Shown one piece after another: positions 1-64,000 of a stretch of DNA of 64,000 bases (within the stretch, counting starts at the first letter, position 1; every line of letters starts with the position of its first letter). Location: the IMG/VR virus record IMGVR_UViG_3300030102_003270, positions 1 to 64,000 of that record. One strand, written 5' to 3'. The stretch comes from a virus. The position numbers were made by a program, and so were the translations under genes. Below the pieces are notes generated by a model, which ran no database searches, was not told the DNA's origin, and saw only the letters and a list, made by a program, of their open reading frames with translations.

Positions 1-1
1 G

Positions 2-319
2 TTTGAACTTCTTGCTGAGAAGTATGCAGAACCAAACGACATGAGACATCTTGATTACATTCGCAAGAAACATGGAAAGAGAAGCATAGAATTCTATGAC
101 TTATTGAACAAACAGGTAAAGGATGCCATGAAAGAAGGCGAATGGTATTCTCTATCCGATATTTCAAAGCAAGTCAAGAAGGCAAATCCGGGTCTTAAGT
201 ATGACATATCAAATCTAGAGCAGGTCATAAAGAATAGAATAGATGATTATGGTCTAAGGTCTAAAGAAGAATCTTCAGTAGGCAGAACTGGAAAGACCAA
301 GTATTACAGGAGGGATTGA
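2..319 (+). CDS. Hypothetical protein, probably truncated by the window start; possible C-terminal winged helix
   Basis: The frame is open from position 2 up to the ATG at 41; the C-terminus WYSLSDISKQVKK...KTKYYRRD has a wHTH-like pattern. Confidence 0.5.
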   Translation, partial: FELLAEKYAEPNDMRHLDYIRKKHGKRSIEFYDLLNKQVKDAMKEGEWYSLSDISKQVKKANPGLKYDISNLEQVIKNRIDDYGLRSKEESSVGRTGKTKYYRRD

Positions 320-1852
320 ATGAAGTATGGTTTTGATTTGATGACTGAAGATGAGGCACAGCAGATGGTCTATCAATACCTCAAGAGATTTGGCTATAAT
401 CCAATACAGGCTTTTCCAAAAGCAGCATTTAGAGGAAATGGGGGAACGTTGCTATACAGACTATTCAACCCAGAAAAATATCTATCATATGTCTACTATG
501 TTGAGGATGAAGGAATAAGACATCCCTTGGCTGTTCGCACAGTAGCGATTAAGGCAGACAGAATACTCCTATACATGGGTCTTGTCTCAATGCGTGACAA
601 AATGAAACATAAGCCAGAAAAGAACTCAATGAAGACTTCCGATAGAAAGGGAGGAATGACGGAACGTGGTAAATTAATGGGAAAGCCGTTCTTCAGCCAG
701 ATACAGGAATTGACTAGAAGGCTGAAGTTACCTCCAATACAATTCACCGTGAATCCAGCAAATAGAAGTCAACCAATACCAGTTGGCTATAACTTGACTG
801 CCAGTGAGGATATGACTGGAGAGACACAAAGTAAGTGGTTGAGAGCAAACTACCCGGAACTATACAAAAATGGCAAATTTAGAAGAATGGAACAACAAAT
901 ACTAGATGACCTACAATGGACACCAGAAAAGGACAAGGCATATAGAGACATATTAAAATACAGCAAAAACATCAATTTTAGCAAGTTTATGTATGAAAAC
1001 GAACCTACTAGTTTCAATAAATATATTCATGTAGCAAATGCCGTAAATTCTAAAGTAGCGGATTCCTTAGAGGCACTTGGGTTAGTGAGGTATAATGACC
1101 AGAATCTCAATAACGATAGTGAAATATTTGGTTATCTAAAAGAAATACTTGACACGGTGGAAGAAAAGGATAGAACGGGGGTCTTCATCAAAATGCCAAC
1201 ACAAATCAAGAAGTGGATGAACGTATTGAAGATATTCGATACCTTTGATGATGATGAGGATGAGGATGATGGTCTTTCACCAGATGAGAAGATAACCAGA
1301 ATAAATCCAAAATGGCAAAGAATCATGAGAGGAACAGGTGGTAGGAAGCAACCTGCAAAGGAATACTACAAGAGGCAAATGATGGTCAACCCCGATGCAG
1401 ACCCATGTTGCGACGAACTAAGAGAACATCTATACAATTTGGTAGTCATAGAAGCAGGAGACTACTTGGGATTGACCGACTATGATATTAGGAAGAAGAT
1501 AGAAGATTTGACTTGTGACCAACTAAGCAGAAGCATGGAGTCTAATAGTTTCGAGATAGTAGAAGTGGAAATAAAACCAAAGAAAATCCTAGATGAAAAG
1601 AGAAAGAGAGCATTGGGAATAAAAGAACCAACGTTGTTCGAGAATCATCAGAACTGTAAAAGACAGATAGCATCATTTACAGAAGAACTACAAGAAGACG
1701 TAGAAAATCCCCTTGGTGCAGGTAATGTGCCAGACCCGGAAGAAATGACCAGAAACGAAAGGTTGAGAGAAAGGTTCCGAGATTACAGGGAAACAGTAGA
1801 AGGAAAGAAAGTAGAAAGATTCGGTTTTGAACAGGAGGAAGATGATTTATGA
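320..1852 (+). CDS. Hypothetical protein with a C-terminal CC...C...C domain
   Basis: 510-aa ORF with GGAGG upstream; PCCDELRE...LTCDQL...HQNCK resembles the 9959 protein. Confidence 0.75.
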   Translation: MKYGFDLMTEDEAQQMVYQYLKRFGYNPIQAFPKAAFRGNGGTLLYRLFNPEKYLSYVYYVEDEGIRHPLAVRTVAIKADRILLYMGLVSMRDKMKHKPEKNSMKTSDRKGGMTERGKLMGKPFFSQIQELTRRLKLPPIQFTVNPANRSQPIPVGYNLTASEDMTGETQSKWLRANYPELYKNGKFRRMEQQILDDLQWTPEKDKAYRDILKYSKNINFSKFMYENEPTSFNKYIHVANAVNSKVADSLEALGLVRYNDQNLNNDSEIFGYLKEILDTVEEKDRTGVFIKMPTQIKKWMNVLKIFDTFDDDEDEDDGLSPDEKITRINPKWQRIMRGTGGRKQPAKEYYKRQMMVNPDADPCCDELREHLYNLVVIEAGDYLGLTDYDIRKKIEDLTCDQLSRSMESNSFEIVEVEIKPKKILDEKRKRALGIKEPTLFENHQNCKRQIASFTEELQEDVENPLGAGNVPDPEEMTRNERLRERFRDYRETVEGKKVERFGFEQEEDDL

Positions 1853-2145
1853 GTTGGAGAGATATATTGAAAGATGCAAGCGCAGTGAAAGAGTTGGAAG
1901 ACATGATGAGCAAACCCATGCCAAGTTATCAAGGGTTGAAAGCGACCCTTGTAAACATACAAAGGAATTACCCTATGATATTCTCAGCAAATGAGAATGT
2001 CGCTGATATGAATCAAATGGTTCAGCAGATGATAGATGAGGCAGAAGCACACTATCGGGTAACTAGGCAATTAGGGGTTAAGAAACTAGAGGAACAACTT
2101 CGCAGCGTTTCTGATTCAATCAACAGATTACAAGAATTGGAGTGA
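1849..2145 (+). CDS. Small helical protein with the N-terminal W-x-x-I-L-K tag
   Basis: Starts MSWRDILKD; ATGA overlap with the upstream gene; GGAGG RBS. Confidence 0.8.
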   Translation: MSWRDILKDASAVKELEDMMSKPMPSYQGLKATLVNIQRNYPMIFSANENVADMNQMVQQMIDEAEAHYRVTRQLGVKKLEEQLRSVSDSINRLQELE

Positions 2146-2150
2146 TTGGA

Positions 2151-2309
2151 ATGAAATGGTGGTCTGTTCTCAAAGAGGGCGGAGCAGTTGTATTTGGTGG
2201 TCATGGTGCTAATCCATTGATGAACATAGTTTATGGTAGCAAAATGAATAGGAAGAACCTCAATCAAGAGGAAGATGATGAGGAGGAAGACGAGATTGCC
2301 AAAGACTAA
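2151..2309 (+). CDS. 52-aa tagged protein absent from the ORF track
   Basis: Manual translation MKWWSVLKEGGAVVFGGHGANPLMNIVYGSKMNRKNLNQEEDDEEEDEIAKD*; GGAGTGA RBS; fills the gap between genes. Confidence 0.75.
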   Translation: MKWWSVLKEGGAVVFGGHGANPLMNIVYGSKMNRKNLNQEEDDEEEDEIAKD

Positions 2310-3453
2310 GAAATCCAAAAGGACAGTTAGAATAACTAATTCTGATGGTGAAGAGGTAGTAGTCACACAAACCTTCGATGTAGAACAATTCAGAACAGTC
2401 TACAAGAAATGGAAATCAGAATGTCAAGGTATGTCGTCCAAGGAAATGGGAATAAAAGGGGGAGAGAATCTTTTCAAGGTTATCTCAAATCATGGATTAC
2501 CAGCAGCGCAACGTCCACAAGCAAAGAATCCAGTTAGCGAAGAAGAAGGCATAGGGAAATTGCTTAGGGAGATAGATGATTTGGTTGAAGGACCGTCTTT
2601 AATCACTGAGTCATTCAAAGACGACGTTATGGATGCAAAACAGAAACTAGAAGACATTCAAGGAACTGATGCTGACCCAAGAAACATACCATTCACAGTT
2701 CCAATTTATAGGCGAGTCAATAAGAAAACTGCTGCCTATGACAAGGAAAAGCACACAAAAAGATTCTATGGGCATTACAGGACTCCCGATTATTTCAAGT
2801 TTAGAAATCTAAAGGCTAAGGTATTCGATACAAAGAAGTTTGAGGAAACAATTGACCCAGTAGATAGCAGTTACTACAAGACCAAGAAGAACGAATCAAA
2901 GCCTCCAATGTGGCAAGCATTATTTTCAACGGAGGGAGATTCTGGCAAAGATATCAAAGTGGGATTGCTTTCTGTATTGGAAATGGCAGAAGACATGATT
3001 GATGATGTAGAGATAGAGCATGTAAAACTGAGATTGAGAGGTGTTGCCAAAGGAGGTCTTGCCAAGGAACTGTTTGAGATATCCGACATAAAGGAAACCA
3101 TATTGAATCTACTAGGAACAACAACTCAACTAGGTCAAGGGGTAAATCCAAAGACAGGCAATATTAGAGATGACCAAATTGCTAGATTGTTTAGGGATAG
3201 ACTTTCCTTTACTGCTACTCCTAGTGAGTCTAATCAAATAAAAGATGTCTATGGAATTGATGAGGAGATAGTAGGGAAGGTCAAGGGTTATTCCCTTGAC
3301 ATAACTAGAGGCATAGTTAAGAGTCTATTCTTAGAAACGGGTAAAGTAGCAAGAAGGTCTGCAAAGGGACCAGTCTATCTCAAAGGCTATACCCCTCCTA
3401 GTGAGAAGAAGAAAGAAGTAAAGAAATCGTGGAGGGAAATGATAGCATGGTAA
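2275..3453 (+). CDS. Hypothetical protein (true start may be TTG at 2296)
   Basis: 392-aa ORF; ends KKSWREMIAW, a tag-like motif at the C-terminus. Confidence 0.75.
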   Translation: MMRRKTRLPKTKKSKRTVRITNSDGEEVVVTQTFDVEQFRTVYKKWKSECQGMSSKEMGIKGGENLFKVISNHGLPAAQRPQAKNPVSEEEGIGKLLREIDDLVEGPSLITESFKDDVMDAKQKLEDIQGTDADPRNIPFTVPIYRRVNKKTAAYDKEKHTKRFYGHYRTPDYFKFRNLKAKVFDTKKFEETIDPVDSSYYKTKKNESKPPMWQALFSTEGDSGKDIKVGLLSVLEMAEDMIDDVEIEHVKLRLRGVAKGGLAKELFEISDIKETILNLLGTTTQLGQGVNPKTGNIRDDQIARLFRDRLSFTATPSESNQIKDVYGIDEEIVGKVKGYSLDITRGIVKSLFLETGKVARRSAKGPVYLKGYTPPSEKKKEVKKSWREMIAW

Positions 3454-4103
3454 CTAGAAGAAGATGTAAGTTATGCAATCATGAGAACCGTGATGCCTTA
3501 GAAGCACAATTGGAAACAATGAACATAGCACCCGATGACTTGGATAAGATGGAAGGATGGCCTAGTGGAACCACATCTAAACACATGAGAAACCACATGG
3601 GGGATTATCATGATGCTTCAAATCCACGTTGTAAAATATGCACACATGAATTAAGACCCCTTATAGAAGAACAACTAGGTCAAGGCCATATTACCCCTAA
3701 TGCAGTGGCAAAAATGGTAGATTGCACCGAAGAACAAGTTAAGAGACATATGACAAAACATCTTCAACCACTCGTTCAAAAATCAGCAGCAAATATTATA
3801 GCGATGAGAGAGGTAGACGAGATTGAGTCTCTATCTAGGAACATATCAAGACTGGAACAAAAAATAGACATATTATTCGACCAAGAAGATATGAATCCTA
3901 AATATGTAGATAGTTTGACTAAGATGGCAAAAGAAATAAGAGAGAGTCTTAGATATCTTATGGAGTTCAAAGGTAAACTTATACATAAAAGACAAGATAC
4001 AGTTATTGTTACACAAATGCAGATTGTTAAAGAAGTATTAGCGCAGAATCACCCTCAAGTATGGTTAGATGTTAAATCAAAGATGGAGGAGAAGTTACAA
4101 TGA
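3447..4103 (+). CDS. Putative terminase small subunit with tandem Zn-binding HTH repeats
   Basis: Two repeats of CxxCxH...HMxxH (CKLCNH...KHMRNH, CKICTH...RHMTKH) followed by a coiled coil; upstream of TerL; the ATG at 3447 follows GGAGG. Confidence 0.55.
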   Translation: MVTRRRCKLCNHENRDALEAQLETMNIAPDDLDKMEGWPSGTTSKHMRNHMGDYHDASNPRCKICTHELRPLIEEQLGQGHITPNAVAKMVDCTEEQVKRHMTKHLQPLVQKSAANIIAMREVDEIESLSRNISRLEQKIDILFDQEDMNPKYVDSLTKMAKEIRESLRYLMEFKGKLIHKRQDTVIVTQMQIVKEVLAQNHPQVWLDVKSKMEEKLQ

Positions 4104-4177
4104 GGCCAGAATCAACATGTCAAATGTTCATGAGTTTCCTAGCGGAAATGTTTGAAGAAATGGAGAAGGTAGAATGA
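4100..4177 (+). CDS. Possible 25-aa micro-ORF
   Basis: MRPESTCQMFMSFLAEMFEEMEKVE*; ATGA overlaps at both ends; GGAGGAG upstream. Confidence 0.4.
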   Translation: MRPESTCQMFMSFLAEMFEEMEKVE

Positions 4178-4347
4178 GTTGGAAAAAACTGTTGAAGCAA
4201 GATGAGGGTCTTGGTGATACCATAGAAAGGATAACCACCAAGACAGGAATAAAGAAAGCCGTTGATTATGTTTCTGAGAAAACTGGTCGTGATTGCGGTT
4301 GTCAAGCAAGAAAAGAAATGCTTAATAAAAAATTCAAGTATAATTGA
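4174..4347 (+). CDS. 57-aa tagged protein with a GLGD...CGC..R..LN motif, absent from the ORF track
   Basis: Manual translation MSWKKLLKQDEGLGDTIERITTKTGIKKAVDYVSEKTGRDCGCQARKEMLNKKFKYN*. Confidence 0.8.
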   Translation: MSWKKLLKQDEGLGDTIERITTKTGIKKAVDYVSEKTGRDCGCQARKEMLNKKFKYN

Positions 4348-4359
4348 GGTGATTGAATG
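4345..4359 (+). promoter_or_regulatory. Stop/Shine-Dalgarno/start cassette TGAGGTGATTGAATG, identical at 26279 and 53487
   Basis: GAGGTGA is complementary to the archaeal 16S 3' end; the same 15-mer occurs at three gene junctions. Confidence 0.7.
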
Positions 4360-5271
4360 AAGTGGTTTGATATTGTAAAGGCTCCTCCACCAATGACATT
4401 TAGAGGAACTACTTGGAAATTCTTCGCACCCGGAGACATACCATACCTAGAAGATTTGATTATGGCTAAGGATGCTCCTTGGGAAGAACTATGGCCTACT
4501 GTATCTAGAAAGATATTTTTCGAGAAAGACCAAACTTTCACACCTAAACTAAAAGGAAAGGGTGTAGGATTTTGGGCTATAATGAATATAACCAACGGAG
4601 AATTAGTAGGTGAGGGTTGGGAGATGATGAGGACTAGAGATACATTGAATCGAGATGACCCCGAATCAGTTACAGAAGTGCAATGGGGAATGGGAATGAA
4701 TTCCTTGCAACTAACTCCAAATCAGATAGGAGTAGAGGTAATCAAATACGGGGCAATACCAAAGGTGGAAGTAACCATACCACCGGAAAGTAATCTTCTT
4801 TCAAGGATTGGAGAAGAATACATGAAGGATAAGTTTGAAACCAATCCCGGTAATTATCAACTAAACAACGGGGAGGCAGCAGCACTAGCAATTCTAGGTA
4901 TATTTGCAGAACAAAGAAAACCTAGAGAACGTAAGAATAGAATAAGACTGTTCGATGAATTCCGTATAGGGCCGTTGAAGAAAGAAAGCAACAGCAAGTA
5001 CCTAAGAGGATTAGAGCAGAAGGGTCTTGTTGACTATGGCTCAATGAGAGATGACATTTCTCCTAGCAATAGGGGCTATCCAAGAATAACCAACGAAGGT
5101 TATAGGGAAGCAACAATGCAGGTTGATATGCCTAGAGCAGTTTTCTTTAGCGAGGAAATGGAAGAGGGACCAAGAGGGGAAATGATTCCCTATGGTTTCA
5201 AAGCGAAAGTATTGAAACAACCCGATGCTCCATATATGGGGTATGAAGGCGGTGCATTGGCTGAAGGATAG
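4357..5271 (+). CDS. Tagged hypothetical protein with a possible C-terminal winged helix
   Basis: Starts MKWFDIVKA; GAGGTGA RBS; LNNGEAAALAIL...LRGLEQKGLVDY...ITNEG is wHTH-like. Confidence 0.75.
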   Translation: MKWFDIVKAPPPMTFRGTTWKFFAPGDIPYLEDLIMAKDAPWEELWPTVSRKIFFEKDQTFTPKLKGKGVGFWAIMNITNGELVGEGWEMMRTRDTLNRDDPESVTEVQWGMGMNSLQLTPNQIGVEVIKYGAIPKVEVTIPPESNLLSRIGEEYMKDKFETNPGNYQLNNGEAAALAILGIFAEQRKPRERKNRIRLFDEFRIGPLKKESNSKYLRGLEQKGLVDYGSMRDDISPSNRGYPRITNEGYREATMQVDMPRAVFFSEEMEEGPRGEMIPYGFKAKVLKQPDAPYMGYEGGALAEG

Positions 5272-5277
5272 ATTTAG

Positions 5278-7227
5278 ATGTGGCTAGACGTATTGAAGGC
5301 TTTACCTCAAAAGGAAGCAATAGAACCAATGCTTAGTGATGACAAGGGATTGTCTTCTATAATTGGCATGGCTAAACTACCCGATAAGAAAGGTCTGAAG
5401 AATGCGGTTGATGAGACAAAGAGGCTATCTGAAGGAAACGTTAGCACCAACTATAACAAGGAAGATAGAGACAAGATAATAGAGAATGCCGAGAAAGCAT
5501 ACAAAGCACTCAAGGAAATCCTAGATGAATATAGAAAAGAGCAACAGCCCGGTAAAATGGCTGGAAGAATAAAGGAAACTTTGAAGGACATATTAGAAGA
5601 AGAAGACATGGATAGATTCAAAGAATTTATTGGCACAACAGAAATACGCCGACAAAGAAACTCTAGAGAGAAAATAAAAGCAGTCAAAGAACTAGAAGAC
5701 GATGTTAAGAACTTCATCAACGAGAACAAGAAAGACTTCTATTGGGTAGATACCTCTAGCAGAAAACTATTGACTGTTGACGAACCGCCCGAATACATAG
5801 AGGGAGAAATTAAACAAGAAGAGATTGATGGCAGAAAAATCTTCGTTACTGACTTGCCAGATAGAATGAGTGTAGATGACTACAAGAAGACATCAGCATG
5901 GTTCATGGAAGGAAAGAAAAAGAAACCTCTAGGCTACAAGACAGAAGGCCGAGTTCAGTTAGCACCTTTAGTTGCTATATTTGGCTTGTTAACCAGTAGG
6001 GCAGCAGAAGAAGCCACTGACCCATTTACCAATAAGAGATTCACAGTTAACGTTAACACTGGAGAAGACGCAGTAAAATACCTATCATTGCTTACAAAAC
6101 CAAGGTGGAGGAGGTCTTCTGAGTTCATGCCTAAACCTAATCTAAAAAGTTCTGGTGCCACTGTCGCTGCAAGAAAGGCATTGCTAATGCCACAAGGAAA
6201 GGTATTGATTCCTTCTGCATTGAGAGCAATACTAATCAATCCGTCATTAGACATAAACGCCTTGATGGAAGAAGGGGTAAAGCAAACCAAGGAGAAGATA
6301 GTTCCTAATTTTGTTAGAATGGTTCTGATGGGAGAAGAAGACTTTGACTTAGAGGAACAAGGAATAAACCCATCTGACTTTAGAGAATTGCAGAAATTGT
6401 TTACAGGAGCATCCAAAGGAAGAATGTCCGAGTTCGTTAGAAGAGTGAACAGAAAGGGAGGTAGTCTCAAGTCCACCTTGGACACTATAATAGAATTCTA
6501 TGTTGATAAGCAGAATATGTTCAGCGAGGAAGAAGCACAGAAACTTGAGGAAATAAAAGATAGGATGGACGAATACGATACTCAATCAGAACATAAACAG
6601 GCTTTGGAGCAGATATATGAAAACATACCAGATTCCTTGGCAGACTCAATGTATGATTTGATGGACGAGGCAGAAGAAAAGGGAGTATCGTTGTTCAATA
6701 AGGTAGGAGAGTTCTACAAACTCAAAGTAACAGGTTTAGACAAGGAAACAACAGATAGGTTGAACCGTGACTTTAGGGCTTTGAGAATGGACTCAGAAAA
6801 AGTTTCTATTAGCGTAGAGGATAGTTCTTGGAGCAAGATAGAAGAAGAATATGACGAAGAGTATGACCTATCATCAACAGCAGGTCTTAACGTTCTAGAC
6901 ATATTCCACATAATTGCGCTTCTCGATTGGTATTATGGTCAAACAGACTTGTATGAAAAGATACAAGATTGGCTTAATCCAGATGAGTATGAAGAAGAGG
7001 ATGTTCTATTTGATGAGGTAAAAGCAGCAGCAATACAGAACTTCGGGGATATAGTAAATTCATTCATAGAGGCAGTAAAGCAAAGAGTCGAAGATATAGT
7101 TACTAGGCCAAAGACATATCAAGACAAATTAGTGTATACAGAAAAGAGAAAAGATGGTTCTGCCACTAAAGCAACAAAGATGATTAGAGACTTACAAGAA
7201 GCAGGGGTAGTGTCGGTGGTGCAATGA
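5278..7227 (+). CDS. Large tagged acidic helical protein
   Basis: 649 aa; starts MWLDVLKA. Confidence 0.8.
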   Translation: MWLDVLKALPQKEAIEPMLSDDKGLSSIIGMAKLPDKKGLKNAVDETKRLSEGNVSTNYNKEDRDKIIENAEKAYKALKEILDEYRKEQQPGKMAGRIKETLKDILEEEDMDRFKEFIGTTEIRRQRNSREKIKAVKELEDDVKNFINENKKDFYWVDTSSRKLLTVDEPPEYIEGEIKQEEIDGRKIFVTDLPDRMSVDDYKKTSAWFMEGKKKKPLGYKTEGRVQLAPLVAIFGLLTSRAAEEATDPFTNKRFTVNVNTGEDAVKYLSLLTKPRWRRSSEFMPKPNLKSSGATVAARKALLMPQGKVLIPSALRAILINPSLDINALMEEGVKQTKEKIVPNFVRMVLMGEEDFDLEEQGINPSDFRELQKLFTGASKGRMSEFVRRVNRKGGSLKSTLDTIIEFYVDKQNMFSEEEAQKLEEIKDRMDEYDTQSEHKQALEQIYENIPDSLADSMYDLMDEAEEKGVSLFNKVGEFYKLKVTGLDKETTDRLNRDFRALRMDSEKVSISVEDSSWSKIEEEYDEEYDLSSTAGLNVLDIFHIIALLDWYYGQTDLYEKIQDWLNPDEYEEEDVLFDEVKAAAIQNFGDIVNSFIEAVKQRVEDIVTRPKTYQDKLVYTEKRKDGSATKATKMIRDLQEAGVVSVVQ

Positions 7228-9668
7228 AGATAGTTCAAGATTACATCACAATGTCACTTCGCCCATTTAGAAGGCAATATGGGGATGAGGCCAAGAACTT
7301 CCGTAGAAATCTTCCTAATCTTGATTTTAGTCTGAGTCATATACCTCAAGAAGTAAAGGACTCAAAGACCAAGGATAGTTACAGGAAGATATTGTTAGAC
7401 AAGGGATTCAACTCCGAATACATTGACAAGTTTATGTCTAGCATAAGTGATGATTTGGAACAGGCAAAGGAGTCTTCTCTAGATTCTCTAGGTGTGTATT
7501 TTAGACACAAAGGAGAGAAGTTGAAAATAAAGGATTTGAAGTCTGGCATAAGACTAGAAAACATCACTAGGAACAAAGGCTACAAGGATGAAGAGATACT
7601 TGGAGTCATAGACCAACTAAAGAACATAAACCCTAACTTTAGGTCTGCACTAGCAGTTCTAGAAACAAAGGTATCATCGAAGATAGACAATGCAGATAAA
7701 ATGTCTATTGATTTTGAGGATGTCTTTGGAGAAATGGACATGCGACTACTGAATTCAAGGAAGAAGGTCTATGATTACTTCAAGAAGAAACATTCTGTAT
7801 ATTCTGATATGAAGAAGAAGATAAAATACATCATGCTATCTTGGGATAGGATTGTAGAAAACATAGAAACTGGTGAACTGAATTTAAAGACTGATGATTT
7901 CATAGTAGAGGATTTGAATGATGACTTAGAAACACTATTCAAACTATACAAAGAAATGGACGGAATGAATTACATTGTGAAACTATCTCCTGTCAAGATA
8001 CCCACATACCCAGACACAGATAGTGGTTCTTCTCTTGCTGCTTCAAATATCATGTATAATTACTTGAAGCACATACTAGACGAAAAAGACACATCATACA
8101 GTGAAAACGTTTCCACTGAAAGCGAAGACGAAAGGATGGCTAGGAGACAACAACAAGAAGGGGATGAAGAGGATTTCAATAGGAGATTCATGTCTGGATA
8201 TGGAAGCGAGGAAGAAGGCACTCTAGCAGCAGAAATAGACCTACAACCAATGTCTTCAGAAGAATTGAAGGAAAAGGAATGGAGCATGAACATAGACAAA
8301 TTGACTCTAATTGAAGAAGTGGACCCACTTTATGCAATAGCAGCAGACAAGGGAATACTTAGACAGGCACATACCAAGAACTCAAGGGATAGAATGGCTA
8401 ATGATATCAGAATAATAATTCAAGGAGTAGAGCAGGATAACCCAACAATGGTAGGTGTTTTCAATGAACTACTAGAAGATTTAGAGGAACTACAAGACCA
8501 AGCATCTGATATAGATAGGGAGGTTTACTTCGTTCCTTTGACACCTAGCGTATCTAAACTATACGACAGATATTATTCGGGTGAACCGTTAGACTATGAT
8601 AAGATAGAAACCTTCCATGTCAAGATGATTAAGGCGATATCAGAAATAATAGAACTACCGGAGGATAGAACCCTACTGCCCTATCATTGGCTTCAAGAAG
8701 ACTATGGAATAACTGGTAGCCAAAGTGAGAGGGAAGAAAAGGCCAAACAAACAACGGCCTTTCAATCCACTTCATTGGGTAGAAGTGGAAAATTGAAAGA
8801 CTTAGGTAAATTCACAGATGCAATCATGGAATTATTAGAATTAGCCGAGGAATACTACGTTGACCCAATAACAGACAACATGTTGCGATTCGATTCACTA
8901 CCTAAGTATCTAGATAGGAAAGCATCATCAGCACTAACAACTCATGGGAAGAACGAAGTAGCACAACTGCTACAAGCAGCGTATATATCAGAATACACTG
9001 CCTTCATCAGCAATGCTGATTTGGAAGACATAAATGAATACAGAAGAATACTTAGGGCAACTCCATCAGAAAAAGGATTCAAGAAAACAATAGCAAAAGT
9101 GGAAAGGGTGTTGGATATACTCAGCGACTTATTTCCAAAGGACAGGGAGAAGGACAGAACATACTTTGCCAATAGGCTAAGAAACATGTCCAGTAAGAAT
9201 AGTAACATAAATTTGGAAAACTACTACCTAGATGGGAAGAAGATATCTGAATTGACAAGCAAAGAGGACGTTGCAGGTAACTATGGTAAACTCATAGCAA
9301 TGATATACTCAGTCTCCTCCGAGATGAAGAAGGATAAAACTAAGGAGGATTCTATTGCAGAATTCAAGGAACTACATGATGACTTCAACAAGCGAACAAA
9401 ACTAGCAGGTCCACAGGGGCAATTGTTGGATGCTCATGACGCAATAAGAAAGATGATGAATAAGCCCACATACTATGGAATATGTGATGTCGAATCCTAT
9501 GATAGTGTAAATGATACTATTGATTTGATGAAATCAGAATATGGTATTCAATTGACAGCACATGATATAACAAACATAGTAGAAGAGATAGATAGTCTAG
9601 AGTCGCTTGCTAAGAAACATGGAACAAATGAAGATGTTATCTATCATGTAAAGGCAATGTATAGGTGA
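7224..9668 (+). CDS. Large hypothetical protein with a possible C-terminal HTH
   Basis: 814-aa ORF with ATGA overlap; ends SLESLAKKHGTNEDVIYHVKAMYR. Confidence 0.75.
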   Translation: MKIVQDYITMSLRPFRRQYGDEAKNFRRNLPNLDFSLSHIPQEVKDSKTKDSYRKILLDKGFNSEYIDKFMSSISDDLEQAKESSLDSLGVYFRHKGEKLKIKDLKSGIRLENITRNKGYKDEEILGVIDQLKNINPNFRSALAVLETKVSSKIDNADKMSIDFEDVFGEMDMRLLNSRKKVYDYFKKKHSVYSDMKKKIKYIMLSWDRIVENIETGELNLKTDDFIVEDLNDDLETLFKLYKEMDGMNYIVKLSPVKIPTYPDTDSGSSLAASNIMYNYLKHILDEKDTSYSENVSTESEDERMARRQQQEGDEEDFNRRFMSGYGSEEEGTLAAEIDLQPMSSEELKEKEWSMNIDKLTLIEEVDPLYAIAADKGILRQAHTKNSRDRMANDIRIIIQGVEQDNPTMVGVFNELLEDLEELQDQASDIDREVYFVPLTPSVSKLYDRYYSGEPLDYDKIETFHVKMIKAISEIIELPEDRTLLPYHWLQEDYGITGSQSEREEKAKQTTAFQSTSLGRSGKLKDLGKFTDAIMELLELAEEYYVDPITDNMLRFDSLPKYLDRKASSALTTHGKNEVAQLLQAAYISEYTAFISNADLEDINEYRRILRATPSEKGFKKTIAKVERVLDILSDLFPKDREKDRTYFANRLRNMSSKNSNINLENYYLDGKKISELTSKEDVAGNYGKLIAMIYSVSSEMKKDKTKEDSIAEFKELHDDFNKRTKLAGPQGQLLDAHDAIRKMMNKPTYYGICDVESYDSVNDTIDLMKSEYGIQLTAHDITNIVEEIDSLESLAKKHGTNEDVIYHVKAMYR

Positions 9669-9672
9669 TAAA

Positions 9673-9957
9673 ATGAAATTAAGGCATAAGATGATAAGCA
9701 AGGCAATTGCTTTGATGGGTCATGTCTATGTCTACTTAGATAGTAAGATGCCTCCAGAAACAGGACCAATTCTAGGATTAGAGATAGACAGTGATTTTGA
9801 GAAAATGACAAGAAGGGAACTATGTAACCACATAGAAAACAAATTTGGGTTGGAGAAAGATACTTTTTGGTATTTGCAATCAACACAGAAAATAAGATAC
9901 TGCTGCCAGAAAGCAAGAGAGTTGATGAAACCGAGTAAAATGAACAGGGGATATTGA
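9673..9957 (+). CDS. Hypothetical protein
   Basis: 94 aa; AGGTGA RBS. Confidence 0.7.
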   Translation: MKLRHKMISKAIALMGHVYVYLDSKMPPETGPILGLEIDSDFEKMTRRELCNHIENKFGLEKDTFWYLQSTQKIRYCCQKARELMKPSKMNRGY

Positions 9958-9958
9958 T

Positions 9959-10387
9959 ATGAGTTGGTTTAAAATCATAAAAGAAGATGATTATGATGAA
10001 GCGAGAAGAATATTGAACAGGCCAATGGAAGTAGAAGATTGGATGAAAAGAACGATGAAACCGCATACTCAACATAGGAACTGTTGTGAATATACACAGG
10101 AGAAATTCAAGTTAATGCCCAATTACAGAAATGTGCATGAAGATATTCAAGAATTCATCATGGGTATAAATTGCAAGAACAACGAAGAATCAGATACTCT
10201 ACTACTACTTTTGGAAAACATAGATGAGGATGGTATGGAACTGATGAATGATGCTATGATAGAAGAGGGTTTGACTCCTCCAAGCATAAGTGAGTTAGAT
10301 GCTAATGTCAAAGCAATGAGAGAACTTCTAAAATTCTGGCAGACCTGTGAGGCAGAATCCACAGACAAAAGAGGAGTTCCACAGTAG
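9959..10387 (+). CDS. Tagged protein with a CC...C...WxxC domain
   Basis: Starts MSWFKIIKE; NCCEYTQE...INCK...WQTCE. Confidence 0.75.
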   Translation: MSWFKIIKEDDYDEARRILNRPMEVEDWMKRTMKPHTQHRNCCEYTQEKFKLMPNYRNVHEDIQEFIMGINCKNNEESDTLLLLLENIDEDGMELMNDAMIEEGLTPPSISELDANVKAMRELLKFWQTCEAESTDKRGVPQ

Positions 10388-10398
10388 GAGAGAGATTA

Positions 10399-11838
10399 AT
10401 GAGTGGGATGGAAGACCTAAATTTCTCTCACACAATGGATATGGAGTTATCTAAGAACTCATTTCCATATTTCTTTCAGAATGTACTGGGTATGATGTAC
10501 CCAGAATACATGCAAGAATGGTTAGAAACAATGGAGAATACAGATAGAACAGTTATTGTTTGTAGCCGTGACCACGGAAAGTCAGTATTCATGCACTCAT
10601 GGGTAGTATGGAATTTAGTATTCCAAGAACCACCATATCAGATGCTATACATATCATCTAACCAAAAGCAGACACTCGTTCACATGAGAGAGATTGATAG
10701 ATATTTCAACATACCACAACTCAAGAAATTTAGGCCATCTAGAGGATGGGCGATAGGTAACATCCAGTTGACAAACGGCAATTCTATTCTAGAAAGGTCG
10801 GTAGGTTCTCAGATTCGTGGTCTTCACCCACAGGAGATTATCATTGACGACCCCTTGAAGGAGTTTAGTTTGGCTGGAATCAATAGAGTTACTGATTGGT
10901 TCTTTGGAGACATGATACCTACGCTTCATCATACTGCTAATCTTAGAATGATAGGCACTCCGTTCACATATACTGATATTTTTACTCAATTAGAGGAAAA
11001 TGCAGCGTATACCGTTAGAAAATACCCATGTTTAGACTCAAATAATGACCCTCTTTGGCCGGAAAGGTGGAATTATGAAGCATTGATGCAGAGAAAAGCA
11101 GAAATAGGCTCTCTAAAATTCACTAGAGAGTATTTGTGCATACCAATATCAACAGGAACGGCATTATTTGGACAAGAACACTTGGAAAATGCGAAAAATG
11201 AGCATTTGATATTGAGATTAGGCAATAGAAGGGATAAAGGCTACAAATACTACGTTGGTGTTGACCCTGCCATCTCAACAGACGGAGATTACAACGTAAT
11301 CATAGTCTTAGAGGTAGATGAGAACATGAATAAGTCAATTGTTCACATAGATAGGGCCAAAAACGTGCAGTTTAGAGAGAATATAGAGAAACTTAAATTG
11401 ATTGGTCAGATATTTCAGCCAGAAGTGGTTTTGTATGAGACAAATACATTCGCAAAGGCATTTACGCAAGAGTTGAGAAGCGTTACCGATATGAATGTTA
11501 GAGACTTCAATACAACAAGGAGAAAAAAGCAAGAAATCATCTTGGGTCTTCAGATGAATTTCGAGAATAACAAAATACACCTACCCTATGGGGATAACAA
11601 TAGTAGGAAGATGACGATGAATATTATCGAGGAACTATCCATGTTTTCAATCACTGATTCTGGTAAGTTTGAGGGAGTTGGAGCGCACGATGACTTGGTA
11701 ATGGCCCTTGCTTTAGCAAATGCGGCCTCTCAAACGCCTTCTGAGTCCTTTATGCTACTAGACGACCTAGAATTATTTGATGGCCCACAAAAGCCTTCTA
11801 TTGGACTTCCTGTGGGAATAGCAGGTTTGAACTTTTGA
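10399..11838 (+). CDS. terL: Terminase large subunit
   Basis: Walker A variant SRDHGKS, Walker B IIIDD, IGTP coupling motif, RNase H-like nuclease GVDPA...HDDLVMALALA. Confidence 0.95.
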   Translation: MSGMEDLNFSHTMDMELSKNSFPYFFQNVLGMMYPEYMQEWLETMENTDRTVIVCSRDHGKSVFMHSWVVWNLVFQEPPYQMLYISSNQKQTLVHMREIDRYFNIPQLKKFRPSRGWAIGNIQLTNGNSILERSVGSQIRGLHPQEIIIDDPLKEFSLAGINRVTDWFFGDMIPTLHHTANLRMIGTPFTYTDIFTQLEENAAYTVRKYPCLDSNNDPLWPERWNYEALMQRKAEIGSLKFTREYLCIPISTGTALFGQEHLENAKNEHLILRLGNRRDKGYKYYVGVDPAISTDGDYNVIIVLEVDENMNKSIVHIDRAKNVQFRENIEKLKLIGQIFQPEVVLYETNTFAKAFTQELRSVTDMNVRDFNTTRRKKQEIILGLQMNFENNKIHLPYGDNNSRKMTMNIIEELSMFSITDSGKFEGVGAHDDLVMALALANAASQTPSESFMLLDDLELFDGPQKPSIGLPVGIAGLNF

Positions 11839-11842
11839 AGAG

Positions 11843-13168
11843 GTGAGAGTAATGAGTGAATTGACGGAGCAAATGCGTGAAACTGCTGATAAACTAGACG
11901 CTGCCGATGAAGAGGCAAAAGAAGCAGAAAGAGAATTACAAATAGCAATAGAAGAAACTAAGAATGCATCTGATTGGTTAGCATCTCAACCTTTGATGGG
12001 GGATGATGACCTAATCAAGTTGTTCGCAAGTGAAAGAGAAATTAACTTATCTCAAGCAAAGAATACACTGTTCACATATCCCAGAAGATACCTAATCAAA
12101 GGAAAGGATGTTCCTTCTATCGTCAAGGAGATGAGAACATACCGAAGAACCTTGAAGGGAAGTCAGAAGGTACAGTTCACAAAGTCAATAGACAATCTGA
12201 TAGATGCTTACACCGACCATTTAGGCAAGTGCATAGATAGCATTCATTGGATTAAGAAATACAAGGTTCCACTACAATCTATGGTATTGAACGAGGAGCA
12301 GTTGTATAAGTTGTATCTAGTAAAAGAGGAAGAGAAGAGAAGAAAGATGGTAGATAGCCTATGCAAATATTGGGAAGCAAGTCTAGAAAGAAAGGAAATA
12401 CCATTCAATAAAGAATACGCTAGTCTAACAAAGCAGATGACTAATGAAAAGAAAGCCTTCAAATTATTGCTAAAGGAAACCCCTATAAGCACATCTCCTA
12501 AAGACGAGATTAGGAAGGCCATCCTAGATTCTGTTTGTTATAATCCGGGTATATCTGCTAGACAGATACATGACCAGTTACCTAAGAAACTACAAAACAG
12601 AAGTTCTTCCAGAATAATAGCAAAATTAGCAAAAGACGAAAATATAACAAGTGTTGATGGTGCTTACTATAAAATAAATGATGAGATTAAAAAGAATATA
12701 TGGGCTTATACTGCTGCCTTTATTGATTCAGATGGATATATTACAATGGATAAAAATCATAACCCAAGAGTAGGTTTAGTAGCGACAGGAAATAGAGGAA
12801 AGGCATTCATGTTGGAGATGCACAAATCAATAGGGATGGGAAGATTGCATTTAGACCAAAAATCTCCACAAGATACCAGACTAATAAACAGACTTAATTT
12901 CTATTCCGGTACAGAAATAACAGACTTATTGACCAAATGCTTACCACATTTTAAATTAAAGAAAAATAATGCTAAAGTATTATTAGAATTAATTAAGATT
13001 AAAAAAGAAAATAAGAAAGAAGATTGGTATAAAGAAAGAAAGGGAGAGTTATTCAAATTGATGAAGTATTATAATCATAGTGATAACAGCAAATTCGATT
13101 GGAAGGCATGGGATATTGACATAGATAATATTTCTAAACTCGAACAGAACAGTAAAATGGAGTTCTAG
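11843..13168 (+). CDS. Coiled-coil / wHTH / LAGLIDADG endonuclease-domain protein
   Basis: YTAAFIDSDGYI LAGLIDADG motif and LPHFKLKK near the C-terminus; NPGISARQIHDQL is HTH-like. Confidence 0.8.
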   Translation: MRVMSELTEQMRETADKLDAADEEAKEAERELQIAIEETKNASDWLASQPLMGDDDLIKLFASEREINLSQAKNTLFTYPRRYLIKGKDVPSIVKEMRTYRRTLKGSQKVQFTKSIDNLIDAYTDHLGKCIDSIHWIKKYKVPLQSMVLNEEQLYKLYLVKEEEKRRKMVDSLCKYWEASLERKEIPFNKEYASLTKQMTNEKKAFKLLLKETPISTSPKDEIRKAILDSVCYNPGISARQIHDQLPKKLQNRSSSRIIAKLAKDENITSVDGAYYKINDEIKKNIWAYTAAFIDSDGYITMDKNHNPRVGLVATGNRGKAFMLEMHKSIGMGRLHLDQKSPQDTRLINRLNFYSGTEITDLLTKCLPHFKLKKNNAKVLLELIKIKKENKKEDWYKERKGELFKLMKYYNHSDNSKFDWKAWDIDIDNISKLEQNSKMEF

Positions 13169-13170
13169 AA

Positions 13171-14823
13171 ATGGTGCAAGAGAGAAGAAGATTCACCCTC
13201 ACTAATCTATTTAGGAGGGCGACCCCAAAGCCGGAAGATAGGAAGATATTCAATCCCGGCATACAAGAAAAAGATACAAGTTATATGATAACTTCACCAA
13301 TACTCTATCATGTTGCTCAGTCTTCTGTAATAGTCAGAACTTGCACAACCCAGTTGAAGAATGAGATATTCAGAAGAGGATATACATGGGAAGAGAAGTT
13401 CACATCAAAATGCGGTGAATGTGGCAACGAGCATCAAAGCGCAGTAAAACAGTGTGCTGATTGTGGTTCTATGGAACTAAAGAAACCAGACAAAAGCCAA
13501 TTAAAATATGCTCACAAATTCCTAGATAGATATGTCAATTCATCTGAGCAATTGTTCATTGACGTATTGAAGGAATTAGAGGATGACCTAAACATCATGG
13601 ATGACGCATATATCATATTGGTCAAGGAATACTATATTGACAATGCTGGTAAAATAAGAATGCATAAGATAAATCAGATATATCGTGGCGACCCTGTGAC
13701 CATGCACATCCATTCAGACATGAATGGTGACAAGGGTAATTCTGGCTTCACTTGTATCAAGCACAGGGACCAAATCACAGAAGACCCAGTTGGACATTGT
13801 GAGATATGCGGGGATATGATGTACCCTGTCCATTATGTGAATAGAGTGAACGGAAAGGAACAGTATTACATCGAGGGTGAGGTTCTTCACTTCAGTAAAT
13901 ACAACCCAAGTAGATTGTATGGGCTATCTCCTGTATTGACATTATGGAATCACATAACCACTTTACTTGCTATGGAGAACTACGTCAATTCATCATATTC
14001 CAAGAGCAGAATGCCTAGAGGACTTCTTGCGGTGCAGACTAGAAATATAGACTCAATGAAATCCTTCTGGCGAGGAGTCAAAGAAAAGATGGAGCAAGAC
14101 CCTCACTTCATACCTGTTATGGGTATTGAGGCAGAAAACGGTAAGGGTTCTATTGAGTGGATTAAGTTCATGGATAGTCTGAAGGAAATGGATTACGTTT
14201 CTGTTAAGGACGACCTAAGAGATAGAATATCAGCATTCTACGGAGTAAGCAAGATATTCATGTCTGATAATTCTGCTAGTGGCGGATTGAATAATGAGGG
14301 TATGCAGATACTTGTGACCAATAGGGCAGTAGAGATGGCTCAGACACTTTACAATGAATATGTTTTACCTTTCATAACCAAGGAGTTTGGTATTACAGAT
14401 TGGCAATTGAAACTACCTCCATCGGAAGAGGAAGATGCAATAGCAAAACTAAGGAAGAGAGAAATCGAAGTAAATATTGCAGCATCAATAAAGAATCTAG
14501 GTTTCGAGGTTGATATGGACGATGAAGGAAGATTTACGTTTGAGAAGCCTCCTCCAGAAATGCAAGAAGGAAAGAAGGATAAGGATGAGGAAATAGAATT
14601 AGACCCCTATGCAGGAACCAACATAGACCAATCACAATTAGGACAAATGATGGAACAAGGAACTAGACCTACTAAAGAGGAAGCAGGTAAGCCAGCAGAA
14701 GTAAAGGGACAGACTAGAAACAAACCTAGCATGAGTGTAGGTCCAGACCAAAGATTCACAGGACTACCTAAAGAAGCAGGTAATCAAAACGTGGACAAGA
14801 GGACAGAAAGGAGGGTTGGTTAG
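13171..14823 (+). CDS. Portal protein with Zn-ribbon insertions
   Basis: Follows TerL; portal motifs EVLHF...YGLSP, MPRGLL and RISAFYGV; CxxC pairs are inserted. Confidence 0.9.
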   Translation: MVQERRRFTLTNLFRRATPKPEDRKIFNPGIQEKDTSYMITSPILYHVAQSSVIVRTCTTQLKNEIFRRGYTWEEKFTSKCGECGNEHQSAVKQCADCGSMELKKPDKSQLKYAHKFLDRYVNSSEQLFIDVLKELEDDLNIMDDAYIILVKEYYIDNAGKIRMHKINQIYRGDPVTMHIHSDMNGDKGNSGFTCIKHRDQITEDPVGHCEICGDMMYPVHYVNRVNGKEQYYIEGEVLHFSKYNPSRLYGLSPVLTLWNHITTLLAMENYVNSSYSKSRMPRGLLAVQTRNIDSMKSFWRGVKEKMEQDPHFIPVMGIEAENGKGSIEWIKFMDSLKEMDYVSVKDDLRDRISAFYGVSKIFMSDNSASGGLNNEGMQILVTNRAVEMAQTLYNEYVLPFITKEFGITDWQLKLPPSEEEDAIAKLRKREIEVNIAASIKNLGFEVDMDDEGRFTFEKPPPEMQEGKKDKDEEIELDPYAGTNIDQSQLGQMMEQGTRPTKEEAGKPAEVKGQTRNKPSMSVGPDQRFTGLPKEAGNQNVDKRTERRVG

Positions 14824-15494
14824 TGTGGAAGAGTGTTCTGCTAAAATCTTCTAATTTTAATACGCTTATGGCTTGGTGGTCTAGATACGTTAGACCCGAT
14901 AATGAGCAAAATGAATCCTTCTTGGATATATGGGTTACGTGGGAAGAAATAGAAGCAATAGAGAATAGTGATGCTGTTGAAAGAAGACTCGTTGGCAGTT
15001 ATCCAAGAATACAACTGTTGGAAGAAATAGAAAGAAGGATAGGTTTCTTATTGAAAATTGTAGTGGATGGAGCATATAGTCAAGGAAGCAACATTAGCAT
15101 AAAATACAAAAATGCTGACAATTCTAATCTAGTTAATAACTATGTATACCATGCCAAAGATTATTCTGATATGTATAAAGAACTAATCTTATATGAAAGA
15201 TACAGAGTAGATGACATATCCAATAATATCTGGAACACATCTGTATCGGCACTAAAAAGAAAAAACTATCCGAATATGCAAACAGAAAGAAATAAGCATC
15301 AAAAACTCAAAAGACATATACCTAAAGACTTGTTAGAGAAATTCACAGACGAAGAAGAGGAGAAGATGCTAAAGGTAATTTCCAGTAATGATTATTCATA
15401 CAATAATTATCTGATAATGCAACTGATAAAGAATCAAAGGTATAGTACAGATATAAACGCACTAAGAACAGCATTAAGAGATGTGGAATTATGA
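14823..15494 (+). CDS. Tagged hypothetical protein
   Basis: GTG start MWKSVLLKS; GGAGG RBS. Confidence 0.7.
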   Translation: MWKSVLLKSSNFNTLMAWWSRYVRPDNEQNESFLDIWVTWEEIEAIENSDAVERRLVGSYPRIQLLEEIERRIGFLLKIVVDGAYSQGSNISIKYKNADNSNLVNNYVYHAKDYSDMYKELILYERYRVDDISNNIWNTSVSALKRKNYPNMQTERNKHQKLKRHIPKDLLEKFTDEEEEKMLKVISSNDYSYNNYLIMQLIKNQRYSTDINALRTALRDVEL

Positions 15495-15622
15495 AATGGG
15501 AAGAAATAGTTAAGAAAAAGAAAAAGCCAGATTTTCTGGATTTAGATGGAGATGGAAACAAAACGGAGCCTATGAAAGAGGCAGCGAAAGATAAAGGTAA
15601 GAAGGGTGAGAAAGATGAGTGA
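15491..15622 (+). CDS. 43-aa tagged peptide with a DxDxDG motif, absent from the ORF track
   Basis: Manual translation MKWEEIVKKKKKPDFLDLDGDGNKTEPMKEAAKDKGKKGEKDE*; ATGA overlap. Confidence 0.75.
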   Translation: MKWEEIVKKKKKPDFLDLDGDGNKTEPMKEAAKDKGKKGEKDE

Positions 15623-15827
15623 GAAAAGCGTAAGAGATTTAGAAAGAGAACTAGTCAAGGCTAGAAAAAGAGAAGCCAGCGAGCGTAAAGTTAACACAAG
15701 TAGAAACTTGGATTACATAGGCCCAGACCCTAACTCAGTGAAAAAGGAAAAGCCCGGAATGGCAGATATACCAGACTATATCGGACTACCAAAGAAACAA
15801 AGAAGAAGAACAGAAAACAAGTGGTAG
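15615..15827 (+). CDS. Small basic hypothetical protein
   Basis: ATG at 15615 after GGTGA; MSEKSVRDLERELVKARKRE... Confidence 0.65.
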   Translation: MSEKSVRDLERELVKARKREASERKVNTSRNLDYIGPDPNSVKKEKPGMADIPDYIGLPKKQRRRTENKW

Positions 15828-15829
15828 TC

Positions 15830-17935
15830 ATGAGTTTCATGGATGTATTGAAGGCCAAGCCGATAATCATAGAGAAATCTATGCCTATTGTAAAGGAAGA
15901 CTATACATCCAGACCATTATACAGAAAACTAGAATCTAGGTTAGAGGAAATCAGTGGACTGAGCGCACCTGTTCCCACTATAATGCAAGCGGTTGATGAA
16001 GCAATAAAGGATAGCCAACAGTCTGATGTTGAGTTATCAGCAGAAGAAGAGAAGCAAATGAAGGTGAAGATAAAATCACTCAAGGAAGAATTGAAACTAG
16101 TTGACAAGACTAGCAAAAAAGCATATCAAAATAGAATAGAAAACCTTGAGAAAATCATATCGAGGTTAGAGGAACTAAAAGAAACCCACGATGAAATCAT
16201 GGAAAGATTAGAGCCACTAAAGAAGGAATATAAAGAACTAGAAGGGGGAATGGGGGAAGAGGCTCAGACTAGAGCAAAGGAACTAAATGAAAAAATAAGA
16301 CCTCTAGAGAAAGAAATCAATGAAATAAAGAGTAACATGCGTTTTGCATTTACTGGGACTTTCTCATATCGTCCGGTGTTACCCGAAGAAAAGACTGAGG
16401 GAAAAATGGCTGATAAAGTATCTAAGAAGCCTAGAAACGAGAGACAAAGAGATGGAGATGCAGAATATGACATCACCTTCTCAACAGGGATAGCGAACTA
16501 CAAGAAGAGGGTGGAAGAATACAACAAACTAGAGCCTATCGTAACAAGCAAGAAAGACAAGGCAATAACAAAGGACAAGATAAAACAACAAATAGATTCT
16601 TTGGAAAGGCAAGTTAAAACAGGGAAGAAAGATAGACCTCTTCTAATCACTTCCAAGGGAGGTATAGGTAGGCAGGAGAATGTCAATGCTGTTCTAGTCA
16701 ATGCAATAAGACAACTAAACATGTCAGAATATGCAGATGAAATAGTAGACAAACTCTCGCCTAAGATACGCCAAAGAGTCAAAAGACAAGAAAGAGAACT
16801 AAACAACCAAGAAGAAGCATTGATGCAGTTAATAGATGAACTGAATGCTGAAGAGATATCTAGTTCCACCGAAACAAGATTGCAAGTAAACAATATGCTC
16901 AACAATAGATTCCTATACAATATGACTCTAAACGTATCTGGAGAAAGAGATAACATACATCCCGATGTGGTAAATGCGCTAAGGGAACCAGATGTGTTTG
17001 AGGATGTAGTTAGAAAGATGAAGGAAATAAAACCAAGTCTGAAGAGAGTGAAGTCCAAGGATGTAAGAACAGTCATGCAATCCTTACGAACAGCAAAGAC
17101 AGATGTATCTCAAATAGCGAGACAGGTTCTATCAAGACAATATCCCGACAATATAGAATACAAAGACCTACTAGCATTGAACTCAGAATCGGATTTAAGT
17201 AAATTACTAGACAAACTTGGAATGCTGGTTGCATCATGGGATGCATTGTCAGATAGATTTTTCCTCGATGCAGAAGATGTGGATGAACAGTATTGGTCTG
17301 ATGAAAAGATAGTAGCAGAAATAAAAGAAAGTTGGGAGACACTATTGGAAGATGCACCGGAGATAGCAGGGTTGAGCGAGGAAGAAATGCAATCCAAGTA
17401 TAATGAGCATCTAAAGAAAGGATATAGTAGACTGGTCAAGCAAATGGAAAAACTATACAAGAGCATAATAATGTATTACGATGCAAGCATGACTCTATTA
17501 GATGCATTCATCAGCGCAAAGGGATTCAGATATCAACTACCTGCAACTAGTGATTGGTCGGGAATACTCACATTAGGGGCAGGTGAAAAGAGAGACACTG
17601 ACTTGGCTTTGGAAACCATTAGAAAGAATCTAATGGAGACAAAGAAGGATGTGGATGGACAGCGAACCATAATGAAAGGCTTCATTCCTAATATAGATGA
17701 CTACATGCAATCGCTAGAGGAAGACAATGTAGATAGCACTTTACTCGATGAATATGAAAGAGCCAGCAAAGAAGCACAAAGAGAAAGAGTTAGGCAAGCA
17801 AAAGAAGAAGACGATAAGAAAATAAGAAGGGATAAGGATAATCCTTATTCCAGAAGGGCAACTACCGAGACAATGAGAGAGGCATCTAAGCCGTTCCTTG
17901 AACAGCCAAAAAGAAAGAAAGAAGAAGAGGAATAA
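15830..17935 (+). CDS. Large coiled-coil protein with a variant tag (F for W)
   Basis: ATG at 15830 gives MSFMDVLKA; long heptad-like charged region. Confidence 0.75.
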   Translation: MSFMDVLKAKPIIIEKSMPIVKEDYTSRPLYRKLESRLEEISGLSAPVPTIMQAVDEAIKDSQQSDVELSAEEEKQMKVKIKSLKEELKLVDKTSKKAYQNRIENLEKIISRLEELKETHDEIMERLEPLKKEYKELEGGMGEEAQTRAKELNEKIRPLEKEINEIKSNMRFAFTGTFSYRPVLPEEKTEGKMADKVSKKPRNERQRDGDAEYDITFSTGIANYKKRVEEYNKLEPIVTSKKDKAITKDKIKQQIDSLERQVKTGKKDRPLLITSKGGIGRQENVNAVLVNAIRQLNMSEYADEIVDKLSPKIRQRVKRQERELNNQEEALMQLIDELNAEEISSSTETRLQVNNMLNNRFLYNMTLNVSGERDNIHPDVVNALREPDVFEDVVRKMKEIKPSLKRVKSKDVRTVMQSLRTAKTDVSQIARQVLSRQYPDNIEYKDLLALNSESDLSKLLDKLGMLVASWDALSDRFFLDAEDVDEQYWSDEKIVAEIKESWETLLEDAPEIAGLSEEEMQSKYNEHLKKGYSRLVKQMEKLYKSIIMYYDASMTLLDAFISAKGFRYQLPATSDWSGILTLGAGEKRDTDLALETIRKNLMETKKDVDGQRTIMKGFIPNIDDYMQSLEEDNVDSTLLDEYERASKEAQRERVRQAKEEDDKKIRRDKDNPYSRRATTETMREASKPFLEQPKRKKEEEE

Positions 17936-17937
17936 AT

Positions 17938-18492
17938 ATGTGCAATTCTTGTGGAGATGATACTCATGTTGTCAAAGAGGAATTCTCTTCAGATGTATGG
18001 GTCAAAGGATATGATAACTGGAAGAAAGTCCTAAAGAATCTAAGACCAGAAACTATAATCAGACCAGATGAGAAAGATAGAAGCAGAAGCGATGACCTTT
18101 CTTGGATTGCTCCTATTGATGCTGTTGATTTGAAGGACGAACAAGACGTTAGAACAAAAACTGCTGATTGCCCTGAATGCGAATTCATAACCGATGGAAG
18201 CATGGAGGATAGAAGAAAGTCAAAAGAAAACCCAAACTATCCCGGCAAATGCAAAGAATGTGCAGAATATTGGTGTTCAGTTCCATACAATGATAGATAC
18301 TCAGATAGTGGTATGTGTGGTTTTAGGGTATGCGAGAAGCATTGGAAGAAGATGACAAAAAACGGTAAAATAACGGACACAGTAGGAGGCCATCGTTTTA
18401 CAGGAGATTATGATACTACCAGAAGACAATCGGACTATGATGAAGATGGTCAATTTAATGAAGACAGATACAACAGGAGGAATCGGAGATAA
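17938..18492 (+). CDS. Cys-rich Zn-finger protein
   Basis: CNSC, CPEC, CKEC..WC and CGFRVCEKH; internal tag-like NWKKVLKN near the N-terminus. Confidence 0.7.
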   Translation: MCNSCGDDTHVVKEEFSSDVWVKGYDNWKKVLKNLRPETIIRPDEKDRSRSDDLSWIAPIDAVDLKDEQDVRTKTADCPECEFITDGSMEDRRKSKENPNYPGKCKECAEYWCSVPYNDRYSDSGMCGFRVCEKHWKKMTKNGKITDTVGGHRFTGDYDTTRRQSDYDEDGQFNEDRYNRRNRR

Positions 18493-18836
18493 TGTGGGAA
18501 AGCCAACTATTGAAAGAAGACAGTGATTTACTTCAAAAGGTAAATCCTAAGCAAAAGAAGAAACTGAAGAAATTGGTTCAGACATCTGAGCCTAGTGAGT
18601 ATATGGGACAGGACTTTACCAAATTGAGTGACTTAGTAAAGGAACTAAAGTCGCTAGATATGATGAAGTCAGACAAGAAGATGCTCAAGAAAATGAATAA
18701 GATAGATGAGGCCAATGTCTCCTTGATTGCTGCCGCATCTGAATTGAGAAAGGAATACGAAACTCTATACAGACAACTTAGAGGATTAGTATATCCAAAA
18801 AGCAAAGGAGAACTAGGAGATGAGAAAAATGAGTGA
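18492..18836 (+). CDS. Tagged small coiled-coil protein
   Basis: Starts MWESQLLKE; TAATG overlap. Confidence 0.75.
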   Translation: MWESQLLKEDSDLLQKVNPKQKKKLKKLVQTSEPSEYMGQDFTKLSDLVKELKSLDMMKSDKKMLKKMNKIDEANVSLIAAASELRKEYETLYRQLRGLVYPKSKGELGDEKNE

Positions 18837-19065
18837 AGAAAATGAGATGTTGATGCTAATGAAAGAATTAGTAGACAAAGTGAAGAAGTTAGAGAGAGCA
18901 GTCTATAATGATGATAACCTACTGATGAAGTCGGGTTTTGTTGTAGCAAGCACACCAACTCCATCAATTGCTAATAACTCAGCATCAATTGATGACGATA
19001 AGATAGCAAAGATGGATTGGAGTGAAATCAATGATATGGTTTCAAGGATAGAAGGCGGTGTATAA
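18829..19065 (+). CDS. Small scaffold-like protein
   Basis: The C-terminus MDWSEINDMVSRIE matches the protease/scaffold C-terminus MSWAEINSFVSQYE. Confidence 0.65.
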   Translation: MSEENEMLMLMKELVDKVKKLERAVYNDDNLLMKSGFVVASTPTPSIANNSASIDDDKIAKMDWSEINDMVSRIEGGV

Positions 19066-19306
19066 GATGGATGATTTACTACCAAGAAAAATAAACAAAG
19101 AAGAAAAGATTGAGGAATTGTTAGAGAATGCAGTGACGAAAGCAAAAGAGGCAGTGGGAGAAGTAATGAATTACAATGAAATCCCACTAGAGGAAACAGC
19201 AAAAGTAGAGGGTGAAGATGTCAAACTAACTAGGCCCGATGCTAATCCTCCGAAAGAGAAACTAGACGTGCTAGAAGGAATTAGACCGGAATTCGGAAAG
19301 GAATGA
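19058..19306 (+). CDS. Small acidic hypothetical protein
   Basis: 82-aa ORF within the operon; the start may be the ATG at 19067. Confidence 0.65.
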   Translation: MYKMDDLLPRKINKEEKIEELLENAVTKAKEAVGEVMNYNEIPLEETAKVEGEDVKLTRPDANPPKEKLDVLEGIRPEFGKE

Positions 19307-19307
19307 T

Positions 19308-21821
19308 ATGCTTCTGAAGTCAGTCTTTGTTGGCAAGCAAAACAAAGCACTAGCGAAGCGTATCTTAGACTTCTATGAAGATGTTAGGTATAATTATCTA
19401 TCAGCAAGGGAAGACCCGAAGGAATATAGAAAGAATTGGGTGGAGAGCGTAAAGAGAATAAGAAAGGATTTTGACGGACTAGGAGAGTTTTCTTCCATGC
19501 TGAAGAAATATCTAGAGGAAGAGAATGTATTTAGTCAGAAGTCACTTAATCCCGAATCATACGATGCCAAGAAACTATATGATTCTATCAAGCAGATGAG
19601 ATTTAACTCTTCTGAATTGAATGACCCGTTTGCCAGACAGATGGGCGATGATGTCATAGAGAATCTACTACGCTCCCCTCCAATATTTGCTATGTTCATA
19701 CACTATGCATTGCGTTCAGATTCTAGCGCAATAAAGGAAGATGCGTGGAATAAGCATGACCTCAAACCAGATAAGATTACTCAAGGTGCGGAAGGATTGG
19801 ATTTAGCATTAAAGGATGTACCATTATACATCATTGAGCATTATGGAGATGACAAGGATGGTAATGATAGAGTAGAGGATAAATTTGAGGCAGCATTGAA
19901 ACTACTGAAGAAAGTCTTCCTAGAAGAGAAATCAGAAGATGAGTGGGAAGCACTAGTTGACCTAGACCTAAAGAAGAGTGATGAAGAGAAGGCTGAGATA
20001 GAATTCATAATACCTAACAAGCCGATGTATAGAATATTTGAAATAAATGACATAAAGGAATTGAAAGGATTCACAGGAGAATGGGTAGTTCAAGAAAAGT
20101 ATGACGGAATAAGAATACAGATACACAAGACAAATGGGGATGTGAAGATATATTCTTACAATAAGAAGGACATATCTGAGAAGTGCAAGGACATAATCAA
20201 GATACTGAAACAGAAAAAGTTCGGTGATTTGATACTTGACGGAGAACTGATACTATATGATGGAGATGAACCTCTACATAGAGCAGACACAATAGCCCAC
20301 TTGTTCAAGAACAAATACAAGGATGCTACACTAAAAGCCAAGGTATTCGATATTATGTCCCATGATGGGGAAGACCATACTGATAATCCATTGAGAGAAA
20401 GAGTGAATATACTTCAGTATCAACTGGCTCAACACTCCGAGGATATACTAGAGTTTCCAAACAAGAAGAATACGAGGATAGCAGACTCGTTAAGCGAGAT
20501 AGACAAATACGCAAAAGACATTATGCAGTCAAAAACCTCAGAAGGGGTGGTGATAAAAGATATAGAATCAACATATTACATAGGCACGAAAAAGAATCCT
20601 AAGTGGATTAAGTTCAAGAAATTCGTTGACTTAGATGTAATAGTGTTGGAAAAGAAGAAGACAAAATCAAATATGTACTCTTACAGTGTAGGGGTTGGTC
20701 CTTTATCTGGTGAAGAAGCAAGAGAGCATACGGGAATAGAGTATGAAGGAAAGACATATCTGCCAGTAGGAAAGGCACTTAACACCAAAGAAAACGTAGA
20801 CATAGGTGCTATTGTAAGAGTGAAGGTTGATGAAGTAAGAAGGGCAGGTAAAGGATATAGTCTGTATTCTGCTAAGGTTATAGAAATTCCAGAAGTAGAT
20901 ACTCCAGAAAAACTAGTCACTCTAGAGTTACTATCAAAGGATGGTAGGAAGTCCTTGAAGTATAATGTAGAAGAAGCATTGCTAAAATACACAATAACTG
21001 ATGGTATTCACGGCACTGCTGAGATTCTATTGAAATCAGACTATGAAGGATATAGCATATATGGTATTGAAGGAGACAGTCTAATGGAGAAGAATGCCAT
21101 TGCTGATATGGATATGTGGAAGGAGCAGTTATCTGAGATACATAAGGGTAAGACAACTGAAGCAATAGCCATAATAAAACAATATCTGCAAGAGGAAGAC
21201 CCAGATGAAAAAGGTATTCATGTCAAAGATATATTTGAGTTCATAGAAAAGAGAGATGCAGACTTGACAGAATCAATGTTTGAAAATAATCCAAGGAAAC
21301 TAAAGAACTTCCTAAATGACCATGATGCATTCATACCATTAGGTAATCAGAAGTTCACTGCTAACTCTAAGATAATAATAAAAGACAAAGAAGAAGATAA
21401 CAGTAGATATGGTAAGTTTCAACTATATACTAGAAAAGACAATAATATTGATTTCATAATTAATTACAAAGATGAAACATTTGCTTGGACTATTGACATA
21501 GATGACTCAAAAGATATTTACAACCTATTTGGAAAATCAGGTAAATATCCAGCAGAAGTTTCTAGGGGAGTTCAAAAGGATAAACTTTTAGATAGCGGTA
21601 AAATACTAATGGGAGTTCAAAAGCATGGATATCATGAATATAAATTAGAAGGGGATAAGTTTGAGACTAGATTACATTTGAGAGTTATACCAGTCAAAAA
21701 CCAAGATACATGGCTTGCTTGGACTGGAATAAAACAAAAGATGTTAGAAAGGTCAGATGATGAAGGAATATGGGATATTACTGAAGATAGGTATAAAAAA
21801 TTAACCATGCAAATAAAGTAA
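19308..21821 (+). CDS. lig: ATP-dependent DNA ligase with N- and C-terminal extensions
   Basis: Motif I QEKYDGIR, III ILDGEL, IIIa VFDIM, IV EGVVIK, V KWIKFKK, then an OB domain; C-terminal region resembles a LigD phosphoesterase-like domain. Confidence 0.92.
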   Translation: MLLKSVFVGKQNKALAKRILDFYEDVRYNYLSAREDPKEYRKNWVESVKRIRKDFDGLGEFSSMLKKYLEEENVFSQKSLNPESYDAKKLYDSIKQMRFNSSELNDPFARQMGDDVIENLLRSPPIFAMFIHYALRSDSSAIKEDAWNKHDLKPDKITQGAEGLDLALKDVPLYIIEHYGDDKDGNDRVEDKFEAALKLLKKVFLEEKSEDEWEALVDLDLKKSDEEKAEIEFIIPNKPMYRIFEINDIKELKGFTGEWVVQEKYDGIRIQIHKTNGDVKIYSYNKKDISEKCKDIIKILKQKKFGDLILDGELILYDGDEPLHRADTIAHLFKNKYKDATLKAKVFDIMSHDGEDHTDNPLRERVNILQYQLAQHSEDILEFPNKKNTRIADSLSEIDKYAKDIMQSKTSEGVVIKDIESTYYIGTKKNPKWIKFKKFVDLDVIVLEKKKTKSNMYSYSVGVGPLSGEEAREHTGIEYEGKTYLPVGKALNTKENVDIGAIVRVKVDEVRRAGKGYSLYSAKVIEIPEVDTPEKLVTLELLSKDGRKSLKYNVEEALLKYTITDGIHGTAEILLKSDYEGYSIYGIEGDSLMEKNAIADMDMWKEQLSEIHKGKTTEAIAIIKQYLQEEDPDEKGIHVKDIFEFIEKRDADLTESMFENNPRKLKNFLNDHDAFIPLGNQKFTANSKIIIKDKEEDNSRYGKFQLYTRKDNNIDFIINYKDETFAWTIDIDDSKDIYNLFGKSGKYPAEVSRGVQKDKLLDSGKILMGVQKHGYHEYKLEGDKFETRLHLRVIPVKNQDTWLAWTGIKQKMLERSDDEGIWDITEDRYKKLTMQIK

Positions 21822-21860
21822 TAACGCTCAGTTCATATAGTAAAAGTAGGAAGTGTCCCT

Positions 21861-23111
21861 GTGTCCGAGTCAAAGTTACTTAAGTCTGGAGATGATAACG
21901 AGTTTAATATTCTCAAATCAGATGATTTAATCATAGGTGGATATGCTTCAATAGAAATAGTAGACAAACAAAATGATTTAATTACACTAAAAGCATTAGA
22001 AGAAGCAGTAACAAAATACATGAAAGATGCAAAATATAGAAATGTAATGTCAAACCATTCAAATGTTCAAGTAGGAGATGTAATAGAAAAGTATAGAGAT
22101 AAAAATGGTAATCTCCATAGAACACAAGTAGATGATGTAGGATTTTATGTTGTTATTAAATTAAGAGATGACATAGAAAAAGCAAAAGAAATATCAAGAG
22201 GTATTAGAAAAGGAACATTACGTTCTTTTAGTATAGGTGGTCAAGCCTTAAGTAAAAGAAAAAAGTCTAATGAAGAATTAGGTGAATATAACGAAATTGA
22301 CAAGTTAGAACTCCATGAAGTAACAATTTGTGAGAAGGGGATAAATCCAGAAGCAAAGTTTGACATTCTAAAAGAGGAGAAAGATAAAATGAGCGAAAAG
22401 TTGGAAAAAGCACTTGAGGAGTTGAACGGTCTTATGACGCAGTTGAACGAATTCAAGAAAGAAGAGTCCGACATGGACGACAAAGAGAAAATGTCCATGA
22501 AGGAGAAAGACGAAGAGAAAATGTCCATGAAGGACAAAGACGAGGAGAAGATGGGCTATGAGTCTATGGATTCCGATGAGGAAGACGTTGAGATGATGGC
22601 TGAGAAAGACCTCGAAATGGCTGATATGGATGAAGCCGATATGGAAAGAAAGGGAAGAATGGGGCCAGAAGGCTTTGTTGAGAATGCTGGTGCAGGTGAA
22701 CCCGGACAGGGCAAAAAGCACGAACAAGCAGGTCAACTAGGTTCTCTCTACAAAGAGTGGTCGAATGATGAATTCTCCACACTAGACCTTTCCAGTGAAA
22801 ATGTGGAGAAAGCATACGAGGCTTTCAAAGCAGAACAGTTAGAGAAGATGGCTTATGATTCTCTAAAGGAGCAGTTCGCTGCAAGGTTCGCTAATGAGCA
22901 AAGTGTCCGAAAGGCCGAAGTAGCACGAAGCGAGTATGATGCAAAGAACGAAGTTGAAGCACTAAGAGAGGAATTTGCTACACTAAGGAAATCTCTTTCT
23001 GAGCAGACTGATACAATAGCAAAAGCACAGGCATTTGAAATGCCAGATGTTGATGTATCAGAAATGTCATGGGCCGAGATAAACAGTTTTGTTTCACAAT
23101 ATGAGGAGTGA
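21861..23111 (+). CDS. Prohead protease fused to a scaffolding domain
   Basis: HK97-type protease motifs GYAS...D.QND, NH, RSFSIGG and HEVTICEKGINPEA; acidic coiled-coil C-terminus; directly upstream of the MCP. Confidence 0.9.
   Translation: MSESKLLKSGDDNEFNILKSDDLIIGGYASIEIVDKQNDLITLKALEEAVTKYMKDAKYRNVMSNHSNVQVGDVIEKYRDKNGNLHRTQVDDVGFYVVIKLRDDIEKAKEISRGIRKGTLRSFSIGGQALSKRKKSNEELGEYNEIDKLELHEVTICEKGINPEAKFDILKEEKDKMSEKLEKALEELNGLMTQLNEFKKEESDMDDKEKMSMKEKDEEKMSMKDKDEEKMGYESMDSDEEDVEMMAEKDLEMADMDEADMERKGRMGPEGFVENAGAGEPGQGKKHEQAGQLGSLYKEWSNDEFSTLDLSSENVEKAYEAFKAEQLEKMAYDSLKEQFAARFANEQSVRKAEVARSEYDAKNEVEALREEFATLRKSLSEQTDTIAKAQAFEMPDVDVSEMSWAEINSFVSQYEE
22485..22553 (+). repeat. 30-bp in-frame tandem repeat in the scaffold (EKMSMK[ED]KDE x2 plus a partial copy)
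   Basis: gagaaaatgtccatgaaggagaaagacgaa / gagaaaatgtccatgaaggacaaagacgag / gagaagatg. Confidence 0.85.
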
Positions 23112-23116
23112 TTTAG

Positions 23117-24463
23117 ATGAGTGGATATATTAAGACAGTAAAAGATTTAGAGGCCGCAACCTATGGAATTAGAGGCGGTACAGGAAATACCCTACTGAAA
23201 GGTGCAGGTGTTGTTGGTGGATTACATACCGCCCATGACGCTGGAACATCTGTTTTGAGTACGGGTGCAGCAAGCGGATTAACTTCGCTATATAACACAA
23301 TATTTGGACAGAAAGTTTGGTCTATGCTTAACCAAGAGGTTAATGCTTTGGCTATTCTTCCAAAGAGGCCATACACGTCAAGTGGATGGAGAATACTAAA
23401 AAGCAGGGCATTTGGTGGAAGTGGTTCTACCTTTGACGTTGGTACAGGTGATTTTGGAGGGGCTGCTCCAAGAGCAGACAAGTTAGGTGCTGTTGAGGAG
23501 AATGCTGCAATAGGTGTAGGAAACCTATCGGCTGTTGCACCCGAATACACAACGCTGTTTACCAGCCCTAAGACCGTTGCACATCTGTTTGAGTTTTCTG
23601 AGATTGCTCTTGAGATGGCTAAGATTGACGATGGTGTAGGTGACTTAAGAGCCTTAATCCGTGAGGATATGGGTAAACACCACGCTGAAGTACAGAACAA
23701 GATGCTACTAATGCCTCTTGAGAAGTATGACGAAGCAAACACACTAACAGACCTTGGAAGGCAATATACTTCTTTGATGAAGGTAGTTGCTTCAAGTGCT
23801 GAGTTAGCAGCAATGCAGGATGCTTCGTTAATAGCAACAACGTCTGGCTCTACCCCAGATACCATAAGCAAGTTGTACGGTAACAACGATAGGGACTTAG
23901 ATGGTAGCGGTAACCCTACTGCTTCTTTCTTAGACGCAGAAGTTGATTTTGGTGCTGGATATGCTACGGCAAACTGTCGTGTTCTAACCTTAACTATCTT
24001 AAACGATATGCTAAGGCGAATCCGTCAAAACGGTGGTAGTCCAAAAGTTATCTTAACTGGATATGATACTATTCAGCATCTAGGTGACTTGCTACAAGCA
24101 CAAGAGAGGTTCATGGACCGAAGGGAGATTATTCCTACGCACAACGGCGTAAGGGGTGTTAAGGGTGCAGAAGTTGGCTTTAGAGTCGCTACTTACTTTG
24201 ACATACCAATTATTCCTTGTAAGGATATGCCAAGCACAGGTGAATCTACCTCAAACAGACTAAGTGACATACTGATACTTGATACCGACCATCTTTGGAT
24301 GAGCGTTATGAAGCCTACTCAGTATTTCGAGGACGGTATTGACAACGGCAACCCATTCGGTGTTGGAACATTAGGAAACAGGGCAATGTATCGAACCATT
24401 GCTGAGACTGGTTGTTCCTTCTTCAAGGGCCAAGGTAAGATAACCAACCTAAAGAGTGCGTGA
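23117..24463 (+). CDS. Major capsid protein (HK97 fold)
   Basis: 448 aa directly after the protease; ends with PIIP.KD...ILILDTD.L...MYRT...QGKITNL, typical of HK97-fold archaeal virus MCPs. Confidence 0.9.
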   Translation: MSGYIKTVKDLEAATYGIRGGTGNTLLKGAGVVGGLHTAHDAGTSVLSTGAASGLTSLYNTIFGQKVWSMLNQEVNALAILPKRPYTSSGWRILKSRAFGGSGSTFDVGTGDFGGAAPRADKLGAVEENAAIGVGNLSAVAPEYTTLFTSPKTVAHLFEFSEIALEMAKIDDGVGDLRALIREDMGKHHAEVQNKMLLMPLEKYDEANTLTDLGRQYTSLMKVVASSAELAAMQDASLIATTSGSTPDTISKLYGNNDRDLDGSGNPTASFLDAEVDFGAGYATANCRVLTLTILNDMLRRIRQNGGSPKVILTGYDTIQHLGDLLQAQERFMDRREIIPTHNGVRGVKGAEVGFRVATYFDIPIIPCKDMPSTGESTSNRLSDILILDTDHLWMSVMKPTQYFEDGIDNGNPFGVGTLGNRAMYRTIAETGCSFFKGQGKITNLKSA

Positions 24464-24474
24464 GGTGATTAAGC

Positions 24475-24837
24475 ATGGCATTGGAATATAGCGTAACATT
24501 ACTTGCCGACCATAAGGGAGTTACACTTCCAAAGGCAGTAGGTGATGAATACGTTGTTGATGCTGTGATAGATGTAACCAAGGTAGTCGCAGCAGGGTCA
24601 GAAATCCCTGCTTCGGCCCTTGGCCTATCATCTATTCATTGTGTATCAATATGCGGTGATGACAACCCTAACAATAGCACAAATGACATAGCAATTAAAG
24701 TGGTGATTAATTCTGCTGGTGCTTATGCAAGCGCAACATCGTTTGCTCTTAAGCACACTACTATGTCATCAGGTACTACGTTATCTAATGATGCTAATGG
24801 CGGTTCTGTTAGAGTAAGAGTGTGGGGCAATCTCTAA
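24475..24837 (+). CDS. Putative capsid decoration / minor structural protein
   Basis: Beta-rich 120-aa protein immediately after the MCP; strong GAGGTGA RBS. Confidence 0.55.
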   Translation: MALEYSVTLLADHKGVTLPKAVGDEYVVDAVIDVTKVVAAGSEIPASALGLSSIHCVSICGDDNPNNSTNDIAIKVVINSAGAYASATSFALKHTTMSSGTTLSNDANGGSVRVRVWGNL

Positions 24838-24847
24838 ATAAGTAAAT

Positions 24848-24885
24848 GTGGCCTTTGCCCCTATGAAAGTAGGGGCATTGGTCAC
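24848..24885 (+). terminator. GAAA-tetraloop stem-loop after the capsid genes (terminator or mRNA stabiliser)
   Basis: gtggcc-tt-tgcccctat-GAAA-gtaggggca-tt-ggtcac; intergenic; no poly-T tail. Confidence 0.55.
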
Positions 24886-24906
24886 TACACTAGAGGATGT
24901 ATTATT

Positions 24907-25311
24907 ATGGCATTTTTAGAATTGAGTGAGAAAGGTAGTCCGTTGAAGGTTTTACACCCTAACGGAACAGAATATGTTTTTGAGCATGGAAAGAAAACTT
25001 CTGTTTTGTTTCATTATGCAGTTGCCAAGATAGGCAATCCAGAATTCAAAGTAAGTTTTGAATTAAGTGATAAAGATGCTGTGGCTTCAGCATCAGATAA
25101 TATCATTAATATCTTAAAAGACGAATTTGGTGTAAGTGGAAACAGAGAAGATTTAGTAAAAGCAATGTTTCCAGCATCAAAATCAAGAAAAACACCAAAG
25201 CCAGTAAAGAAGGCCGTTGCTCCTGTAAAGGCAACAACAACCAAAGTAACAAGTCCGGTAAAGAAATCACCAAGCAAGGTTGATAAGGACAATACTGTTT
25301 CAAGCAAGTGA
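24907..25311 (+). CDS. Hypothetical protein with a Lys/Pro/Thr-rich tail
   Basis: 134 aa; GAGGA RBS. Confidence 0.7.
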   Translation: MAFLELSEKGSPLKVLHPNGTEYVFEHGKKTSVLFHYAVAKIGNPEFKVSFELSDKDAVASASDNIINILKDEFGVSGNREDLVKAMFPASKSRKTPKPVKKAVAPVKATTTKVTSPVKKSPSKVDKDNTVSSK

Positions 25312-25318
25312 GAGGACG

Positions 25319-25645
25319 ATGGAAATGGTCGCTGGATGTAATACAACAGGTGTGCTTACCGCCACTAAACTTTGTTACGTCGGAAAGGCTAGAATCGCAT
25401 CTATCAAGGCGATGTCTGATGGTAGCACTGATTTTGATACTTCTGGTGGGGTAGCAGCAGGAAACATAGCAGTCTATGATTCCAGCACTGCCACTACAAG
25501 CGGAAAGAAACTCATCACCAAGATGTATGTTGAAGACGATGGAAAACCACATATGTATGACTTTGAGTTTCATGGTGCTATTATGGCAGAAGGCATCTAT
25601 GTAGTAGTAACTGGCGACATACAATACTCCGTTGAATTCTTCTGA
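25319..25645 (+). CDS. Small beta-rich putative structural protein
   Basis: ATG at 25319 or 25325 after GAGAGGA; ends GIYVVVTGDIQYSVEFF. Confidence 0.6.
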   Translation: MEMVAGCNTTGVLTATKLCYVGKARIASIKAMSDGSTDFDTSGGVAAGNIAVYDSSTATTSGKKLITKMYVEDDGKPHMYDFEFHGAIMAEGIYVVVTGDIQYSVEFF

Positions 25646-25653
25646 GTGATTGA

Positions 25654-26055
25654 ATGCCAGCATTAGAAAAAGAAACAAAACTCGTAATGACGATATTATT
25701 CGTCGGAGCGATAAGCGGAACAAACGTCTACTTCTACTCGAAGTATGGTGATATGATTGCCTTCAACAACTACGCTCATGCGTTGGTTTTCGGGCTTATG
25801 ACCATTGGAGGAATACTAGTCATGAAGGCTATTTTTGACCTAGCCTTGAACGACTACATAGAGATGGCCTTACTAGACAGACGAATTGCTGCCTATTGGT
25901 CTAAGAAACAAAGAGATGACCAGCAAAGGGAGAAGATTAGAGCCACTATGCAACAATATAGAATCCCTCAACAGTTTGCTCCACAATTCAATCAACCAGT
26001 AGTAGAAGAGAACAGGCAGACCATCGCCCCCTCATTCTTAGCAAAATTAGAGTGA
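25654..26055 (+). CDS. Two-TM membrane protein with a Gln-rich tail
   Basis: Hydrophobic segments LVMTILFVGAISGTNVYFY and ALVFGLMTIGGILVMKAIF. Confidence 0.75.
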   Translation: MPALEKETKLVMTILFVGAISGTNVYFYSKYGDMIAFNNYAHALVFGLMTIGGILVMKAIFDLALNDYIEMALLDRRIAAYWSKKQRDDQQREKIRATMQQYRIPQQFAPQFNQPVVEENRQTIAPSFLAKLE

Positions 26056-26059
26056 TGTC

Positions 26060-26281
26060 ATGTTAGATGCCATAGCGTTTGGTATGGATGAGGGTTCTTT
26101 GGCATATGATATGCAAAGAGCGCATTCAGCAGACGTTTGGTTTCTAAGGGCTAGGTTTTATTTTTGGGGATTCATTGCATCAGTTACTAGTTTTCTTGTT
26201 GGACATGGAATATCGTTATTTGGAGTTAATCTATATGAATCAGTCTGGGAGGGTCTTAAGGATTTCATCAGCCACCTATGA
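26060..26281 (+). CDS. Small membrane protein
   Basis: Hydrophobic segment FYFWGFIASVTSFLVGHGISLFGV. Confidence 0.7.
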   Translation: MLDAIAFGMDEGSLAYDMQRAHSADVWFLRARFYFWGFIASVTSFLVGHGISLFGVNLYESVWEGLKDFISHL

Positions 26282-26290
26282 GGTGATTGA

Positions 26291-26959
26291 ATGTCAGTAA
26301 TGACAGGTTTTGTCATAATAATGGCAGAACAGATAGGACTTCTGTGGAAGAAACTTCATGCAGTATCTTTTGGAGTATATGGAGCCACCAAGGTAGGAAA
26401 GACAACATTACATCACCAATTAAGAACAAGGGGAGAAGTGCCACAGATAAAAGAAAGAACAGTTGGAAGAGGAAGGGCAACTAGGAAATCAATAAAGATA
26501 GATGGCGACCAGCACACAATCAAGACAGCAGACATAGGAGGAGAGACACTTTATTGGGGTGAATGGCTTAAAGACATGAAAAGCCGTAAAGTCAAATACA
26601 TTATCTTCATGATTGATGATAGACATATGGATAAACACTATGATATTGAACAGCAGTTGTGTTGGACGTTTCTAGTAGATACAATATGTTCTCCTTATTG
26701 GGATGCTATAAATAGAAGACAGAAGAAAAAGAATCACGATTATCCAGTAGCAGTAGGATTATGGGCGAACAAATTTGATTTGTGGAAAGACAAATATGAA
26801 TATGAAGACATACAGAAACACCCAATATTTGAATCATTCAAAGACGGTATGCAAAAATTAAACGATAAAGGAATACCTTGTTATAAGTATATAGTAAGTG
26901 CAAAATCAGACTCAGAAATGGTTTATCGTGGTGTAGCAACAATGATAGAGGATTACTAA
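26291..26959 (+). CDS. Small Ras-superfamily GTPase, Arf/Sar-like
   Basis: G1 GATKVGKT, G2 RTVG, G3 DIGG, G4 NKFD, G5 SAK; N-terminal hydrophobic/amphipathic helix. Confidence 0.9.
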   Translation: MSVMTGFVIIMAEQIGLLWKKLHAVSFGVYGATKVGKTTLHHQLRTRGEVPQIKERTVGRGRATRKSIKIDGDQHTIKTADIGGETLYWGEWLKDMKSRKVKYIIFMIDDRHMDKHYDIEQQLCWTFLVDTICSPYWDAINRRQKKKNHDYPVAVGLWANKFDLWKDKYEYEDIQKHPIFESFKDGMQKLNDKGIPCYKYIVSAKSDSEMVYRGVATMIEDY

Positions 26960-27023
26960 TGTCATATGATAACTGTTCCATGTCGCCGTATTGCTATTGT
27001 AAAACATGTAAGGAGAGAAAAGA

Positions 27024-27692
27024 ATGACGATGAATTACCAACCGCCAAGTTTAATCGGTGCTACCAATGCAACGGTAGCCAACCCGTTTATGCCACCACT
27101 GAAGTTTGCTAGGGCTGCGGGTTCTATAATGACATATGAATTTAAGAGTGAAAAACCAAAGAAGCAAGTAAAGGAGATGCTAAAGGTTCTTTGGCCCGAA
27201 AGAAAGTCCTTTTTCAAAATACCATTTGGTTACAAATTTAACACTAAGGACAGATGTGTTGTCTGTGGAACTCATAAAATCTGGGATAGGTCAGACCCTA
27301 TGAGGCCACCTATACCACTTCACAAAGTAAAGAAAGGCTATCCAATGAGAGGGACTTATTGTGAAAAACATGCGGGATTGTATATGCAATATGAAATGCT
27401 AGAACAACAGATAATCGCACAAGAGCATGGGCTAGAATTTAATCAATATATACCAAAACCAAAGATGCCCAAGATGCTACAATCTGCACCGCTAACTTCA
27501 TTAAGGCAATCAGATATAGAGTCATTGTCTACGATAGGTTGGATGATACGACCACCTAAAATGTTAAATGAAACAAAAGAAGATGAGTTGTTCAGATTAA
27601 CAATAGAAAGCCAGTCAATAAATACAAGAATAATAGAGTTGATGTCAACAGGCACACAAATAGTACAAAGAGAAATAGAAGAGGTGGAATGA
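27024..27692 (+). CDS. Zn-finger protein (CVVC...CEKH)
   Basis: Cys/His ligand pattern with Pro-rich flanks; follows the GTPase. Confidence 0.7.
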   Translation: MTMNYQPPSLIGATNATVANPFMPPLKFARAAGSIMTYEFKSEKPKKQVKEMLKVLWPERKSFFKIPFGYKFNTKDRCVVCGTHKIWDRSDPMRPPIPLHKVKKGYPMRGTYCEKHAGLYMQYEMLEQQIIAQEHGLEFNQYIPKPKMPKMLQSAPLTSLRQSDIESLSTIGWMIRPPKMLNETKEDELFRLTIESQSINTRIIELMSTGTQIVQREIEEVE

Positions 27693-27693
27693 A

Positions 27694-28401
27694 ATGGGAC
27701 TTTTTGGAACAAGCAATACAACATTGGCACAGCAGATAACACAACAAGGTGCTGCTGATTTCAAAGCAGTTAACAACTTGCTAACGCTACAAGAGAATCA
27801 TGTAGAGGAATTCTTCACGTATCATGGTGTGGAATTCATTACTGCATTTGAGAAATTATTAGAAGATGTGACTACTAGGGTGATAGCACAGATGCTTCCT
27901 AAACTAAAATTCATCAACAACACAAACGGTGATTTGGAAGTAGAGCAGAATGCACTGAGGGAGTTTGAAACAATAACTGCTGAGAACATACAATTAGACA
28001 TACAGGCTATTGTTTCTGCTGCGTTGAATACAGAAGTGGTCATGCAAAGGAAGATGGCTAAACAACAGTATCTAGAAGCACAAGGTTTCGCTACATCACA
28101 AATGCCACAGCAACAAACAATGCAACCACAAATGGGTATGCCAAACCAAGGAGGACTAAACCCCTCTCAAATAACAGGCGGTAATCCTATAATGCAAGCA
28201 AATAATATGATAAATCAACAACAACAGGCATTCAACAATCCGTCTGGATATCCTGTTCCACCAGCAGGAACCGATACAATGGGTAATCCATATTGGATAG
28301 ACCCTGCTACCGGACAAGCAACATATACACCGCCGGGTTCTGGGTTAGGTCTAGGTGCAATGATTCAGAAAGGTGCTGCATGGGCGGCTTGGCTGGCATG
28401 A
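27694..28401 (+). CDS. Gln/Met/Pro-rich protein with an amphipathic C-terminus
   Basis: Helical N-half, QMPQQQTMQPQMGM low-complexity region, ends GLGLGAMIQKGAAWAAWLA. Confidence 0.75.
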   Translation: MGLFGTSNTTLAQQITQQGAADFKAVNNLLTLQENHVEEFFTYHGVEFITAFEKLLEDVTTRVIAQMLPKLKFINNTNGDLEVEQNALREFETITAENIQLDIQAIVSAALNTEVVMQRKMAKQQYLEAQGFATSQMPQQQTMQPQMGMPNQGGLNPSQITGGNPIMQANNMINQQQQAFNNPSGYPVPPAGTDTMGNPYWIDPATGQATYTPPGSGLGLGAMIQKGAAWAAWLA

Positions 28402-28410
28402 GGCGGATAA

Positions 28411-30285
28411 ATGACCATAGTTATTCCTTCTCGTCTGGTATTGGACAAGCAGAATAGCGTAGTATCTTTAGGTGAAACCATAAGGCTAGATTCTTCCGAC
28501 ATGGGAAATACATCTAGCCCTATGTTTAGGTTGATGGTAAGATACTTACTTAATCCTGTATCTTCGGGTGACTATGACAAAATAGAAAGAAACCTACCCA
28601 AATTCCTAAACTATGACTTCATGGAGAATGCATCAGAACAAACTCCCGATATGAAATACGATAAAGAGGAATACAAGAAGCATGTAGATGATGCTTACAG
28701 ATTAATATCAGAAATGGACATAAGGCAATTCTTAGAGGAACATGTAAAGCCGAAAATAAGACAAAGTGATAAAGCAAGTTTTAGCCAAAAAGATTTAGAT
28801 TTCGTTCTGATTAACTTAGGTGAATCAAACCTACCCATGAAGGAGTATCTAACTTCTTCGGGGTTTGACCAAATAATAGGTGCTAGGAAGACAGGAGAGA
28901 CTAGCAGAAAAATTAGGAATATAGCAGAATCCAAAGCAATGTATGAAGATGCTTTGAAAAACATTGACAAATACATAGATGTGACCCAGACTAAAAATGA
29001 ACAGAAGGCCGGAGGAGCAGGAGGGTATTTGACAACAGTTGATGGGGTGCGTGAAGAAAGACCTGCTAGTATCATAGAATACGATATAGTAATAGATACA
29101 GAAAAGATGTTCAACGATATTTTCAAAGAGGCAGGTATATCCCCTCAAATGAACCTGCAAAAGTCACAGATAAATCTAGATGATGTCTTGGAAGACTATC
29201 AAAAACAAATACAACCCGAAAGCGATTATCAAATGGAAATAAAACCAGACATGCCTACTCTACAAGATTTGAGTGAGTTCAAATTCATATGGTTTCCTAA
29301 AGATTTGAGGGACGAAGCAAGTAAGGATTCTCAACTAGCGGAGAAGATTATCAAAATAAACATGAAGTTGATTTGGAATGAGGATAGGTCCGAGTATGAA
29401 ATGCCATATGATACGCTAGACGAGGAACAAAAAAATCTACTTTTTTTACTCTTTAACACTAACGTAATAAAGATTGATTCAATTTATAAGTATGTTAAAG
29501 ATGGTAAAACACCTTCAAACAGAAGTTTGAACAAAGAAGAGGTAGATTTCCTAAAAACACAAATACAACCAAGAGCCAAAACACAAGGACAAAAACCTAG
29601 TTTCGTAGATGAATATGAACAAAAATTATGGAGTAATGTAAAAGATAAAGTGTTAGCAGATAGAAGAATGGATGTAATATTACATGCTCCAGAAGAAAGT
29701 AAATATAAAGAAATAAAGTTATTTAAGACACCAATAAATTATTCTAAGCCAGTAGTTAATGGAAAAGAAGGATTATTAAGTGTAAGAAGAAATGATTCTT
29801 CTAAAGTCATGAATGATATTATCAAAAGTATGTTGAATCCTAGTGACATAGGTTTGCATACACTAAAGGCAAGAGTCATTCAAGTAGATGAGCCTTATGT
29901 TAAACTAGGAGAGAACTATCTTAGAAACAAAACAATGCCAAGTGGAGGTTCTTCAAAGGACAATAAGAAAATATTTAGAGAACTTTTAGATGAGAAATGG
30001 AATGTATTTAGATTGATAGATGCAGATTATAAATCAAAGGCAAGACCATTTTTGAGTGATATAGAGGAAGCATTTCCTCAAAGAAGACCAAACAAAAAGA
30101 AACTTACAGATGTTGATTATGAAAGAATGAAAAAACCAATTACTAGACCGGGCAGTAATCCTGTTGGTTCAGCAGGTAGAGTTAAGGAAGGAGGCCAAGT
30201 CAAGATGATTAGTGTCAAGTCAAGGGTATTCAACAGTTCCATAAAGAGACAACTTAGAAGACTAAAGAGGTATGTAAATGAGTAA
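28411..30285 (+). CDS. Hypothetical protein
   Basis: 624-aa ORF; no recognisable motif. Confidence 0.7.
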   Translation: MTIVIPSRLVLDKQNSVVSLGETIRLDSSDMGNTSSPMFRLMVRYLLNPVSSGDYDKIERNLPKFLNYDFMENASEQTPDMKYDKEEYKKHVDDAYRLISEMDIRQFLEEHVKPKIRQSDKASFSQKDLDFVLINLGESNLPMKEYLTSSGFDQIIGARKTGETSRKIRNIAESKAMYEDALKNIDKYIDVTQTKNEQKAGGAGGYLTTVDGVREERPASIIEYDIVIDTEKMFNDIFKEAGISPQMNLQKSQINLDDVLEDYQKQIQPESDYQMEIKPDMPTLQDLSEFKFIWFPKDLRDEASKDSQLAEKIIKINMKLIWNEDRSEYEMPYDTLDEEQKNLLFLLFNTNVIKIDSIYKYVKDGKTPSNRSLNKEEVDFLKTQIQPRAKTQGQKPSFVDEYEQKLWSNVKDKVLADRRMDVILHAPEESKYKEIKLFKTPINYSKPVVNGKEGLLSVRRNDSSKVMNDIIKSMLNPSDIGLHTLKARVIQVDEPYVKLGENYLRNKTMPSGGSSKDNKKIFRELLDEKWNVFRLIDADYKSKARPFLSDIEEAFPQRRPNKKKLTDVDYERMKKPITRPGSNPVGSAGRVKEGGQVKMISVKSRVFNSSIKRQLRRLKRYVNE

Positions 30286-31390
30286 ATTGAAGACAGAAAG
30301 CGATTATATAATTAGCACTTTGCCTAATTACTCAACAGGAATAGGTCATTATACAACACACACAGAAGTTTCAGATTTACTCCAAGTAGGTGCTTTCACT
30401 GTTGATTCAGTGCCTAGTATAGCAATGGTTGGCAAGATAATAAAAAGAGTAGAGGGTAAGATAGACAACAGCATAAAATTATCCTTTAGGCCAGAGATAA
30501 TCAAGGACGAAGTTCATAATTTTGAATCCTTGAGAATGAATTCCTATCCTGTTGTTCCTTTCAAAGACTATGTTGGATTTATACAACTACAAAGTGAGTC
30601 AATAAGAAAGATAATCAAGTTAGAAGTTTATCAAGGAAGCGAATACGTTGACCTTGCTTCAGCCAGTGTAAAATATACTCCTCCAGAAAGTCCTGTTAAT
30701 GGCTCGTTTACCATTACTTTAGGGGTAGGAGATGCAGGGACAGGATATAGATTTACATTAACTAAAGGAAATTCAAACGGTTTTTACGATACATTTGGTC
30801 AAAAAACAACTGTTTTACAAATATGTGACGCAATAAACGAAGTATTTCCATCAAAGACTGCACAATTTACAGGAGAAACAACATCCAAAAGCACAACAGA
30901 TGCTCCCGATAATGGTGGAGTAACTAGAAGTATTTCTGATTTCTTTTATGCAAGTCCTTCAGGGGGAGGAACACAAGTATGCATTACTTCTCTACTTCCT
31001 TCTGATGCGGGAACTATATGCACTATTGAAGCAACACACGGTAGCCATACTACTTCTACTTCCTTTACGGACAATGAGACTTCTGGTAGAGAAGATGACT
31101 TTTGGACTATCAATGATGAGGGTAAGTTATTCTTCAAACAGAACTATCCTTACTATCAAAACCATTCTATAAGAGTGACATATGTAAGAGGTAAATCAAG
31201 AGTTCCTGCTGAAATACATGAGGCAGCAACTAAACTAGCAGCAGCAGAAATACTTGTCCATGATGACAATACTATCCTTATTGCCGAGACAGGTTCTAAT
31301 ATTGACATAAAGACCAAGCACGAAATATTGGTCAAAGAAGCAGAAGATATCATCAAAGGAAAGCAGGTTCTACTGCATCTCATAGACTAG
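30278..31390 (+). CDS. Head-tail adaptor (gp6/gp15-like) with an insertion
   Basis: YTT..EV..LL...I.RVEG.ID at the N-terminus and IRVTY.RG...VPAEI.EAA.KLAA at the C-terminus. Confidence 0.65.
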   Translation: MSKLKTESDYIISTLPNYSTGIGHYTTHTEVSDLLQVGAFTVDSVPSIAMVGKIIKRVEGKIDNSIKLSFRPEIIKDEVHNFESLRMNSYPVVPFKDYVGFIQLQSESIRKIIKLEVYQGSEYVDLASASVKYTPPESPVNGSFTITLGVGDAGTGYRFTLTKGNSNGFYDTFGQKTTVLQICDAINEVFPSKTAQFTGETTSKSTTDAPDNGGVTRSISDFFYASPSGGGTQVCITSLLPSDAGTICTIEATHGSHTTSTSFTDNETSGREDDFWTINDEGKLFFKQNYPYYQNHSIRVTYVRGKSRVPAEIHEAATKLAAAEILVHDDNTILIAETGSNIDIKTKHEILVKEAEDIIKGKQVLLHLID

Positions 31391-31398
31391 GTGAAGAC

Positions 31399-31641
31399 AT
31401 GGACCCCTCAGTAAACTTCTATCGAGTGATGAAGAAGTATGCTGATGAGCAGATTAGGATAGCAAGGGAAAGAGAAGAAATCTTATCTGAGTTAGGTTTG
31501 GGAATAGAGACAGAAGCAGACTTGAATGAATATCTCCTAGAAGTAGGAACAAAAGCAGCATCATTAAAATTAGTGGAATATAGCATGGAGATGTATAAAA
31601 ATACAGCATTAGCGGTAAAGAGGGAAATCCATGTTAGATGA
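31399..31641 (+). CDS. Hypothetical neck-region protein
   Basis: 80 aa; AGGTGA RBS. Confidence 0.6.
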   Translation: MDPSVNFYRVMKKYADEQIRIAREREEILSELGLGIETEADLNEYLLEVGTKAASLKLVEYSMEMYKNTALAVKREIHVR

Positions 31642-32176
31642 AGTCACTTTCGTTATCCGTCTTCTCAGCGACAATTGGACAGATGCGGCTGAAAATACAA
31701 ACGGAGTAAATGCATACGGCGACCCTACTCCGGGCTTGGCAAATCATCGAGGTAAACCGAACATAATTGATGTTAGGAGCATAGAACCGGGACAAGGAAG
31801 AAGATACGATGCCGACCAGAAAGAGGTAATCGTGGTTTTCGAGGATAGCGCAAGCCTAACTCTACCCACTATTGATTGGTCTATTAGAAACGAGGACTAT
31901 TCCTTTACTCTTCACCTTAGAGTTCTACATCAAAAACAGTGGACGAGTTTAACTTACGGAAGGGATAGACTGCAAAGTTTATATCAAATCGCAAGATACA
32001 TCCTAGAGAAGAAAGGTCTGCGACCCGCCGTATATGACGCAAACAATAATATCGAGGGTAGTGCAGAATTAATTCAAATAACAGGCAGAAGTGAGGCTAA
32101 TGATAGAGGTAAGCGTTTATTAGGTTATAAGATGTCTGTTACCATGAAAAGGTTCGGAAGAACCACAGTATGTTAG
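31631..32176 (+). CDS. Putative tail terminator / neck protein
   Basis: Size and position just before the tail tube gene. Confidence 0.5.
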   Translation: MLDEVTFVIRLLSDNWTDAAENTNGVNAYGDPTPGLANHRGKPNIIDVRSIEPGQGRRYDADQKEVIVVFEDSASLTLPTIDWSIRNEDYSFTLHLRVLHQKQWTSLTYGRDRLQSLYQIARYILEKKGLRPAVYDANNNIEGSAELIQITGRSEANDRGKRLLGYKMSVTMKRFGRTTVC

Positions 32177-32188
32177 TAAGGTGATAAA

Positions 32189-33772
32189 ATGGGCAGCAGT
32201 GAAGTATATACAGGAGCAGGAGCATCGGCAACGTTAATCCCAGAAGCGGATTATAACATTGGAAATCAGTTAGGACCGATATCAATAACCACAGATGTAA
32301 AGGGTTTTGGTTTCCTTAATTCAAACAATAACAGTGCAGTAGATAGAACAACATTATCATGGGGTTCTGACGCTACTGACGGCGGCGCAGAATCAGATAC
32401 CAATAGGCTCCCTGTCAATATATATCAAGGATGTTTTGCTGAAGTCTCTAAATACGAATCGGGTTCAACCACAGAAGTTCCCTTGGGAATACACGTAATC
32501 AAGAGCAACGCTGCACAGACAATAACTTTCGATAGAGAACTTTCTGGTACAGATACAGATAGATTCACAGTAAAAATACTAGGGTTCGGAACACCTTTAC
32601 ATTCACCAGCAGTAATGACAGGTAAGCACAATTTACTATCAGATAACTGGTTAGGTTTGGTGAACTCAATAACTGCACCAAGCATTGATGCTGAAATGAA
32701 GCAATTAAATCTAGCACTAGGGGGAACCAGAAACTTTGGTTTCCAATACAAAGGAGCAGAATCCTACGGAAGTGCATCTATTGATGTATCTCTAAACAAT
32801 GGTTCTTGGTTATATTACGCATTAGGAAAGAAAACATTTACTGCAACTCAAAAAACTAATTCTCAAGGTACGGCTATAAATTTAAGTTTGAATCAAGAAA
32901 ACGGTAAAGTGTACTATGACGATACAAATAAGACATTTCATAGATTAGAATCAACAACATTAAGCCCACCTAAACCATACGGAACAGCAGACGCTAGTAT
33001 ACTGAAGTTATCTGATGATAGTAAAATAGATTATCAATTTACAGAAGCCGATGGAGACTCACTACCGTCTTTTGCATTAGAATTCACAAATGAGAAAGGT
33101 AATGTTGCTGACGCAAACTATTTTCAAGATGCTTCAGATGAAAGATTATTCTCTCGTATATTCACAGGATGCCAAGTCAATACATTATCAATAAATTTTG
33201 AAGAGGGTCAAGAAGTTAAGGCTAGTATTGACGCAGTTACTAGAAGAGGATATGATAGCAACCAAAATTACACACCAAAAAGAAGAGTTAGAACACCATC
33301 TTCTTTATTCAACTACAATGATACCGATGCAAACTTACCATTTATGTTTTCAGATGGAACCATTCAAGCATTTGGTCAAAATCTTGCTAGAGTAAAAAGC
33401 GGGACTCTTACTATTAACAACAACATAACTCCACAAAGATACATCGGTAATTATGATAGGTCTATTGTATCTGCACATATACCTGCACAAAGAACTTATG
33501 AAATAACTCTTAACTTACAAATTACAGACAGGTTGATTTTTGATGAATTAAGAAGTGCTGATGAAGTTACTCTAGGAGACATTGTTCTAACATTTGATAA
33601 AAATGCTACTGCCGATACTGATAAGATTACAATGACGTTGAAAGATTACATAGTGCAATCTGTTGATATTCCGTTCCCAGACGACAAAGGAATGATTGAT
33701 GTGGCCGTGACTCTAGCGGCCCGGACCCTACATGAGTGTAAATATCATGGTAAATGGATTATCATTGGATAA
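32189..33772 (+). CDS. Major tail tube protein with insertions
   Basis: LPSFALE...FTGCQVNTLSINFEEG...GTLTINNNITP, a siphoviral tube pattern; precedes the chaperone and TMP. Confidence 0.75.
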   Translation: MGSSEVYTGAGASATLIPEADYNIGNQLGPISITTDVKGFGFLNSNNNSAVDRTTLSWGSDATDGGAESDTNRLPVNIYQGCFAEVSKYESGSTTEVPLGIHVIKSNAAQTITFDRELSGTDTDRFTVKILGFGTPLHSPAVMTGKHNLLSDNWLGLVNSITAPSIDAEMKQLNLALGGTRNFGFQYKGAESYGSASIDVSLNNGSWLYYALGKKTFTATQKTNSQGTAINLSLNQENGKVYYDDTNKTFHRLESTTLSPPKPYGTADASILKLSDDSKIDYQFTEADGDSLPSFALEFTNEKGNVADANYFQDASDERLFSRIFTGCQVNTLSINFEEGQEVKASIDAVTRRGYDSNQNYTPKRRVRTPSSLFNYNDTDANLPFMFSDGTIQAFGQNLARVKSGTLTINNNITPQRYIGNYDRSIVSAHIPAQRTYEITLNLQITDRLIFDELRSADEVTLGDIVLTFDKNATADTDKITMTLKDYIVQSVDIPFPDDKGMIDVAVTLAARTLHECKYHGKWIIIG

Positions 33773-33976
33773 ATCGAGTGAAAAACAATTCAAAGGGTTA
33801 TACAATATTTCTAAGAAAGTCGAGGGCGAAAATGATGCACAAATCTGTGAATCTGTGGGTCTATTCCTGTTTTCGTAGTATGGATTCGTCCATATTAGGA
33901 GGGCTAAAAAGAGGATAAAATCCTTTTATCTTAACATTCCACTAACAATCGTTTGTTTGTTAGTTTTATATTGTAG

Positions 33977-34342
33977 GTGGAAAAAATGGAAAATGTAGTA
34001 AGTGATAAGAACAGACTGTTTACAACAGTAGAAACAAAATGTCATCTTTTGAAAGTTGATGAAACTTCAGATGATATATTGAAGGTGTGGGTCAAAGAAC
34101 CTACATGGCTTCAAGTAGAACAAGCGTTATCTGTGGTGATGAACCTTAACGCTGACCAAGGAAGTATGGGCATAGACCTAAATAAAATGTATAGGTTTAT
34201 GGTTGAAAACTTCATAGAGAAAACAGAACCGTCATTAACGACAGTAGAAATTTTAAGGTTGACTCCTTTTGTTGGAGCGCAATTAAAAAATGTTCTACCT
34301 AATCCCTTTAATGATTTCTTAGGGGATGATACGGGAAACTGA
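33977..34342 (+). CDS. Tail assembly chaperone (gpG-like)
   Basis: Lies between tube and TMP; ends in the slippery sequence G GGA AAC directly before TGA. Confidence 0.8.
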   Translation: MEKMENVVSDKNRLFTTVETKCHLLKVDETSDDILKVWVKEPTWLQVEQALSVVMNLNADQGSMGIDLNKMYRFMVENFIEKTEPSLTTVEILRLTPFVGAQLKNVLPNPFNDFLGDDTGN

Positions 34343-34554
34343 AAGAGATTCGTAGAGGACTAAGAGGAGGAGAAATAAAACCTACTTTAGCCTCACGAAT
34401 CCTTATTTATTCATATTCAAAAGTATTTGGTATAAGTCCAATGGAAGCATACAATACTCCGGCAACAATAATATTAGAAATGATGAAGATACATACAGAA
34501 GCAGAACAGTTGAAATCAGAAGAAATAGATAAGCAAATAAAGAAGGTAAGATAA
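34333..34554 (+). CDS. -1 frameshift extension of the tail chaperone (gpGT-like)
   Basis: Heptamer GGGAAAC at 34333-34339; the -1 frame reads LKEIRRGLRGG...IDKQIKKVR* and its TAA overlaps the TMP ATG. Confidence 0.8.
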   Translation, partial: GKLKEIRRGLRGGEIKPTLASRILIYSYSKVFGISPMEAYNTPATIILEMMKIHTEAEQLKSEEIDKQIKKVR

Positions 34555-36032
34555 TGGCTAAAGATGCACCTGAACTAACCAACGATTTAACTGTTGCTAT
34601 CAACAGATTAAATCGAGCAAAAGACGGATTAATATTTCGTTTTGGTCAAGCAGGTGAAAGCGGAAATAAACTTTGGAATGTCATTAGTAGATTTAGTTCT
34701 GGTAGCACATTTTGGAGATTACAAAATTATCTTCGTGGTGTCTCAAACGTAGTTAACTTCTTCACAAAAGCACAAGAAGAAAACAGAACACAAATTTTAG
34801 AGTCATTAGAATCTAATCTAGCACTTGCTGATTCATTGAAAATGTTAAAAGAAAGATATGACAAAATAGAAGCAGGTGGAACTACACCATACTATGAATT
34901 ACTTTTAGGTGATTTAGGAGATGCAAAATTAGCAAAAGAGGAAGCAAAAGGATTTTATAAAAAATATATAGATGAAATTGAAAATGTTGTAAAAAAAAGA
35001 GGCGCACAACTTAGAAAATCTATATTGAATAGAGGTAAGGGTATAACAAAAAGATTTGCCGAGGCTAATCCTTTTGAGTTCCAAAAACCAACATTAGAAG
35101 GAGGGACAAAAAATGCACCAATACGAGGCTCAATTGGATTTATTTTAAAAGAAACTTTTGCTCCTTTAACGAATATACTAACTAAGACATTTGAATTTAC
35201 AAAAGGTCCATTTCTTGACAGTATAAAAGGCCCGGAAAGAATAGTGAGAAAAAAATTATTTGGTCTAAGTAAACTTGAAGAATTTGAAAATAAAGGTAGA
35301 ATTGGATATAGAAAGAAAATGACACAAAACCTGCAAGTGATGGGAAAATGGTTCAAAGGAGCAGGTAAGGCTCTAGGAGAATTTTCAGTTAAAGCGGCTG
35401 CTCTCATAGGTAAATTTGCTATGTATGGATTGCTGATTGTCTTTGGAATAACTCTAATTGCTAAAATAATCAACGCAGGATGGCCTGTGATTAGAAAGCA
35501 GTTTGAAGATGCTTTTGGTTTCTTCAAGAAAGCATTTTTGAATGTTCTTGGAATTCTTTTAGGAGTATTCAATCTAATTGGAAAAATATTCGCAGGTGAT
35601 ATAGTAGGAGCAATCAAAGTTTTCTTCAAAGAAATTGTATTCAATCTAGTCAAATTGCTAGGTAATCTCCTAGCAGGTCTATTCAAGATTATGTTAGGTA
35701 TCATTACAGGAATCTTAGCAGGTATTTACAATGCTACATTTGGAGCGTTAACAGGTCGCAAAATTGGTAAGCATTCAACAGGAGGTGTATCTAGAGGAGG
35801 TCTAGCGGTTGTTGGCGAAAATGGACCGGAACTAGTATCATTACCTAGAGGTGCAAGAGTACAGAACAATGCAAATAGCATGGGTGCAAGAGCAGGTGGA
35901 AACAATATTCACATTCACATAAATGGCCGTGTTGGTGCTTCTGATGCAGAAATAAGAGATATTGCCAACAAGGTAGCAAGAGAAATCAACATAAGAATGA
36001 ACAGAACAGGAGCAAATAGAATAGGTGCATGA
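34554..36032 (+). CDS. Tape measure protein
   Basis: Helical and amphipathic; C-terminal GG...GLAVVGENGPELVSLPRGARV motif; follows the chaperone. Confidence 0.85.
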   Translation: MAKDAPELTNDLTVAINRLNRAKDGLIFRFGQAGESGNKLWNVISRFSSGSTFWRLQNYLRGVSNVVNFFTKAQEENRTQILESLESNLALADSLKMLKERYDKIEAGGTTPYYELLLGDLGDAKLAKEEAKGFYKKYIDEIENVVKKRGAQLRKSILNRGKGITKRFAEANPFEFQKPTLEGGTKNAPIRGSIGFILKETFAPLTNILTKTFEFTKGPFLDSIKGPERIVRKKLFGLSKLEEFENKGRIGYRKKMTQNLQVMGKWFKGAGKALGEFSVKAAALIGKFAMYGLLIVFGITLIAKIINAGWPVIRKQFEDAFGFFKKAFLNVLGILLGVFNLIGKIFAGDIVGAIKVFFKEIVFNLVKLLGNLLAGLFKIMLGIITGILAGIYNATFGALTGRKIGKHSTGGVSRGGLAVVGENGPELVSLPRGARVQNNANSMGARAGGNNIHIHINGRVGASDAEIRDIANKVAREINIRMNRTGANRIGA

Positions 36033-36777
36033 TATGGTTAATTATGGAACTCTTACCGAAGTAACCTCCTATTGCATGTTAGAGTTAGCAAGAAGAGGTT
36101 CTGGCGATACACTACCAGATACTATAAACGATACAGCATTGTTTCAAAACAGAATAGGACTACTGGCAACTAATATAAACATAGCAACAAACAAACAATC
36201 CATTGCCTTTCCTGTTCCTTTTTCCGGTATAATATCTGGTGAGTCATCCACTTTGGCACTGGATTTAGGTCTAGCAACAAAGACAGTATCAATAAATGGA
36301 ATATTATCTGACCAAATGCTATTCAAAAAAACAAAGAACGGTACTCAAAAGAATAAGAAACTGACAGCATATGAAATGGCGCAATTACTACACTCATATG
36401 TGGATTCTTCTTTCTTACATGAAGACCAAAACGTAAGTAAATTAATCGTATTGATACCAAGTCGTGTAGATACTAATTTTGAATATCATGCTGGCGTTAA
36501 TGAGAACACCCCTTTATCGGAATGTCCTCTAATACCTTTTCACTTTGGCAATCGAACCTTCGATATGCCTACACTAGACGGGACTAAGATAGACTTTGGC
36601 GCAACTGAGTTTCCATCTGCATTGGCTAATATTGACCAAGAGATACCGGGTATGAGTGGATTCATCAATGATTTCTCTACTGATATTGCTGGCGACCAAA
36701 TACCATCAATAAACTTCACTCTTAACTTTACAATATCATCTACTGCTATGTCTGATTTTATCAATAAGGCTTTCTAG
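36025..36777 (+). CDS. Putative distal tail protein
   Basis: Directly after the TMP; about 250 aa; beta-rich. Confidence 0.55.
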   Translation: MHDMVNYGTLTEVTSYCMLELARRGSGDTLPDTINDTALFQNRIGLLATNINIATNKQSIAFPVPFSGIISGESSTLALDLGLATKTVSINGILSDQMLFKKTKNGTQKNKKLTAYEMAQLLHSYVDSSFLHEDQNVSKLIVLIPSRVDTNFEYHAGVNENTPLSECPLIPFHFGNRTFDMPTLDGTKIDFGATEFPSALANIDQEIPGMSGFINDFSTDIAGDQIPSINFTLNFTISSTAMSDFINKAF

Positions 36778-36785
36778 GTGATTCT

Positions 36786-39554
36786 ATGCCGGGTGTATAT
36801 GTTGGAGATACCAAGTCACTAGTATTTCCAATGTTATGCGATGGATATATCAAACAGGTATATGGCGACCTAAACCTAACCAACCCTATTCAAGAACTAG
36901 GGGTAAGAGGTGGTCTTTGGGGCCAAACTACCCCATTTACATTTGAGGCAATTATAACCCCATACGATGTAAATGGATATGGAACAAAGACAGGAACAGG
37001 TGTTGGGATATCTGACTCTCAGAAAACAAACCCTAGTTTAAGCATAGACGTAACTAGTAATGAAGCAGATTACCAATCTAATTCCTTCTTTACAGACCGA
37101 ACTGCACAAAAAATGCATCTTTTTTACAACAGGAACTTTGAGGTGTATTTAGAAAACACTACTATTTCTACAACAGGGTTGAAAAATAAAACATTTAATA
37201 GACCAGCAGAATATAGAATAGTAGCAAAAATACATCAAGATAATACAACTAAGGTTACTGCAACATCAGATACAATCATAAAACCAAACAATCTTCTACA
37301 TGGTTATTATGATGCTGTTGGTTTCTATGATGGAATAAATACTGAACTAACACAAGTATCAGCAAATGCAATGAACGCACAACCTAGTAAAGTAATCACT
37401 GTATCTAGCAATAGTTTCACAGGAGAGGTTAATGCTCCTGCTGTTGCATCAACAGGAAGTGTAACATTCGATATAAATAATAATGCGCCTTCTTCCTACT
37501 TTCCTGCTACGAGTGCATCAGCAAGCATTACATTCAACAACAACAATTTTGCTGTTGATACCACACCCGTTGCTGGCACAGGAACAATAGAATTTCACAA
37601 TACTCTAGGGGTAGTCACTACCAATGCCTCAAACCGATATATACAGGTGGTGAGTGAAGATGGGAATACAACAACAAGATGGTTTCCGGTTTCTGGACTA
37701 ACCTACAATAATAATGTTGACTTGTCAAATGTAGATAATTTTTCTTCGGGAGATAGGGGTTTTACTGTCACAGACAATTCTAACAATGTTTTCTCTAGAC
37801 AGGCACAGGCTAAACAATTTCATGATGCTGTCAATGCTTGGAACAATGGATGGGCTGGAAGTGTAGCCGTGGGACTGGTTCTAGCAGGACAGGATGATAT
37901 TGTCACATTCACTGCTGCAATAAGAGGAACATCACCAAATAGACTAGGGACCGGAGGAGACTTATCAACAGGTTCGGGCATTGTAGATACTGATGTAGAG
38001 GTCACATCCAATATGAGTGGAGGGGTAGATGAAGTAGTTAGCAACGAATCCATAACGATAAACACAGGTAGTGGTGATAAGAAGTACAGGATATTTAGCA
38101 GTGGTGTTGTGGGTTCTATACAGACATCATCATCAGTGAATTATATCACATTCAGAAAAGGAAATTCCTTAACCAATACTATGGCTTCATTGGTTTCTGC
38201 TATCAATGACCCAACAAATGGCAACACCGAAGTCACTGCATCTGCACTAAGCAACAATGGGGTCACATTGACTGCCAATACTGGTGGAACTAATGGAAAC
38301 AGTTTCACAATAACAACAAGCAACATGTCAACATCAAACACTTCTCCAAATCCTACAATAAGTTCTTTTTCTGGTGGAGTAAACGAAAATATTCCTAATG
38401 AACACATACAACTAACAGATGCAGATGGAACAACAGTCAAGTTTCTAGCCGCACATCCAACCACTAATAGTAATAACTATCCAACAGGCTCTACCATAAC
38501 GCTCAGTGGTATTCAGTATGTCATTTACAGATTACCATCAACAGGCTCCAATAGGGCTAATTTTGCAAACGCAGTAAATAATGCGACCAATCTAGACATA
38601 ACTGCAACCAATGATGGAGTTGATGAAGACAAGGTGAATCTAACTCAAGACAATGGAGGAACAAGTGGAAATACAAGCATTACAGGAGTGAATACCAGCA
38701 ATATAACGGCGGCGAATTTTAGTGGTGGTCTGAACGCTGCAAATCCAACTGATTCTCTTGACATAACGGATGCTGGTGGTGTGTTAAAGAAATACAAACC
38801 GTCAACAAACGCTTCTGGTGAGACTGATACCACTTACGAGTTCTTTCAAATAGGTGCTGATAATAATGCAACTGCTACTAATTTAGCATCAAAGATAACC
38901 AGCGCACACGGAGGAAATATATCAGCAACTCCTTCTAATAACACAGTGACAATAAAAATATTAACAATAGGAAACTCTTATGCGATTTCCAATAACTTGG
39001 ATAATATAGCATTATCAAATAACAACACTACCTTCGATACATCGGGAGTTAGAATAATAACAGTTCAAACAACACAAGCAGATACAATAGGAGCAGGTGA
39101 GAAAATATACGATGTAAATGCTAGGTTGATAGGAACCACTGCTGATGTAAGTGGGAATGATATAACTTTAGATGCAGACCCACTTGTTCCTGTTACATCT
39201 GTAATATATGCTTCTCAACCAAGAGAGGCATTGTATGTAGAATCAACATATAGGATATCTTGCTCATACAACACTAACTCCTTGAGAATATACGTCAATG
39301 GAAATGAAGTTGCATCTCAACCTATAACAACGACAATATTGCCACACGGTTTCTTCTTTGACCCTAGTGATTGTAGGATTGGTCAAGGTGAGACTAGAAC
39401 AGGTTCTTCATACAGTAATGACAAAGCGAATCAGTTTATGGGAGAGATGTTTGAGGTATGTATGCATTCAAGTGGGGAACCAAGCCCAAGAAACAGCACA
39501 CTCTCCGTTGGACTTAGCGATATCATATTCTATTACAGGTTTGGTGATGAGTAA
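36786..39554 (+). CDS. Tail protein: LamG/ConA-like domain interrupted by repeated domains
   Basis: FTFEAIITP at the N-terminus and LRIYVNG...IG...FMGEMFEV...YYRF at the C-terminus; four internal repeats. Confidence 0.7.
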   Translation: MPGVYVGDTKSLVFPMLCDGYIKQVYGDLNLTNPIQELGVRGGLWGQTTPFTFEAIITPYDVNGYGTKTGTGVGISDSQKTNPSLSIDVTSNEADYQSNSFFTDRTAQKMHLFYNRNFEVYLENTTISTTGLKNKTFNRPAEYRIVAKIHQDNTTKVTATSDTIIKPNNLLHGYYDAVGFYDGINTELTQVSANAMNAQPSKVITVSSNSFTGEVNAPAVASTGSVTFDINNNAPSSYFPATSASASITFNNNNFAVDTTPVAGTGTIEFHNTLGVVTTNASNRYIQVVSEDGNTTTRWFPVSGLTYNNNVDLSNVDNFSSGDRGFTVTDNSNNVFSRQAQAKQFHDAVNAWNNGWAGSVAVGLVLAGQDDIVTFTAAIRGTSPNRLGTGGDLSTGSGIVDTDVEVTSNMSGGVDEVVSNESITINTGSGDKKYRIFSSGVVGSIQTSSSVNYITFRKGNSLTNTMASLVSAINDPTNGNTEVTASALSNNGVTLTANTGGTNGNSFTITTSNMSTSNTSPNPTISSFSGGVNENIPNEHIQLTDADGTTVKFLAAHPTTNSNNYPTGSTITLSGIQYVIYRLPSTGSNRANFANAVNNATNLDITATNDGVDEDKVNLTQDNGGTSGNTSITGVNTSNITAANFSGGLNAANPTDSLDITDAGGVLKKYKPSTNASGETDTTYEFFQIGADNNATATNLASKITSAHGGNISATPSNNTVTIKILTIGNSYAISNNLDNIALSNNNTTFDTSGVRIITVQTTQADTIGAGEKIYDVNARLIGTTADVSGNDITLDADPLVPVTSVIYASQPREALYVESTYRISCSYNTNSLRIYVNGNEVASQPITTTILPHGFFFDPSDCRIGQGETRTGSSYSNDKANQFMGEMFEVCMHSSGEPSPRNSTLSVGLSDIIFYYRFGDE

Positions 39555-42500
39555 TGGCTGATAACTATACTTATGTAATCAATCAAACCGAAAACCAATC
39601 CCTCTCTCTAAACCATGTATATGCTAATAGGGATGACCCCTTTCCTAATTCTGCATTTACAGATACATCAGTAAATCCTGTATTGAAGAATCCCGGTCTT
39701 AATACCAATGACCAAGATTCTGCTAACTTCTTTGAGATAAGAAATGCACCAACTAGTGTGGGTTCTAATGATGAGCCAATAATTTCTGGTCATACCAAAA
39801 CCAGACTCGTAAATAGAATAATTCCATCTAGCAATCAGTCAACCTTGGCTAACTATGCTAAGAACAAGCAAGAGACATCATCCTACAAGATTAGAGTGTA
39901 TGACAGAAATGCCAGTATTACTGGTCAATTGTTAGCAGGTTCAACAGGACCGGGAATGGACTTAGAAAGCAAAGACTACTTCGTTCTAATCAACCCAGAA
40001 ATACGTGGCGATGATGGAGCAGTGAAGAACAGACCGCATTTCGCTAAGATAAAGAGACTGACCACATATGATTACTATGGTGATGGTTTTGAGTTTGAAC
40101 CTAGATACCCAACTTCAATACCAAAGGACACAAACTTTGAGATTTACGAGGGTCCGGCAAAGACAGATACTAGTGTGGTAGCAGTATCATATGGATTAAG
40201 AGGTAAAACAGACACCACTTCTGGTAGAACATCCTTATTCGATAAATACGATGTTAGCAGCACAGTAAGTAGACCTACTTGGTATTTCTATGAGGATAGG
40301 CTACAACACAAGAATCAATTGGATTACAACACCAAGTATCAACTTACTACTTGCAGATGGTTTAGTGATTGGGCGGCAAGAGGCGCAATACGCTCTAGCA
40401 CTATCAATACAGTGACTCTATATCAAACAACATACAAAACTGCTGTAAATGCCTCATACAATGGTTGGACTAATGCTGATATCGGAAGAAGTGTATTTTC
40501 TGGCATTGGCGCAGGACTCGTAGAATGGATAGGGAATATTGCTTCCTTTGATAACAGTGCGAATACAATAACATTAGATTATCCAAGAAGAACATTACCC
40601 ACTAATGCAGGTCTATCTAACGTAGACATTTACGTGGGGAGAGACATACAGCAAACGATATTTCTAACCGAACAAGAGTATGGAGTGAATATCACAGACT
40701 TAGGAGACATAAAACACAATGGAATACTAATTGACAACAACAGAAGTGAAGATACAACTAGAGCATCATTTCAAAATATTAGTGGAGGAACGGATGTTGA
40801 TACCGACACAGTATACAATTTTGCCCCAGATAGATGGGGATATGCATTTAGAAATTACAGTAGAAGTTCTGAGGACAAGACTTCTTCTCATCCAGATACA
40901 TTTCCAACAGGCTCGTATAGATTTAATCATGGTAATTTTATAGGACCAAGTAGATACCTATACTACAAATCATCACATCTTAAGAATAACATTGTGGACC
41001 CAATACTAGAATCTTCAGTTAACTTTCCAAGAAACAAAATGAGTCAAATAGCAAGGGCCAAGGTCTTCGACATATCTGGAATACAGCATTTGAAACTCAA
41101 AGAAGACCATTCCTTCGTTGTAAGAACTACATTGCATACATCGTCATTAGGCCAATACAAATTGCCATTCAAGGCAACAAGCATCACAGGAAACAAGATA
41201 AGACTAAGTAAACTTACTGAGAATTTTGATGTGAGAAAAGATGATTTCTTGAAGGTAAACGATTTGATAAGAGTAGAAAATAACTACTACATCATATCTG
41301 CCTTTGATTCTCCTGCTATTGTAAACGAAATGATAGTGCAAGACATAACAGTGAACAAGATAAAGACTGATTCAGAAACAACGTGGGGAAACATTACCAC
41401 TATGCCATCATTTACTGATGTAGACGCATACGTTAGAGCATGGAATGGTGGACTCAAAGGAACATTCCCCCTTGATACAGAAGCAGTGTATGGCGCAAAC
41501 CATTCTTTCCAGCGACTAACAATAAATGGTAATACCATTAGCAAAACAAACGCTTCAATGAACGATAATAAAATAGTATTGTTAAGTCCAGAATTCTCAA
41601 ATCATCAGATAGACATAGACTATGGAGACTCAGTTCATCAACAAATAAAACTCACATCTGAATTTACAGCAAAGAAATATTACCAACCAACGCCAATATC
41701 TATGCTATATTATATATCTGGGAACTATGCTATTGATGAAGAAATATTTAGTGGTTCAGTTGAAGATATAAATTCACAAAACAAGCATGGATTGATTAGT
41801 TATGAAATATTAGGTAGAGATAAACTTTCTAAACTTCTAGGCTCTACTACTAATAAAAACCTAAATCACACTAATGATATTGTATATTCTACATTATTAC
41901 CAATGTTAAACAACAGTGTGAATGTAACAATTGATGGTAACTTAATCGCCACAGGAACAACAACAGAACTGAGAATAACTGATGCCCAATTTGCTTTGGG
42001 TATAGTGCCTAAGCCATTTGATATTCTTATGGATAGCAGTAACAATCTATTAGGTGAAATAAGCGTAGTCGGACCTAGATTTACGGGTACGGGTTATAGG
42101 CAATACCCTATTACACTAAGAAGTCCCAACATATCTGAAACTCAAGTAACTAGCGGGGCTACTGTAAAGTTATACAGGAGAGATGTAGGGTCATATATTT
42201 CGGGAGTCAAAGCACTATTATCAAATCCAACACTCACTACATCACCTACTGATTTCACTTCAATAGGAGATAAGGGTGTAGTTTTCATAGACGGAGAGAG
42301 GATAGCATTCACCGATAACGGGGTTGGCCCTATAACAACCACCATTTCATATTCAGACTTAGCGTATTCTTCTGCAATTGGAGGATATAACAAAGACACT
42401 TCGCTTGGTTTTGACATAATAGATACGGACAACATAGGAGTAAGTGATTCAAAGTTTGCGTTTAAGGCAGGATTAGAAAGTGAAGTTACTAGTGTAATGA

Positions 42501-45500
42501 ATGAGATAAGCACTCTTTCCACTTCTACATACTTCAATGTGTTAGATTCTGTTTCTCAAGACGGCCAAACTATCATTACTCTATCTCCTACCTTCCCAAT
42601 AGTTCTAGGCAGTATAGAAGACAATTCTTCTGACACTACCTTTAGTTCACACAACAGCGATTTGTATATAGTGAATAGAAACATTCCAAGGTCGGGTTTT
42701 ATTCATACTCTCAAAAATGAAAATACAACACAGTATGTGCCAAGAGAGACTTTCAAGTATAATCCAATCCAAGAAATCAGACCGGGTGAACTCAAGGAGA
42801 CTTTTACATCCGTTTTGAACGATGCTAAAATAAATCAGAAGATAATGGGATATTCTTCTGGGTATAGAATAAACGCTGATGGTTCTATCAACGGAACTAA
42901 TTACTCTACTCCTAACAACAATCCCATTATGGGTAGCAATTTCCACGATGAAAACTATACGGGAAACGATAAACTAACACTACTACCAAAACAATTCCCT
43001 AGTTCTAGGTCATCGAAGTTTGTTGGAGTTGACACGATTAGAGACATAGAGCAAAAGGATTTCAGAAGCAAGAGATATGAATTGTTGAGTGTAGGAGATT
43101 TATATCCAGAATCGAAACTTAGATACAACAGCATATTCAACGCAGCCTCTTTCTCTAATTACGGTCTGTTGACAGAAACAAAACCACAGAAAGATGTAAA
43201 CAGCATTTCTCACACTAATTACACAGGAGGCAGTTTTGCATCGTTAATGAATGAGGCTAACTTCAAAACAAACAAGATAAATTCATCTTCGATTCTTCCT
43301 TCAGAAATAAAAAGATTCGGAGTCATGAGATTGGTTGAGGCCACATTTGATTGGCACTTTACCCCGATAGATGCTGAATCTCTAAGTGACATAGATACCA
43401 TGCCTAAGATAAGCCCTCAAATCATGATATATCCAAGATGGAGCAACCCTACTGATTTGACTTTTACATTGTCTTCTGAGAATGCCTTCAATATTACCAC
43501 TAACCAGATTACTTGCAGTGGTTCTACCACAAGAACATTCAAAGAAGGAGATATGATATTCAAGGAATCTGATGGTAGCCTAATCGCTAGAATAAATAGC
43601 GCAACAGACGGCGGGAATGTAACTACCAATAGTTCTGGTGTATTGTCTGGTTCTGGGGTAACTGTATATCAGAACGTATCTGCGGGTACTAATGTATTCA
43701 AAGCGAATGTTAGGATTTGGGACTTATGTGCAGATGATGGATTTGGATTGGATTCTCTAGCGGTAGGTGCCGATTTCAGACATATGGCGGTATATTTAGT
43801 CAAAGGAGACATAGACAAAACTTACTTTCAACACGCTAGGAGACTGAGCGAAGGCGGAAATACTTTCAAATCGCACAATATATTCCTGCCAATCATTCCA
43901 AAAGTATTCGATAACAACGGAGTTGCCCCAAACAACACAGACAATGATGATGTTAGGAGAACTCCTTTCCACGCAGAAGCAGATTGGGGATTGACGGGGG
44001 TTACTAGTTCAGACAAATATTGGCATTATTCTAGAGTGATAAATGCACTTCATACTCAGACATTCCTTTCTAACACTAGTCAAGAACAATACAAAGTGGC
44101 GAGAGGCACACACTTGTATGACAACTGCATAGCCGTATTCAAACACCTTAGAGGCTCGATATCACAGTCACAGGGATTGAGCCAAAGAAGAATAGATACC
44201 ATGTCATGTCTTTTGGAATTAGATACTCAGTCAAATTACAATTCATACAATATTGCTGTATCGCATAACCAACTTGGCGACCCAGATAATAGACAGCAAC
44301 ATAGTAGAAACATGAGGATAGACCAATTAGGAAGCCCAGATGTAGCGTATATCGGGACTAAAACTAAAATTTCCTTGTTTTCGGGAGAAGAAGACTATTC
44401 CAATCCTCCTGTTAGACAACATCACAATGACGCAAATCAAAGTGATGGAGAGATGTATCAAGCCCAGATGATAATCAAACCCACAATAGATACAACGGGA
44501 ATGACAGAAAACAACACGATAGAAATCACAATGGATGCAAACAACAAACACAATTGGATTCACTATGTACCTAATCTAGCAGGGTACTATCTAGTTAGAG
44601 CAGGTAATGGTAGGGACACTTTGAAGATACTATCCCATACAGTGAATGACAGTGGTAATCATGCAGTTCATACTTTGACATTAAATACTAACCTTACAGC
44701 AAGCCAGAGGTATAGATTAATGAGAATATCAGAAACCACATTCGATAGGACTCCGGGTTTCATTGAATTCAACAAGGAGATACATACAGGACTGCAATAT
44801 TCTGATGTTGTCAATAGACTCGATACAGGACAAAAAGCGACAATGGGAGAAAGCACTACCGATTTCGTAGGAGAGGGAATAGTCTCCATGTATGTTCTAT
44901 TAGACGTAGATGATGATTTAGACTCCAACAATAAAAGAGTGGAGAACATAGACTTAGTAGAACAAAGCCTAGAGTTATTTAGTGATGGAGAGGTAATTGA
45001 TTGTTGTATAACAGATGGTAGGACAACGACTAGAAAGAATATCACTGTGAGCAAATCAACTTCCAGTGGTGCAGAAAGCCTTAGATTTGACTATGAAGGA
45101 ACACTTTCTGGAAATGGGGTTGTCTCCTTCGGTAAAACATTCACAATAACAACAAACACAGACTTCCCCAACGGTGTAGAAAGAGCATACATAGGAGCAA
45201 CTATGGCAATAGGTCTAGATGCAGAGAAGGCAATCAATGAGATATTGAATGAGAATGACATAGAAGTGGACGATAATGAGAGAAACATAACCTTCACAGG
45301 GGCTATCGTTGAAAGCACCAGCACAAACACAATCACATTAGAATCAGAAGTATCTACCGATGTAATAGCAAATGGAGATGTTCTATACAATCAAGAGGGT
45401 AAACTCATTGGTATAGTAGCATCGGGTCAAGGAACTACTACGTTAACGATGAGTGATGTTGATTACGATAGTGATAGCACTGTTGATGTATTCTATACTC

Positions 45501-46339
45501 CACAACAATACGAGGAATTAGTCAAATACACAAGAAGGCCGTTTGTAATCAACACAAAGTTCGCTGAGAGTGATGTATTCACAGCAGTAAATTTCCTAGC
45601 ATCTAAGAAAGGACTAGAGTATATTTTCAAGGGAGATAAGATACAGATTAGAGACATTGATGATTATTCATCTAGAAGACTATTCTCCTTGAGATATAGA
45701 GATGGTCAAAATTTGTTAAGTGCAGAAAATAATACTTCTCTGTTTGATAAAGCAAACAAAGTGATAGTGATAGGAGACAACGTAAAAGCAACATCAGAAA
45801 TACCTACTGATAAAAACACAAGAACATTGACTCATGTTGATTCTAACATCAAATATGCTAAAGAGGCACAAATAAAAGCAGAACAACTGCTTGCTTTGCA
45901 CAATACAAAAACAACAAAAGTAACTATTGAGATAGAGCGTAAAGACAAAATGAAATTAATGAAGCCCGGTGATATTATTACATTGAATTTTCCAAACCAT
46001 AACATTCCACCGGATGATTACATTGTTTACGAAATAGAGAACGCTATGTCTTCTATAAGTAAAATAACAGTCGGAACGTTTAATAAGACAATAGCAGAAA
46101 GGCTTGCTGAAATGAATATAGAAAGAAAAGGTGGCTTTTCTACCCTGTTAACGAGGGAAGTTACAGTTGAAGTAACTAGCAAAACAATTCTAGATGAAAT
46201 AGGAATTCGTGAGGTTTCACTTAAAACACAAAGAACAACTCCCACAGGCACACCGATAGGTTGGGGAACCTTAATAGGTTGGACAGAAGTAATGAATGCA
46301 GGGAGTGATGTTGTTACAACGGAGGAAATAGGACTATGA
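39554..46339 (+). CDS. Giant tail tip / hub protein
   Basis: 2261 aa; hub-like IFSGSVEDI...GRD segment and C-terminal ANKVIVIG...KPGDIITLNFP...YIVYEIE. Confidence 0.7.
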   Translation: MADNYTYVINQTENQSLSLNHVYANRDDPFPNSAFTDTSVNPVLKNPGLNTNDQDSANFFEIRNAPTSVGSNDEPIISGHTKTRLVNRIIPSSNQSTLANYAKNKQETSSYKIRVYDRNASITGQLLAGSTGPGMDLESKDYFVLINPEIRGDDGAVKNRPHFAKIKRLTTYDYYGDGFEFEPRYPTSIPKDTNFEIYEGPAKTDTSVVAVSYGLRGKTDTTSGRTSLFDKYDVSSTVSRPTWYFYEDRLQHKNQLDYNTKYQLTTCRWFSDWAARGAIRSSTINTVTLYQTTYKTAVNASYNGWTNADIGRSVFSGIGAGLVEWIGNIASFDNSANTITLDYPRRTLPTNAGLSNVDIYVGRDIQQTIFLTEQEYGVNITDLGDIKHNGILIDNNRSEDTTRASFQNISGGTDVDTDTVYNFAPDRWGYAFRNYSRSSEDKTSSHPDTFPTGSYRFNHGNFIGPSRYLYYKSSHLKNNIVDPILESSVNFPRNKMSQIARAKVFDISGIQHLKLKEDHSFVVRTTLHTSSLGQYKLPFKATSITGNKIRLSKLTENFDVRKDDFLKVNDLIRVENNYYIISAFDSPAIVNEMIVQDITVNKIKTDSETTWGNITTMPSFTDVDAYVRAWNGGLKGTFPLDTEAVYGANHSFQRLTINGNTISKTNASMNDNKIVLLSPEFSNHQIDIDYGDSVHQQIKLTSEFTAKKYYQPTPISMLYYISGNYAIDEEIFSGSVEDINSQNKHGLISYEILGRDKLSKLLGSTTNKNLNHTNDIVYSTLLPMLNNSVNVTIDGNLIATGTTTELRITDAQFALGIVPKPFDILMDSSNNLLGEISVVGPRFTGTGYRQYPITLRSPNISETQVTSGATVKLYRRDVGSYISGVKALLSNPTLTTSPTDFTSIGDKGVVFIDGERIAFTDNGVGPITTTISYSDLAYSSAIGGYNKDTSLGFDIIDTDNIGVSDSKFAFKAGLESEVTSVMNEISTLSTSTYFNVLDSVSQDGQTIITLSPTFPIVLGSIEDNSSDTTFSSHNSDLYIVNRNIPRSGFIHTLKNENTTQYVPRETFKYNPIQEIRPGELKETFTSVLNDAKINQKIMGYSSGYRINADGSINGTNYSTPNNNPIMGSNFHDENYTGNDKLTLLPKQFPSSRSSKFVGVDTIRDIEQKDFRSKRYELLSVGDLYPESKLRYNSIFNAASFSNYGLLTETKPQKDVNSISHTNYTGGSFASLMNEANFKTNKINSSSILPSEIKRFGVMRLVEATFDWHFTPIDAESLSDIDTMPKISPQIMIYPRWSNPTDLTFTLSSENAFNITTNQITCSGSTTRTFKEGDMIFKESDGSLIARINSATDGGNVTTNSSGVLSGSGVTVYQNVSAGTNVFKANVRIWDLCADDGFGLDSLAVGADFRHMAVYLVKGDIDKTYFQHARRLSEGGNTFKSHNIFLPIIPKVFDNNGVAPNNTDNDDVRRTPFHAEADWGLTGVTSSDKYWHYSRVINALHTQTFLSNTSQEQYKVARGTHLYDNCIAVFKHLRGSISQSQGLSQRRIDTMSCLLELDTQSNYNSYNIAVSHNQLGDPDNRQQHSRNMRIDQLGSPDVAYIGTKTKISLFSGEEDYSNPPVRQHHNDANQSDGEMYQAQMIIKPTIDTTGMTENNTIEITMDANNKHNWIHYVPNLAGYYLVRAGNGRDTLKILSHTVNDSGNHAVHTLTLNTNLTASQRYRLMRISETTFDRTPGFIEFNKEIHTGLQYSDVVNRLDTGQKATMGESTTDFVGEGIVSMYVLLDVDDDLDSNNKRVENIDLVEQSLELFSDGEVIDCCITDGRTTTRKNITVSKSTSSGAESLRFDYEGTLSGNGVVSFGKTFTITTNTDFPNGVERAYIGATMAIGLDAEKAINEILNENDIEVDDNERNITFTGAIVESTSTNTITLESEVSTDVIANGDVLYNQEGKLIGIVASGQGTTTLTMSDVDYDSDSTVDVFYTPQQYEELVKYTRRPFVINTKFAESDVFTAVNFLASKKGLEYIFKGDKIQIRDIDDYSSRRLFSLRYRDGQNLLSAENNTSLFDKANKVIVIGDNVKATSEIPTDKNTRTLTHVDSNIKYAKEAQIKAEQLLALHNTKTTKVTIEIERKDKMKLMKPGDIITLNFPNHNIPPDDYIVYEIENAMSSISKITVGTFNKTIAERLAEMNIERKGGFSTLLTREVTVEVTSKTILDEIGIREVSLKTQRTTPTGTPIGWGTLIGWTEVMNAGSDVVTTEEIGL

Positions 46340-46683
46340 TAACTGATGCAGGTAAAAACGCCACAGCCGATTTAATGATTGGAACTAATGGATTCACCCA
46401 TATAGCCGTTGGAGATGGGGGTGATGATACTTCTAGTAGTCAAAATACTTTAGATAATGAAATAATTAGAAAGCCAGCAGATTCTAAAACAGTAGTTGGT
46501 AATACAATAGTCTATACTGTGTCTTTTACAGGTTCAGAACTAGTATCAAATGTAATATCAGAAATGGGAGTTTTTGATGATGCTAATGGAGGTAATATGT
46601 TAAGCCGGGTCAACTTTAAGAGCATAGGACCATTAGCATCAAATGAGACATTGAGTTTCACTTTTAGGGTGGTGATTCCCTAA
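46336..46683 (+). CDS. Small baseplate / fibre-attachment protein
   Basis: MITDAGK...THIAVGDG...EMGVFD...GNMLSR pattern of tail-collar/baseplate proteins. Confidence 0.65.
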   Translation: MITDAGKNATADLMIGTNGFTHIAVGDGGDDTSSSQNTLDNEIIRKPADSKTVVGNTIVYTVSFTGSELVSNVISEMGVFDDANGGNMLSRVNFKSIGPLASNETLSFTFRVVIP

Positions 46684-49600
46684 TGACAGAATTTTCTGGT
46701 TTTATCAGCACCTTGAAAATAGCCCCCTCAACATCAGACCATTTAGAAGACGCTATTGACAATATCCATAGTGGTATCATCAAGGCACTGAATGTTGCAG
46801 ATGCAGGTTCATTCATAGCGCATGGTTTCATGGTGACATCAAACATCAATGGGACATTCAACATAAGTGAAGGAGGTTACTTCGATAAGGGAGAGTACAA
46901 GACTCTAGGAGCGCAGACTAACGCTGACCCCGGAAATGCATTTACAGGAGCCACTGACTATGATTGGTATGGTTTCATTGTAATCAACTCAAGTGGAGCC
47001 ATAGCGTTTAGAGGAGACAGTAGTTTAGGAAATAGTGCTGCTAAGACTGCCGACCTTAATGATGGCGACATACCAATATGCGTAGTTCAGATAGGAAAGG
47101 GAACAACTAATACCAATCTTTCAGCAGCAAGAAAGATACAGTATTTTGGTATAAAGAAAACAAGCAACGTCCTCACAGCAGGTGAGGAAAATAGTGGAGA
47201 CTTCAGAAAGTTATTCGAGGTTAAGACTGATGGAGATATATATTCATATAACGCATCAAACGCTTTCCATACTAAGTTAGCATTTACAAATGCTTCTGGT
47301 TCAAACAAAACTGTAACTGTCCCAAGCATAACAGGGACATTGATTACAACAGGAGATAGTCAAACAGTTTCTACTTCTATGATTGAAGATGGCGCAGTTA
47401 CACTTGCCAAGACATCTGGACTACAAGGCTCACTTACATTTGGCATAGCAAATACCAATGCAGTAAAGGTAGACGGCACAATAACAAATGGAGACTTTGC
47501 CAGATTCACTGGTACAGGATTAGAAGGAAGAAGCATATCAGAAGTAAAGACACAACTAGCGTTGGATAAAGGGGATGTTGGACTAGGTAATGTAGATAAC
47601 AAATCATCTTCCACACTACAAACTGAGATACTAAATGCTGCAACCGCTAGTGATGTAGGACTAGGAAACGTCACTAACGAATCAAAGGCAACGATGTTTA
47701 CATCTCCTACATTTACAGGAACAATATCAATACCTAATATTTCTAACTTAGAAACAGCAGTAGCAGCAAACACAGCAAAGACAGTTAGAACAGACTCGGA
47801 GATAAATGCACTGGCACAGGCTTTGATTGATGACCTAATTGCTGGCGCACCTACCGCTTTGAATACTCTAAACGAATTAGCAGTTGCCATACAATCTAAT
47901 GATTCTGATATTACTGGAATAACTACTGCTTTAGGTAATAGACTAAGAATAGATATCAACAATCAGAACTTGAACGCTACACAATTAACCAACGTTAAAA
48001 CAAACCTATCACTGTCTAAGGCAGACGTTGGCCTTGGTAATGTTGACAATGACTCCACTGCAACAATAAGGGCAGGGACAACAAAGGCAAACGTTGGTCT
48101 TTCTAACGTTTTGAATCAAGCACAAATCACAACATTCGTTTCTGATAATGCTCCTACTGCTACTGCCATTGGTGATTTGTGGATTGACTCGAATGACAAC
48201 AATAAGATGTATAGAGCATCTGCAACAGGTAGCAGTGATTGGGTTGCAGTAACATTAGGCAAAGGTGCTTTGGGACTAGTAAAGGCAGATGTAGGGCTTG
48301 GTAATGTAGACAACATAACAACTGCACAAATGAGAGCAGGTGTTACTCATTCAGATGTAGGGACAACAAAATCAGATATAGGACTAGGCAATGTAGAAAA
48401 TAAATCATCTGCAACTATCAGAGGAGAAATAGAAGTTAGTAACATACCAGACCTACCCACCAGCAAAATAACAACTGGGACTTTTGCTGACGGTCTTATA
48501 TCAAAGAGTTCAGTTATAGCACACTCTCCTTCTGCAACTAAGGGTGACATAGGTGATTTGGGTTCAGATATAGATATCTCTAATGACTTCATGTATGTCT
48601 TTGATAGTTCAGCGAACAATAATATCAAAGGTACTACGATAGATGAAATACTAGGTAAGATAACATCTTCTCAATTAGTAGGAACAGGAAAGGTATTCAG
48701 CACATTACCCGCTAGTGGTGCGGAAGTAAACGTTCAAGCAGACTTCAATGAAACGGATAACACATCAGATGCATTCATACAGAATAAGCCTACAATACCT
48801 AGCGGCAATCAGATTATTGATTGGACTCAAGACCAAGGCTCAACAAACATAAACGCTGGAAACTACATCAACACCAATCAACTAACAACATTCGATATTG
48901 GCGTAGATACTGATAACAATCCTACAACTATTGCTCATGGTGAGACTCTCACCTTTACAGGCGGAACGGGCATCTCAACAACAACTACTGCTGATGGAAC
49001 AATCACAATCACAAACGATAACCCAGACCAAACTGTTTCTCTAACAGGTTCGGGTGCGACTAGTGTAAGTGGCACTTATCCTAACTTTACGATAAGTTCC
49101 ACTGATAACAATACCTTCAGAACAGTATCAGTAGATACAAACGGAGATGGTAGTGCAAATGAGACATTAGGAACTAGTGAGACTCTAACTATCAAGAAAG
49201 GCTCAAACATAACACTAGCAGAAGCAAGTGGGGTAGTGACGATAACAAACGCTGCTCCCCATATTGCAACAAACTTAGGAAGTTCAACCGCTACTAATCA
49301 AATCACCATTACAAGCAGTACAGGAAACAATGTAGTTGTTGGGGAAGCAACTAGTAGTATTGCTGGATTAATGTCAACTACTCATCATGATAAATTGGAC
49401 GGTATTGAAGCATCTGCTGATGTGACAGATACGGATAACGTCACTAACGCAGGTGCTTTGATGGATAGTGAGGTGACTAACCTTGCACAAGTAAAAGCAT
49501 TTGACTCATCTGATTACGCTACTGCTGCTCAAGGAGCAAAGGCTGATTCAGCACAACAACCTCCAAGTGAAGGCGCATTCGCTAATGGCGACAAAACCAA

Positions 49601-52600
49601 ACTAGACCATATCACTGTCACACAAGCAGTTGATTTAGATACGATGGAAAGTAATATAGCAACTAACAATGCTAAAAACACAAACGTTTCAACGAACCTA
49701 TCAGTAAGTAGAGATGGAACTAAATTACACGTTGTATCTTCTGACGGTACTAATGCAGAACTTCCATTGGCAGACACTAACAATTGGGGTGTTATGTCTG
49801 ATGAGATGTTCGATAAATTAGATGGTATTGAAACAAACGCAACTGCTGACCAAACAGGAGCAGAAATAAAGACAGCACTTTTCAATGAATCTGACACTAA
49901 TAATCTTACAAATGCCCTATTGAGTAAACTCAATGCTATTGAAGCATCAGCAGATGTCACTGATGCAGATAATGTAGCAGATGCCGGAGCAATAATGGAT
50001 GGAGACTTCACCAGTAATGGATTCATGAAAAGAACAGGTGCAGGTCAATATAGCGTAGATACAAACACCTACCTAACTGCACATCCAACAATTAGCGGTG
50101 CTGCGAGTAGTAGTGACAATTCTGGGAGAACGTATATCCAAGACATAACTCTAGATTCTAATGGTCACGTTATTGGTATCGCCACTGCTACTGAAACTGT
50201 CACTAACACTGATTCAGATGTATCTGTTCTATCTTTGAAAACAAGATTGAATTCTGACTTCAATGGAGACATAACCATAGGAAATCAGACTGATGATACT
50301 GTAATTATCACAGGCGATTTATCAGTTGGAGGAGATTTCAATATCACAGGAGACATAAACACAGTAAACGTTACTGACTTGGATGTGGTTGATAAAACAA
50401 TTACAGTAGCAAGTGGAGCAACAACATTGTCTAATACTGATGGTGCTGGAATACAATTTGGTGCAAATGCCAGTGCGCCTACATTCAAATGGGATAACAG
50501 CAATTCTAGACTTGCATCCAGCAGACCAATATCCGCTAGTAGTTTTATTGGTGACTTAACTGGAAATGTCACAGGAAACGCTTCGGGTCTTTCTTCGACT
50601 TTAGCGATATCTAGCGGAGGAACAGGAGTCACAAACAGCAATACTTGGTTGAATAGTAGAATCACCACAAATGCTGATGGTTCGCTTAACTATGATGCTA
50701 CTACTGCCACAGCAGTAAATCACGATAGCCTAGCAGGTTTCGTAGCGGCAGAACATTATAGATGGGATAATGACATAAGCAGCACTGCACAAATCAATGC
50801 TGCTAATATTCCTACATTGAATCAAGATACAACAGGAACAGCAGCAGGTCTTTCTGCAACCTTAGCAGTTTCTAGTGGTGGAACAGGGTCTACGACTGCT
50901 CCTATGGTTGGAGTGATTACTGCTGCTAATGCTGGTGCTGCAAGAACAGTATTAGGATTAGGAACAGCAGCAACACTGTCTGGCACAGGTAATATCCTAA
51001 ATGGCAACACAGGACTAGTAACTGGTGATACGGTATTTGATTACTTTAGAGCAACCACATTAACAGTGGGGCAGACAATAGAAGCAGCAGGGACAAATAA
51101 ACTTCAACTAAAAGCAGGTTCAAGTTATATTGACATTCTAGACGGTGGTGGAAACAATCACATCAATGTCGTTCCTGCTAGTGGCCGTTTGAATATATTC
51201 GGAGAAACAATTGCTATTGGTGAGGCAGATTCAACAATAACAACCGGAGGAGCGTATGACTTGACTCTAGATACAAACGGAGGAACAAACTCCGGTTCGA
51301 TAAAGATACTAGATGGTGCAAATGGAAACATAGAGTTGGATAACAATGGTTCGGGACAAGTGGTATTCAAGGGTAATTCAACGAAGGGTTCCGGTCAATT
51401 TGTATTGAACTGTGAACAAAACTCACATGGTATAACAATCAAAGGTCCACCACATTCCGCAGGAGCGTCATACACACTGACATTACCAAATAATGATGGC
51501 AACTCTAACCAAGTCCTAAAGACAGATGGTTCTGGTAATCTCAGTTGGGTTGACCAAAGTAGTGGTGGTATCTCCGATGTGTCTTCTGACACAACACCAC
51601 AATTAGGTGGTGATTTAGATGTTAATGGAAATAAGATTACATCGGCCTCAAATGCTGATATCACAATAGAACCAAATGGAACAGGTGACATTAATCTCTA
51701 CGCTGATACAGTAATTGCTGGAGATGCTTCTACTGACTTCAAGATACAGCACAGGACAAAAACAAATTCGCATATGACATTCTTGAATAACGGTAACAAT
51801 CAATTTACTGCTGATGCAAATATATTTCTCAATGCAGATGAAGCGGGTAATGGTAACAGTCTAATTAGGTTGAATGCCCTTAAAACCACACTTGGAAAGT
51901 CCAATTTCGATGCTACTCTAACTACACAAGGAACAGGCGACTTAACTCTAAGCACAAATGGAGGAACAAATTCTGGAACAATACAAATCAGTGATGGTGC
52001 TAATGGAGACATTACAATCACACCAAACGGAACAGGTCAAGTAAATATGGGTAATTACCAATTTAAGGTAGACCAAACATTAGGTTCTGGACAAGATAAC
52101 TATGTTCTAACTTATGATGATAGTGAGGGAACTATTAGTTTTGAGGCCAATGGTGGTGGTGGCGGTGGTGGTGCTGTTTCGGCAGTAGCCAACGGTGCTA
52201 ACAATCGTATTGCTACGTTTAGTAGCACAGATGCTTTGAATGGTGAGGCTAATCTCACATTCGATGGAAGCACTCTATCAGTAAATGATGCGGGTATAGA
52301 CATAAGGGAACAATATGGAAGATTAAATTTCAAGAGGGATGCATCTACTAATTTTGCGAATAACTACGCTATCTACTTCTATAACAATCAGAATTCAATT
52401 AGAGGTGGAATACAATTCAATGTATCTGGCGATAGATTAGGATTTGCTAGTGGTGGTGGAGGTGGCGGTAATTACCAACTATACATCCAAGATGGTGTTA
52501 TTTATCCTCCTGTTGATGATGACGTAGATTTAGGAAAATCAACTAACAAGTTCAAGGATTCCTTCTTCGGCCTAGTTGATGCTGAGAACTTCAAGATAAA

Positions 52601-53489
52601 TGGTGGACAAGGTTCTGATGGTCAAGTGCTAACATCAACAGGTAGTGGTGTTGCTTGGGAAAATCCAAGTGGAGGAGGTGGTAGTGCATCACCTTCTGGT
52701 AGTGATGGTCAAATACAGTATAACAACAATGGAAGTTTTGGTGGAGATGCAGACTTTGTTTGGGATGATACCAATAATAGATTGGTCATAGGCTCAGTCA
52801 CATCACAACATGACAGTCTAAAGCAATTGACCGTCAAGGGACCAGATGCGGGAATGCTCATAGAGAAACATGATAATAGTTCAAGTGGTGGACCTACTAT
52901 CGCACTTTACAGGTATTCTGCATCAGAAGCCGATGGTGACTTGATTGGGCAGGTGACTTTTAGAGGTGAAGGCTCAACAGGAAACCCATCAACATACATG
53001 ATGATAAGAGCAGAAATAGAAGATACAACTGAAGGAACAAAAGATGGTTCATTGATTATTAGAGGATTGGTCAACAACTCACAAACAGACTTTGTTGAAA
53101 TAAACTCAGCAGGGCATACTCTAAATCAAGGGTCATACAACGTAGGCAATGCATCTACTGATGCTAATACAGTATCGGGGTCTAGTCTTGGTAATGGTAG
53201 TTCTGTGACATTATTTACTGTTCCAGCCACTACTAGAGGTTTTAGAGCAACTATATACGTCAAAGACACAAGTAATACTGAATATCAGATTGAAGAGATA
53301 ATAGGATATAACACAGGTTCGGGAGTTGATTTTTCATCATTCGGTCAAGTATACAGTGGTTCTGCACCTATTGGTTCTTTGAATGCAACAAACAGTAGTG
53401 GCACAACATTAATACAATTCACAAATGGACAGGGTAGTGCAATTAACTATCAAGCCAGCATTAGTGTGACACATATGGATTTAAGTTGA
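46683..53489 (+). CDS. Long tail fibre / adhesin
   Basis: 2268 aa, Gly/Thr/Ser/Asn-rich; fibre repeats DVGLGNVDN, KLDGIE, LAxSSGGTG and GQVLTS.G.GV.W. Confidence 0.85.
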   Translation: MTEFSGFISTLKIAPSTSDHLEDAIDNIHSGIIKALNVADAGSFIAHGFMVTSNINGTFNISEGGYFDKGEYKTLGAQTNADPGNAFTGATDYDWYGFIVINSSGAIAFRGDSSLGNSAAKTADLNDGDIPICVVQIGKGTTNTNLSAARKIQYFGIKKTSNVLTAGEENSGDFRKLFEVKTDGDIYSYNASNAFHTKLAFTNASGSNKTVTVPSITGTLITTGDSQTVSTSMIEDGAVTLAKTSGLQGSLTFGIANTNAVKVDGTITNGDFARFTGTGLEGRSISEVKTQLALDKGDVGLGNVDNKSSSTLQTEILNAATASDVGLGNVTNESKATMFTSPTFTGTISIPNISNLETAVAANTAKTVRTDSEINALAQALIDDLIAGAPTALNTLNELAVAIQSNDSDITGITTALGNRLRIDINNQNLNATQLTNVKTNLSLSKADVGLGNVDNDSTATIRAGTTKANVGLSNVLNQAQITTFVSDNAPTATAIGDLWIDSNDNNKMYRASATGSSDWVAVTLGKGALGLVKADVGLGNVDNITTAQMRAGVTHSDVGTTKSDIGLGNVENKSSATIRGEIEVSNIPDLPTSKITTGTFADGLISKSSVIAHSPSATKGDIGDLGSDIDISNDFMYVFDSSANNNIKGTTIDEILGKITSSQLVGTGKVFSTLPASGAEVNVQADFNETDNTSDAFIQNKPTIPSGNQIIDWTQDQGSTNINAGNYINTNQLTTFDIGVDTDNNPTTIAHGETLTFTGGTGISTTTTADGTITITNDNPDQTVSLTGSGATSVSGTYPNFTISSTDNNTFRTVSVDTNGDGSANETLGTSETLTIKKGSNITLAEASGVVTITNAAPHIATNLGSSTATNQITITSSTGNNVVVGEATSSIAGLMSTTHHDKLDGIEASADVTDTDNVTNAGALMDSEVTNLAQVKAFDSSDYATAAQGAKADSAQQPPSEGAFANGDKTKLDHITVTQAVDLDTMESNIATNNAKNTNVSTNLSVSRDGTKLHVVSSDGTNAELPLADTNNWGVMSDEMFDKLDGIETNATADQTGAEIKTALFNESDTNNLTNALLSKLNAIEASADVTDADNVADAGAIMDGDFTSNGFMKRTGAGQYSVDTNTYLTAHPTISGAASSSDNSGRTYIQDITLDSNGHVIGIATATETVTNTDSDVSVLSLKTRLNSDFNGDITIGNQTDDTVIITGDLSVGGDFNITGDINTVNVTDLDVVDKTITVASGATTLSNTDGAGIQFGANASAPTFKWDNSNSRLASSRPISASSFIGDLTGNVTGNASGLSSTLAISSGGTGVTNSNTWLNSRITTNADGSLNYDATTATAVNHDSLAGFVAAEHYRWDNDISSTAQINAANIPTLNQDTTGTAAGLSATLAVSSGGTGSTTAPMVGVITAANAGAARTVLGLGTAATLSGTGNILNGNTGLVTGDTVFDYFRATTLTVGQTIEAAGTNKLQLKAGSSYIDILDGGGNNHINVVPASGRLNIFGETIAIGEADSTITTGGAYDLTLDTNGGTNSGSIKILDGANGNIELDNNGSGQVVFKGNSTKGSGQFVLNCEQNSHGITIKGPPHSAGASYTLTLPNNDGNSNQVLKTDGSGNLSWVDQSSGGISDVSSDTTPQLGGDLDVNGNKITSASNADITIEPNGTGDINLYADTVIAGDASTDFKIQHRTKTNSHMTFLNNGNNQFTADANIFLNADEAGNGNSLIRLNALKTTLGKSNFDATLTTQGTGDLTLSTNGGTNSGTIQISDGANGDITITPNGTGQVNMGNYQFKVDQTLGSGQDNYVLTYDDSEGTISFEANGGGGGGGAVSAVANGANNRIATFSSTDALNGEANLTFDGSTLSVNDAGIDIREQYGRLNFKRDASTNFANNYAIYFYNNQNSIRGGIQFNVSGDRLGFASGGGGGGNYQLYIQDGVIYPPVDDDVDLGKSTNKFKDSFFGLVDAENFKINGGQGSDGQVLTSTGSGVAWENPSGGGGSASPSGSDGQIQYNNNGSFGGDADFVWDDTNNRLVIGSVTSQHDSLKQLTVKGPDAGMLIEKHDNSSSGGPTIALYRYSASEADGDLIGQVTFRGEGSTGNPSTYMMIRAEIEDTTEGTKDGSLIIRGLVNNSQTDFVEINSAGHTLNQGSYNVGNASTDANTVSGSSLGNGSSVTLFTVPATTRGFRATIYVKDTSNTEYQIEEIIGYNTGSGVDFSSFGQVYSGSAPIGSLNATNSSGTTLIQFTNGQGSAINYQASISVTHMDLS
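47568..48410 (+). repeat. Six K/S-x-D/N-V/I-G-L-G/S-N-V-x-N fibre repeats (coordinates approximate)
   Basis: KGDVGLGNVDN, ASDVGLGNVTN, KADVGLGNVDN, KANVGLSNVLN, KADVGLGNVDN, KSDIGLGNVEN. Confidence 0.8.
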
Positions 53490-53498
53490 GGTGATTGA

Positions 53499-54218
53499 AT
53501 GGGAAGACAGCCATTTAGATTAGTGCAAGCAGATGGAACGGTTAAGTCGGCAGCAGATGTAGGTGCTGGTGGAGGTGGTGGTAGTTATGCAAATCCACCT
53601 CTCAAGACTGATGGTTTCTATTGGTATGGAAGTCAATTAAAAGACATTAGGACTACCTCTCTACCGCCATATGGAAGTAAACTGGCTAGTATTTTTACAA
53701 TGAATACAAGTTCACAATGGGATAAGACCATGTTCTTTCCATTCGTTGCACCAAAAACAGGAAACGTATCAAGAGTTATGGCTTATCTCCAATCTGGAAA
53801 CTCTGGATTAAGTCTTCTTGTAGGGTTATATAGTGACAGTAATGGCTATCCGTCTAACTTACTTTACAAATTTGAGTTGGATGCCCAAAGTGGTGGAAAT
53901 AAAACTGCTACATCTTTTGAAGATGCAAGTGGTAATGCTGCGACCTTTGCATTGACAGCAAACACTCAATATCATTGGGGATTCGTTAGAGATACTGCTA
54001 CCACACAATTACAAATTTATGGCCTAGATGCTAGATACACTGCAAATTCGGGTTTGAACCTAAATATGGCTGATGGATATGCAGGTGCAGGTGATTTGAT
54101 TGTCCAAGTCGGTGGTGACAGTAACACATTAGCCTCATCTTATGATGGTGGTTATGAAGACTTTAGCATATTCAATGCAAGCGTGAAGAATCCTAATTTT
54201 GGAATAAGGTATACATGA
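53499..54218 (+). CDS. Putative fibre-associated / receptor-binding protein
   Basis: Follows the fibre; Gly linker then a beta-sandwich-like region (VGLYSD.NG.P..LL). Confidence 0.55.
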   Translation: MGRQPFRLVQADGTVKSAADVGAGGGGGSYANPPLKTDGFYWYGSQLKDIRTTSLPPYGSKLASIFTMNTSSQWDKTMFFPFVAPKTGNVSRVMAYLQSGNSGLSLLVGLYSDSNGYPSNLLYKFELDAQSGGNKTATSFEDASGNAATFALTANTQYHWGFVRDTATTQLQIYGLDARYTANSGLNLNMADGYAGAGDLIVQVGGDSNTLASSYDGGYEDFSIFNASVKNPNFGIRYT

Positions 54219-54227
54219 GGAATTGTT

Positions 54228-54512
54228 ATGACTATTGATTTGAGAACATACACTACCATTAAAGAAAATGGAGAAAGGGAAACCACTATTGAAGAGGCAA
54301 CTTGGGATTTAGTGAGAGGTGCTAGACTAAATTACTTGCAAATGACTGATACTTTGATGGGTAATCAATGGGATAGACTGACAGAAACTCAACAAGAGGA
54401 GTTAAAAACACTAAGACAACATTGGAGAGATATCCCCTCACTATACGATTCACCTAATGAGGCATGTGACAACCTACAAAATATGCCTCTATGGTTAACA
54501 CTTTTACTTTAA
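54228..54512 (+). CDS. Tail fibre assembly chaperone-like protein
   Basis: W..VR..R..YL..TD...LRQ.WRDIP pattern. Confidence 0.7.
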   Translation: MTIDLRTYTTIKENGERETTIEEATWDLVRGARLNYLQMTDTLMGNQWDRLTETQQEELKTLRQHWRDIPSLYDSPNEACDNLQNMPLWLTLLL

Positions 54513-54526
54513 AGGAATGATACAGA

Positions 54527-54817
54527 ATGGCACTTAGAATAACATATGAAACAGACCACGGAATAAACTGCACTGAAGCGCATTGCGTTATAAGCAGAAC
54601 AAAATGCATTAAAAGCGGAACAAGATTTATATTGACATATAATGGAGAAATATATTACAATGAACAATCTTACTCAGAAGGAAAGAATCCTATTTCTGGA
54701 TTTGAGATGGAATATGACTTAAATTCCACTGATGATAATAATTACTATAATGTTATAAAAGAGTGTTATGAACACCTAAAAACTATTTCAGGCTTTGATA
54801 ATGGTATTGATTGCTAA
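54527..54817 (+). CDS. Small fibre-associated hypothetical protein
   Basis: Last + strand gene; MAL...YEHLKT...F..GIDC, a pattern often seen after fibre genes. Confidence 0.6.
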   Translation: MALRITYETDHGINCTEAHCVISRTKCIKSGTRFILTYNGEIYYNEQSYSEGKNPISGFEMEYDLNSTDDNNYYNVIKECYEHLKTISGFDNGIDC

Positions 54818-54935
54818 ATCAAAGATAAATATTTCATGTTAATTAGCATGAGAGGCATATCCCCGCCGTATATGAACTTCCAAATGGCTTGGCATAAAAA
54901 ATTGAACTTTTATCCCAAAATAAGAACGTAATTTC

Positions 54936-55124
54936 TTAATTTTGGATTTTGCCAAATTTTTTGAGGTTGGCCCCCACAGCAGGTAAGACCTTTTCGGACC
55001 ATAGAAAGAAACACTCTCTACACTCCCAAATCTTCACCCTTTGTGGGGAACCAACATAAAAACCTAGAATTCTTCTAGGTATCGTATCTAGTCCACAATC
55101 GGGACACTTCTCTCTAAGAGCCAC
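54936..55124 (-). CDS. Zn-ribbon protein
   Basis: CPDC...WECREC..LW; probable GTG start at 55124. Confidence 0.7.
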   Translation of the reverse strand: MALREKCPDCGLDTIPRRILGFYVGSPQRVKIWECRECFFLWSEKVLPAVGANLKKFGKIQN

Positions 55125-55284
55125 GATTATTTCCGCCCCAATCCTGTTGTTCTTCACTCATCAGATTATCCATGTATTCTTCGATTGTTTGATTAGAAAC
55201 TCTATCTCCACTAAACGCTGCAAAGAATAACAGACATACTGCTATCAGAAACAATGCCCATAATATCCATTCTATTGTTGTCAC
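55114..55284 (-). CDS. 56-aa single-TM protein absent from the ORF track
   Basis: Manual translation MTTIEWILWALFLIAVCLLFFAAFSGDRVSNQTIEEYMDNLMSEEQQDWGGNNRGS*; GAGGTGA RBS. Confidence 0.7.
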   Translation of the reverse strand: MTTIEWILWALFLIAVCLLFFAAFSGDRVSNQTIEEYMDNLMSEEQQDWGGNNRGS

Positions 55285-55886
55285 CAGTTCACCTCTATTT
55301 CTCTTGTTTTTTCTTCGTTCATATCGAAGCCTTTTACAACTCCGTTGTCAATACCATACTTCCACAGGTCATAGACTAATTCACAATCCTTCAAACAGTA
55401 TTCTGCTACTTCTGAGTAGCCCCCTGCTTTCCAGACTTTAGGCGCATCTTCACTATGCATTATTTTTCCATCTCCCAAAGTATGTGTGACTAAGTTATCT
55501 AGGGTATATCTTTCACCCATTACACTGCTCACCTCACGACTAGTATCAATGTAGGCTTTCTTGTTCATATACTTCTGAATGCAAAAGATATCCAAAGAAT
55601 CCCTAAGCACAGGCAAGTCAAACCCTGCTATGTTATGTCCTAGAAGTAGTCCTCCTTTCTGTAAATGCTCGTCTAAATCAAACTTCAATTGGGATATAGG
55701 CTTGACTTCAACATTAGACTTCTTCAGTTCGTCCACTGCTTTGTCTATGTATATTGTTCCTTTGTCACCATCCCAAGTGCATACAGTAGACACTTGAAAC
55801 ATATGGGTATTACCCCAACCCCCTATATCATAGGAGTAGTTCTTAGTCTCCAAATCTATTGCTAATACCTCAGACATGTGAATCAC
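55281..55886 (-). CDS. DEDD 3'-5' exonuclease (RNase H-like fold)
   Basis: IDLET, GHNIAGFD and YCLKD motifs. Confidence 0.85.
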   Translation of the reverse strand: MIHMSEVLAIDLETKNYSYDIGGWGNTHMFQVSTVCTWDGDKGTIYIDKAVDELKKSNVEVKPISQLKFDLDEHLQKGGLLLGHNIAGFDLPVLRDSLDIFCIQKYMNKKAYIDTSREVSSVMGERYTLDNLVTHTLGDGKIMHSEDAPKVWKAGGYSEVAEYCLKDCELVYDLWKYGIDNGVVKGFDMNEEKTREIEVNW

Positions 55887-55984
55887 TCTACGAATCCATC
55901 ACCGCCGCCTCTAAACAAGAACGACCAAGGACTTACGCCCCACATACGCATGATTTGTCTATCTTCCTTTTTCCACCATTTCAT
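55883..55984 (-). CDS. Possible 33-aa micro-ORF
   Basis: MKWWKKEDRQIMRMWGVSPWSFLFRGGGDGFVE*; ATGA overlap; fills the gap. Confidence 0.5.
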   Translation of the reverse strand: MKWWKKEDRQIMRMWGVSPWSFLFRGGGDGFVE

Positions 55985-56214
55985 TCGCCACCACCCCAAA
56001 GTCTAGCGATATTTGCTTTCTTATCGTCTTCTGGGTTTGGCATCTTAATGTCCTTTGCTCTCTTTAGGAAGGCAATCATATGGTCGCCCCCACCAACAGA
56101 TATGATTGAACATAGTTCCCAACCCTGTTCTCCCTCAGTATTTAGGTTATCTATTACATTCTTAGGGCCGTTAGCCGCATCGAAAACCATGTATTTATTC
56201 TCCCACTTCACCAT
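55981..56214 (-). CDS. DUF4177-like small protein
   Basis: KWE.KY...LN..G.QGWEL.S.....FLKR pattern. Confidence 0.7.
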   Translation of the reverse strand: MVKWENKYMVFDAANGPKNVIDNLNTEGEQGWELCSIISVGGGDHMIAFLKRAKDIKMPNPEDDKKANIARLWGGGE

Positions 56215-57676
56215 CTTTCTTGTCCTCCAATAATCTTACATAAACTACTCTATTTATTTTGTCTTCTTCAAAGTATTCTTCAATCTTTGCCCACCATTTG
56301 TAAAGTGTGGATTGACCTTTCTTTGTCTTTTCTCTAACCTTTTGGAACAAAACGTTCTTGTTAACCCATCCGTCCTTAGATTGCAACTCTCTATAAACTG
56401 TTTTAAACGCACTAATATTGGCTCTTTCTTGCAGACCCTTCTTCTCTTCACGTAGGCTTTCATCTAGCCAAGATACGAGGGACTTATAGCACTTCCTAAT
56501 TAGAGAGGATGCTTGTAGCACGTTTTTTTGAGTGACAATGAACCTTTTATCTTTATCAGATATACTTGGTGCTTCTGCCACTGCACACAATATTGCCATC
56601 TTTTGAATGTGCTTTAGCATTCTATTGATGAAAGTCTCTACTGACTGAAACACTTCTATTCTACTACTTTCGATATATTTCTCCATTAGTTCACATTCTC
56701 TCTCTAAAGCATCATTAGCATTCTTACTAAACCTCATTACCTTTAGTGGGTCTTGGCCCACATCATCGAACCTATCTTTCAAGGTATCATATAGAGTCAA
56801 GAAGTTTTTAGCGTAAGTTGTCTTAGGCAATGTTCTGTTTCCAACGATACCCCAATCTTTGATTAGTTGTCTTCGCATCTGCTTCTGTTGATGTTGAGGA
56901 ACTTCATAGATGAATATCAGAATCCTTTGAAGAACCCCCTTCTCAGTAATAACAGTGGTCAACTCCTTTGGAATGTAAGTAGTAGCATACACTGACCTTC
57001 TACACTTGCAGATAATAGGGTCTTCTCCTTGTTTCAATTTCTTGCTTATAATCCAAGTCTCTCCCCATAGAGTATTCATGAATGTATTGAGATACACGAT
57101 TGCCTGTTCTTTGTGCTGGCTTTGCTTGAATATACCCGAATACTCAAACTCATCCCACATAGCCATTCCTTCTCCTTCCAATTGACCGGGAACTTGAACA
57201 TCAACCTCAACCCTTCTCATCTGTCCATTATCATCTTCAACCTCTTCTCTTCTCTTCTCATAAGAACCAATCAATGCTGCATCAGTATAGTCGGTTATGT
57301 CAAAGATGTCAAAATGGGTATCATGCTTGGCATTGATTGTATCGAAGGTCAACCTCAATACAGGTAGGAACCAGTTGGTCAAAGTTGACTTTCCTGTTCC
57401 CGATGTCTGCATCCAAAGAAACTGAATACGTGTATCGTCCACATTCAGATTACTAGGAATGGCAATCATGTCTTTACATAATTGACCCAATACTGAGAAG
57501 AAGGCCAATGCCGCAGGAACGTCATTGTAATTTGATGCCAATACAGCATCAGCAGTCCACTTCTCTACAATCTTTGGCAACGTCAACTTATTGCTTTCTG
57601 CTGCCACATTATCATCTACGAAACTGTAATACAGTTCGTCTTCATACTCATTTCTATTAGTTTCTGTCCAATTCAT
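56195..57676 (-). CDS. MCM-like AAA+ ATPase (putative replicative helicase)
   Basis: Walker A SGTGKS, TDAALIG, Walker B MWDEFE, GVLQR Arg finger, C-terminal wHTH-like region. Confidence 0.7.
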   Translation of the reverse strand: MNWTETNRNEYEDELYYSFVDDNVAAESNKLTLPKIVEKWTADAVLASNYNDVPAALAFFSVLGQLCKDMIAIPSNLNVDDTRIQFLWMQTSGTGKSTLTNWFLPVLRLTFDTINAKHDTHFDIFDITDYTDAALIGSYEKRREEVEDDNGQMRRVEVDVQVPGQLEGEGMAMWDEFEYSGIFKQSQHKEQAIVYLNTFMNTLWGETWIISKKLKQGEDPIICKCRRSVYATTYIPKELTTVITEKGVLQRILIFIYEVPQHQQKQMRRQLIKDWGIVGNRTLPKTTYAKNFLTLYDTLKDRFDDVGQDPLKVMRFSKNANDALERECELMEKYIESSRIEVFQSVETFINRMLKHIQKMAILCAVAEAPSISDKDKRFIVTQKNVLQASSLIRKCYKSLVSWLDESLREEKKGLQERANISAFKTVYRELQSKDGWVNKNVLFQKVREKTKKGQSTLYKWWAKIEEYFEEDKINRVVYVRLLEDKKDGEVGE

Positions 57677-58353
57677 ACTACCACTTTATCTTCACTATTT
57701 AGTGTGTCTATTATTCTCTTTGCTATCGTTGGCCCTATGCCATCAATAGAAGATAATTCATTTACATTCGATTCCCCTACTTCCATAACGGAACCATATC
57801 TATCTATTATTTTCTTTGCCTTAGACTTGCTAACGCCCTTGATTGTGCATAGCATATCTAATCTTAAATCATCTGTTGTGATTCTCTTCAACAATGTTGG
57901 TTGAATCACACTTCTCTTTACTGGTCGCATCTTGCATATCGTTGTAACTATCTTCGCTGCCTTTTGTGCGCTCTCTACCCAAAAAACCTTACAATCAGTA
58001 TCTAATGTAAGTCTACCAATAGCACCGTAGAACTTGTGTGTTAGTAGTTTTGGGTTTATATCTAGGTTGACATACTTCGGATATGCCATGACTTGATGTA
58101 GAGAACCATGTATTATCACTATACTATATTCGTAGTGCCTATCCATGTTATCTACTTGGTTCCACAACCTTCCATTCAACACAGATTGCAGAAAATCAAT
58201 GCTTGACTTTGCCTCAAAGCAAACGTCTTGATAAACATAGTCGCCTATCTCCAACCATTTCTTCTCAGTAGGTAAGTTTAGTTTACTGGCTTCTGATATT
58301 ATGAATTCAGATAAATCTGAAGTCTCTCTACTGTCTATTATTATCTTGTTCAT
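57673..58353 (-). CDS. ERCC4/XPF-type nuclease with HhH motifs
   Basis: IDSRE, GDY, EAKS..DF..S...GRL..Q; HhH motifs IKGVS and IDGIGP. Confidence 0.9.
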   Translation of the reverse strand: MNKIIIDSRETSDLSEFIISEASKLNLPTEKKWLEIGDYVYQDVCFEAKSSIDFLQSVLNGRLWNQVDNMDRHYEYSIVIIHGSLHQVMAYPKYVNLDINPKLLTHKFYGAIGRLTLDTDCKVFWVESAQKAAKIVTTICKMRPVKRSVIQPTLLKRITTDDLRLDMLCTIKGVSKSKAKKIIDRYGSVMEVGESNVNELSSIDGIGPTIAKRIIDTLNSEDKVVV

Positions 58354-59345
58354 TCACAATACCTCCAACACTTTCCGGGGCAATATCCCTGTGGTATCAG
58401 TTTTTCTTTACAACTAGGGGCATGATAACCACCATCAACCACGAACTTGACATGATGCCTAGTGGTCTTCTCATCCCAATCTAGCCATACCTCTTCCTTG
58501 TTGGCTATGGCCTTGAATTCATTGATTATTATCTCCATTACTTCTGACTTACGTTCATCACTTATATGACGTTCTCTACTAGTCAATATGTCTCTATACC
58601 ACTGTGTTAGATACACCCTAGCAAAATGACCGGGATTCTCAACCATAATCGCATTATTCAAACAAGGGAGTATTGGCAACTCACCCACAGGCTTTGGTGC
58701 CTTTATTTCTATATCGCTAACCTCAATGGGTTTGACGCTAGGCCATTTAACCAACTTGCTTCCGTATCTAACTTGAGGATGATTGCCTGTCATTGCCTTC
58801 TTTAAAATTAAACTCAAACCCATACCCAAGTCTTCTACTGTGATAGGAATACAGAAATACGGTCCTTCACTACTGAGATTAACTGTATTGGGTATTCTAC
58901 GAAGCCTCTTAACCTGTATTCCGCTTCTATCCAAAGAAGGAGCAAGGGGAACCAACGTGGAGAAATACGACTGAATGCATCTGATATCATCAGTCCTCTC
59001 ACCGTAAACTATCATATGAAAGCCTTTACCACTGAAATACATATTGAACAGAACATCTTGCTCCAATAGAAAATCACATACTGCAACACAATCATTGTAT
59101 GCTTTCTCCAAAGGCTCCCCATGTGCATCGAAGTCCAAGAACATTCTATCCTTGATACAAGTAGAATCAATCGCAGCATCTTCAGCATACTTGGCAAAAT
59201 CATAGACTGAGGTGTAGCAATTCATTTTCCCGTTGAAGGAATTGACCCAATCTACAAACTCACTCTTGTTGTTTATCTTTACTCTCTTCATCTGTGGAGC
59301 GTTTTTTATGTGACTTCCCGCCCACACTTCCCTCGGAAACTTCAT
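58350..59345 (-). CDS. Archaeo-eukaryotic primase: catalytic domain fused to a PriL-like Fe-S domain
   Basis: FLDFD, SGKGFH, RRIPNT; C-terminal LPCL...H..R...Y..PSC...YCPGKC. Confidence 0.85.
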   Translation of the reverse strand: MKFPREVWAGSHIKNAPQMKRVKINNKSEFVDWVNSFNGKMNCYTSVYDFAKYAEDAAIDSTCIKDRMFLDFDAHGEPLEKAYNDCVAVCDFLLEQDVLFNMYFSGKGFHMIVYGERTDDIRCIQSYFSTLVPLAPSLDRSGIQVKRLRRIPNTVNLSSEGPYFCIPITVEDLGMGLSLILKKAMTGNHPQVRYGSKLVKWPSVKPIEVSDIEIKAPKPVGELPILPCLNNAIMVENPGHFARVYLTQWYRDILTSRERHISDERKSEVMEIIINEFKAIANKEEVWLDWDEKTTRHHVKFVVDGGYHAPSCKEKLIPQGYCPGKCWRYCE

Positions 59346-59670
59346 TTTTATTCACCTTAAATTCTATTGTTGCTGATTCTAATTCTTCTTTCACTATCTT
59401 TGCTATCTCTTGAGTCATTGTGTCTTGAACTAACTTTTGAAAGAACTGACCGAATGGCATTCCATCAAGTTGATTCGGAAGCCAAATCTCCACGTTCCAA
59501 ATCAAATCCAACTTTTCCTGTGCATTCAAATCAGAATAGCACATATCCATCAATCCATCTACTACTTCTGCTATACTCGTTATCTCTTGGAATGTCCAAG
59601 TCTTTCCTCTCAATTGTTCTTTTACCTTATCTTTCAACATATTATCACCACATCTCAGATTGTGCAGCAT
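59260..59670 (-). CDS. Hypothetical protein (probable start at ATG 59640)
   Basis: Sits in the replication operon; GGTGA precedes MLKDKV. Confidence 0.6.
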   Translation of the reverse strand: MLHNLRCGDNMLKDKVKEQLRGKTWTFQEITSIAEVVDGLMDMCYSDLNAQEKLDLIWNVEIWLPNQLDGMPFGQFFQKLVQDTMTQEIAKIVKEELESATIEFKVNKNEVSEGSVGGKSHKKRSTDEESKDKQQE

Positions 59671-60523
59671 CGCATATTGGCATGAAACTACAATGTTGGC
59701 AGGTCTTGAAATAATACTTAGTGGGAAATTCTTCTCCTACCCTGCATTTATTCTCATACGCCTTTATCAATAGAGTAATGCCTCTCATGACTGCATTGAT
59801 GCTAGTTTGCTTTACGGGTTCAGTCTCAATGTAATTTGAAACAGGGTAATACCAACCCCAATGGGTTATCGGTATTTCTCTATCTATACCTGCTTCTACT
59901 AACATTTCATCTGTGGCGTTGTCTACAAGCAATTTGTAGAACGATAATTCCTGTCTCATTGTTGTTCTCTTGTAGTCTTTCCACGGCCCTGTTTTCAATT
60001 CAATAGGTATGTATGCATTATCCTCTATGAACATCCTATCTATGATACCTTGGAGATGAACGGTATAGTCCCTCTCTAATACGCACTTGGGATTCAAGTC
60101 CTGCGGGATGAACAATTCTGCATCTAACTTAACTTCATTTATCACAGGCAAGTAACTATGCAGTTTGTTTGCTTGCTTGGCTTCAATGAACCTGTTTGCC
60201 TCAAAGACTGATATGTTCCTGTATATGTCGGTGTAGCCATCAATAGGATGCAACCCCATATTATATTCTATCAATTCATCATTTGACATATTCTCAGCCT
60301 TCTTAACATCAAAGACTTCAAAGAAATCCTCTCTACTATTGTGAACCGCAGTGCCTTTTATCATGGCCTCGCTGGTATCTTGTGGTAGTCTGTCAATATA
60401 CGAAAACTCGTATTTCTTAGGACACCACTTAAATGAACCATACGAAGATTTTGTTATCTTCAAAGTAGGTTCGTCGTCTTCTACATTCCATTGGTATGTG
60501 TATTCTCTCATTATTACCACCAT
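59645..60523 (-). CDS. Cas4-like PD-(D/E)XK nuclease
   Basis: WCPKKY, GTAVH, GIIDR, IELKTG, Q...Y and C-terminal CQHC...C Fe-S ligands. Confidence 0.85.
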   Translation of the reverse strand: MVVIMREYTYQWNVEDDEPTLKITKSSYGSFKWCPKKYEFSYIDRLPQDTSEAMIKGTAVHNSREDFFEVFDVKKAENMSNDELIEYNMGLHPIDGYTDIYRNISVFEANRFIEAKQANKLHSYLPVINEVKLDAELFIPQDLNPKCVLERDYTVHLQGIIDRMFIEDNAYIPIELKTGPWKDYKRTTMRQELSFYKLLVDNATDEMLVEAGIDREIPITHWGWYYPVSNYIETEPVKQTSINAVMRGITLLIKAYENKCRVGEEFPTKYYFKTCQHCSFMPICDAAQSEMW

Positions 60524-61431
60524 TCATCTAACGTCTTTTGTTTTGAGTCATTTTTTATTGGGGCTAGACTCCAACCCATTGCCTTGTATATTGGTTCAGC
60601 CTTCTTTATAATAGATTCTGCATAATGGGGCCAATCTGGTGTATGTCTATACAATTCTTCCTTTGTAGAAGCAGCGATATAGGACGGTCTTTTGACTACG
60701 CCTGTAACCGGATTAACGTAGGTTGTTCTCCTAACGTCATCTGCTACCTTTAGATAAACATAAGAATCATCTATCTTATTGTCTTCATTCTGATGATTCC
60801 AGATAACACCTTCAATGCCAGAACCTATACTTGGCCTTTTACCAGAAGTTGTGACCACATTCAATTTTTGACCGCACTTACTACAACATGCCTCATGACT
60901 GTCTCGCTTTGCTTCATTGTGAATATCAATGCAATCTTGCATTGAAAGTGCTTTTTTGCAGTCATTACACTTGTAAGATAGCCTTTCTGGTCTATATCTG
61001 CTTCTGTTAATCAGATAGTCAACTGGGACTTTTCCTTCAAGGACTGCGTAATATGCCTTCTTCAACATGCTAGTTATTTCTAACTCGGTGAATTGACCAA
61101 CCCACATTTTCAGAATGCTCATCTGAGTCTCCTTGGCTAGTTTGGTTATTGATAACCGCTTTGCAGTAAAACCCGTCATTACAAATTCTGGCTCATTCAG
61201 ATACTTTCCATCCTTCCAAGAAATCAAACCAGCGTTTCTATTCTTAGTTAGACCTACACCTAGAGACTGATAGTATTTCTCAAACTCCAAAGTAACAGGA
61301 TGTTCATCCAAACCTAACAAGTTAGGAAATATCTGCCTAACATGATTGTTTAGTAATTGTAACGTTGCTTCTGCTTCTTCCATAGGCATTTGAACGTATA
61401 TTGAATCAGTGTGTCCATAAACAACCTTCAC
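60514..61431 (-). CDS. polB: Family B DNA polymerase, C-terminal part
   Basis: Starts at the motif C variant YGHTDS; LEFEK...KNRNAG; contains a Cys-rich insertion. Confidence 0.9.
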   Translation of the reverse strand: MKVVYGHTDSIYVQMPMEEAEATLQLLNNHVRQIFPNLLGLDEHPVTLEFEKYYQSLGVGLTKNRNAGLISWKDGKYLNEPEFVMTGFTAKRLSITKLAKETQMSILKMWVGQFTELEITSMLKKAYYAVLEGKVPVDYLINRSRYRPERLSYKCNDCKKALSMQDCIDIHNEAKRDSHEACCSKCGQKLNVVTTSGKRPSIGSGIEGVIWNHQNEDNKIDDSYVYLKVADDVRRTTYVNPVTGVVKRPSYIAASTKEELYRHTPDWPHYAESIIKKAEPIYKAMGWSLAPIKNDSKQKTLDEWW

Positions 61432-61514
61432 TTACAATCACCACACCTATACCTTCTATCTAGACCAAAAGGGTGTATAGCACCACACCATCTACATTGT
61501 CTTCTGTTCTTCAT
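61428..61514 (-). CDS. 28-aa Zn-ribbon micro-protein between the polB halves
   Basis: MKNRRQCRWCGAIHPFGLDRRYRCGDCK*; GTGA overlap with polB-C; AGGAG upstream. Confidence 0.65.
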   Translation of the reverse strand: MKNRRQCRWCGAIHPFGLDRRYRCGDCK

Positions 61515-61516
61515 AT

Positions 61517-61615
61517 CTAGCACACTCCTACGATAATAGAATTCAATACAAACGCAATCGTGCCGGATATATAGAAACTCATTCTTCCATAAAATATCTT
61601 ATCTTCCCTATTCAT
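61517..61615 (-). CDS. 32-aa hydrophobic micro-protein
   Basis: MNREDKIFYGRMSFYISGTIAFVLNSIIVGVC*; GGTGA RBS. Confidence 0.55.
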   Translation of the reverse strand: MNREDKIFYGRMSFYISGTIAFVLNSIIVGVC

Positions 61616-61616
61616 T

Positions 61617-61703
61617 CTAATCACCAAACAGAAAGCGATACAGGATAACGCTCATAGCGGAAACATACAATACAATTATACTGAAACTGACGACATTCAT
61701 CAT
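61617..61703 (-). CDS. 28-aa hydrophobic micro-protein
   Basis: MMNVVSFSIIVLYVSAMSVILYRFLFGD*; ATGA overlap with the polB-N stop. Confidence 0.55.
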   Translation of the reverse strand: MMNVVSFSIIVLYVSAMSVILYRFLFGD

Positions 61704-63370
61704 AACTCCATCACCTTGAAAGCCGCTTCCCTAATTGCTTCTCTAGCACTAGCAGTTATACTAGCAGCCAAATCAACATCAGCCCAACCAAATCCTTGAT
61801 ACCCAACCACTCCATAGAATGAAGCCATCAGTCTCTTAACTGCTAATTGGTTGTTGTTCCACTTAGCATATTCAGCAGGGTCTTTTGCGTTATACATTCT
61901 CTTCTTGTATTCCGTCCTTAGTTTCTTTAGGTCTAATACTGCCTTTGGCAGAAGACCCAATTCATCCGTCCTGTAATATTTCCAGTCTTCAAACTTGACA
62001 GGACTGAAATCTCTTGGTATCAGGACGTTCACACCAAACTCAGTTGGTTCCTTTGATTTAGTCTCCCATGATATATTACGGGCAATCATCATACTAGGAT
62101 ATAGCCCTGCAAAATCAAATGCAGCAACACCTAGATGCAAACCATTGGTTCCTTCTGTCTCCGGGTTGTAAATCATAGCACCCTCATACTCCACCCTGTC
62201 ACCTTCTTTGTCTCCTGTTGGAGCCTTCCAAGTAGCATTACGCATGAAGTATATTCCACCCATGTTTGATGCATAGAAACATGCATCGAATGGTGCAACA
62301 ATCAAACGCTGAAGTGATATGATTGCCTCAGAAGTATAGTTTTCTTCATCCAATCTAACAATCAAGTCAACGTCCTTTCTAGCATAGTCTAGATAGTTTT
62401 GAGTATCTTCTAACCATCCTCTTTGAAAGAACTGATTCTTGTCTGGAAACCTATCACTGACTAGTTTCTTCTCACCAAGGACATTCTCAGAAACATAGTC
62501 CAATGCCAATGAGGGTAATGTTCCCCTTTGAGCATCATTCCATTGTCTCTCAAACGCCAAGTCTAGATTCAGAATCAACCTTCCTCTAATCGGTTGCTCG
62601 ATAGGAGTATAGGAATTGACTGCCTTACTGAGTTTTATGCCACCAGAATAATACACTCCCTTGACATCATTGTAAGGAGATAGAAGTCTTGGGTCTATAT
62701 CATTGGCATGTAATCTCTCAATTAACTTAGGCAAATCGAACTTTGAACCAAACCAAGCAATAAGCATGTCTGGGTCTTTTTCCGTAATCTCCTTGACGAA
62801 TGCAAAAAGCATACTCTTCTCAGAATCATAGGGCTTTGAATGTCCTCTAATCTTTCTATTGATTGAATCTGGTTGCCACCAATATACATTAGATTTCTTA
62901 GTATAGTTGTCATAATAGGAAATACAAGTAATAGCACCGTTATACTTACCACGCTGTTGCCACTCTAAATCCCAGTAAAACTTCCTAAGTCTGTATTCTG
63001 GCAGTGATGTTAATCTGTCAATTGCATACCGATAATGAAAGGGAACGTCTGCCTCAAAGGTTTCATTCCATTGCTTACGCAGTTCCCTAACGTAGTTTGG
63101 TTTTGGTGGACTCCAAGTAACTTTCTTCAAAGCCCTACCATCAAGAGATACAGAACCATCAACAGTATAACTTAGATTGATTCTAAACGAATCCTTCCTA
63201 CCATTGACGTATTCTGTAATGTTGACTCCTTGCCTTTCATTCTCATTTGCCAGAATGTAGAAATACGGATTGAAATCCGCATAACTTACATTCGACTCTA
63301 ATCTATTGTTGTTCTCATCTCTCCATCTAAGAACAAACATATTCGCATTGTCTATTGCACTAATTATCAT
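61700..63370 (-). CDS. polB: Family B DNA polymerase, N-terminal part (exonuclease plus motifs A and B)
   Basis: Exo motifs WDLE, FDLP and Y...D; motif A DFAGLYPS; motif B variant KRLMASFYG. Confidence 0.92.
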   Translation of the reverse strand: MIISAIDNANMFVLRWRDENNNRLESNVSYADFNPYFYILANENERQGVNITEYVNGRKDSFRINLSYTVDGSVSLDGRALKKVTWSPPKPNYVRELRKQWNETFEADVPFHYRYAIDRLTSLPEYRLRKFYWDLEWQQRGKYNGAITCISYYDNYTKKSNVYWWQPDSINRKIRGHSKPYDSEKSMLFAFVKEITEKDPDMLIAWFGSKFDLPKLIERLHANDIDPRLLSPYNDVKGVYYSGGIKLSKAVNSYTPIEQPIRGRLILNLDLAFERQWNDAQRGTLPSLALDYVSENVLGEKKLVSDRFPDKNQFFQRGWLEDTQNYLDYARKDVDLIVRLDEENYTSEAIISLQRLIVAPFDACFYASNMGGIYFMRNATWKAPTGDKEGDRVEYEGAMIYNPETEGTNGLHLGVAAFDFAGLYPSMMIARNISWETKSKEPTEFGVNVLIPRDFSPVKFEDWKYYRTDELGLLPKAVLDLKKLRTEYKKRMYNAKDPAEYAKWNNNQLAVKRLMASFYGVVGYQGFGWADVDLAASITASAREAIREAAFKVMEL

Positions 63371-63374
63371 TGAA

Positions 63375-63998
63375 TCATCCTCTAATATAGGGTGCTACTA
63401 TTAATTTTCTATCTACACCACACAATAGTATGGGTGCATCGTCTTTCATATACAGATACATAGTACCGGAACAGAACTTGTCTAGTGGTGCAGATACCTC
63501 AAGTGTGGAGTTTTCTCCTTCTCCTAGAATGATTGGTATGTTCACTTTATACTTCTCAGTCTGATGGAAGTTCACAGAAGAGGCAGTCAACTCACCATCC
63601 TCAAAGTTAATCCTGTAAGTAGCAGTTCCTACAATACCACAGTTCTTGATAGCATTGGCTAAAGCATCTCCTTGCACTGTTACTTTTGTCTCAAAGGTAG
63701 TCCTACCAAACGTAGGAAACTCATCTCCTTCTACATCCACTCTCATGCCAAATATTCTACTAATAGCAGCCATACCAGAATGCTCTACAAGCAATGGTAT
63801 CTGCGCTCTTTGTGACGAAGTTTTCAAGATAACGTTTGACGCTGTAATAGTAATATACATATCATCGTCCTTGAAGGTCTTCAGATACTTCAATATCCTC
63901 TCAACCTCAAAAATGAACATAGACTGCTCACTCTTTGTCACTATGTCAGTAATACCAACATTGCACATTGCTGCCATAGTATCGCTGGCATTAGCCAA
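63375..63998 (-). CDS. pcna: PCNA-like sliding clamp, probably truncated by the window end
   Basis: Adjacent to polB; two-domain alternating beta/alpha pattern ending D.PI...LIVAP; the frame is open to the window edge. Confidence 0.7.
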   Translation of the reverse strand: MANASDTMAAMCNVGITDIVTKSEQSMFIFEVERILKYLKTFKDDDMYITITASNVILKTSSQRAQIPLLVEHSGMAAISRIFGMRVDVEGDEFPTFGRTTFETKVTVQGDALANAIKNCGIVGTATYRINFEDGELTASSVNFHQTEKYKVNIPIILGEGENSTLEVSAPLDKFCSGTMYLYMKDDAPILLCGVDRKLIVAPYIRG

Positions 63999-64000
63999 GG

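Follow-up and report, generated by a model that had tools for sequence, protein, structure and literature searches.

Background

The capsid-targeting sequence (CTS) of the phage T4 internal proteins IPI-III and Alt was reportedly described by Mullaney and Black in 1996. It is a short N-terminal propeptide that directs the internal proteins and Alt into the capsid and that the prohead protease cuts off (PMC7411985, PMC9958956). The CTS binds to the gp22 scaffolding core and is cut after Glu by the gp21 protease. A capsid-targeting signal at the C-terminus of the HK97 maturation protease is said to have been characterised by Duda, Oh and Hendrix in 2013, and phage scaffolding proteins possess C-terminal coat-binding helices. 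Encapsulins, which form nanocompartments in cells and lack DNA, portal and protease, likewise use short peptides, usually C-terminal, that send diverse cargo inside an HK97-fold shell.

The haloarchaeal tailed viruses HVTV-1, HCTV-1 and HCTV-5 are the nearest cultured relatives, by protease, of the magrovirus analysed here. Their terminase, portal, protease and major capsid protein (MCP) genes are arranged in the same order, and the protease domains are about 32% identical. The tag described below is present on no gene of the HVTV-1 head module, in which the interval between portal and protease encodes three large proteins, one of them annotated as 'head assembly', instead of the many small tagged proteins of the magrovirus. 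Most magrovirus genes are without known function, and we know of no cultured magrovirus and of no proteome of a magrovirus virion. In the surface ocean, magroviruses reportedly make up the dominant part of the archaeal virome (PMC5434244).

The window, that is, the whole 64,000-nucleotide stretch of DNA analysed here, is part of a complete 96-kb genome of a group-B magrovirus, an archaeal virus of the ocean; a 162-bp terminal overlap links the end of the contig to the start of the window. The genome displays the features described for group B (Philosof et al. 2017, PMC5434244), including a size of about 100 kb with terminal redundancy and an ATP-dependent ligase gene inside the structural module and, as judged from the ORF layout, a split PolB and a LAGLIDADG gene between terminase and portal. 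A group of its genes encodes proteins that begin with the eight residues M-[STN]-W-x-[DE]-[IV]-[LIV]-K, hereafter called the tag. A literature search yielded no description of such a tag in magroviruses, and PMC5434244 does not mention the motif.

Like the T4 CTS, the magrovirus tag is a portable module, a short N-terminal peptide that is common to otherwise unrelated, non-essential and soluble proteins. Its last residue is fixed, there is a prohead protease gene in the vicinity, and related viruses are polymorphic for the tagged genes. Similar variation is seen at the internal-protein loci of T-even phages. However, the two peptides are not similar in sequence, the tag resembles the capsid-facing tail of the scaffold and ends in Lys instead of following the Glu consensus of gp21, and the magrovirus protease is of the S78 (HK97) type. 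Moreover, the tag has about 20 carriers per genome, compared with four or five for the CTS, and belongs to a virus of an archaeal host. Since it ends in Lys, has no residues in common with the CTS and accompanies an S78 protease, the tag is an analogue but not a member of the T4-type signals. The analogy drawn in the preliminary description of this DNA is apt without implying homology. With respect to the HK97 and scaffold signals, the magrovirus protease-scaffold has a terminal motif at the equivalent position and the tags reproduce it; signals of that kind lie at the C-terminus of one or two assembly proteins, whereas the magrovirus motif is present at the N-terminus of more than 100 unrelated families. 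The proposed function would also resemble that of the encapsulin peptides, which are unrelated in sequence.

Extent and position of the tagged genes

The tagged genes form a single stretch that extends from 91 kb of the genome across the contig end to 18.8 kb of the window. It comprises at least 21 tagged ORFs, approximately one fifth of the genes of the virus. The tagged and neighbouring ORFs are listed below in window coordinates.

2..319, + strand: body of a tagged ORF of 119 aa; its start and tag (M-T-W-F-N-L-V-K) are at genome position 96067, joined via the terminal overlap
1849..2145, + strand: tagged ORF of 98 aa (MSWRDILKD); singleton family
2151..2309, + strand: tagged short ORF of 52 aa (MKWWSVLKE); its end shares 35 nt, in a different frame, with the beginning of the 2275 ORF
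4174..4347, + strand: tagged short ORF of 57 aa (MSWKKLLKQ); homologues in 4/30 related loci
4357..5271, + strand: tagged ORF of 304 aa (MKWFDIVKA); without Pfam family, in 3/30 loci
5278..7227, + strand: tagged ORF of 649 aa (MWLDVLKA); M-W with nothing between
9959..10387, + strand: tagged ORF of 142 aa (MSWFKIIKE); adjoins the large terminase gene on its upstream side, without family
14823..15494, + strand: tagged ORF of 223 aa with GTG start (MWKSVLLKS, W-x-x-V-L-L-K form); directly 3' of the portal gene
15491..15622, + strand: tagged short ORF of 43 aa (MKWEEIVKK)
15830..17935, + strand: ORF of 701 aa with the F variant of the tag (M-S-F-M-D-V-L-K), which is kept in 8 homologues
17938..18492, + strand: ORF of 184 aa with a tag-like motif at residue 28 (NWKKVLKN); membership uncertain
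18492..18836, + strand: tagged ORF of 114 aa (MWESQLLKE); cluster 0 with 35 members, found in 30/30 loci
18820..19065, + strand: protein of 81 aa, C-terminus (19012-19065) with a scaffold-type M-D-W-x-E-I; conserved in 30/30 loci
21861..23111, + strand: S78 prohead protease fused to an acidic coiled-coil scaffold; C-terminal motif M-S-W-A-E-I at 23064-23081
23117..24463, + strand: major capsid protein, HK97 fold, SU10-like; putative receptor of scaffold tail and tag

All ten N-terminal peptides of the preliminary description and the internal one of the 17938 ORF are present in the sequence, and the three ORFs that it called too short for the ORF track (2151, 4174 and 15491) are indeed of small size. 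Its pattern W-x-x-[ILV]-[ILV]-K holds for most peptides, but those at 14823 and 18492 have one additional residue ahead of L-L-K, and at 15830 an F replaces the W, a variant that is maintained within its family. The membership of the 17938 ORF is doubtful since internal tag-like matches occur at about the chance rate. The estimate of about ten tagged proteins was too low by a factor of approximately two, as 10 or 11 further tagged ORFs are located outside the window at genome 91080-96067. The designation 'head-region proteins' is correct in that the genes lie beside head genes; it is too narrow because the set is about twice as large and its first members lie about 10 kb ahead of the head module, at the start of a long plus-strand gene array.

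On the other side, the tagged block ends sharply. Tags occur only upstream of the DNA ligase gene, which is located just upstream of the prohead protease gene, and of the protease gene itself, and none is found from there onward through the tail genes. The earlier observation that tail and replication genes are untagged can be extended to the relatives: in 18 loci none of the 231 capsid and tail genes between the protease start and +10 kb has a tag, and none was detected at replication genes of this genome or its relatives.

The tagged gene set turns over fast. A tagged gene is present in a median of 2/30 related loci, whereas the untagged genes are present in 30/30, and the 18492..18836 protein is the sole tagged gene that is conserved in all relatives. 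Many relatives likewise have a tagged gene 3' of the portal (cluster 2, 15 loci). In relatives, TerL is preceded by an untagged gene for a protein of 160-183 aa, to which the product of the 9959 ORF is not significantly similar. A possible fusion of the 2151 ORF to the 2275 ORF by frameshifting was considered and rejected, as each has its own SD-like site and no fused homologue was found.

Selection of the tag at the protein level

The chance origin of the tag is excluded. The pattern W-x-x-[ILV]-[ILV]-K is located at about 20 N-termini, as against about 1.2 matches anywhere in the proteome when each protein of the genome is shuffled, which disposes of the objection that shuffled controls might yield the motif equally often. 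Among ORFs of 30 aa or more in 80 related contigs or loci (1.39 Mb), 288 on the coding strand begin with the strict motif, as against 3 on the other strand. Relative to internal positions, the enrichment of the core motif is 74-fold at N-termini and 20-fold within the final 25 residues. Lys closes the tag in 261/307 cases in group B (Arg in 14) and in 197/200 cases in the other magrovirus group.

The codons for I, L, V, K, D and E within the tag show synonymous use at background frequencies, and the tag is therefore selected at the protein level. The previous statement that the codons differ thus applies to these residues, but not to Ser at codon 2, which is AGT in 56/56 cluster representatives. 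This fixed codon, together with an A at +4 in about 91% of the tags, the very fast turnover of the tagged genes and the movement of gene bodies that gain the local tag at a sharp boundary, would fit a conserved nucleic-acid feature, such as a translation-initiation element or a homology block for cassette recombination, with the peptide as a by-product. We consider this improbable, since the remaining positions combine background codon usage with preserved amino-acid classes (W, acidic, two aliphatic, Lys over Arg), AGT is also the commonest Ser codon at position 2 of untagged genes (59%), and the peptide motif recurs at protein C-termini, where no start context exists. Recombination at the tag-coding DNA may well aid cassette exchange as a consequence and not as the function of the tag.

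The comparison of magrovirus groups provides a natural experiment, as the swap of tags between lineages marks the end of the module. Homologous bodies begin with M-S-W-x-x-I-L-K in group B and with (M)-T-A-F-D-x-A-W-x-L-V-K in the other group, and the cross-group homology starts 0-3 residues after the Lys. One such pair of bodies is 82% identical, and the protein encoded at genome 95639-96070, which may bind NAD, pairs with a body of the other group at E 4e-20. Because homologous bodies carry the tag of their own group, with homology from the Lys onward, the tag is a portable and lineage-specific module.

Characteristics of the tagged proteins

The tagged ORFs of the 80 related loci fall into 104 mutually unrelated BLAST clusters with lengths of 37-869 aa. 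Within this genome, each tagged protein constitutes its own BLAST cluster once the tag is removed, which bears out the earlier remark that the proteins share nothing after the Lys. The proteins are soluble, with a transmembrane-like segment in 1/304. Pfam provided no family for any tagged protein of the window, and PHROGs gave only two marginal matches for ten window proteins, both to families of unknown function. Searches of Pfam and PHROGs with 103 family representatives yielded isolated single matches without useful function, and Pfam assigned only DUF6321 among ten tagged proteins of the sister group. No usable match was obtained in PDB sequence searches with the 649-, 701- and 500-aa proteins, nor any match in an ESM Atlas search for tagged-protein function.

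The AlphaFold2 (AF2) model of the 649-aa protein (pLDDT 80) is mainly helical, with tag residues 1-6 as a disordered extension. It had no Foldseek match in the PDB, and VIA-align returned only generic helical or ferredoxin-like pieces (Z <=6.5). The model of the 701-aa protein (pLDDT 69) consists of long helices, and BFVD searches with both models retrieved unnamed viral proteins only. The fixed AGT codon might suggest common descent of the tag-coding segments, and the tagged proteins could accordingly be divergent paralogues of one family in which the tag is the sole surviving conserved segment. This explanation appears very improbable in view of the number and size range of the clusters, the different architectures of the two AF2 models and the orthologous bodies that carry different tags in different groups, from which it follows that tag and body have separate histories.

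Resemblance of the tag to the C-terminus of the protease-scaffold

The protease encoded at 21861-23111 belongs to Pfam family PF04586 (Peptidase S78; E 3.7e-10, 40.6 bits against a cut-off of 21). The first six residues of the tag match a conserved motif at the C-terminus of this protease-scaffold, which reads [ED]-M-S-W-x-[DE]-I-[NH] in 22/22 aligned relatives and is found as M-S-W-x-[DE]-[IV]-[HN] within the last 20 residues of homologues down to about 32% identity. When scored with the tag matrix, group-B scaffold tails reached at least the 99th percentile among W-centred windows. As in scaffolds with a C-terminal docking signal, the motif is conserved at the extreme C-terminus and the gene lies directly upstream of the MCP gene; by this analogy the motif may bind the capsid protein. 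The resemblance of the tag to the C-terminus of its own scaffold points to the procapsid as its destination.

In 19/20 cases the scaffold was scored better by the tag matrix of its own group, with sister-group scores not above background. Since the sister-group tag resembles its own scaffold tail weakly, the argument from scaffold mimicry is limited to group B. A search of IMG/VR for relatives of the distant protease-scaffolds P0040 and P0019 found none.

The weak match in the sister group would also suit a different receptor. The tag could be a short linear motif that is recognised by a host chaperone, the proteasome-activating ATPase, the transcription or replication machinery or another viral protein, and that marks host-takeover or accessory proteins for cytoplasmic recruitment, timed degradation or regulation. 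The onset of the tagged block some 10 kb before the head genes, at the head of the plus-strand array, the tagging of a fifth of all genes, one of them in the small-terminase slot, and the possibility that group-specific tags track the host lineage as easily as the capsid lineage are consistent with such a role. We nevertheless regard it as rather unlikely, because it leaves unexplained that the group-B tag reproduces a motif conserved at the C-termini of two proteins of the head module, the protease-scaffold and a second, small one, and that the tags end exactly where the core capsid genes begin. A viral chaperonin as the receptor is disfavoured, as none is encoded in this genome.

Proposed role of the tag

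These data support the earlier view of a portable N-terminal module, acting at the protein level, on exchangeable soluble proteins beside the head genes. We propose, at about even chances, that the octapeptide M-[STN]-W-x-[DE]-[IV]-[LIV]-K is a copy of the scaffold motif that serves as a portable, lineage-specific address label for loading proteins into the prohead; the capsid is the most likely destination of the tagged proteins. The conserved C-terminal motif would be expected to attach the protease-scaffold to the inside of the procapsid during assembly. Because the N-terminal tag would copy this docking motif, a tagged soluble protein of any kind would be incorporated as the prohead assembles. 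The Lys at the end of the module, which is nearly invariant, may be a site at which the S78 prohead protease releases the cargo, and the released cargo would remain inside the head until it passes into the next host cell along with the DNA.

Some considerations weigh against capsid cargo. A fifth of all genes, including those of 500-700-aa proteins, would represent a large and diverse load for a capsid that holds about 96 kb; the tagged 9959 gene occupies the usual position of the small terminase, which would not be cargo; and lineage-specific tags fit a host-encoded receptor equally well.

Two candidate cleavage sites that might have argued for such a release were rejected. The F-[ND]-I-L-K motifs that flank the protease domain were considered as self-cleavage sites, but F-x-I-L-K after and h-L-K before the domain are kept in distant S78 proteases; as they recur in proteases of other architectures, they are probably fold elements (strands). 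[quoted passage not shown]

In a wider and more doubtful, though conceivable, extension, magroviruses would possess a general and programmable system of protein delivery, in which a copy of the tag suffices for packing, release after the Lys and injection. A fifth of the genome would then encode rapidly exchangeable, ready-made effectors directed against Marine Group II archaea, and a tag-capsid code specific for each lineage would re-address the genes that move between them.

A single portable tag would give a common fate to about 20% of the magrovirus genes and would single out candidate proteins for the earliest action on the host. Should the tag load capsids, no cargo-addressing code would have been described before it in an archaeal virus, and it would be used far more widely than any such code in other tailed viruses. 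Such a tag could also serve to fill HK97-fold shells with chosen proteins.

Genome organization and classification

The genome is represented by a single contig of 96,269 bp, of which the window comprises the first 64 kb, and the record is rated complete by CheckV. The two contig ends share an overlap of 162 bp (genome positions 1-162 and 96108-96269), in which mismatches are few (2 among the first 40 bases compared); this overlap indicates either terminal redundancy or a circular assembly. At about 85.69 kb (genome 85686-85695), the sequence contains 10 consecutive N. The following genes were identified by Pfam matches of the window proteins:

10399-11838, large terminase
13171-14823, portal
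19308-21821, ATP-dependent DNA ligase
21861-23111, S78 prohead protease fused to an acidic coiled-coil region (protease-scaffold)
23117-24463, HK97-type capsid protein (MCP)

Tail genes follow downstream of the capsid gene on the same strand, and replication genes of archaeal type, among them a two-piece PolB, are located on the opposite strand. This gene layout matches group B of the magroviruses, which are uncultured viruses of Marine Group II archaea (PMC5434244). The closest cultured relatives according to the protease are haloviruses such as HVTV-1, with approximately 32% identity.

A conserved N-terminal peptide in one block of genes

All N-terminal peptides listed in the preliminary description were found in the window sequence, but the complete set of tagged ORFs is about twice as large and its block extends past the window. 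When every start codon of the genome was scanned, a further 10 or 11 ORFs opening with the tag were found at genome 91080-96067, where they adjoin the window start across the terminal overlap; window 2-319 contains the body, i.e. the part after the tag, of one of them. Since this set is contiguous with the window start, the approximately 21 ORFs opening with M-[STN]-W-x-[DE]-[IV]-[LIV]-K all belong to one block of about 24 kb. For the pattern W-x-x-[ILV]-[ILV]-K, approximately 1.2 matches were expected proteome-wide when each protein was shuffled; the two internal matches observed are near this chance level, which the N-terminal matches far exceed. Across 80 related IMG/VR loci (portal identity 71-96%, 1.39 Mb in total), 288 coding-strand ORFs and 3 opposite-strand ORFs start with the strict tag, both being minimum counts because looser tag variants are also common.

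Tagged genes begin at least 10 kb upstream of the portal gene and continue until about 6 kb past its start, where the tag disappears. The proposed absence of the tag from tail and replication genes was confirmed, as it occurs in none of the 231 genes between the protease start and +10 kb in 18 loci and on no replication gene of this genome. A tagged gene (9959) occupies the usual position of the small terminase gene.

Removal of the tag from 304 proteins of 37 to 869 aa left 104 BLAST clusters, including 63 singletons, and no conservation past the Lys, in agreement with the earlier claim that the tagged proteins have nothing in common beyond this residue. The claim that the codons differ holds for I, L, V, K, D and E, whose synonymous usage within the tag equals the background and thus indicates selection on the peptide; it does not hold for Ser at codon 2, which is encoded by AGT in 56 of 56 families. 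In the related loci L003-L161, AGT likewise predominates among the Ser codons at this position of untagged genes (59%), and A or G is present at +4 in 74% of 1444 genes. Both preferences represent a lineage-wide start-context bias, and the invariant AGT is read as this preference combined with probable shared descent of the tag-coding segment. The tag-final residue is Lys in 261 of 307 group-B cases and Arg in only 14, and a specific requirement for Lys is apparent from this distribution.

Properties of the tagged proteins

Tagged proteins gave almost no matches in Pfam and PHROGs. A transmembrane-like segment was detected in one of 304 tagged proteins and in several untagged genes of this genome; the tagged proteins are therefore predicted to be soluble. 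Structure models of a 649-aa (pLDDT 80) and a 701-aa (pLDDT 69) tagged protein are both helical, dissimilar to each other and match only unnamed viral proteins, with the tag forming a disordered extension in the former.

For genes close enough to be covered by 30 related loci, the median number of loci containing the gene is 2 if it is tagged and 30 if it is untagged, pointing to a fast turnover of tagged genes. The exception is a 114-aa protein (window 18492-18836) that is present and tagged in 30 of 30 loci. This sole universal tagged gene, with a family of 35, is located just upstream of a small scaffold-like protein (18820-19065). The variable tagged block also contains two untagged proteins without a family in Pfam or PHROGs, namely an 814-aa protein (7224-9668; 30 of 30 relatives) and a 224-aa Cys-rich protein (3429-4103; 21 of 30).

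A tagged 143-aa protein encoded outside the window (genome 95639-96070; L001:9640-10068) has nothing in Pfam, and a profile including four homologues matched Tpt1/KptA in PDB with an E value of 0.028. The match covers the NAD-binding lobe of RNA 2'-phosphotransferase, aligned over Y-H-x-T...N-L-x-S-I...G-[IL]. If real, this protein would be a cargo, i.e. a tagged protein loaded into the capsid, with an ADP-ribosyltransferase fold, recalling Alt of phage T4.

Exchange of tags between magrovirus groups

A sister group of magroviruses was analyzed by an IMG/VR search with a degenerate pattern of its tag and subsequently in two near-complete genomes of 108 and 97 kb. Its tag, (M)-T-A-F-D-x-A-W-x-[LIV]-[VL]-K, was found in 179 distinct examples, has Lys as its last residue in 197 of 200 cases and is likewise carried by a block of small genes heading the late array. 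In homologous pairs of bodies from both groups, each partner carries the tag of its own group, and similarity begins 0-3 residues past the Lys. Leaving the tag aside, a 52-aa protein and its counterpart show 82% identity, and the 143-aa protein pairs with a sister-group homologue at an E value of 4e-20. Accordingly, tag and body have evolved separately, the Lys marks the end of the tag, and its receptor is specific either to the viral lineage or to the host of that lineage. A portable, lineage-specific address tag is well supported.

A few sister-group proteins also contain a variant tag C-terminally (e.g. 86129-86560 and 75898-76089 in genome G003). The sister-group genomes G001 (L229-L234) and G003 (L235-L240) each encode a protein of about 545 aa that looks like a thermosome-type chaperonin in its N-terminal sequence; no chaperonin is encoded in the present genome.

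The scaffold C-terminus and the proposed destination of the tag

Alignment of the protease-scaffold with 22 relatives revealed within its last 20 residues the conserved motif [ED]-M-S-W-x-[DE]-I-[NH], which corresponds to the first six residues of the tag. In a library of 1.8 billion representatives, homologues with as little as approximately 32% identity still retain this motif. The same motif ends a conserved head-module protein (18820-19065) of 81 aa, present in 30 of 30 relatives and terminating in M-D-W-x-[DE]-I, which may be a second scaffold-like or docking protein. Compared with internal positions, the core S/T/D/K/N-W-x-[DE]-h shows a 74-fold enrichment at the N-termini of proteins from the related loci and a 20-fold enrichment within their last 25 residues. 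A scoring matrix derived from the tags ranks group-B scaffold tails at the 99th percentile of W-centred windows or higher. The sister-group scaffold ends in D-h-[DE]-G-W-R-A-[AV]-E-D-L, with only slight likeness to its own tag. The own-group matrix performed better in 19 of 20 comparisons of scaffold tails, but the sister-group scores were not above background, which confines the demonstration of scaffold mimicry to group B.

Tag-like C-termini were also observed in an untagged 392-aa protein (window 2275-3453), which ends in S-W-R-E-M-I-A-W, in its homologue L079:48-1136, ending in D-W-R-E-I-V-K-A-V, and in a few other proteins of relatives (L023:5044-5865, L036:6649-7215).

In tailed phages, the C-terminus of the scaffold or of the HK97-type protease docks on the capsid protein; this is established knowledge, reportedly described by Duda et al. 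in 2013 (cited in PMC12749128). It is mainly for this reason that the tag receptor is placed inside the procapsid, which by analogy is the best reading of the tag's destination, with a chance of being right that we regard as about even. The approximately 20 different candidate cargo species, some of 500-700 aa, are a lot for one capsid and constitute a weak point of this loading, as does the tagged gene at the small-terminase position (9959).

Cleavage after the Lys and injection of the cargo are conjecture. On either side of the protease domain, F-[ND]-I-L-K motifs were at first taken for tag-like self-cleavage sites, but they recur in distant S78 proteases and more probably represent strands of the S78 protease fold. 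The MCP N-terminus (window 23117-23203, residues 1-29) contains G-N-x-L-L-K, of which L27 and K28 do not vary among 45 group-B MCPs; as support for cleavage, the L-L-K (residues 26-28) was rejected because the sister-group MCP does not have it. The initial observation is thus confirmed and enlarged, and the capsid-addressing system proposed for it is partly supported.

Comparison with known targeting systems

The capsid-targeting sequence (CTS) of phage T4 is a short N-terminal propeptide on internal proteins and Alt that binds the prohead core, is also active when placed on foreign proteins, and is cleaved off by the prohead protease (PMC7411985, PMC9958956). It is the closest precedent and resembles the tag on every point checked by sequence here. 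The tag is nevertheless not a member of the CTS, as the two have no common sequence, another terminal residue and another protease family; moreover, the tag resembles the scaffold tail, whereas the CTS binds a separate core protein. Further analogues are the targeting signals of the HK97 protease and encapsulin cargo peptides.

The motif is not mentioned in the magrovirus paper (PMC5434244), and no description of it was found in the literature searched. No gene of the HVTV-1 head module carries the tag, which places the origin of the tag system inside the magroviruses or at their base. The finding is of interest for its scale and because it can be tested easily.

Follow-up and report, generated by a model that had tools for sequence, protein, structure and literature searches.

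A five-gene cassette pairing a small Ras-like GTPase with membrane proteins in magrovirus-type tailed viruses, a candidate for action on the host membrane

What does a small GTPase, encoded together with membrane proteins among the structural genes of a tailed virus, do for that virus? The question arises from a magrovirus-type tailed virus with a complete genome of 96,269 bp, and the stretch analysed here (hereafter the window) covers positions 1-64,000 of its record, IMGVR_UViG_3300030102_003270. The presumed host of magroviruses is Marine Group II, a group of abundant ocean archaea, and this host is uncultivated. In the surface ocean, magroviruses rank among the most abundant viruses of archaea (PMC5434244), and the players in the egress of archaeal tailed viruses are completely uncharacterised (review PMC10791045). 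Searchable literature yielded no description of the cassette.

Layout, conservation and distribution of the cassette

The original prediction, made from the sequence of the window, had proposed a five-gene module at 25654-28401, and all five open reading frames (ORFs) were indeed found there, tightly packed on the + strand. In order, they encode a protein with two transmembrane (TM) segments, M1 (25654-26055, 133 aa), a protein with one TM segment, M2 (26060-26281, 73 aa), the small GTPase (26291-26959, 222 aa), a Cys/His partner protein (27024-27692, 222 aa) and a Gln/Met/Asn-rich protein (27694-28401, 235 aa), called the Gln-rich protein below. The gaps between them are of 1-9 nt, except for 64 nt before the partner gene, where an AGGAG ribosome-binding site lies within the gap. 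In this clade the cassette sits between the capsid protein (MCP) and tail tube genes, co-oriented with the structural genes, while the replication/early block of this virus is on the opposite strand. The "neck" genes expected downstream were not identified; the next gene 3' of the cassette with an assigned family encodes the tail tube (32189-33772). From strand and gene packing we infer that the cassette is expressed late; scans for sigma-70 promoters and intrinsic terminators, which were not designed for archaea, gave no excess over shuffled sequences.

Homologues of the GTPase were found in 361 clusters and 564 IMG/VR loci, and every GTPase-seeded locus with flanks long enough carried the five genes in the same order. 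When relatives were seeded with the MCP, all five genes were present in 36/36 loci, a count limited to those with at least 4.2 kb downstream. Co-occurrence had been named beforehand as a check of the module, and no relative tested lacked any of the five genes. The cassette is thus a core block of these relatives, a pattern far beyond chance. Moreover, within the region the GTPase gene evolves most slowly, and it was more conserved than the MCP in 76/76 loci (median identity 77% vs 65%).

Two more divergent clades have the same architecture at other positions. In clade 2 about 7 kb separate the cassette from the large terminase gene, which lies downstream, and in clade 3 the cassette adjoins glycosyltransferases, a recombinase and more small membrane proteins, with no structural gene recognised within 10 kb. 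The predicted placement inside the virion operon is therefore correct for this clade, but it is not a fixed property. For M1 and the Gln-rich protein, hhalign comparisons across clades were not significant, and M1, M2 and the Gln-rich protein appear to match by architecture alone, their homology being not statistically supported. The idea that the clade 2 cassette occupies a canonical lysis position after a tail fibre was dropped, the upstream ORF of more than 2,345 aa being unlike the two giant ORFs of the window; no Pfam or PHROG match was obtained in its C-terminal 1,029 residues.

Members of the GTPase family come only from viral or metagenome contigs. An exhaustive profile search recovered 81 representatives at E<1e-3 among 1.8 billion entries, with no cellular protein at that threshold and no named cellular source, and among 185,579 species genomes the GTPase occurred on 2 mis-binned contigs. 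A tblastn search of INPHARED phages, haloarchaeal tailed viruses included, gave no match; since haloarchaeal tailed viruses in that collection do not carry the GTPase, the cassette cannot be how archaeal tailed viruses in general leave their hosts.

The GTPase and its nearest relatives

The GTPase gene encodes, from its start, a hydrophobic N-terminal helix (residues 1-22, 26291-26356; helical at residues 2-22 in the AF2 prediction), G1 (GATKVGKTT, 26381-26407, with GATKVGKT at residues 31-38), G2 (RTVG, 26456-26467, residues 56-59), G3 (DIGGE, 26531-26545, residues 81-85), the IIFMID strand (residues 104-109), a conserved polybasic insert (RRQKKK, 26714-26731), G4 (NKFD, 26768-26779, residues 160-163) and G5 (SAK, 26897-26905, residues 203-205), all on the + strand. 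The motifs quoted in the original prediction are all present, with G1-G5 in order, and are invariant or nearly so across 29 homologues; the G motifs and the polybasic insert are retained in the distant clades. The AF2 model (pLDDT 72, pTM 0.73) has a Ras-superfamily G domain, the fold of six strands in a sheet and five helices, which Foldseek matched to Rab, Ras and Arl structures in the PDB with probability 1.00 and VIA aligned at Z 11-14 over about 160-180 residues. Both motif order and G-domain fold place the protein in the Ras superfamily (TRAFAC, extended Ras-like), and alignments and predicted structure show a G domain that is complete, under strong constraint and of the Arf/SRbeta/Galpha-like branch. 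The replacement of the catalytic Gln by Glu, pointed out beforehand, is real in the window but is a within-family polymorphism, many relatives having Gln: the switch II residue is E in 84 and Q in 36 of 120 clade-1 cluster representatives, and Gln occupies this position in 46/80 clade-2 loci.

How close, then, is this protein to Arf? A profile of the family, searched against PDB sequences, found the Asgard GerdArfR1 (8OUN) as best match (E 4e-7), with Arl8 at 5e-5 and KRas, for comparison, at 1e-3; relatives surfaced with the profile only, a phmmer search of the PDB with the single GTPase sequence giving no match. The best folds in VIA were Arl2, LokiRagO, Galpha-i, Arf6, SRbeta and Sar1, at Z 13-14, as compared with 11-12 for Ras/Rab/Rho. 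These two rankings support the Arf/Sar/SRbeta/Galpha branch as the nearest one to the viral GTPase. Several features recall Arf itself: an N-terminal helix directly precedes the G domain, as does Arf's membrane-binding helix, switch II reads DxGG(Q) and has a Trp after it, beta4 is hydrophobic with a terminal Asp, and NKxD and SAK are both present.

Membership of the Arf or Sar family is, however, not demonstrable from these sequences. Identity to family members (GerdArfR1, PDB 8OUN/8OUM, bioRxiv 10.1101/2024.02.28.582541; the eukaryotic Arl8, Arl2, Arf6, Sar1) is 12-20%, and the window GTPase had no match to Pfam Arf (PF00025) at E<=1, with weak matches in 10/29 relatives (best E 9.3e-5); an NCBIfam scan returned a generic small_GTP domain only, below cut-off. 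The interswitch, the beta2-beta3 hairpin whose length in Arf permits a register shift by two residues, spans 24 residues from T57 to D81 vs 19 in GerdArfR1 in the HMMER alignment, and the clade 2 insert is longer still. Switch II reads ADIGGE, without the Trp that precedes Asp in the WDxGGQ of Arf. Unlike Arf, the viral protein also has the extra polybasic insert before G4 and, in the window, Glu for Gln, it occurs in viruses only, and at the N-terminus it resembles a hydrophobic anchor of SRbeta type rather than an amphipathic helix (H 0.63, muH 0.15). This N-terminus varies among relatives, being more amphipathic in P0071 (muH 0.42) and TM-like in P0152 and P0199. The predicted Arf-like character holds for the nearest branch and the hydrophobic N-terminal helix; the Pfam result and the interswitch length speak against family membership.

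Consistently with such an anchor, immediately followed by the G domain, SRbeta is the other close likeness: weak Pfam SRPRB matches were obtained in 24/29 members, and the SRbeta structures 2fh5_B and 7obq_v aligned at Z 13-14, although the window GTPase scored 18.1 bits with the SRbeta model (PF09439), below its cut-off of 25. Unlike SRbeta, which belongs to the eukaryotic SRP receptor, the viral GTPase has no His after DxxG, its setting is not eukaryotic, and no SRX or longin partner was recognised for it. Giant eukaryotic viruses likewise encode small GTPases, which are Rab/Ras/Ran-like (for example the mimivirus Rab, PDB 5xc5), and the small Ras-type GTPases among the 50 BFVD matches listed were all from giant viruses of eukaryotic hosts, none being from a prokaryotic virus. 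The magrovirus protein differs from these in belonging to a prokaryote-infecting tailed virus, in having no cellular source that we could find and in having dedicated membrane partners. The giant-virus genes are recent captures from eukaryotic hosts.

Membrane proteins and soluble partners

Hydropathy and alignments upheld the predicted two-TM and one-TM proteins. The TM segments of M1 lie at about residues 9-28 (25678-25737) and 40-58 (25771-25827). After them come a helix with strong charge, a linker rich in Gln and, at the C-terminus, a conserved PSFLA..E motif; by the positive-inside rule both termini are predicted to be cytoplasmic. Its invariant residues are T8, L10-F16, G18, G22, N24, T50, G52, K58, F61-L63, R76, Y81 and W82. 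M2 begins with a conserved AYD.QRAHSAD..F.R.R motif, has a single TM segment at residues 38-56 (26171-26227) and ends in a short Trp/His-rich tail.

We know of no holin system that includes a GTPase. Even so, M1 resembles class II holins as defined in PMC10791045, being a small protein whose two TM segments precede a highly charged, hydrophilic cytoplasmic C-terminus, and the adjacent small one-TM M2, co-oriented like M1 with the late genes, recalls a holin/antiholin pair. Unlike phage holins, M1 and M2 have no family match in Pfam or PHROG and no adjacent endolysin. Since many small membrane proteins share this architecture, it is weak evidence for a lysis role.

The partner gene is always directly 3' of the GTPase gene. 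Its product has a basic KPKKQ motif, a GYPMRGTYC.KH core, C-terminal helices and no Pfam family, and its AF2 model (pLDDT 54, pTM 0.26) was too poor for a fold search. It had been described as a zinc-finger protein, which fits this clade, where the four residues of the candidate site C78-x2-C81 ... C113-x2-H116 (27255-27371) are invariant, but not clades 2 and 3, where the ligands are not retained. The Arg that an ArfGAP-like zinc finger would have 4-5 residues past the last ligand is not conserved, this residue being Met in the window. The window partner is homologous to that of clade 2 (hhalign prob 94.5%, E 8e-8), while its comparison with the clade 3 partner is weak (prob 8.7%).

The N-terminal helical domain of the Gln-rich protein (NNLLTLQ.NHVE.FF.YHG) is conserved and its NPYWIDP.TGQ..Y.PP.SG motif invariant, and the protein also has a low-complexity linker; the ESM Atlas gave nothing usable for it. 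Its richness in Gln is as predicted, but its end, thought to be amphipathic, is hydrophobic (residues 217-235, 28342-28398; H 0.54, muH 0.17) and looks like a tail anchor. With a putatively anchored GTPase, two predicted integral membrane proteins and this putative tail anchor in one conserved block, a membrane-acting GTPase switch is well supported as the probable function of the cassette.

Possible roles at the host membrane

To what end would such a switch be used? Our preferred reading, to which we give a probability of about 0.4, is that the cassette encodes one membrane-bound GTPase switch complex made with the structural proteins and most likely used to time the disruption of the membrane at virion release. 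The host cytoplasmic membrane would hold M1, M2, the anchor of the GTPase and the tail of the Gln-rich protein, with all soluble parts on the cytoplasmic side; the downstream partner, acting in a GAP- or GEF-like manner, would set the nucleotide state of the GTPase, and this state would govern the moment at which M1 and M2 rearrange the membrane or break through it. We infer this egress or lysis role because M1 is class II holin-like, no lysis gene was recognised and no egress system of archaeal tailed viruses is known. The original prediction had seen no endolysin-like gene in the window, and this extends to the complete genome, in which none of 65 ORFs scanned, mostly of at least 100 aa, had a lysin-like Pfam domain; Pfam detected no endolysin adjacent to the cassette, and no cell-wall or S-layer degrading enzyme accompanies it. 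The more specific proposal of a GTP-gated machine for membrane rupture or scission, which would be the first egress system for tailed archaeal viruses and would couple an Arf/SRbeta-like switch specific to the virus to integral membrane effectors of its own, seems to us less likely than not.

To our knowledge, ArvABC is the sole prokaryotic small-GTPase operon experimentally shown to deform membranes, and an ArvA-like activity would let the viral GTPase and its partner drive budding, tubulation or compartments without lysis, serving receptor shedding, an assembly site or export. The archaeal ArvA-ArvB-ArvC (OapABC) operon drives extracellular vesicle formation, and its GTPase, ArvA, is annotated as PF01926, finds its best remote match in Arf and has a hydrophobic helix at the N-terminus; a Zn-ribbon protein encoded downstream has been proposed as its GAP (PMC10927574). 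The viral GTPase, likened to ArvA by this published description only, shares the PF01926 profile and has a Cys/His partner directly 3', so that both systems join a small GTPase to a downstream Zn-binding protein, and the clade 3 cassette adjoins envelope glycosyltransferases. We nevertheless consider this reading rather unlikely. OapB (PF09846) and OapC (PF09845) are absent from the complete 96-kb genome at E<=0.01, in searches whose controls were positive (both families in Haloferax and Methanosarcina, OapC in Methanocaldococcus), the Zn ligands are lost in clades 2 and 3, and ArvABC has no integral membrane partners such as M1 and M2, whereas the viral cassette adds these two and a Gln-rich, predicted tail-anchored protein.

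The genomic setting bears on the other explanations. Tight packing on one strand between MCP and tail tube, together with the clade 2 position upstream of the large terminase, would suit a complex that tethers or nucleates head assembly or packaging at the membrane with the GTPase as assembly checkpoint, much as T4 gp40 plays a comparable membrane role for the portal. Because the architecture is kept in other genomic contexts, a head or neck assembly role is unlikely; the cassette keeps no fixed place with respect to head genes, clade 3 lacks a structural gene within 10 kb, and none of the five proteins matched a PHROG head or packaging family, which leaves membrane-anchored morphogenesis quite improbable. 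The same structural setting in this virus recalls the membrane-active ejection proteins that tailed phages encode within structural modules, and M1, M2 and the Gln-rich protein could be packaged, chaperoned by the GTPase, and at entry make a channel through the membrane of the recipient cell. This we regard as very improbable, given the non-structural context of clade 3, the absence of similarity of the five proteins to PHROG ejection or internal virion families and the lack of an obvious role for a GTP-dependent switch in a nucleotide-free particle. A GTPase evolving more slowly than the MCP is, on the other hand, what would be expected of a partner of a conserved host protein, and its SRbeta-like anchor, weak SRPRB matches and SRbeta fold scores are compatible with mimicry or hijacking of a conserved host membrane process (SRP/translocon targeting, division), for host takeover or superinfection exclusion; the genes with which it is packed and co-oriented are the late structural ones and not those of the opposite-strand replication/early block, which makes this improbable as well.

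The block exceeds the capsid protein in conservation, is portable between contexts and has at its centre a GTPase with no detectable cellular source, and we regard this block as a candidate for how magrovirus-type viruses act on, or exit through, the host membrane. Should it govern rupture or remodelling of the membrane, it provides a concrete five-gene set for a process acknowledged as blank. GTP-gated rupture or scission, if true, would place Arf-type membrane switching outside eukaryotes and Asgard archaea, in very abundant surface-ocean viruses. The cassette also takes the known range of Arf-like membrane switches into viruses of non-Asgard archaea, a point of relevance to the evolution of these switches. 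As the host is uncultivated, tests will necessarily be heterologous, slowing resolution. As to the glycosyltransferase neighbours of the clade 3 cassette, envelope modification fits them as well as lysis does.

Composition of the cassette and its conservation as a unit

All five genes of the original prediction were confirmed at their positions on the + strand (25654-28401), with intergenic gaps of 1-9 nt, save for 64 nt with an AGGAG site ahead of the fourth gene. The first encodes M1 (25654-26055, 133 aa), in which two transmembrane (TM) segments are followed by a charged helix, a Gln-rich linker and, at the C-terminus, a conserved motif; the second M2 (26060-26281, 73 aa), whose single TM segment lies between a strongly conserved motif at the N-terminus and a short tail; and the third a small GTPase (26291-26959, 222 aa), in which the motifs G1-G5 are all present and invariant across 29 homologues, and whose AF2 model comprises a G domain and an N-terminal helix (residues 2-22). 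Many GTPase homologues begin at the second Met (MAGF.../MTGF..., forms of 219-220 aa), and the true start may be 26300 rather than 26291, leaving one or two residues ahead of the hydrophobic helix. The fourth gene (27024-27692) encodes a 222-aa partner protein with four invariant candidate zinc ligands (C78, C81, C113 and H116). The fifth product (27694-28401, 235 aa) opens with a conserved helical domain and also has a linker rich in Gln, Met and Asn and an invariant NPYWIDP.TGQ motif; its predicted Gln/Met-rich character stood, but its extreme C-terminal end, described as amphipathic, is a hydrophobic tail (mean hydrophobicity 0.54, hydrophobic moment 0.17). By the positive-inside rule, the soluble parts of all the cassette proteins are predicted to face the cytoplasm.

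Co-occurrence of the five genes in relatives held with either of two seeds. A GTPase-seeded scan confirmed 564 loci in IMG/VR, the best 80 of which carry the five genes in identical order wherever the contig extends. Seeding with the major capsid protein (MCP) recovered the full set in 36 of the 36 loci whose sequence continues for 4.2 kb or more downstream of the MCP gene, and in truncated loci the cassette genes were present up to the contig limit. Of all genes in the region, that of the GTPase is the most conserved, with an identity above that of the MCP in 76/76 loci (median identity to the window: GTPase 77%, partner 70%, MCP 65%, Gln-rich protein 63%, M2 60%, M1 55%).

Affinities of the GTPase

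Pfam matches of the GTPase were weak and non-discriminating (MMR_HSR1 at threshold, then SRPRB, Roc and Ras); an Arf match appeared in 10/29 relatives and a G-alpha match in 8/29. When the family profile was compared with all PDB sequences, the Asgard Arf-related GerdArfR1 (8OUN) ranked top (E 4e-7), with the N-terminal helix aligned too, followed by Arl8A/B (5e-5 to 2e-4) and KRas (~1e-3). A Foldseek-independent structure search placed Arl2, LokiRagO, Galpha-i, Arf6, SRbeta, Galpha-s, Sar1 and Arl13B at Z 12.9-14.2, above Rab, Rho and Ras (Z 11-12). ESM Atlas neighbours outside the GTPase family, which we treat as a lead only, were prokaryotic clusters partly tagged Arf and one Asgard Arf/Rag cluster. 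By the profile and structure rankings, Arf/Sar is indeed the nearest branch, as originally predicted; that the window GTPase belongs to the Arf family is not demonstrated, since the protein has no Pfam Arf match, spaces G2 and G3 by 24 residues (19 in GerdArfR1), lacks the Trp before the G3 Asp, and has a hydrophobic, low-moment N-terminal helix closer to the SRbeta-type anchor.

The substitution of Glu for the catalytic Gln, also pointed out originally, is not a family trait: in clade 1, the cassette family of the window virus, 120 cluster representatives comprise 84 with Glu and 36 with Gln, and the more divergent clade 2 has mostly Gln. Both forms after DxGG are strongly constrained. In Ras, Q61E keeps or raises intrinsic hydrolysis, so that a viral GTPase with Glu could still be an active switch.

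Only 81 proteins reached E<1e-3 when 1.8 billion representatives were searched exhaustively with the profile, and most of these were fragments of the same family. The distant full-length GTPases (~28% identical), all of metagenome origin and some on contigs of 59-97 kb, retain G1-G5 and the polybasic insert, together with the hydrophobic N-terminus and an HPIF motif. Only two contigs matched in a set of 185,579 species genomes, both in one MAG labelled Maricaulis sp., an alphaproteobacterium; these contigs (NZMJ01000101.1 and NZMJ01000024.1) carry the cassette, with GTPases 96% and 65% identical, and are almost certainly mis-binned magrovirus DNA. No GTPase is mentioned in the searchable papers on magroviruses and Poseidoniales viruses and, among the 50 matches listed in BFVD, every small Ras-type GTPase belonged to a giant virus of eukaryotes, with prokaryotic viruses contributing none.

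Genomic contexts of the cassette

The 96,269-bp virus record, of which the window is the first 64 kb, is rated complete by CheckV. The + strand of the window carries a tailed-virus morphogenetic block, with large terminase (10399-11838), portal (13171-14823), ATP-dependent ligase (19308-21821), prohead protease/scaffold (21861-23111), HK97-type MCP (23117-24463) and tail tube (32189-33772), and the - strand a split family B polymerase and an ERCC4 nuclease. The remaining 32 kb (64001-96269) encode a second complete ATP-dependent ligase, an AAA+/Rep_fac_C (replication factor C-like) ATPase and a ribonucleotide reductase, with further matches to MazG, ThiF, a TFIIB-type zinc ribbon and pyrimidine-dimer glycosylase. 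According to Philosof et al., the structural module of magroviruses holds a ligase in two groups (A and B) and a LAGLIDADG homing endonuclease in three (A, B and D) (PMC5434244); the window virus resembles magroviruses in its structural-module ligase and matching replication set, and Marine Group II archaea are taken as presumed host from that literature (PMC5434244). In the window virus no Pfam family, LAGLIDADG included, matched the ORF that separates terminase from portal (11843-13168).

The 624-aa gene right after the cassette (28411-30285) evolves far faster than any other gene in the region (median identity 31%), its relatives being ~430 to 1,326 aa long and often undetectable, and may encode a host-interaction or decoration protein; the 370-aa gene that follows is conserved. 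No Pfam family matched the 492-aa protein encoded after the tail tube (34554-36032), for which three TM segments are predicted (residues ~279-379) and which may function in the tail, either as a tape-measure-like protein or through activity at membranes. A 94-aa ORF where the late strand ends (54228-54512) has a weak, below cut-off match to the phage tail assembly chaperone PF16778 (E 0.0011).

Clade 2 (P0132-type) comprises 80 IMG/VR loci on contigs of up to 118 kb. Its GTPase is preceded by a coiled-coil 2-TM protein and a 1-TM protein, and followed by a 294-aa homologue of the partner (hhalign probability 94.5%, E 8e-8) and a Gln-rich protein; this block is preceded by an uncharacterised ORF of >2,345 aa, and the large terminase gene follows ~7 kb downstream. 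Clade 3 (P0129-type), on an 81-kb metagenome contig, has the order 2-TM coiled-coil protein, acidic protein, GTPase, 243-aa partner and Gln-rich protein, among further small membrane proteins and directly downstream of a fused GT1/GT4 glycosyltransferase (811 aa) and a GT2 glycosyltransferase; features noted at 3822-7117 and 15984-16721 of this contig (L251) are glycosyltransferases and a serine recombinase ~5 kb from the cassette. The clade 3 contig and the tailed magroviruses may be elements of different kinds. The complete zinc ligand set is found in clade 1 only, clade 2 having C..D..C..H and clade 3 lacking the second pair. The cassette moves as a unit between three contexts.

Proposed function

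The GTPase has an intact G domain and is always encoded together with integral membrane proteins and a single homologous soluble partner; its hydrophobic N-terminal helix and conserved polybasic loop make up a typical two-part membrane-binding arrangement. We propose that the cassette forms a membrane-bound switch complex, in which the nucleotide state of the GTPase would control M1 and M2. Timing of egress or lysis would be its most likely use (probability roughly 40%), given that M1 has the architecture of a class II holin, that scanning of ORFs across the complete genome turned up no lysin-like domain, and that the field of tailed archaeal viruses lacks an egress mechanism (PMC10791045). 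The original prediction had likewise seen no endolysin-like gene in the window.

The cassette is co-oriented and tightly packed with the structural genes, a position in which it might serve as a membrane-anchored assembly factor; its three contexts speak against a function bound to assembly of the head or neck and favour one that is autonomous and directed at the membrane, and we regard the assembly reading as unlikely. Also improbable, if by a hair less so, is that the cassette hijacks a membrane process of the host or excludes superinfection. Least probable, with only a slim chance, are virion-borne ejection proteins. The W-x-x-[ILV]-[ILV]-K N-terminal tag, a putative capsid cargo address, is on 0/5 cassette proteins, which would therefore not be capsid cargo if the address idea is right.

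The closest experimentally supported system is ArvA-ArvB-ArvC of Haloferax, in which vesicles form through the action of a small GTPase, whose remote profile is Arf-like, and of a Zn-ribbon protein encoded downstream (PMC10927574). Since the OapB and OapC families were not found in the complete viral genome, control genomes being positive, ArvABC is at most an analogue of the viral cassette.

One ORF within 64001-96269 has a match in the PAP2 lipid phosphatase superfamily (E 2.9e-11), and the presence of a membrane lipid phosphatase alongside a membrane GTPase cassette in one virus may be worth attention.
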